Part shown: piece after piece, positions 1-24,116 of the stretch
How positions within the stretch are numbered: the first letter of the stretch is position 1
How the letters are laid out: each line of letters starts with the position of its first letter
Assembly: GCA_036679605.1 (NCBI GenBank)
Contig: JAZDCZ010000092.1
Coordinates: 1-24,116, forward strand
DNA length: 24,116 nt
Reading direction: 5' to 3'
Source: Gemmatimonadota bacterium
GTDB taxonomy: Bacteria; Gemmatimonadota; Gemmatimonadetes; Gemmatimonadales; GWC2-71-9
Position numbers and translations under genes: made by a program
Notes under the pieces: generated by a model
Told to the model about the DNA's origin: nothing
What the model saw: the letters and a program-made list of their open reading frames with translations, nothing else
The model's database searches: none

Positions 1-39
1 ATGTGTCGATTGGGCCGGTTTTTGTGTCGATTCAAAGCG
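1..39 (+). repeat. Junction repeat A1 with arm-like TGTGTCG direct repeats (2-8, 23-29); copy at 16319-16357
   Basis: atgtgtcgattgggccggtttttgtgtcg is identical at 1-29 and 16319-16347; 37/39 identity to position 39. Confidence 0.9.
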
Positions 40-57
40 GCAGATTCCGGCATGATC

Positions 58-111
58 GGTAGGGAAGTACGGCAGATCGTGCGTCCTACCAAGGGTTTAT
101 CCAGTTATTTA
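58..111 (+). repeat. Junction repeat A2: stem-loop GGTAGG..GTACG/CGTGC..CCTACC plus AT-rich tail; copy at 18230-18282
   Basis: ggtagggaagtacggcagatcgtgcgtcctaccaag(g)gtttatccagttattta, identical apart from a 1-nt indel. Confidence 0.9.
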
Positions 112-136
112 CCGGAAATCGTGCCGTTCTCGCTCC

Positions 137-256
137 GCTTTGGGAGCAGGGGGTCCCCGGTTCGAGCCGAGCGGCCACCCACGCTCTCGAAGATCCCCTC
201 GGTCTCCCGCGAGACGAGCGAGAATCGCGACAGCGATTCGCAGCTCCATCCGGGCG
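137..256 (+). pseudogene. 3' fragment of tRNA-Pro(TGG), att-like, with the T-loop interrupted by about 82 bp
   Basis: GC-TTTGGGA-GCAGG anticodon arm (TGG at 141-143), GGGTC variable loop and CCCGG-TTCGA T-arm at 137-165; complementary ATCCGGGCG resumes at 248-256; no D-arm or acceptor 5' strand upstream. Confidence 0.7.
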
Positions 257-508
257 AGGCCTTACTGGAGAATCGCCTAACGAGCGACGTCACATTAGGC
301 CCGACGAGGCATCCCACTCTACCCAAGTGCGCATTAACTTCCATCACAAATGTGTGACGTTCGTTGATCCGTTTTCTTGCTCTTGTGCAATTTGGCCTCT
401 CGGGTTTGCGCCCTATCTGGACCGGGAGGCATCGTGTTATACCATAAAACAAGACGGAAAGTGAAGCCTACGGCGTTCTGAAGCTGACTTCGGCAGGGGA
501 GAAAAAGG

Positions 509-907
509 TTGGAGATCAAGACAGCGGTCCTGGCTGATGCTGCCAATGTCAGCGTAGAGAATAAACTCAACATCACAGGGATTTTTAATCGGCTGAGTGG
601 CACGGAGTTTCCACTCACCCATCCAAGCATGGTTCTGGTCGTCCGCCTTGAGTACCATCCCTCAGAAGCCGGCGAGCATGCACTTACGATCAACATTGCG
701 GATGCCGATGGAACGAAGATTGCTGAGGGCGGGGGAAGCTTCAAACTGCCCAAACCACACACCCAAGAGCTACCGCCGATCGGACAGTTCTTACTCCCCT
801 TGCATGGGCTGGTATTTCAATCGCCGGGTGTATTCTCCTTTGATATCCTGGTTGATGGACGTTATGAGGGCTCGGCTCTCGTTCAAGTTGCGATTGCGGA
901 CAAGTAG
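509..907 (+). CDS. DUF6941-like small beta-sandwich protein
   Basis: N-terminal A(V)LADAAN..ENKLNITGIF and C-terminal F.SPG.FSFDILVDG patterns resemble DUF6941; TTG start; 9 bp upstream of hicA. Confidence 0.7.
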   Translation: MEIKTAVLADAANVSVENKLNITGIFNRLSGTEFPLTHPSMVLVVRLEYHPSEAGEHALTINIADADGTKIAEGGGSFKLPKPHTQELPPIGQFLLPLHGLVFQSPGVFSFDILVDGRYEGSALVQVAIADK

Positions 908-916
908 GGGCACGGC

Positions 917-1183
917 ATGCCTAGCCGCGCCTCCGAGAAACTTTTTGAGCGTTTGCGGAATACCAAGGCTGGATGGTCGGACAGGGATATCTACAAACTG
1001 CTGTCGGGCTACGGGTTTCTTTCCCGCGAGGGGAAGCACACGGTATATTCTCATAGAGACTACGACGATTTGAGCCTGACTGTGCCACGAAGCAAGCAGC
1101 TGAAGAAGATCTATCCGTCTCGAGCCGAGAAGCTGATTGACACACTTCTTGCTAGGGTGCCTCCTGGAGGGAAAGAGAAATGA
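917..1183 (+). CDS. hicA: Type II TA toxin, HicA family
   Basis: 88 aa basic protein, KLLSGYGF..REGKHTVYSH..LTVPR with the conserved His; ATGA overlap with a HicB-like ORF. Confidence 0.85.
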   Translation: MPSRASEKLFERLRNTKAGWSDRDIYKLLSGYGFLSREGKHTVYSHRDYDDLSLTVPRSKQLKKIYPSRAEKLIDTLLARVPPGGKEK

Positions 1184-1518
1184 AGAAAGATCTGACCTAC
1201 TACCAGGGACTCGGCTACAGGCGGCGGATTCAGCTAGTCACAGAGGACGAGGGTGTGCCGTTTTGGGTGGCTACATTCGAAGAATTGCCGGGATGTCTGT
1301 CCGACGGTGAGACTCGCTCGGAGGCGATTCTGCATCTAAACGAAGCCTTCGATGAGTTCATCACGGCCCATCTGGAGTGGCGGAAACCCATCCCGGAACC
1401 GGATCGGATCGTAAGGGCTCGAGGCAGATTCCGAAAATACTGGGACCAGAAAGACACCTCATCTGGCCCCAAGAGCAAGGTGGAGATGCCGAGGACGGAC
1501 CCCCTCGTCCGCACGTAG
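1180..1518 (+). CDS. hicB: Type II TA antitoxin, HicB family
   Basis: WVATFEELPGCLSDGETRSEAI...EFITAHLEWRKPIPEP, the HicB partial RNase H fold signature. Confidence 0.9.
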   Translation: MKKDLTYYQGLGYRRRIQLVTEDEGVPFWVATFEELPGCLSDGETRSEAILHLNEAFDEFITAHLEWRKPIPEPDRIVRARGRFRKYWDQKDTSSGPKSKVEMPRTDPLVRT

Positions 1519-1643
1519 TTGCACGAGGCCGAGAGGGACCATCTCTTTCTAAGACCACCCTCACTCAAACCCGTCTGAATGGTCTACCGGATTGGACTCC
1601 CGATGAGGCACCCAACGACCGTCACCGCAGTGCCGGATACAGC

Positions 1644-1931
1644 TCACGCGAGGAATAACTTCATCCGCTGGTCGATCACCTTTCGGGTCAGGATTCCGGT
1701 GTGGTTGAACACCTCTGGATCGAAGTTCCCAGTCTTGGAGTAAGTGTGCCAACTGTCGGCCATCCAAACGAGGTTTTCTGCAGAAATCAGGGCGACATCA
1801 GTATCGTCCCCCGATTCGACTTTCAGGCGGAGAGCGCTCGAGTCGGCTCCCGGACCAACCTCGGGCACGATGACCAGGAAGCATGAGACGCGCTCGGTGG
1901 CGTCTCGGATGTAGCGCTTGAATTGCTTCAG
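1644..1931 (-). pseudogene. 5'-truncated C-terminal remnant, possibly PD-(D/E)xK/restriction-endonuclease-like
   Basis: The frame of ORF 1644..1868 continues upstream with no start: LKQFKRYIRDATERVSCFLVIVPEV..., a QxxxY helix followed by a hydrophobic strand; in-frame stop at 1962-1964. Confidence 0.45.
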
Positions 1932-2120
1932 ATTCTCTCGCCACCGGATGAGCGCGGAGAACTATCGATGGTTGCGGGCCCGTGCATTCAAAGACTGGAC
2001 TGCGGCCACGGCCGGCTGGGCAAAACCGACGGATTGCTGCTGCGGCTTTACTCCGACCACCTCAAGTTGACAATATCGGTGGGAATGCTAGGGGTTGGGG
2101 GAGGCAACAGATCATTCGCC

Positions 2121-2148
2121 AGAAACCATATTCGACGCCCAGCGTATT
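2121..2148 (+). promoter_or_regulatory. Putative ECF sigma promoter (GAAAC-N16-CGTAT)
   Basis: agaaac catattcgacgcccag cgtatt, about 45 bp before ATG 2192; similar to the motifs at 4442 and 19437. Confidence 0.4.
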
Positions 2149-2191
2149 TGATATGCCAGGATACTCAACAGAGCCGGAGGGGTCCCGGGCC

Positions 2192-2947
2192 ATGGTTCCC
2201 ACGTTGACCCACACGTATCGAGTAGGCCTCTTCTTGGGCTTCGTCCTTGTGACGGCTCCGCTAATGGGGGCTTCAGCGGTCTCCGCCCAGGGCGTGGTGG
2301 GGATCGTGCTCGACACCGAGTCCCATAGCGCTATCGCGGGAGTCGAGGTGCTCCTCCGCACCGACAGCGGTACGGTCGCGGCGAGTGGGGTGACCGATCA
2401 GGAGGGTCGGTTCTTTTTGGCGATCGGCGAACGCGGGACGTACGCCCTGATCGCGAGCAGCCTGGGCTACCACACCAACTCGGGCTCCACTGTTGAGCTG
2501 AACGACACGGGGATGACGTGGGTGGAGGTCGAGCTCGCGCCCGACGCGATCGAGATCCCGGGGCTGACGGTAGTCACGCAGCAGAAGTACGTGTCGTCAC
2601 TCGCTCGCAGAGGGTATTACACGCGAAAGAGGCAGGGGCTTGGGAGGTACATCGAACCCACCGAGTTCGAAAAGAAGATGCACGTCCCCGTGAAGGAGCT
2701 CCTGCGCCGGACTCCGGTGTTTCGAGGTCGGGGACCCCTGGGCGGACGCTGGCCAACCGCCATCATCGTGAATGGAATGCAGAGGGGCCAGGACGTGCTC
2801 GACAGCCCCGAGCTCAGGGCGCGCTACATTGCAGGCATGGAAGTCTACAGCTCACTCGCTTCGGCCCCTCCTCAATTTCAAGGTCAAGTTGTCCTCGGCG
2901 AACGTGCATGTGGGCTTGTCGTGATCTGGACGGATTACGGAGGTTGA
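2192..2947 (+). CDS. Secreted carboxypeptidase-regulatory-like domain + TonB-plug-like domain protein
   Basis: GGAGG RBS, signal peptide ending VSA-Q, G.VLD...IAGVEV..TDQEGRF..SLGY, IAGMEVY, CGLVVIWT; start moved from 1982 to ATG 2192. Confidence 0.8.
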   Translation: MVPTLTHTYRVGLFLGFVLVTAPLMGASAVSAQGVVGIVLDTESHSAIAGVEVLLRTDSGTVAASGVTDQEGRFFLAIGERGTYALIASSLGYHTNSGSTVELNDTGMTWVEVELAPDAIEIPGLTVVTQQKYVSSLARRGYYTRKRQGLGRYIEPTEFEKKMHVPVKELLRRTPVFRGRGPLGGRWPTAIIVNGMQRGQDVLDSPELRARYIAGMEVYSSLASAPPQFQGQVVLGERACGLVVIWTDYGG

Positions 2948-3011
2948 GATTACGATTGTGCTGCTTGCTAGGGAGCATGACGATACGGCAGGGTCGCCAA
3001 GGGGAGTGCAA

Positions 3012-4116
3012 ATGCTGAGAATACGCCGACTCGGACTCTTGCTGCCCATGGCGTTGGCTGGGGCCTGCGGTGGGGACGGCGCGCCGGCCGACTTCACCGC
3101 GGTGGACAGCGCGGGCGTGACCATCGCGGTGTCGACGAGACCCGCCTGGAGTGTCGGTATCGAAGAGGCCTGGCGCATCGCTCCGGCTCCGGTTTTGGAC
3201 CTCACGCGCACAGGGACCGGGCCCGCGCACGAGTTTTACCGAGTCACCGACGCGACCCGCTTCCATGACGGACGGATCGTCGTCGCAAACAGCGGCACGA
3301 GCGAGCTGCGGATGTTCTCGGCCGAGGGGCTTCCGCTAACCACAGTCGGGCGCGACGGTGAGGGACCGGGAGAGTACAAGCGGATCATGAGCGTCCACCG
3401 CACTGAGGGGGACTCCCTCATCGTCCACTCATGGCCGACGCGGGTGAGCGTGCTTGACCCTGACCTCGGGTTCGTTCGCTCCTTTGCGCTCCAGAGCTAT
3501 GTGCGTGGTGTCCATCCCCTGGAGCACGGGTTCCTCCTCGCCACGCTCATCTTCCCCTCGTTACTCGAGTACGAAGGCGTCGAGCGCGTGATCCGCGCGC
3601 GTGCGCCCTTGGTTCGCCTGACGATGGCGGGCCAGGTCATCGACACCGTTGCGACCGCTGCGGGTGTCGAGGAGTTGATGACGGAGCGCGGTAGCTCACG
3701 GATCCTCTTCGGCAGGGACCTGTCGGTGGGAGTCGGCGCAGGCTCAATCGTTACAGGAGACGCGGAGCGCATGGAGTTTACGGTCCTCTCGCCCGACGGA
3801 GTCCCAACTCTGATCGCGAGGGTGCCAGAGTACCCCCTCGCGCTCTCCCGCGATGAGCTTGAGGCCGAGAAGGCCGGTCTCCTGGGGCCGAATCCCAGCG
3901 CACGAGGGCTGGACGCGGTGAGCAAGATGCCGATCCCAGATACCAAGCCCGCCTACACAGCTCTCGTCGTCGACGCCGAGGGGTATTTCTGGGCAGGGGC
4001 GTTTCACGGATTCGCCGCGCGTGGCCAACAGCCGCGCAGCTGGGAGATCTTCGACCGGCGTCTTCGCAGACTCGTTGGGAGTCGAGCACGTTCAGGTGCT
4101 GGGGTTGGCCCGATAG
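3012..4116 (+). pseudogene. 6-bladed beta-propeller lipoprotein with an internal deletion and frameshift near the C-terminus
   Basis: GGGGAG RBS, lipobox LAGAC, DSAGVTI, GRDGEGPGEY; after WEIFD (about 4056) the family tail GVFADSLGVEHVQVLGLAR* is in another frame (4057-4116). Confidence 0.8.
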
Positions 4117-4441
4117 CCCCACCCCGGAGTAAGAAAAGAGGTCCGGCAGGTGTCGCTACCCTGGCCAGACCATCAAAGAAACCAGCGATCGCTTTACTGC
4201 TACTGAAGGCTCATCGTGTCCATTCCGAATCGACTTGACGTACCGAACGCTGACTCCCGCAGCATCCGCCCGGTTCCCGTTCTATGTGTGACCTCTTCGT
4301 AGGCTGCCTTCTTCTCACCGCCACGGAGGATAGCAGCTGGTGGCTTGCTACCGGCTGATTCTATCCTGCGTCAGGTTAGGAGCAACCAAGTGCGCCACCG
4401 TTGTTCTTCACCGTTGTTTATTTTCGCGGAGCACGGCCCCG

Positions 4442-4469
4442 TGTAACATCTGACGGCAGTTGCGTATAT
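4442..4469 (+). promoter_or_regulatory. Putative ECF sigma promoter TGTAAC-N15-CGTATA
   Basis: TGTAACAT-N11-TGCGTATAT; identical boxes and spacing upstream of the paralogue (19410-19437, minus strand) with an unrelated spacer. Confidence 0.7.
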
Positions 4470-4515
4470 ACCATACGATGCTCGGCTCTGAGACCCGCCA
4501 CTCGGAGGACGTTCG

Positions 4516-5325
4516 ATGCGTGATCAGACCCACCAGCCCCTGAGAGACCGGTACTGCGCACTCTGGGTAGCGTGCGTAACGGGAGTCCTCAGCCTGTGCG
4601 CGCTCCTCCCCACCCAGGCCACCGCACAGGGCATATTCGGCGAGATACTCGACGAAGAGGCCGGGGGCCCCGTCGTCAGCGCCCAGGTGGCGCTTGCCGA
4701 TTCCGCCGGCAACGTGGTGGGCCAGGCGCTGTCCGACAACGCCGGCCAGTTCTTCATTGCGGTCGACATCGGAACGTACGCCCTGGTGGTCAGTCGGCTC
4801 GGCTACGAGACCGTGTATGTCACGGACGTGAAGCTTACGAACACGGACGTGCTACCCCTCCGGATTCGCTTGTCCCCGGACGCAGTCGAACTCCCGGGCC
4901 TCGTGGTCCAGGGTGATCGAGGGGTGCGCTACCTCGAGGTGAACGGATTCTACAAACGAAAGCGGTTGGGGTTCGGCCACCAGCTGAAAATCGAACGGGA
5001 CCGGCAGCTCCAGACATTGGAGCCGTCGGATTTCATTCGACGCATGCCGGACGTGGTCGTCCGTGGTGGTAGAGTCCGCAAGACGCGGGGCACCGCCCTG
5101 GGTAGCCCCTGCCTGCTTCAGGTCCTCGTGGACGGAATATATCGAGGTGTGGATCTCGATGGGGTGCTCGTGCTCTGGAACATCGAGGCGGTTGAAGTCT
5201 ACACTCGAGCGAGTAACGTTCCGGCCCAGTGGCAGTCTCTGGCCTTTCAGGGTTATCGGGATGAGCGGATGAACTTCCAACTCAAACCCACTTGCGGAAT
5301 CGTCGTAGTCTGGACCAAGCACTGA
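4516..5325 (+). CDS. Secreted carboxypeptidase-regulatory-like + TonB-plug-like protein (269 aa)
   Basis: GGAGG RBS, signal peptide ATA-Q, SRLGY, GFYKRKRLGFG, CLLQVLVDG, IEAVEVY, CGIVVVWTKH. Confidence 0.85.
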   Translation: MRDQTHQPLRDRYCALWVACVTGVLSLCALLPTQATAQGIFGEILDEEAGGPVVSAQVALADSAGNVVGQALSDNAGQFFIAVDIGTYALVVSRLGYETVYVTDVKLTNTDVLPLRIRLSPDAVELPGLVVQGDRGVRYLEVNGFYKRKRLGFGHQLKIERDRQLQTLEPSDFIRRMPDVVVRGGRVRKTRGTALGSPCLLQVLVDGIYRGVDLDGVLVLWNIEAVEVYTRASNVPAQWQSLAFQGYRDERMNFQLKPTCGIVVVWTKH

Positions 5326-5656
5326 GGACCCGTGTAAGACTCTCCCAGGGAAGGCCAGTTGTGGAACTTCGCACGCACATTTCCATCCCGTTCGCGGGTC
5401 ATGCCATCGTGATCTCCTGCAATCCCAGTGACAACACCGACAGCGGTCGAACACTTCGTGAAGGATGAGCGCCAGCTTTCCTGATAGGACCCGCTGCGAC
5501 GGAGGGTGTCCGAGCGCGCAATACTCGTCACTGCCCGGGCAGTTTAGTCGGAGGCTCTCGCGCGGGTAACATTCCGGAGGCTCGAGGTGCGGGCGCAGGA
5601 CTGCCCCTCGGCTCTCATAGGGTGGAAGGTGGGTATCAAGGCCGCCGGTCCGATGC

Positions 5657-5800
5657 GTTTCGGTTCGTGAGGTCAAGCCGTTTCTGCAGAAGTGCTTGTC
5701 GCATGGATCGGACTCCACCAAGAAGCGCGCCCGGAGGCTTGTGAACCGTCTTGGAGAGGCAGGCTATGATGAATTCAGAGACCTTCTGGACGACAACTAA
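5657..5800 (+). pseudogene. C-terminal remnant of an unknown larger protein
   Basis: Startless frame VSVREVKPFLQKCLSHGSDSTKKRARRLVNRLGEAGYDEFRDLLDDN*; amphipathic helical and protein-like; not in the ORF track. Confidence 0.45.
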
Positions 5801-5990
5801 TTTGCTGGAGCGCTCGTGGCGAGGCTTGGCCGGGCACTCCACATAACAATCAGTTCCCGGCTCCGTTCTCTACGCTCACTACGACGATCACGGCTCGCAT
5901 TCGCGAGCCGCGACGGCATCTCTGAACGTTAAGCGAAGGGCGCGTTCGGATTCAGGGTCGGCTTGGCGAGGACTCGAAGAGAGAGGTGGC

Positions 5991-6076
5991 CATGGTTCAT
6001 GAACGGTGAACATAGCGACCGCGACTTCCATTTAGCGACTATATGTGCCATGTTCATGGTTCATGAACACTGAACA
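5991..6076. promoter_or_regulatory. Duplicated palindromic operator (GTTCATGAAC core)
   Basis: catggttcatgaacggtgaaca (5991-6012) and catggttcatgaacactgaaca (6055-6076), 20/22 identical; the second extends to tgttca-tg-gttcatgaac-ac-tgaaca (6051-6076) and abuts the RBS. Confidence 0.8.
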
Positions 6077-6086
6077 AGGACTCGGT

Positions 6087-6620
6087 ATGGGTCGCCAGAG
6101 CACTTTTCTGAAACCACATGACGTGTGCGTCGCACTGCAGCTTGCGATCACGCCGCGCTTCACCTTCCGCGATATCGCTGAGGCAGTGGGACTGAGCGTA
6201 GGCGAATCACACAACTCCGTCGGGCGCCTAGAAGGCGCTCGGCTTTTTCAGCCGCACCTAGACTCGGTGAACATCCAGGGGCTCCTTGAGTTTCTGGTGA
6301 GTGGTGTCCCCTATGCGTTCCCGGGTGTTTTGGGGCCGGAGACACGAGGCGTTCCGACCGCTCATTTCGGTCCGGCCTTTGAGTCCATCGCAGCGGTGGA
6401 CCCGGTCGTTTGGCCTAGCGTGAAGGGGCGGGCTCGGGGCCTCAGCCTGCCTCCTCTGTGCAAGGCAGCCCCCGACTTCATGGAGCGGAACGAGGTGCTG
6501 TATCGCATGCTCACGATCGTGGATGCCCTCCGGATCGGGCGAGCCAGAGACCGAGCCATCGCCCGAGACCTGCTGGTGCGGGAGCTCGGAGCCGACAAGG
6601 GTATGGTGAGTGACTTTTGA
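6087..6620 (+). CDS. Winged-HTH protein, putative AbiEi-like antitoxin/regulator
   Basis: LKPHDV..FRDIAEAVGLSVGESHNSVGRL HTH, EFLVSGVPYAFP, RGVPTAH, DALRIGRARDR; AAGGA RBS; TTGA-coupled to the nucleotidyltransferase. Confidence 0.75.
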   Translation: MGRQSTFLKPHDVCVALQLAITPRFTFRDIAEAVGLSVGESHNSVGRLEGARLFQPHLDSVNIQGLLEFLVSGVPYAFPGVLGPETRGVPTAHFGPAFESIAAVDPVVWPSVKGRARGLSLPPLCKAAPDFMERNEVLYRMLTIVDALRIGRARDRAIARDLLVRELGADKGMVSDF

Positions 6621-7312
6621 ACAATCGTGACGTTCTGGTCGCAGTGGCGCAGCAGATCGAACCGCTGCTCGACGAGGTCGTGTTTGTAGGTGGGCAGGTC
6701 GCTGCACTTCTTGTGACGAACCCCGGCGCAACGCGAGTTCGCCCAACCACAGACGTGGACATTGTCATCGAGACCTCAACTCGTGTTCAATACCATGAAG
6801 TGGAGGCAAGGCTTCGTGGTCTCGGCCTGCGACACGACAGAGAAGAAGGCGCTCCGATCTGCCGGTGGGTGACCCCTCAGGGTGGATACCGACTGGACGT
6901 TATGCCGACCCAGGGAGATGTCTTGGGCTTCAGCAACCAATGGTATGATCTCGCCCTGGAACTTGCTTGGCCTTTTGAGCTAGCGCCTGGACTAGAGATC
7001 CGCCTTCCTCCAGCCCCGGTCTACATAGCCACAAAATGGGATGCTTTCCATGACCGTGGTGATGGCGACTACCTGGGCAGTCATGATCTTGAGGACTTGA
7101 TCTCCGTCGTAGCCGGTCGCGATGAAATGGCCGGTGAGGTTCTGGATATGCCCGAACACCTGCGGGCCTATATCGCCGAGTTCGCACACGAATTCTTGAG
7201 TCGCAGCGAAATGGCATACGCCCTGCAGGGTGCCCTTCCAGATTCAGTACAAATCCCCGAATTGATCAGCGAAGTAACTCAGCGATTTGAGGGCCTTGCG
7301 GCGGTGGAGTGA
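6617..7312 (+). CDS. Nucleotidyltransferase, AbiEii-like (putative type IV TA toxin)
   Basis: VFVGG...RPTTDVDIV (GG..DxD), ATKWDAF..R, SHDLED motifs. Confidence 0.75.
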   Translation: MNNRDVLVAVAQQIEPLLDEVVFVGGQVAALLVTNPGATRVRPTTDVDIVIETSTRVQYHEVEARLRGLGLRHDREEGAPICRWVTPQGGYRLDVMPTQGDVLGFSNQWYDLALELAWPFELAPGLEIRLPPAPVYIATKWDAFHDRGDGDYLGSHDLEDLISVVAGRDEMAGEVLDMPEHLRAYIAEFAHEFLSRSEMAYALQGALPDSVQIPELISEVTQRFEGLAAVE

Positions 7313-7340
7313 TCCATCATCCTCACGAAGAAGATGATGT

Positions 7341-7516
7341 TTGGGTGGTGGCGGATTGTTTGAGATCCGGTCGAACATCAGCGGAAAGTGGATCCTGCGC
7401 GGCGACGAGCGAAGGAGATCACAACATGAGTAAGAAATGATCGGATCCGACTCGACACGCTCACGGCTGCGGCGCACGTCCTTGGGCTCAGTCTTCGGAT
7501 TGAACTGGTCCAGTAG
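7341..7516 (+). pseudogene. Heavily deleted HigB(RelE/Gp49-like)-XRE antitoxin TA remnant
   Basis: LGGGGLFEIRSNISGK (7341-7388), ARRRAKEITT* with ATGA overlap into AAGGAG-MSKK (7426), then LDTLTAAAHVLGLSLRIELVQ* (7451-7516). Confidence 0.7.
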
Positions 7517-7524
7517 CCTCGCGC

Positions 7525-7581
7525 ATGACCACAACTCTCCTGGACTTCTCGAAGCCACACGTCCTGAAGAACGACACGGAG
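7525..7581 (+). pseudogene. N-terminal fragment resembling a second HigA-type antitoxin
   Basis: MTTTLLDFSKPHVLKNDTE resembles the P..I/L...EY N-terminus of HigA proteins, then runs into junction B. Confidence 0.4.
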
Positions 7582-7591
7582 CGCCGCGACC

Positions 7592-7760
7592 CATACGTAT
7601 GTTTCGATGTCAAATGTACGTACACGGTGCACAGTGTACGCAGCGAATGCACCAAGGGCCCGTGCGGCCCGCCCATCAGCAGCCGTCCACACCCTGCAGG
7701 GCGTAGCGTTCTCGCTCTGCATGGGAGCAGCGAGTCCCCGATTCGCAGCTCCATCCGGGC
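7592..7760 (+). repeat. Junction B: TGTACG direct repeats plus degenerate tRNA-Pro fragment
   Basis: catacgtatg palindrome 7592-7601; tgtacg at 7615 and 7635; 7707-7740 resembles 125-159; 7739-7760 is identical to 234-255 (22 bp). Confidence 0.75.
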
Positions 7761-8002
7761 CCGGCCCTCGGCGGTTGAGTCCCTAGTCGAGAACGGTCTG
7801 CCTGGGAGGATCAACTCCACTAACGGTGGTAAGCGCCTCACCCGAGCAGCACGAGCCCGTGTGGTGCGGTGCCGTGGGGGAGTCTGGCGAAGACCCTGGA
7901 CATGTGGGTATTCTACGCTCGGAAGCGTTCGAGACTATAGGCGCGAACCCTGCCGAAGGTGTCGAACAACAGGAGCTAGGCCGCCTCTACTCGGGAGAAT
8001 CC

Positions 8003-8566
8003 ATGCTGCCCGCCACTCATCTTGGGTCCCGTGCAATCCAGTTTCGGCTTCTCGTTGCTCTGGCGCCTGCACTACTCCTCGGATGTGGGGATGACCTGCT
8101 TCGTGTGGAGCGCGACGCTGAGCCGTTGATTCAAACTGAATCGCTCGACTATCGCCTGTCGAAGACTTCGAGAGGCCTCCTTCAACTCGAGATACCTTAC
8201 ACCTTCGAGAATAAGACCGGCGGAGTAGTGTTCATTGTGAATTGCAACGGTTCGCACGCCCAAGTCCTTGAAAGGCAGGAAGCTGGAGTGTGGTCATTAG
8301 CGTGGTGGACCTTGCTTCCGCTCTGCCTTGACCCTCCAATCGAGATCGGTCCGGGTGAGATCTTCTCGGGTACACTCCATGCGTCTTGGGGGGCTCCTGG
8401 ATCCAACTCCGTCCAAACCGCCCTTCCCGAAGACCTCTTGGGGGTTTACAGAGTTCGATGGGGAAACGCCCTATCGAGCTTCAGCTTTGACCGGGAAGGG
8501 GGGGGATTCGGCCCAGCCATCCCTTTGGAGCAGAGGGTATCGAACCCCTTCGTGATCCGGGACTGA
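8003..8566 (+). CDS. Hypothetical lipoprotein (Ig-like beta-rich)
   Basis: GGGAG RBS before ATG 8003, lipobox LLLGC, YTFENKTG..C...LERQEAGVW...C.DPPIEIGPGE, RVSNPF. Confidence 0.75.
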   Translation: MLPATHLGSRAIQFRLLVALAPALLLGCGDDLLRVERDAEPLIQTESLDYRLSKTSRGLLQLEIPYTFENKTGGVVFIVNCNGSHAQVLERQEAGVWSLAWWTLLPLCLDPPIEIGPGEIFSGTLHASWGAPGSNSVQTALPEDLLGVYRVRWGNALSSFSFDREGGGFGPAIPLEQRVSNPFVIRD

Positions 8567-8705
8567 CATTCAGAGGCCTAACACCATTAAGAAGGACCGG
8601 GTCAAGCGGACGCATGTATCCTTATGTGACGGGCCGCGCCCGTCGCGGGTTTGTGTTCGTAGGCGGCGGATCCAAAGGGTGTCGGAGGAGAAGCTGGGTG
8701 AAGGC

Positions 8706-9299
8706 ATGAGCGAGGGCAGGGAGGCGAATTTCGAGATTCGCGAGGAGCCGGTAGGCAACCTCGAAGCGTACGCCGAGATTCCAATCGCGTTCCTCGTCGA
8801 CAGCGTCCTTCTTCCGGTCGAGCCACTGCAGAGTGCAATAGGGCTTCGGTTCGACGAGGTTCCCCAGGAACCTCCCTACTGGAAGGACTACGACGCCGAC
8901 CGCAGAAACCACCCGACCGATTGGCCAAAACGATTCGACACGTCCAGTTGGGTCGTAATGTCTGCGTGGGACGAGTCTGTCCGGATCGGTGGCATCGTGG
9001 TTGCCTACGGATGCGACGGCGTCGACATGCTCGAGGGCCGCGACGATCTCGCGGTGCTTTGGGATGTTCGAGTTGCGCCAGAGTTTCGGAGACGCGGCGT
9101 TGGAGCCGCCCTTTTCGAAGTGGTAGAGGCCTGGGCTCAGGCTCGGGGGTGTCGCAGCCTCAAGGTCGAGACCCAGAACATCAACGTCGGGGCCTGCAAA
9201 TTCTACCAGGGTCGAGGTTTCGAACTTGGTGGTGTCGACCCGCTCGCGTATCCCGAATTCCCCAATGAGACTCAGCTGCTGTGGTACAAGGACATCTAG
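8706..9299 (+). CDS. GNAT N-acetyltransferase (streptothricin-acetyltransferase-like)
   Basis: DVRVAPEFRRRGVGAALF (motif A), LKVETQNINVGACKFYQGRGF; start 8706 or 8679. Confidence 0.9.
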   Translation: MSEGREANFEIREEPVGNLEAYAEIPIAFLVDSVLLPVEPLQSAIGLRFDEVPQEPPYWKDYDADRRNHPTDWPKRFDTSSWVVMSAWDESVRIGGIVVAYGCDGVDMLEGRDDLAVLWDVRVAPEFRRRGVGAALFEVVEAWAQARGCRSLKVETQNINVGACKFYQGRGFELGGVDPLAYPEFPNETQLLWYKDI

Positions 9300-9412
9300 G
9301 CTGCGGACCCAGCCGGCGACAACTTCGGATCAACTTTGAAGTGCAACGGGGGTCGGGTGTTGAGTTTGCGAGCGATGCAACAGCCACGAGTTCCCCACTA
9401 GAGAGATCCGAG

Positions 9413-10627
9413 ATGAAACAGTTTCACCATCATGTGTTCGTTCTAGCCGCAATCGCAGCGTTCCTTACGGGATGTCACGGGGGTGCCGGCCCGTCCGAAA
9501 GTCGAAGGGAGTCGGCCCCGGATACGCTTGTACTGGATCATCCATCCCTGATCATCGGACGCGACGGCGGGGACCCAGAGTCGTTGTTCGGAGACATCAC
9601 ATCCGTCGTAGTTGGCCCGAACGGGTTGGTGTACGTGGCTGATCGAATTGGATCAACCGTTACGGTGTTCGATGGCGACGGAAGCTTGGTACGGACTGTT
9701 GGCTCCGAGGGTGACGGTCCAGGAGAGTTCCGTTTCCCGAACGATTTGGCTTTTAACACCGACGGACATCTCTACGTTCGAGATCGCTTCCATTTGTCAG
9801 TCTTCGTGCCTCGGTCGACCAGCCAAATAGCGGACTCCCTTGTAACGACTGTCGCCTTGACCCCTGGGAGCAGCCCGTGGTCAGCGAGGGGTCGGATTAT
9901 CGATGGCAGGTACTATTCGCCGAGCTACGTTTTCGCGGATGGGCAACGACAGAAATACCACTACCAAGTGTACGATCTTGGTGGTCACACAGGCGATACA
10001 CTCTTTGTTCCCGATTTGCCGAATTTGGAGTTCACCGGTCGAGGAGCAATGATCCGGATCAATGCGCAAATCGGCCGTTTTCTCCCAGGGGTTAACCGGG
10101 CGCCCTTTGAGCCGGAAGCCAGTTGGGCACTCAATCGCAAAGGTAGAATCGTCACGACTCCTGGAGACAGAAATGAGTTTGCGGAATGGGTCTCGCCAAG
10201 CGAAGTCCGCACGCTCATAAGCCTTGGCGGAGGCCCTCGTCCGGTGCCCGTGTCAGAGTCAAGGGACAGCGCGCAGGAATTCAGGAGGAGGCTCGATTCC
10301 ATTCCAGTGCCAATCGATCAAGTGAGGGGAATGTCCCCATTGGCACGAGCCGCGAACGTCCCGGCAATTCTTCCTGAAATACTAGCTATTCATGCGGACG
10401 ATATGGGCAACGTCTGGCTTCGGCGATGGCCAGCTGAGCATCAGTCTGGTAGCACGGTGTTTGACGTCACAAACGAGGACGGAGTATTAGTGCGCAGAGT
10501 GGAGTTTGGCCATGTTCTTCGCGCCGATCCCCCGCCCTTTGTGTCGCCAGGGTTTGTCGCTGGGGTTGTTATCGACCCGAAGACCGATGCTGAGATGGTA
10601 GTAGTCTTCCGCCTGCAGGGCAGTTGA
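9413..10627 (+). CDS. 6-bladed beta-propeller (NHL-like) lipoprotein
   Basis: MKQF..AAFLTGC lipobox, VYVAD, GSEGDGPGEFRFPND, ADDMGNVW. Confidence 0.85.
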   Translation: MKQFHHHVFVLAAIAAFLTGCHGGAGPSESRRESAPDTLVLDHPSLIIGRDGGDPESLFGDITSVVVGPNGLVYVADRIGSTVTVFDGDGSLVRTVGSEGDGPGEFRFPNDLAFNTDGHLYVRDRFHLSVFVPRSTSQIADSLVTTVALTPGSSPWSARGRIIDGRYYSPSYVFADGQRQKYHYQVYDLGGHTGDTLFVPDLPNLEFTGRGAMIRINAQIGRFLPGVNRAPFEPEASWALNRKGRIVTTPGDRNEFAEWVSPSEVRTLISLGGGPRPVPVSESRDSAQEFRRRLDSIPVPIDQVRGMSPLARAANVPAILPEILAIHADDMGNVWLRRWPAEHQSGSTVFDVTNEDGVLVRRVEFGHVLRADPPPFVSPGFVAGVVIDPKTDAEMVVVFRLQGS

Positions 10628-10774
10628 GGTGCTCCGCCCCTCGAGGGTGGCCTGAAGGGAAGGGACGCTCACCGGCGATCAAGGCTGCCCTGAAACTTCT
10701 GGCGGGTAAGGTGGCTTCTATTGGCGACGCGCACGCAGTGGAGAAGGCAGCCTTCGAGATGATCGGAGAACGAG

Positions 10775-11128
10775 ATGGAGCAGTGCGGAGCGGATGGGGC
10801 AACTGAGAAGATCAGGCGAGTGCTTAGGTCCTGGAGAGGTGTCTCCATTTCGGACCACCCTGCCGGTGGAACGGTCTTCGAGGTGAAGGGACAAGAGATC
10901 GGGCAGATTCTCGGCAACATGCTGGTTGGCATCAAATTCGCGGCGGATGTCATAGCGGAACTCGAGGCCCGCCAGGAGGTCGACTCAGTCCACCTGGACG
11001 GTAGCGACTCAGGGCGCGTCACGGTGAACCTCAACCGCCCCACCGATGTTTCCCATGCCATCTCACTCCTCGAGCGCTCCTATTGGGACATCCTCATGCT
11101 CGAGGAGCTCAAGCAGCAGTTGAGTTGA
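10775..11128 (+). CDS. DUF5519/luciferase-domain-like small protein, divergent
   Basis: SWRGV...HPAGGTVF.VKGQEIG..SGRV......DVSHAISLLERSY pattern. Confidence 0.6.
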   Translation: MEQCGADGATEKIRRVLRSWRGVSISDHPAGGTVFEVKGQEIGQILGNMLVGIKFAADVIAELEARQEVDSVHLDGSDSGRVTVNLNRPTDVSHAISLLERSYWDILMLEELKQQLS

Positions 11129-11174
11129 GTTTGGGCAGACGATGGGCTGCACTTCGGTTCCATATGGTTATGCC

Positions 11175-12401
11175 ATGGTGAAGATCGCTGGCTGGCTGAT
11201 CGCCGCCCTGGTCTTTGCCTGTACTCCGGGGGATGCCCCAGTCCGCACGGCGGAGGTACGCGACAGCGCCGGGATTTCGGTCGTCGAAAATTGGATGGAT
11301 CCGTCAGTCGAGGATGGCTTCTGGTTCCTGGATCCCGACCCGGTTCTAGACATTGGAGCTGACGGGGGCGAGTCCGGCCCTTTTCTCTTCCAGGTAGTCG
11401 GGGCGTTTCAGGTCGAGGCCACCCGCGAAATGGTCATTGCGAACAGGGGGACCTCGCAGGTCCTGGTTTTCGACTCCGCGGGGACCTTCCTCAGGACGAT
11501 TGGCGGAGCCGGTCAGGGTCCCGGCGAGTTGGAAGGCCTGTTGGGACTGCACCGATGTGGTGATGGGCGCTTCCTGGTGCATGAGGGCCGAAGAGCGAGC
11601 CTCTTCCATGTCGGCGGCGAATTCCTCGATGTGACGCCACCAGAGTGGCGCGACATCTTCAACTTCGAGGGTGTTTCATCGGATTGCTCCCGCTTCTTGT
11701 TCCTCGAGTCTCAACCGCCTGCCAAGTTACAGGAGGGCTTGGTCGGGTCCTGGTCGGGAGCTCTTTCTTGGGGAGACCTGTCCACTCACGAACGCACTCC
11801 TTTGGTGACGATCCCGTACTTTGACGTGGTGGGGCGAAGCTTGGACGGCCGGCTCCAGTGGGCCCTGTACCCCTGGTCGAGGCGGTCCAGCTGGGTTGTC
11901 TCGGGAAGTCGCGTGATTCTCAGTACTGCCAAGGATACGGAATTTCAGGTATGGGATCTGGACCACGGCCTCGTGAAGTTGGTGCGCTGGACGGGCGGTA
12001 GACCGCGGGTGACTGCCGCGGACCGGAACCAGTATGAACGGGTTCGTGACCGGTTTCTGGCGAGACGCGCCGACCTAGCCCGCTTAATGCCCCCGTTCGG
12101 GGAGATTCACGTTCCCGACCTGAAGCCTGCGCTCTTGGACATGTTCCGGGACGACCAGGGGAACGTATGGGTCCAGGAGTACCCATTTTGGTACGGCGGT
12201 TGGGGCGGCGGTTGGGAAAACCGACGCGGCGCTGATCCCGTGACGTGGACCGTGTTTGCTCCGTCCGGTCGGATGCTCGGTTCGGTGAAGGTCCCTGCGG
12301 AGATCGAACTACTTGCGATCCATAGGTACCACGTTGTCGCACTTTGGAAGGACGATCTTCAGGTCGAGCACGTGCGCCTATATCGATTGAACAAGGGATA
12401 G
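11175..12401 (+). CDS. 6-bladed beta-propeller lipoprotein
   Basis: Lipobox LVFAC, VRDSAGISVVEN, GGAGQGPGEL, DDQGNVWV, W.VFAPSGRMLG, DDLQVEHV. Confidence 0.88.
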   Translation: MVKIAGWLIAALVFACTPGDAPVRTAEVRDSAGISVVENWMDPSVEDGFWFLDPDPVLDIGADGGESGPFLFQVVGAFQVEATREMVIANRGTSQVLVFDSAGTFLRTIGGAGQGPGELEGLLGLHRCGDGRFLVHEGRRASLFHVGGEFLDVTPPEWRDIFNFEGVSSDCSRFLFLESQPPAKLQEGLVGSWSGALSWGDLSTHERTPLVTIPYFDVVGRSLDGRLQWALYPWSRRSSWVVSGSRVILSTAKDTEFQVWDLDHGLVKLVRWTGGRPRVTAADRNQYERVRDRFLARRADLARLMPPFGEIHVPDLKPALLDMFRDDQGNVWVQEYPFWYGGWGGGWENRRGADPVTWTVFAPSGRMLGSVKVPAEIELLAIHRYHVVALWKDDLQVEHVRLYRLNKG

Positions 12402-12494
12402 ATTTGCATCGGTCTCGCTCCTGAGGGTTCAGCTCAGGTCGATCCAGAGTGAGGGCTGCTTCGTCGCACACAGAATCCGAATGGGGAGAGTATC

Positions 12495-13715
12495 TTGATG
12501 ATGATCACAGGGCTCTGCTTTTGTGCCGGGACCTGGCTTGGGGTGAACGTCGCGGTGACTGGTATGCCTCAGGACCGGGTGGTCTTTGAGGTCCGTGACA
12601 GCGCTGGGGTTCGGATCGTGGAGAGCGTCGTTCATAACGCCACCCCGCCCCACACCCTGAGTGGGATGCCCGTATTCGATCATTCCGGACTAAATGCGAA
12701 TGATCCGTTCTTCGAGTTACGCGGTGGCCTGTTCTGGGATGACGGGAGTGTTGTGGTGACCGAAGCAACTCGGGTCGTTCATATGGACCGATCCGGCAAG
12801 ATCGTGTTCAAGTTGGGGAGGTCGGGAGAGGGACCGGGAGAGTTTCGCGGGATCAGGGGATTAGCCTTCGCCAATCCCGATCAACTCGTGGTAGTCGACA
12901 GTCGACTGCGCCGGCTTACGGTGATACGAGATGGGGTCGTGGAGGATGCCCGCCAAATCCGTGGAATTGAACCAGATAGACCCTGGGACATTCACGCATT
13001 GGATAGTCTGTCGTTTATTCTCGGGACTGCGGTCACCGGTAGTTCCATGCCGGGGAATCGGGTGGACGGGCGCCTGCGGCTGCCGTTCCACGTCTTCAGA
13101 ATTTCACGGGATGGAGATGTGATGAATGCATTGCCTCCCTTCCGCGGTGCGGAGGTGGTTTTTGCCCGCGTCGGGGGTACAGCATTGTTTGGTGAGGCTC
13201 CTCTGAGCAGGAGCGGTACCGTCGCGGCTCTGGGAAGCAACGTGGTATTGAGCGAGGGGGAGGGGATCGAGATCAAGATCCTGGATGTTGAGGGTGGCCT
13301 CGAACGGATCTACCGGGTTCAGGGCATCGACTTATCGGTCGATCGGCAGGCTCTTGAGGCTTATCTCTCACCACGGATTGAGCGAGTACCCGGTAAGGGG
13401 CCCCAAGAAAAGCTCCGTGACGTTCTGTTGGATGATCTCCCAGACCAACGGCCGGGAGTCAGCGCCCTGAGGGTCTCCGACGACGGCGATATCTGGGTCC
13501 GGGAGTACGCCTTTGAAGGCGAGCGGGATTACGAGCTTTGGCGGGTGATCGATGGGGCCACAGGGCACTATTGTGGGGCCTGGGCGTTGCCTGCGGGTTT
13601 CTCCCTCTGGGACATTCGAGGGGACGAAATCCTAGGCTCCTGGACCAGTGCTCTCGGTGAGGAGTCCGTGAGGGTCTATCGATGGCGAGAAGAGGGACCA
13701 AATGCGTGTGATTAA
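12495..13715 (+). CDS. 6-bladed beta-propeller protein, secreted/membrane-anchored
   Basis: GGGGAG RBS, hydrophobic N-terminus, VRDSAGVRIVES, GRSGEGPGEF, DDGDIWV, LGEESVRVY. Confidence 0.85.
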   Translation: MMMITGLCFCAGTWLGVNVAVTGMPQDRVVFEVRDSAGVRIVESVVHNATPPHTLSGMPVFDHSGLNANDPFFELRGGLFWDDGSVVVTEATRVVHMDRSGKIVFKLGRSGEGPGEFRGIRGLAFANPDQLVVVDSRLRRLTVIRDGVVEDARQIRGIEPDRPWDIHALDSLSFILGTAVTGSSMPGNRVDGRLRLPFHVFRISRDGDVMNALPPFRGAEVVFARVGGTALFGEAPLSRSGTVAALGSNVVLSEGEGIEIKILDVEGGLERIYRVQGIDLSVDRQALEAYLSPRIERVPGKGPQEKLRDVLLDDLPDQRPGVSALRVSDDGDIWVREYAFEGERDYELWRVIDGATGHYCGAWALPAGFSLWDIRGDEILGSWTSALGEESVRVYRWREEGPNACD

Positions 13716-14883
13716 CCGGTTGACCAGCGTGATCGCTGTGCTGCTTGCAGGCTGCGCAGCCGAGGCCAAAGCACCGTCTGACGTACTCTTTACAGAGCTC
13801 GATGGCGTTGCGTTGACCGTTAATACACGACCGCCGCAAGACCTCACGCGCTTTTCGCTTTCACCCCCTGTAATCACACTTGAAGTGCCGGCAGATGACC
13901 CGCAGTTCTTTCGCGTGTACAACGGATTCGAGGATAGGTCCGGCTTCGTAACCGCAAACACGGGAACCGGCCATGTTCACTTCTTTGGCCCCTCCGGCAA
14001 ACTTCGCTTCGTGGTTGGGGGCGAGGGCGATGGACCGGGGGAATTCAAGGACATTGCGCAAGTCAGCTCGTACCTTTCGGATTCCGTTCTGGTTTATGAT
14101 TCCCATCACGGCCGGATGACCATTCTTGATGAATTGGGCCAAGTTGGAAGGACAGCCACGCTGCAATTGCAGACTCCGCCAGGTAGGCCGTCGGACATAA
14201 TTTGGCCCCTTTCGGATGGAGGGTTGGTTTCGCGACTGAATCTCCGTCGTCAGGGGGCTCAGTCGTTAGGGATACAACGTACCCGATCCGCAATTCTTCG
14301 GTATGACGCCGAAGGCAGTCTTCTCTCTTCAATCGCCGAGATCCCCGGCGAAGATTTCGAGTATGGCGCCCTTCGGCAGAGCGCCGGAGGAGGGACCCAT
14401 TGGGTGGGGAGAACCCCACCCTTCGGCGGGACGGCGGTGGTAACGGTCGGTCTCGATCGAGTGTTCGCCTCGGTGGGTGACGGCTTCGATATAGGGGAAT
14501 TCGACCTCGACGGTACCATGCGTCGACGGGTGCGGTGGTCGCTTGCCGATACCGAGGTGACCCCGGCTGAAGTTGCTGAATTTATGGACAAATGGTTCAG
14601 TGACGGCACTGAGTACCCTTTTCCGCTACCGGATCCTGCGCAGGCCTATTCGGACTTTCTTGTGGCTCCTGAAGGAGAGTTGTGGGTCAGCAAATATGGG
14701 CCGGGATTCTACCCGCTCACCAGACTTTGGCGGGTCTTCGCAGAAGATGGTCAACTTCTCCACGAAGTGGATGTAGGGGCCAGGACCCGGGTACTTGGGA
14801 TCCTATCGGGTGGCCGTGTGCTTGCGGTCAGGTTGGACGAATTGGATGTGGAGACGGTCCACGTATTCGAGATAGTTCAGTGA
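13702..14883 (+). CDS. 6-bladed beta-propeller lipoprotein
   Basis: Lipobox LLAGC, GGEGDGPGEF, PEGELWV, DELDVETV; 14-nt overlap with the upstream paralogue. Confidence 0.88.
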   Translation: MRVINRLTSVIAVLLAGCAAEAKAPSDVLFTELDGVALTVNTRPPQDLTRFSLSPPVITLEVPADDPQFFRVYNGFEDRSGFVTANTGTGHVHFFGPSGKLRFVVGGEGDGPGEFKDIAQVSSYLSDSVLVYDSHHGRMTILDELGQVGRTATLQLQTPPGRPSDIIWPLSDGGLVSRLNLRRQGAQSLGIQRTRSAILRYDAEGSLLSSIAEIPGEDFEYGALRQSAGGGTHWVGRTPPFGGTAVVTVGLDRVFASVGDGFDIGEFDLDGTMRRRVRWSLADTEVTPAEVAEFMDKWFSDGTEYPFPLPDPAQAYSDFLVAPEGELWVSKYGPGFYPLTRLWRVFAEDGQLLHEVDVGARTRVLGILSGGRVLAVRLDELDVETVHVFEIVQ

Positions 14884-14969
14884 GGCGAACTGCCCTGATC
14901 TACGGGCGGTCGATATTAATCTGGAATTCCAAAAAAGGGGTAGTGCGTCTCCGGCTCCTTGGCCCAACA

Positions 14970-16169
14970 TCAGCGTACCTCCCACACCTCGATGTACTCC
15001 TCGTCGAGGCGGGTGTGGAGGCGCACGGCCACACGTCCGTCCCGGATGTCCAACACTTCGTTAATCCGCAGTATTCCCCAGAACTCCGTGGGCAACGAGA
15101 CCCGTCCGTAGGGCATGCCAGTGGAGTCGAACACGACCCACAGTCTTCGCCGTTGACCGGGGCGCTTTCCGCCTGCCACCCACACCCGACCCTGGTCGTC
15201 CATGGAGAGTGCGCCCAACGGCGGCACCGACGTCCTTACCGGGCCCGTACGCCACGCCTCAATGGCAAGTGGGGTGTCCATCGGGATCTTCGCCAGCAGG
15301 ACCTCCCGGTACTCCTGGATCTCGTCGGGGGTCGCTGGGTCGGGGGCCGCAGTCCCCGAGAGAACCCACTCGAGGCGTCCGGCCAGGTCGAACTTCCGAA
15401 CGTCGATTGCGTCCGTCGATCCGATCACCACGTGACCGCCTCGCCCCGCTGCCACCGCCATCCTGGAGAACACAATCGGTACGAAGAGCTTGCCTTCGGG
15501 TACGGTCGTAAAAGCGCGCTCCGTCGAAGGCCAGAGGCCGAGTGTATCGAGGGATCCCGAAGGCAGTATGCGAAGCAGGGGTGTGGTATCCCTCACCTCT
15601 CCGCTTGAGCCAAAGTGCCCGAACCTCCCGTGTACCGCCAGTACCGTGTCACGGGCGATGGTCAGCGGCAGGACGGCAGATAGGGCATCTCGATTATCGA
15701 GCCGCCGCGAGTGCTCGAATTGAAATTCGCGTCCGAGTCTCGTGAGGCGCCGTAGGGCCTGATCGTAGACCCAGACCCCGGCGGAATCGGCCTGCAGCCA
15801 CTTTGGATGTCGGTACTCGCCAGGGCCCTCCCCCGGGCGTCCGATCCGTCGAACTTCATCGCCAACGGAATCGATGAGGACGAGTTCCAAATCGCTTTCA
15901 CTCGCCAGTAGCAGGGAGCCGTCGGCCAGGAAGGCGCCATCCCCGATACGGGACAGAACCGTCTCGTCTGGATCGGTACGGAAGATCAACTTCGCCGTGA
16001 GCAACGGGGCCTGAACCTCCTCGAGCTTGCCAAAACTCACCACCCGAACCCCTGCGGAGTCGGCGACGTTGACCTCGGAGATGCGTTCGCTCCCGTCGTC
16101 AGCACCCCGACAGGCAGCCGATAGGCATGCGACGAGGGCGAGGCCGAGTAGAGTGCGGTGCTTCACCAT
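14970..16169 (-). CDS. 6-bladed beta-propeller lipoprotein
   Basis: Lipobox LSAAC, DSAGVRVV, GRPGEGPGEY, DDQGRVWV, LDEEYIEVW. Confidence 0.88.
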   Translation of the reverse strand: MVKHRTLLGLALVACLSAACRGADDGSERISEVNVADSAGVRVVSFGKLEEVQAPLLTAKLIFRTDPDETVLSRIGDGAFLADGSLLLASESDLELVLIDSVGDEVRRIGRPGEGPGEYRHPKWLQADSAGVWVYDQALRRLTRLGREFQFEHSRRLDNRDALSAVLPLTIARDTVLAVHGRFGHFGSSGEVRDTTPLLRILPSGSLDTLGLWPSTERAFTTVPEGKLFVPIVFSRMAVAAGRGGHVVIGSTDAIDVRKFDLAGRLEWVLSGTAAPDPATPDEIQEYREVLLAKIPMDTPLAIEAWRTGPVRTSVPPLGALSMDDQGRVWVAGGKRPGQRRRLWVVFDSTGMPYGRVSLPTEFWGILRINEVLDIRDGRVAVRLHTRLDEEYIEVWEVR

Positions 16170-16304
16170 GCGTTTCGCGTCTCATCGAGGGGGGGCGGGC
16201 ACATCCCAGTCGGCATGCCTTCGGCCCGACTTGGCCCAAGCTGTGCGCTTAAGATGCAGTTCACACCGGAGCAGCGCGAGCCCGTGCGGTACAGGGGGCA
16301 CTGG

Positions 16305-16459
16305 ATGTGTGTCACTTCATGTGTCGATTGGGCCGGTTTTTGTGTCGGGTCAAAGCGCAGCTTGCCTTGGATCGGGCCGTATCGACACATCAACTCGCCC
16401 AATGGGGCTGAAAGTCCAATGTCTAAGCCGATTAGTCCCTGATACTGGAGCAGGGGGTC
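16305..16459 (+). repeat. Junction C: TGTGTC arm-like repeats plus a 13-bp tRNA-Pro fragment
   Basis: tgtgtc at 16308, 16320 and 16341; inverted copy atcgacacat at 16381-16390; ggagcagggggtc at 16447-16459 is identical to 143-155. Confidence 0.8.
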
Positions 16460-16574
16460 AACTCCAGCTGCCGTGGAGTGCGGAAACAATCCCTAAGCGT
16501 TAGCGGACACTAGCACGCACGAGTCGGGTAGAGCCTCGAGGCCCGAGAGAATTCGGTTAGGAACGCGTCTGCCT

Positions 16575-17771
16575 CTACCGCCTCTGAGCTCTGCTGACGC
16601 GAAGGAGCGCAATGCGCTCCCGATCGAACTGGTCCTTCATCAGGACGGCCAACTGACCTTGCCCATCAGCAGCCATTAGCCCAACGGTGCCCTCGGGCGC
16701 AGGAAGCCACCCTAATCGACCCGAATCGAGATCCAATCGCCACCAGCCGGGCGCGGGCTCATCGCGCAAGTGAAACCTCTCGATCCACAGCGAGTTGATC
16801 CCATCATACACCAGCTTTGAAGCAAGCTGGTGAGCACCGGGGCTTTGTAGCTCACCGTACGGATCTTCATCAGGATGATAGCCGCGAAATGCTTCGGCCA
16901 GCTGATTAACCACCGCGTTCCATTTAGCGTCTCCGATTTCTAGGTTGATACCACCGATAGGTAGCCGCCCGGGAGGGCCGCCTCCGACTATCCGAAAGCT
17001 CAGAGCTACCGCACGCCCTTCAAGCCAGACAACGCAGCCGTCGGGTGACGCGAGCCAGGTCGGCTCCACTCCATACGGAGCGTTCAACCGGCGCGCGGGT
17101 CCGCTCTCACCCTGTGAAATCACCTGTTCCTGTCCGGGAATCGACGCGACCACGGATCTTACGCTGCCATCTTCACCAACGTGTAGAATTGGAATTGGTC
17201 GCGTCGCGATGCTCCCGGGAAGGAGCGGGGTAGAGCCCGGCCTCCATCTTGTCATCACCAATGCACCGCCGGCATCGAGAGGGATGGCATCATAATACTG
17301 GTTCATCGTTGAGGATTGGATCGTCAAGGTGCCGACAACCTCCCCGTCGGCCCGAAAGCGTGTGATGCGTCGATTATTCGAATCGAACGCGCCAATGCCC
17401 CTTCCTCCATTAGTAACGTGTGCGAAGTAGAGTTGACCGAACTCCCCAGGGCCGCCGCCGCTTCTCCCGAACCGCCCGGTCAAGCTTAGCGTCCCGTCTA
17501 GAAGGAGTATCTCGTTTGTGCCCGCGTTGGCGACTTGAAGTACGCTTCCGGAGAGGAAGCCGGCTGAAGTCACACGATAGAGCTCAGTTTCCAACGCGGT
17601 CATTGCCACAGTCCGAGCCGTGAGAGGTTCTCCCGAATGAAACACCACCGGATTTCCAGATTCGGCTAGTGATCCCAAACCGTGGCACAAACCAGACTGC
17701 GCCTCGATCGGCGTCGTGACGCTTAGAAGCGTCGTGATGGAGAAGGTGATGATGGTGGTGGAACGAGCCAT
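16575..17771 (-). CDS. 6-bladed beta-propeller protein with Sec signal peptide
   Basis: GGGAG RBS, signal ending IEA-Q, VANAGTNEI, GRSGGGPGEF, DQFDRERI. Confidence 0.85.
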   Translation of the reverse strand: MARSTTIITFSITTLLSVTTPIEAQSGLCHGLGSLAESGNPVVFHSGEPLTARTVAMTALETELYRVTSAGFLSGSVLQVANAGTNEILLLDGTLSLTGRFGRSGGGPGEFGQLYFAHVTNGGRGIGAFDSNNRRITRFRADGEVVGTLTIQSSTMNQYYDAIPLDAGGALVMTRWRPGSTPLLPGSIATRPIPILHVGEDGSVRSVVASIPGQEQVISQGESGPARRLNAPYGVEPTWLASPDGCVVWLEGRAVALSFRIVGGGPPGRLPIGGINLEIGDAKWNAVVNQLAEAFRGYHPDEDPYGELQSPGAHQLASKLVYDGINSLWIERFHLRDEPAPGWWRLDLDSGRLGWLPAPEGTVGLMAADGQGQLAVLMKDQFDRERIALLRVSRAQRR

Positions 17772-17786
17772 TATCTGGTCACTCCC

Positions 17787-17982
17787 TCAGAGTGTGATGT
17801 GCTCAAGCGCCTGAAGGGCATCCTTCAAGGCACGTTCGTCGGTGAAGCGATGCGTTACGGCGCCATCACACAGCCTTCTGAGCTTTCCCGACTCTGGGGA
17901 GATTAGGTTGGCTAGAGCGTACCTAGTGATAGCGTACTCCGTTTCATCCAGTGACCCGCCCGTCGAAATGGAATTCCACACG
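17787..17982 (-). pseudogene. C-terminal gene fragment truncated by the IS3 end
   Basis: Protein-like frame WNSISTGG...ALKDALQALEHITL* starts exactly at the IS terminus (17983) and ends just before the RBS of the next gene. Confidence 0.5.
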
Positions 17983-18105
17983 TGAACCGCACCGGGATCA
18001 TCGGAGACTGTTTGGCTTGAGTGTCAGGGGCTCGGATTGAGCCGCCTGACGTGAACGGTACTGCGCCTCGTACTCGGCTGGGGGTACGTGGTCGAGGGGT
18101 CCGAA
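17983..18105 (-). mobile_element. IS3-family (IS51 group, IS6110/IS401-like) right-end remnant
   Basis: Terminal repeat TGAACCGCACCGGGATCATCGGAGACT resembles IS6110 TGAACCGCCCCGG...GGAGACT; transposase tail GPLDHVPPAEYEAQY...LKPNSLR*. Confidence 0.85.
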
Positions 18106-18155
18106 TACGCCGTTTGATCCGTGACCGTCTGCGTGAGAATGAAGTAAGCGGCCAT
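18105..18155 (-). pseudogene. DUF1330-like N-terminal fragment
   Basis: GAGGAG RBS then MAAYFILTQTVTDQTAY, fused directly to the IS3 remnant. Confidence 0.55.
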
Positions 18156-18229
18156 TCCTGACTCCTCGGTATTCAGGCGGGTGACGGGGTCGTTGGAATT
18201 CATGCGGACAACATGCGTTTGAGGGCTTT

Positions 18230-18290
18230 GGTAGGGAAGTACGGCAGATCGTGCGTCCTACCAAGGTTTATCCAGTTATTTAATGGGAGC
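18230..18290 (+). repeat. Junction D: copy of 58-111 followed by TGGGAGC
   Basis: 53-bp near-identical repeat; tgggagc at 18284-18290 equals 141-147 (too short to be significant alone). Confidence 0.8.
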
Positions 18291-18460
18291 CGTAGGCATA
18301 TCCGAGGGGGCCGGGGGCCTGGCTGGTCGTCGGCCTGCTTGACTGTGGTCCGGTGCGGAACTCGCGCATCGGCCTACGTCGCGCTGGCGGAGAGGCACCG
18401 TGACTTGTTCCCCACTCCCTCTCGAATACCTCACCGGGCTCCTCCCCCCGGTCGCACGTC

Positions 18461-18484
18461 CTCTGGGGCCCCAGAGTTCGTTTT
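18461..18484 (+). terminator. Possible intrinsic terminator / perfect 16-bp palindrome
   Basis: ctctggggccccagag followed by ttcgtttt. Confidence 0.3.
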
Positions 18485-18540
18485 CACGTTAGTCGCCTTG
18501 GACCGGGAAACGGGGGTTGGAGCAAATGTTAGATGAGGTC

Positions 18541-19350
18541 TCAGTGTTTGGTCCAAACCACTACGATCCCGCAGGTAGGTCGGAGTATACCTTTCGGATT
18601 CCGATAACCCCTATTGGCCAGAGCCTGCCATTGGACCGGAACGTTGCTCACTCCATTGTAAACTTCAACCGCCTCGATATTCCACGCTATGAGAACCTCA
18701 TCGAGATCCACACCTCGATATATCCCGTCCACCAAAAGCTGGAGTAGGCAGTTGCCTGTTTCTCCCCGCCTCCAGGTGCGCCGAGTCGATCTGACTTGAC
18801 CTTCACGAACAACCACGCCCGGTAGGCGTCGAATGAAATCCGAGGGCTCCAATGTCATGAGCTGGCGTTCCCGTTCGACCTTCAGATGGTGGCCGAACCC
18901 CATCCTCTGGCGCGTGTAGAATCCGTTCACCTCGAGGTATCGCACGCGTCGCTCACCCTCGACCACAAGCCCCGGGAGCTCGACGGCGTCAGGAGAAAGG
19001 CGAATCCGAACGGAGAACACCGATGACTCGGTGACCTCGACGTCGCCCACGTTGATTGCCGCATAGCCAAGCCGGCTCACGACCAAGGAGTAGGTCCCTA
19101 ATCCGCTGGGGATGAAAAACAGGCCTTCTGTGTCTGACAGCGTCTGGCCCACAACCTGGCCCTCTGCGTCGATCAGTTCGACCTGCGCCGTGGCAACGGG
19201 CCCACCGGTCTCTTTATCGAGGATCTCGCCGAGCACGCCCTGACCCAGCGCCTGAGTCGGCAACAGCGGCAGAAGAATGAGCATCAGGGCAAGGCCGGTG
19301 GCTCGTGACGATCCACGGCTCTCGGCAAGACTGCGGGGTCTATCGGCCAT
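18541..19350 (-). CDS. Secreted carboxypeptidase-regulatory-like + TonB-plug-like protein (269 aa), paralogue of 4516..5325
   Basis: Same length from ATG 19350; shares RIRLSPDAVELPGLVV, RYLEVNGFY, LEPSDFIRR, VDGIYRGVDLD, PTCGIVVVWTKH. Confidence 0.85.
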   Translation of the reverse strand: MADRPRSLAESRGSSRATGLALMLILLPLLPTQALGQGVLGEILDKETGGPVATAQVELIDAEGQVVGQTLSDTEGLFFIPSGLGTYSLVVSRLGYAAINVGDVEVTESSVFSVRIRLSPDAVELPGLVVEGERRVRYLEVNGFYTRQRMGFGHHLKVERERQLMTLEPSDFIRRLPGVVVREGQVRSTRRTWRRGETGNCLLQLLVDGIYRGVDLDEVLIAWNIEAVEVYNGVSNVPVQWQALANRGYRNPKGILRPTCGIVVVWTKH

Positions 19351-19409
19351 GACATGCTCGCTTTCGCGCCTTCCCGGCGGGAAGTAGGAGTCATCAGTGT
19401 GCCCACACC

Positions 19410-19437
19410 ATATACGCAGTCTTGATGGCATGTTACA
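19410..19437 (-). promoter_or_regulatory. Putative ECF sigma promoter TGTAAC-N15-CGTATA
   Basis: Minus strand tgtaacat gccatcaagac tgcgtatat, matching 4442-4469. Confidence 0.7.
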
Positions 19438-19553
19438 TACTCGGCGGAGATCGCCGGTAAGATGACGAGCACCTGGGGCGAGGTTGGTTGGTAAGGGCGT
19501 AGCCTATCGAGCGTAGGTAGGGAAGGAATCGAGTCAAGAATACGGGGGGAACG

Positions 19554-21317
19554 ATGTCGCACGACTCCGCAACGAAGGCCTCGCCGCAGAGCGCGGTTCG
19601 TCGGATCTTCATGCTCACGGCGCTCCTCCTCACTGCGCTGGGAACGCCCACCGCAACCTCCGCTCAATGGGTACGGGGCACGCTGGTGGACCAGGACACC
19701 GGAACGCCCATCGGACGCGCCGCGATTAGCGCATTGGCCCCGGGTAATCGACGGGTTGGATGGACTCTCACGGATGCTTCGGGCCGATTTTTCTTCCGGG
19801 TGAGAACAGGCGGAAGTTTCGTCCTTCGGGCCGATCGCATCGGGCACGCGTCCACCTTGTCAGAGTCCCTGGAGGTCGGAGCGGCGGACACCTTGGTCTA
19901 CCGCATGGAAGCGCAGGTGGAGGCAATCCAGCTCGTGGGGCTTACGGTAGAAGCCCCCTCGCGCGACTGCAGGATTCGCCCTGAAGAAGGGCTGGCCACG
20001 GCCCGAGTCTGGGAGGAGGTGCGCAAGGCTTTGGACGCCGCGGCCGAGACGTCACGGCGCGGCATATACCAGTTCATGGTTCGCCGCCAGGAGAGAAATC
20101 TGGACGCCCGGGGCCGACAAGTCTTGGAGGAGGTGAGCCGGATCGACGAGCGCAATCAAAGGAGGCCCTTCAGGAGCCTGGCAGCCGCCCGACTCATCGA
20201 CGTAGGCTTCGTCCAGCCGGATGGAGACGGGGCCCGGTACTATGCGCCGGACGCAGACGTGCTCCTTTCGGACGTGTTCCTCGACTCGCACTGCTTCAAG
20301 CTCCGAGAAGGTGAAGGCGAAAACGACGGTCTTCTTGGTCTCGACTTCGAGCCCACCGGCGACCGGCGTGACGTGTCTGATATCAGCGGCACACTCTGGG
20401 TCGAAGCCGTGAGCGCGGAGCTGCAAAGACTCGAATTCCGGTACGAGAACCTCGACTTCTCCGTCGGTCGAGCCCCGGTTGGAGGCACGGTGGTCTTCTC
20501 GGGGCTTCCGAACGGCGCGTGGTTCGTGAGTGATTGGGTAATCCGAATGCCGAGGCTCGTCGAAGAACGTAGGCAGATGAACTCTCCTGATGGGAGCTTC
20601 TCCACCCGGTCGAGGATACGCGTTGCGGGTATCCGCGAAGAGAGCGGCTTCGTGCTGCAGGTGCGTACCCTGAGCGGTGATGTAGTCGCGGAATCCGGCT
20701 CCGGAACGATCACCGGCGTTGTCGTGACGGACGATGACGAGAGCCCTGTTTCAGACGCTGTGGTGTCGGCTTGGAGCATCGGGCAACAAGCCACGACGGG
20801 AGCTGACGGGCTGTTCCACTTCGGCTCATTGGGGGGCGGCACCTATGATTTGCTGGTCACCCACCCGAGCCTGACCTCGCTCGGTCAGGGGGGAGAGTTG
20901 ACGCAGGTGCACGCCGAACCGGGGGAAGTCACCTCGGTACGCCTGACCATCCCCAGCGAGAAACACATTCTCGAGACGGCATGCGTCGGGCCGGGTCCAG
21001 ACGAGGGAGGCATCGTCGTGGGTTGGGTAACCCACGCCCAAACGAATGAGGTGATTCGAGATGCCAGCGTGCTCCTGACAATGAAGCATTACCTAATGAT
21101 TAACGCGTTGACATTCCTGGAGAAGCGGTCAGAGGTCGAGGCGCTTGCACGCGATGACGGATTCTTCATCTACTGCGGTACATCCGTGGATGACGAGATC
21201 CACGTTGACGTCACCGCCGAGGGGATGGAGCCATGGACTGGTTTGGTGGAAACCCCGTACAGAGGCTATGTGGCTCACCTCACGGTGCGGCTCGAGCCCA
21301 AGCGGAAGAACCCGTAG
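19554..21317 (+). CDS. Secreted protein with multiple carboxypeptidase-regulatory-like domains
   Basis: Signal ASA-Q, VRGTLVDQDTG..TDASGRF..RIG, YYAPDADVLLSDVFLDSHCF, ITGVV..TGADGLF..GTY, DDGFFIYCG. Confidence 0.85.
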   Translation: MSHDSATKASPQSAVRRIFMLTALLLTALGTPTATSAQWVRGTLVDQDTGTPIGRAAISALAPGNRRVGWTLTDASGRFFFRVRTGGSFVLRADRIGHASTLSESLEVGAADTLVYRMEAQVEAIQLVGLTVEAPSRDCRIRPEEGLATARVWEEVRKALDAAAETSRRGIYQFMVRRQERNLDARGRQVLEEVSRIDERNQRRPFRSLAAARLIDVGFVQPDGDGARYYAPDADVLLSDVFLDSHCFKLREGEGENDGLLGLDFEPTGDRRDVSDISGTLWVEAVSAELQRLEFRYENLDFSVGRAPVGGTVVFSGLPNGAWFVSDWVIRMPRLVEERRQMNSPDGSFSTRSRIRVAGIREESGFVLQVRTLSGDVVAESGSGTITGVVVTDDDESPVSDAVVSAWSIGQQATTGADGLFHFGSLGGGTYDLLVTHPSLTSLGQGGELTQVHAEPGEVTSVRLTIPSEKHILETACVGPGPDEGGIVVGWVTHAQTNEVIRDASVLLTMKHYLMINALTFLEKRSEVEALARDDGFFIYCGTSVDDEIHVDVTAEGMEPWTGLVETPYRGYVAHLTVRLEPKRKNP

Positions 21318-21412
21318 GCTGCGTGGTCAACTCCATGTGGCAGGGACATCGCCGGTTTGGCGCCCCCGCCGCCGCTCAGCACCCCGTCCAATTCCACCCT
21401 GCACCGGCCAGT

Positions 21413-22690
21413 TCACGACAAAACGGCTCCCGGCTTGCGTATCCGAAAAACGCGAACTTGCTCCACGTCGAGCTCGTCCTTCTGCGTTCCGATCAAGCGG
21501 TCACCTTGGATACGGATGACTTCGACCCCTGAAGGAATCATGACTAGCCCCAGCCAGCGCCCCGATGGGTCGAAGACAGTCCAAGACTCGGGCTCCACTA
21601 AGCGATCCCATTCGAAGCCAGCATACCCGCCGGTCGACCTGGGATAGGATCGAATCCAAACGTTTCCGGCGTCATCGGCGATCAGCTGGGACGCCACTGG
21701 CTCGACCTCGGGTACTGGAAACTCGCCCCACTTTGGTAGGATGTCATCAAGCGTCCTCGACTTCGGATAGGCCTCTACCATGAGCCTCCGCCGCTCCTCA
21801 AACACGTTCCGGTCTGGGCGGTTGTGAGGGAGCGCCCGTCCATTCACGCGTGAGATCCGTTGAAGGTCTCCGCTCGGGCCATACCGGCGTGTTTCATATG
21901 TGGCGCTCGAGGCGACATAGGTGAATCCCTCCTGCGTCGTGGACCAATAGGGTCTGTTCCCCCAAGGGAACGGTTGCGGGCGAATCCTTCCCTGATAGAT
22001 GAGGCCGACTACTTCCCCACCCGGAAACCGAGCAATGGTATCGCGTTTCCCCGTCACCAAATCCTCCCACGCCAATGACCAGGTCGGGGCAACGACATCG
22101 CTCACGCTGGTCTGTCGCGGAGCCGGACGAATTGCAACAACGATCCTTGAGCAGTCGTGGTCGATGCCGCTGATGTTCCGCGCCCCATCTCCGATCCGTT
22201 GATCGGCCCTGTTCGAGGCTAGCGTTCGACCGGCGGTGTCAAACTGGACGATCTTCTCGATATCGTTGACCGCAATGGCGCCGTTCTCGCAGCGCCAAAC
22301 GCTCCGGACAACCCTGAGCTCATCCGGACCCCTACCCGGCTTTCCGATCACTTTCTTCAGGTTGCCGCCACGGTCGAACCAGAGCAGTTCCGCAGTACCA
22401 CCATTAGCGACAATTACCTCATCACCGTCCATGAGGAGGACGTCGTTGACTTGGAACAACGCCCGCGTCGAATCAAATTCCATGTCGCCGATGATCAAGA
22501 CTGGCTCAGGATCAATCGTCCACGCCGTCGCCTCCACCCAAAGAGGCGCACCGCTTTCCACGATCTCTATTCCCAAACTGTCTCGAACGGTGACCCCTCG
22601 GCGATCAGCCTCGACCTTCGACTCACAACCGACCAATACCGTCAAGAAGGGGAGACAGCGGACGATTGAAATCCGGGAAATGGCGGCCAT
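21413..22690 (-). CDS. 6-bladed beta-propeller lipoprotein
   Basis: Lipobox VLVGC, VRDSLGIEIVES, GKPGRGPDEL, DDAGNVWI, WTVFDPSGRWLG, DELDVEQV. Confidence 0.88.
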   Translation of the reverse strand: MAAISRISIVRCLPFLTVLVGCESKVEADRRGVTVRDSLGIEIVESGAPLWVEATAWTIDPEPVLIIGDMEFDSTRALFQVNDVLLMDGDEVIVANGGTAELLWFDRGGNLKKVIGKPGRGPDELRVVRSVWRCENGAIAVNDIEKIVQFDTAGRTLASNRADQRIGDGARNISGIDHDCSRIVVAIRPAPRQTSVSDVVAPTWSLAWEDLVTGKRDTIARFPGGEVVGLIYQGRIRPQPFPWGNRPYWSTTQEGFTYVASSATYETRRYGPSGDLQRISRVNGRALPHNRPDRNVFEERRRLMVEAYPKSRTLDDILPKWGEFPVPEVEPVASQLIADDAGNVWIRSYPRSTGGYAGFEWDRLVEPESWTVFDPSGRWLGLVMIPSGVEVIRIQGDRLIGTQKDELDVEQVRVFRIRKPGAVLS

Positions 22691-22701
22691 GTGATATTCC
22701 C

Positions 22702-23109
22702 TCACGAAGTGATCTCACCGGTGAATCCAACCGTCAGTCTGGGAAGAAAAATACGTCTCACCTCACGTCCTGCACAAACACATCGGGCGTCGAAACGGAG
22801 ATGACCGACGGAATTGCTGGACAGCCTCCTGTTGAATCGCCCAATCTGGGCTATCTGGGAGTGTCCGGGGTCGAGCGTTGCCACCGACACGGAGGCATCG
22901 CCATCACCACTGAGCCGGATGCGTACCAGCCACGGCCGGCAGCAGACCTCACAGTCCTCGACATACTCCTGGCTTGCGCCGCCGCCCGGATCCACGACCA
23001 GCTCGCTCGACTCCCCGCAGTATGGGCAGGAGACGTACGCCACGTCGTTCAACGCGGCCTCCAACTCGCGGTCAGGCCCACTGTGGGGTCGGGGAAGCTC
23101 GAAGTCCAT
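22702..23109 (-). CDS. CPXCG-motif cysteine-rich protein with an apparently foreign C-terminal extension
   Basis: CPYCGE...DPGGGASQEYVEDCEVCCRPW; family-like sequence ends near VATLD (about 22870). Confidence 0.8.
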   Translation of the reverse strand: MDFELPRPHSGPDRELEAALNDVAYVSCPYCGESSELVVDPGGGASQEYVEDCEVCCRPWLVRIRLSGDGDASVSVATLDPGHSQIAQIGRFNRRLSSNSVGHLRFDARCVCAGREVRRIFLPRLTVGFTGEITS

Positions 23110-23265
23110 GCCACACACTGCCGCAGCCTACCGCGTTCTGCAACCGTATATTGCAGCAGCCCGCACCCGCTGCTAACCGAATCAGGGTCTTCCCTGTTGA
23201 GGGTTTGATGGCTACATCGTATCCTGCGACATCGTAGGATTCACCCTAGGAGGCCCGCTCTGAGT

Positions 23266-23553
23266 ATGCGCCGCTACCGCCCCGTTGCAGTTCTTCTAAC
23301 TGTGCTCCACCTGACCGCTTGCAGCACATGGCAGCCAGTCGCGGTTCGATCTGAGCCCGTTCCAGGTACTGTGCGCGTCACGACAGATTCGGGTCATATC
23401 TTCCTCAGGGACACGCGACTTGTCGGGGATACTGCTATCGCCGGAGTCGCGGATGGAAGCCTTCGTTCCATTCCCCTCGCTCGGTTTGAGTGCCCTTTCC
23501 GCCGGTGCATTGTTCGGACTAGCATACGTGGTGTACGGCCTCTGCTGCTTTGA
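23266..23553 (+). CDS. Small hypothetical lipoprotein, C-terminus possibly replaced
   Basis: AGGAGG RBS, lipobox LTAC, VRVTT..G..GDT..G..SIPL; sequence looks non-family after IPLARFE. Confidence 0.65.
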   Translation: MRRYRPVAVLLTVLHLTACSTWQPVAVRSEPVPGTVRVTTDSGHIFLRDTRLVGDTAIAGVADGSLRSIPLARFECPFRRCIVRTSIRGVRPLLL

Positions 23554-23657
23554 AGGTGATATGCTCTTCTGATTGCTCGTCCGAAGCCCGAGCGGCCTCG
23601 ATCGGTTCAGGTGCGGTTAGCGCCGGGGCAGGGCGGTTCAGAGTGTCAGCCGGGTCC

Positions 23658-24116
23658 TCAGTGCTTGGTCCAGACTGCGACGATTCCACAGGTCTCCAGA
23701 ACAAGTTCTGTGTCATCCCCTAATGTGGCAGGCGCTAAGTAACCCATGCGGGCCAGATTCTGCCACCGGGCCGGAATGTTGCTCACACCGTTATAGACCT
23801 CGATCGCCGCAACATCCCAGAGCACGAGCAGATCGTTGAGATCCACACCACGACGAGCTGGAGCAGGCAATACTCATGGTCACCCCTACCCCGGCGCGTT
23901 GAACGCACTTCACCATCTTGGACCACCACCCCGGGTATGCGTCGAATGTAATCCGATGGCGCCACTGTCTGGATCTGTCGGGACCGTTCGATCTCGATCT
24001 GGTGGCCCAAGCCCATCCGCTTTCGTTCGTAGAATCCGACCCCCTCAAGGTAGCGCACGCGTTGCTCACCCTGGACCACGAGGCCGGGGATCTCGACTGC
24101 CTCGGGGGGCAGGAGA
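23658..24116 (-). pseudogene. Third close paralogue of the plug-like protein; 5' end beyond the window; frameshifted by a 16-nt deletion
   Basis: RYLEGVGFYERKRMGLG..CLLQLVV in one frame and RGVDLNDLL..CGIVAVWTKH in another; DGIY codons missing at about 23848. Confidence 0.85.

What the first reader, a model, noticed from the sequence alone, without database searches (positions are those of the whole stretch)
1..18290. Tandem array of tRNA-Pro(TGG) att-like junctions delimiting cargo segments: candidate integrase-fed gene-accretion system
Seen: four non-coding junctions in the same orientation. A (1-256) has TGTGTCG direct repeats, a stem-loop and a 29-bp tRNA-Pro 3' piece. B (7592-7760) has TGTACG direct repeats and a degenerate copy of the tRNA piece. 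C (16305-16459) has the same 39-bp repeat as A and a 13-bp tRNA piece at similar spacing. D (18230-18290) has the 54-bp repeat of A plus TGGGAGC. The tRNA match decays in order A>B>C>D. Known: tyrosine integrases often recombine in tRNA anticodon arms and displace the 3' part to the far end of the element, next to arm-type direct repeats; repeated integration makes tandem arrays with the oldest unit farthest from the intact tRNA. Inference: segments of about 7.6, 8.7 and 1.9 kb were added serially and carry surface-protein paralogues and TA modules but no integrase. This would be an integron-like, trans-mobilised array that uses tRNA att sites instead of attC.
Basis: partly seen in the sequence, partly recalled or inferred. 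Interest (0 to 1): 0.85.

Follow-up and report, generated by a model that had tools for sequence, protein, structure and literature searches.

The report
Decayed island stack at tRNA-Pro copies
In an uncultured marine-type Gemmatimonadota bacterium, a row of imported gene blocks is separated by broken leftovers of the docking site that mobile islands use in a proline tRNA gene; the blocks have no cut-and-paste enzyme of their own and some hold ordinary integron cassettes, which makes this a clear example of a known pile-up process and not a new kind of integron.

Summary
Junctions A, C and D are real. Three more junctions, and the start of A's arm, lie on neighbouring contig C372. The roughly 140-bp arm is the distal att arm of a Gemmatimonadota tyrosine-integrase island family. 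G404 holds a complete element, and G240 holds an integrase beside a tRNA-Pro(TGG) whose 3' half matches A exactly.

- B's TGTACG repeats are the inside of a broken attC site, not arm sites.
- Decay is not ordered over the seven junctions (longest exact tRNA match 10, 18, 39, 29, 9, 13, 7 nt).
- This assembly's own tRNA-Pro(TGG) differs at 6 of 45 positions and heads a separate array; the contig may be mis-binned.
- Only A keeps a whole arm plus core.

The right side of the junctions is a tRNA-linked repeat that follows intact tRNAs in relatives, not the family's second arm. True attC sites (10 intact) and stumps of an integron-like recombinase sit inside the units. G438 has similar integrase-free stacks behind intact tRNAs.

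Verdict: site-specific accretion with decay (CIME-like), probably left by a helper island that came and went. A maintained trans-mobilised cassette system is not shown.

The parts
1..136 (+). Junction A: distal (P) att arm of a tyrosine-integrase island family; arm-type repeats at 2, 11 and 23; an IHF-like site at 90-99 (consensus recalled, not tested). The first repeat lies just before the window, at the end of C372.
137..165 (+). tRNA-Pro(TGG) 3' half from the anticodon stem to the T-loop; identical to the intact tRNA of G240, but not to this assembly's tRNA
166..256 (+). 82-nt tRNA-linked repeat inserted in the T-loop, then 9 nt of tRNA tail (248-256)
509..1518 (+). DUF6941 gene, HicA-like gene (no Pfam hit; inferred from its neighbour), HicB-like gene (Pfam hit below cut-off); a trio that looks the same by eye lies in a G438 unit
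1982..5325 (+). Two CarboxypepD_reg-domain genes and one beta-propeller gene
5840..5935 (+). Intact attC site of the type found four times on C372
   Evidence: E 9e-22, window copy not in the profile; z -2.1
6045..7312 (+). HTH gene plus AbiEii-like nucleotidyltransferase gene, a likely type IV TA pair (both Pfam hits below cut-off)
7524..7581 (+). 5' stump of a higA-like gene, 57 of 58 nt identical to the HigBA cassette on C372
7572..7672 (+).
7707..7864 (+). Junction B: arm end plus degenerate tRNA piece, joined to the tail of the tRNA-linked repeat and its flank (86% to C372 junction J2)
7826..16169 (.). Segment B-C: lipoprotein-like gene, GNAT acetyltransferase, luciferase-like domain gene, and five beta-propeller-like genes (two with Pfam hits, the others linked by BLAST)
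14944..16357 (+). 1.4-kb stretch (propeller gene plus arm start) 92% identical to the end of C372
16307..16459 (+). Junction C: first 51 nt of the arm, an inverted arm piece (95% to C372 J2), and 13 nt of tRNA
16575..17771 (-). Segment C-D: one beta-propeller-like gene
17982..18120 (-). 3' remnant of an IS3-family transposase gene with a likely IS end (the end is judged from recall)
   Evidence: about 50% identity; 2 of the 8 listed hits are annotated IS3 transposase
18230..18290 (+). Junction D: middle 53 nt of the arm, without arm-type repeats or core, plus a weak 7-nt tRNA match

Best explanation
The region is part of a stack, at least 55 kb long if C372 and C427 join, of integrase-free island remnants that piled up at a tRNA-Pro(TGG) gene by site-specific accretion and were then fixed by small deletions. 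Shown: the arm is the distal att arm of a Gemmatimonadota island family that carries an integrase next to the target tRNA and crosses over at anticodon arms. The units lack that integrase and its P' arm. Their left ends are host-type tRNA flanks (terminator plus tRNA-linked repeat). Some units hold integron cassettes. Inferred: a complete helper island at the head of a donor stack excised together with the unit behind it (cis-mobilisation), integrated at the recipient tRNA, and later left through its own att sites, so that a segment running from host flank to arm stayed behind. Repeated rounds built the stack. Also inferred: the intact tRNA is missing because the contig broke at an IS upstream, probably in a co-binned organism of another family. 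How the first such unit arose is unexplained.
For: Complete element in G404: tRNA-Arg(CCG), two short repeats, convergent 394-aa integrase (phrog_1, E 5e-51), 24 kb of DNA, then the arm with the same repeat and an identical tRNA half. In 4 genomes an arm lies upstream of, and opposite to, 12 of 25 near-full-length integrases within 30 kb, against 2, 2 and 3 for the other three geometries (arm lists incomplete). G240 has this integrase family beside a tRNA-Pro(TGG) identical to the window's half. In metagenomes 30 of 32 full-length arms are followed by a sense tRNA half. L243 and L195 show arm, tRNA half, P' and an integrase 3' stump, which is decay caught midway. The right-hand repeat lies within 400 bp behind an intact tRNA in 18 of 30 loci. 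G438 has two stacks that start with an intact tRNA plus this repeat, have no PF00589 hit on either contig, and carry similar cargo. The concept is described in PMC5704250 and 10.1101/2020.12.28.424599 (passages read).
Against: The head of the array is not assembled, so tandem position at a tRNA is not shown for this genome. The C372-C427 join rests on a 102-bp overlap that is itself the repeat. Shared parts of arms J1, J3, A and D are 98-100% identical, which fits local duplication equally well. No remnant of the family integrase lies on either contig, so stepwise loss is not seen here. In G193, 14 arm matches, most with tRNA-Ala halves, lie at 8 places on both strands, and G100 has 20 or more scattered arms, so arm-plus-tRNA junctions need not sit in a stack at the tRNA. 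Composition does not settle mis-binning.
Confidence: 0.68

Rival explanations
1. One reading: a maintained cassette system in which integrase-free units are excised and inserted one by one at tRNA att sites by an integrase elsewhere, perhaps with the tRNA-linked repeat standing in for the second arm.
For: Near-identical arms around different cargo. The pattern of arm, tRNA half and T-loop repeat recurs with two unrelated arms in G438 and in 3 metagenome contigs. G438 stacks begin at an intact tRNA with no integrase on the contig. Weak contig joints from other organisms change partners near junction edges, 256 to 1988 and 5655 to 16307; sides are only 24-31 nt and likeness was set at 85.
Against: Six of seven junctions are broken, each in a different way. 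No P' arm repeats lie right of any junction. The only family-related integrase in G000 is 29-36% identical to the candidates and has other arm repeats. The joints fall at arm starts and repeat ends, not at the tRNA core, which fits deletion better.
Confidence: 0.12
2. Local tandem duplication of one attR with its flanks, followed by deletions, IS insertion and integron cassette turnover, without repeated integration.
For: Shared arm parts are 98-100% identical. Patches are shared between units: 1.4 kb at 92%, a 320-bp integron leader at 89%, a higA stump at 98%. Right sides are host-type flanks, as a duplication would copy.
Against: Most cargo is unrelated between units. The propeller paralogues are only 23-33% identical, and shared patches range from 68 to 98%, which points to arrivals of different ages. 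Two arm variants (A type, C type) alternate.
Confidence: 0.14
3. The repeats are a MITE- or REP-like element with no link to tRNA integration.
For: The arm is dispersed in 20 or more copies in some relatives. The right-hand repeat is a multi-copy element.
Against: In G000 all copies are on one strand of two contigs. The arm is placed against integrase genes and is followed by tRNA halves. It has no conserved hairpin.
Confidence: 0.03
4. The order of units is an assembly artefact of mixed strains.
For: The contig ends at the repeat, and the bin has 6.3% contamination.
Against: Run X1, possibly the source, holds 8 listed pieces with no differences at depth 10.6-16.1 along the window. The junction copies differ enough to be assembled apart. 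No listed piece bridges junctions B, C or D.
Confidence: 0.03

Closest known systems
CIMEs and site-specific accretion (ICESt1/ICESt3 family; IME-CIME tandems), as reviewed in PMC5704250 (passages read)
   Same: Tandem units at one target gene that have lost integration genes, keep att sequence, and can be carried in cis by a complete neighbour.
   Different: A CIME keeps attL and attR; here the left ends lack the P' arm and look like host tRNA flank, and most right ends are broken. The integrase family and phylum differ.
Tycheposon-fed tRNA islands of Prochlorococcus (10.1101/2020.12.28.424599; passages read)
   Same: Transient integrase elements at tRNAs, including tRNA-Pro(TGG), leave flanking DNA, degenerate elements and partial tRNAs that build an island. 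Complete relatives here carry an integrase plus xis-like and primase/helicase-like genes.
   Different: Here a conserved 140-bp arm marks most junctions and integron cassettes lie inside the units. Tycheposon hallmark profiles were not tested.
Tandem tDNA islands of Islander (PMC4383910; passages read)
   Same: Anticodon-centred crossover with a displaced 3' tRNA fragment.
   Different: Islander counts a tandem only if each member has its own integrase; none here does.
CALINs (attC clusters without an integron integrase; definition seen in passages of 10.1101/2022.02.06.479319)
   Same: Nine attC sites on C372, plus one intact and one broken site in the window, with TA cassettes and no IntI beside them.
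   Different: They are passengers inside the tRNA-bounded units. The 5' stumps beside the attI-like sites belong to a XerD-like recombinase without the IntI-specific segment.

Membership tests
CIME / accreted tandem | Integration and transfer genes lost | tested here: met
   0 of 35 PF00589 matches lie on C372 or C427; no remnant of the family integrase by tblastn at E 0.01
CIME / accreted tandem | attR retained | tested here: inconclusive
   Whole arm plus core only at A (1 of 7 junctions); partial at J1, J2, J3, C and D; almost gone at B
CIME / accreted tandem | attL-side (P') arm retained | tested here: not met
   No arm-type repeats right of any tRNA piece; the right side is a host-type repeat
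CIME / accreted tandem | Located in tandem at the intact target gene | tested here: inconclusive
   Head not assembled; the assembly's tRNA-Pro(TGG) differs at 6 of 45 positions and has its own array; met in the analogous G438 stacks
CIME / accreted tandem | Cis-mobilisation by a neighbouring complete element | not testable with these tools
   Needs an excision assay
Islander-type tandem island array | [quoted passage not shown] | tested here: not met
Integron (applied to the tRNA junctions) | Cassette sites are folded attC hairpins | tested here: not met
   Arm alignment of 24 sequences: 6 predicted pairs, none compensatory, -3.4 kcal/mol
Integron (applied to the tRNA junctions) | Adjacent IntI and attI | tested here: not met
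   The two IntI over the TIGR02249 cut-off lie on C73 and C407
CALIN (applied to the attC sites) | Several attC sites behind ORFs with no IntI nearby | tested here: met
   9 on C372 and 1 intact in the window, with TAAC and GTT ends and internal inverted repeats; IntegronFinder itself was not run
Tycheposon | Hallmark integrase, replication and small serine recombinase profiles | not tested
   Profiles not available; the window has no such genes
MITE / REP | Dispersed copies in both orientations, terminal inverted repeats | tested here: not met
   In G000, one strand of two contigs only

The most novel reading that the evidence does not exclude
In these Gemmatimonadota, integrase-free units bounded by one att arm and a tRNA-linked T-loop repeat form a regular, trans-mobilised cassette class served by several integrase families. 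Some units are themselves small integrons run by a XerD-like recombinase that lacks the IntI-specific segment. That would be a two-level gene-capture system: cassettes within tRNA-docked cassettes.
Probability: 0.12. Interest if true: 0.75.

Novelty: new member of a known kind. Interest (0 to 1): 0.38.

Why it matters
As it stands, this is a well-resolved case of island accretion in a little-studied phylum. It defines a 140-bp marker for an island family found in 48 of 150 class genomes searched. I found no paper holding all of Longimicrobiales, integrase and mobile genetic elements, and no Gemmatimonadota island paper among the 20 of 373 listed. Integrase-requiring island finders skip such stacks. 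If one-armed units move in trans, or if the IntI-segment-less recombinase handles attC sites, both would extend what is known of site-specific gene capture and are directly testable.

Tried and rejected
- ARAGORN finds no tRNA in the window or on C372.
- Rfam gave 1 sub-threshold hit in 64 kb, on C372, dismissed.
- The arm as a structured RNA: rejected.
- C426 as the head of this array: rejected. Its tRNA has its own integrase, an identical attR at 42831, a decayed copy at 48744, then tRNA-Arg(TCT).
- A P' site with TGTGTC-type repeats next to an integrase was not found in G000 or among the 11 pattern matches in 5 genomes, so the exact cognate integrase is unidentified. Candidates with similar repeats sit at tRNA-Ile in G166 and tRNA-Arg in G275.
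- C's inverted arm part gave only 4 weak hits in 151 genomes.
- Tetranucleotide ranks 52 and 62 of 77 contigs do not decide mis-binning.
- DNA of 8600-16300 matched 3 of 400 class genomes, over 0.3-0.4 kb only.
- The genome contigs pattern scan gave 3 loci; two look like chance matches in coding DNA, one is a Longimicrobiales chromosome with three arms.
- Reads: only contigs were available. No circle or core-to-core excision joint appears among the 15 of 22 joints shown, which is no evidence of absence. No RNA holder was listed.
- BLASTN of the IS remnant against plasmids found nothing; the protein search did.
- Earlier scan notes had nothing on this genome or sequence.
- The term tRNA-linked repeat is recalled; it occurred in none of the 10 papers listed.
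- No supplements were read.
Full report
Setting. The window is the whole contig C427 of a 6.7-Mb, 434-contig assembly rated 96.5% complete and 6.3% contaminated. Named records from a scan with an arm pattern read Gemmatimonadetes, Gemmatimonas and Longimicrobiales; only the last holds full arms. Runs that share part of the window are marine or sediment metagenomes where labelled (X1-X4 laid).

Observation. A, C and D are real and far above chance: the longest exact repeat is 37 nt, against at most 14 in 60 Markov controls. Contig C372 (31.8 kb) ends with 102 bases identical to the window start and holds three more junctions, J1, J2 and J3, that bound units of 7.7, 7.0 and 9.5 kb. The overlap is the repeat itself, so the join is likely but unproven. 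All copies are on the + strand of these two contigs. The alignment of junctions shows a different internal loss at each. The longest exact matches to the tRNA half are 10, 18, 39, 29, 9, 13 and 7 nt from J1 to D, so there is no age gradient. Only A has a whole arm plus core.

What the arm is. The left part of J3 matched 22 of 400 class genomes: 19 of 102 in family f7 and 0 of 83 in the assembly's own family f1. A profile from 24 copies matched 48 of 150 genomes: f7 28 of 37, f8 17 of 38, f2 3 of 11, f1 0 of 33. The arm has a variable repeat part, a conserved middle, an IHF-like site (consensus recalled) and no conserved fold. G404 holds a complete element: tRNA-Arg(CCG), a hairpin, two short repeats, a convergent 394-aa integrase (phrog_1), a small xis-like gene and a P-loop primase/helicase-like gene, a XerC-like gene, cargo, and 24 kb away the arm with the same repeat and an identical tRNA half. 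The xis-like and primase-like labels are by eye; neither had a library hit. For 25 near-full-length integrases in four genomes (24 hand-picked from the 56 matches, plus G404's), an arm lay upstream on the opposite strand within 30 kb in 12 cases, against 2, 2 and 3 for the other geometries. I had only 18 of 20, 4 of 9, 12 of 19 and 1 of 1 arm positions. G240 has this integrase family beside a tRNA-Pro(TGG) whose 3' half equals the window's piece. A metagenome scan with an 18-nt arm pattern gave 74 distinct loci, 45 with the arm. Of 48 arm hits, 16 were truncated; the 32 full ones were followed by tRNA-Ile 23 times, Pro(GGG) 4, Pro(TGG) 2, Asn 1, an antisense tRNA-like piece 1, and other sequence 1. 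L243 and L195 show arm, tRNA half, P' and an integrase 3' stump. The arm is therefore the distal att arm of an island family. In some genera the family is promiscuous, with arms beside non-tRNA targets and inside integrase genes.

What the right side is. It lacks arm-type repeats. It matched 64 of 151 f7 genomes. In 18 of the 30 loci returned it lies within 400 bp behind an intact tRNA, and 1 of 30 has an integrase remnant. It is a duplicated tRNA end with an insert of about 80 nt in the T-loop; in A the insert splits the tRNA half into 29 and 9 nt. Each junction is thus an attR-type join with a host-type flank. G438 shows the same design with the head intact: tRNA-Pro(GGG) and tRNA-Cys each start a stack with this repeat, followed by units of 3.6-5.0 kb that end in other arms plus tRNA halves. 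None of its 12 PF00589 matches is on those contigs, and the cargo includes propeller genes and what looks by eye like the DUF6941-HicA-HicB trio.

Integron parts. C372 has nine attC sites of two types; the window has one intact site at 5840-5935. B's TGTACG repeats lie in a broken attC of a third type, fused by a short shared sequence to a higA stump. Units after J1 and J3 begin with the 5' stump of a recombinase gene and a conserved leader that ends at a GTT triplet, as an attI would. Full-length relatives score below the IntI cut-off (206 and 216 against 265 bits), with a two-piece match that for one ends at profile position 171 and for the other resumes at 235, consistent with a missing IntI-specific segment. 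In G273 one precedes 25 attC hits of the same two types within about 30 kb, 5 of them in the training set. Two canonical IntI lie on other contigs of G000, whose own attC sites do not match these profiles.

Host mismatch. The assembly's tRNA-Pro(TGG) on C426 differs from the piece at 6 of 45 positions and heads its own closed array with a related integrase and different arm repeats. Mis-binning is likely; my estimate is about 0.65. At least 10 tRNA types have a second, dissimilar copy on small contigs. The genome is 6.7 Mb against 2.0-4.4 Mb for the 24 family members. The arm is absent from f1 in the samples searched. The window's CPXCG gene has its two best hits in f7 (66 and 60%), while a second copy sits on C113. 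Composition is inconclusive.

Strain evidence. Laid contigs of run X1 match the window without differences in 8 listed pieces; X1 may be the source. Joints from other organisms link 256 to 1988, 5655 to 16307 and 166 to 16255. Sides are 24-31 nt at likeness 85, so they are weak hints, and they fall at arm starts or repeat ends, not at the core.

Mechanism. Shown: arm identity, target, absence of integrase, host-type left ends, broken cores. Inferred: delivery of units in cis by a helper island that later excised (0.68). Rivals are local duplication (0.14), a maintained trans-mobilised cassette system (0.12), MITE/REP (0.03) and assembly artefact (0.03). G193 complicates any simple stack model: 14 arm matches, most with tRNA-Ala halves, lie at 8 places on both strands of one contig, with only a stump of the integrase.

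Comparison. The process matches CIME formation and accretion (PMC5704250, passages) and tRNA-seeded island growth with flanking DNA left behind (10.1101/2020.12.28.424599, passages). PMC5812530 passages add unstable SXT/R391 tandems that recombine. Islander requires an integrase per member (PMC4383910, passages). Pavlovic 2004 and Bellanger 2011 were seen only as reference titles. Strict CIME membership is not established because P' is missing, but the array works like one. Eight earlier scan notes describe integrase-free stacks at other tRNAs; they are unchecked and not evidence, but they suggest the pattern is common. Supplements were not read; island tables there could already list members of this family.

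Verdict. A real, instructive but decayed stack; new member of a known kind; interest 0.38.

Noticed in passing
L080/L272 (G273:C1:1094774-1122000); stumps at L001:7829-8254 and C372:22480-22780: A XerD-like recombinase with an N-terminal extension scores below the IntI cut-off, apparently lacks the IntI-specific segment, and precedes 25 attC hits; it may be an atypical integron integrase.
   Followed up: partly
G193:C1, 2.47-4.03 Mb (L043, L045, L115-L120): 14 arm matches, most followed by tRNA-Ala(TGC) halves, at 8 places on both strands, with only an integrase stump; the pattern search found no intact matching tRNA in this 93%-complete genome.
   Followed up: partly
G100, G144, G055 (L141-L180): The integrase family is highly amplified (32 matches in G100) and inserts at many non-tRNA sites, into its own integrase genes, and into tRNAs in either orientation.
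   Followed up: partly
L305, L307 (G438:C236:78000-85861 and C42:1-10300): Two integrase-free stacks behind intact tRNA-Pro(GGG) and tRNA-Cys, each with its own arm type; a cleaner test case than this window.
   Followed up: partly
window 166-247; L274-L303: A widespread repeat of about 80 nt inserted in the T-loop of duplicated tRNA ends (Pro, Cys, Arg) in family f7. In several tRNA-Ile halves a different short insert interrupts the T-loop.
   Followed up: partly
L003 (G000:C426:35894-54000): A separate array at the assembly's own tRNA-Pro(TGG): integrase, xis-like and AAA_25 genes, attR at 42831, decayed copy at 48744.
   Followed up: yes
G000:C343:60600-61500, 115200-115900, 131700-132400, 149000-149600: Clusters of 24 divergent tRNA genes on a low-GC 155-kb contig, suggesting a large mobile element.
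   Followed up: no
G000:C88, C93, C154, C162, C214, C401: Several long (85-89 nt) tRNA-like genes with a large variable arm, called Val(CAC) or Ala(CGC) by ARAGORN.
   Followed up: no
L001:399-6327: A 1713-aa Rhs protein with a C-terminal M23 peptidase domain and a following lipoprotein-like gene, just before junction J1.
   Followed up: no
window 18541-24116: More CarboxypepD_reg and propeller paralogues and a CPXCG gene continue beyond D, so D may not be the end of the accessory region.
   Followed up: partly
window 7839-7865 and 16264-16290: A 27-nt motif (89% alike) lies just after junction B and just before junction C's arm; contigs in two runs join the tRNA piece almost directly to it.
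   Followed up: no
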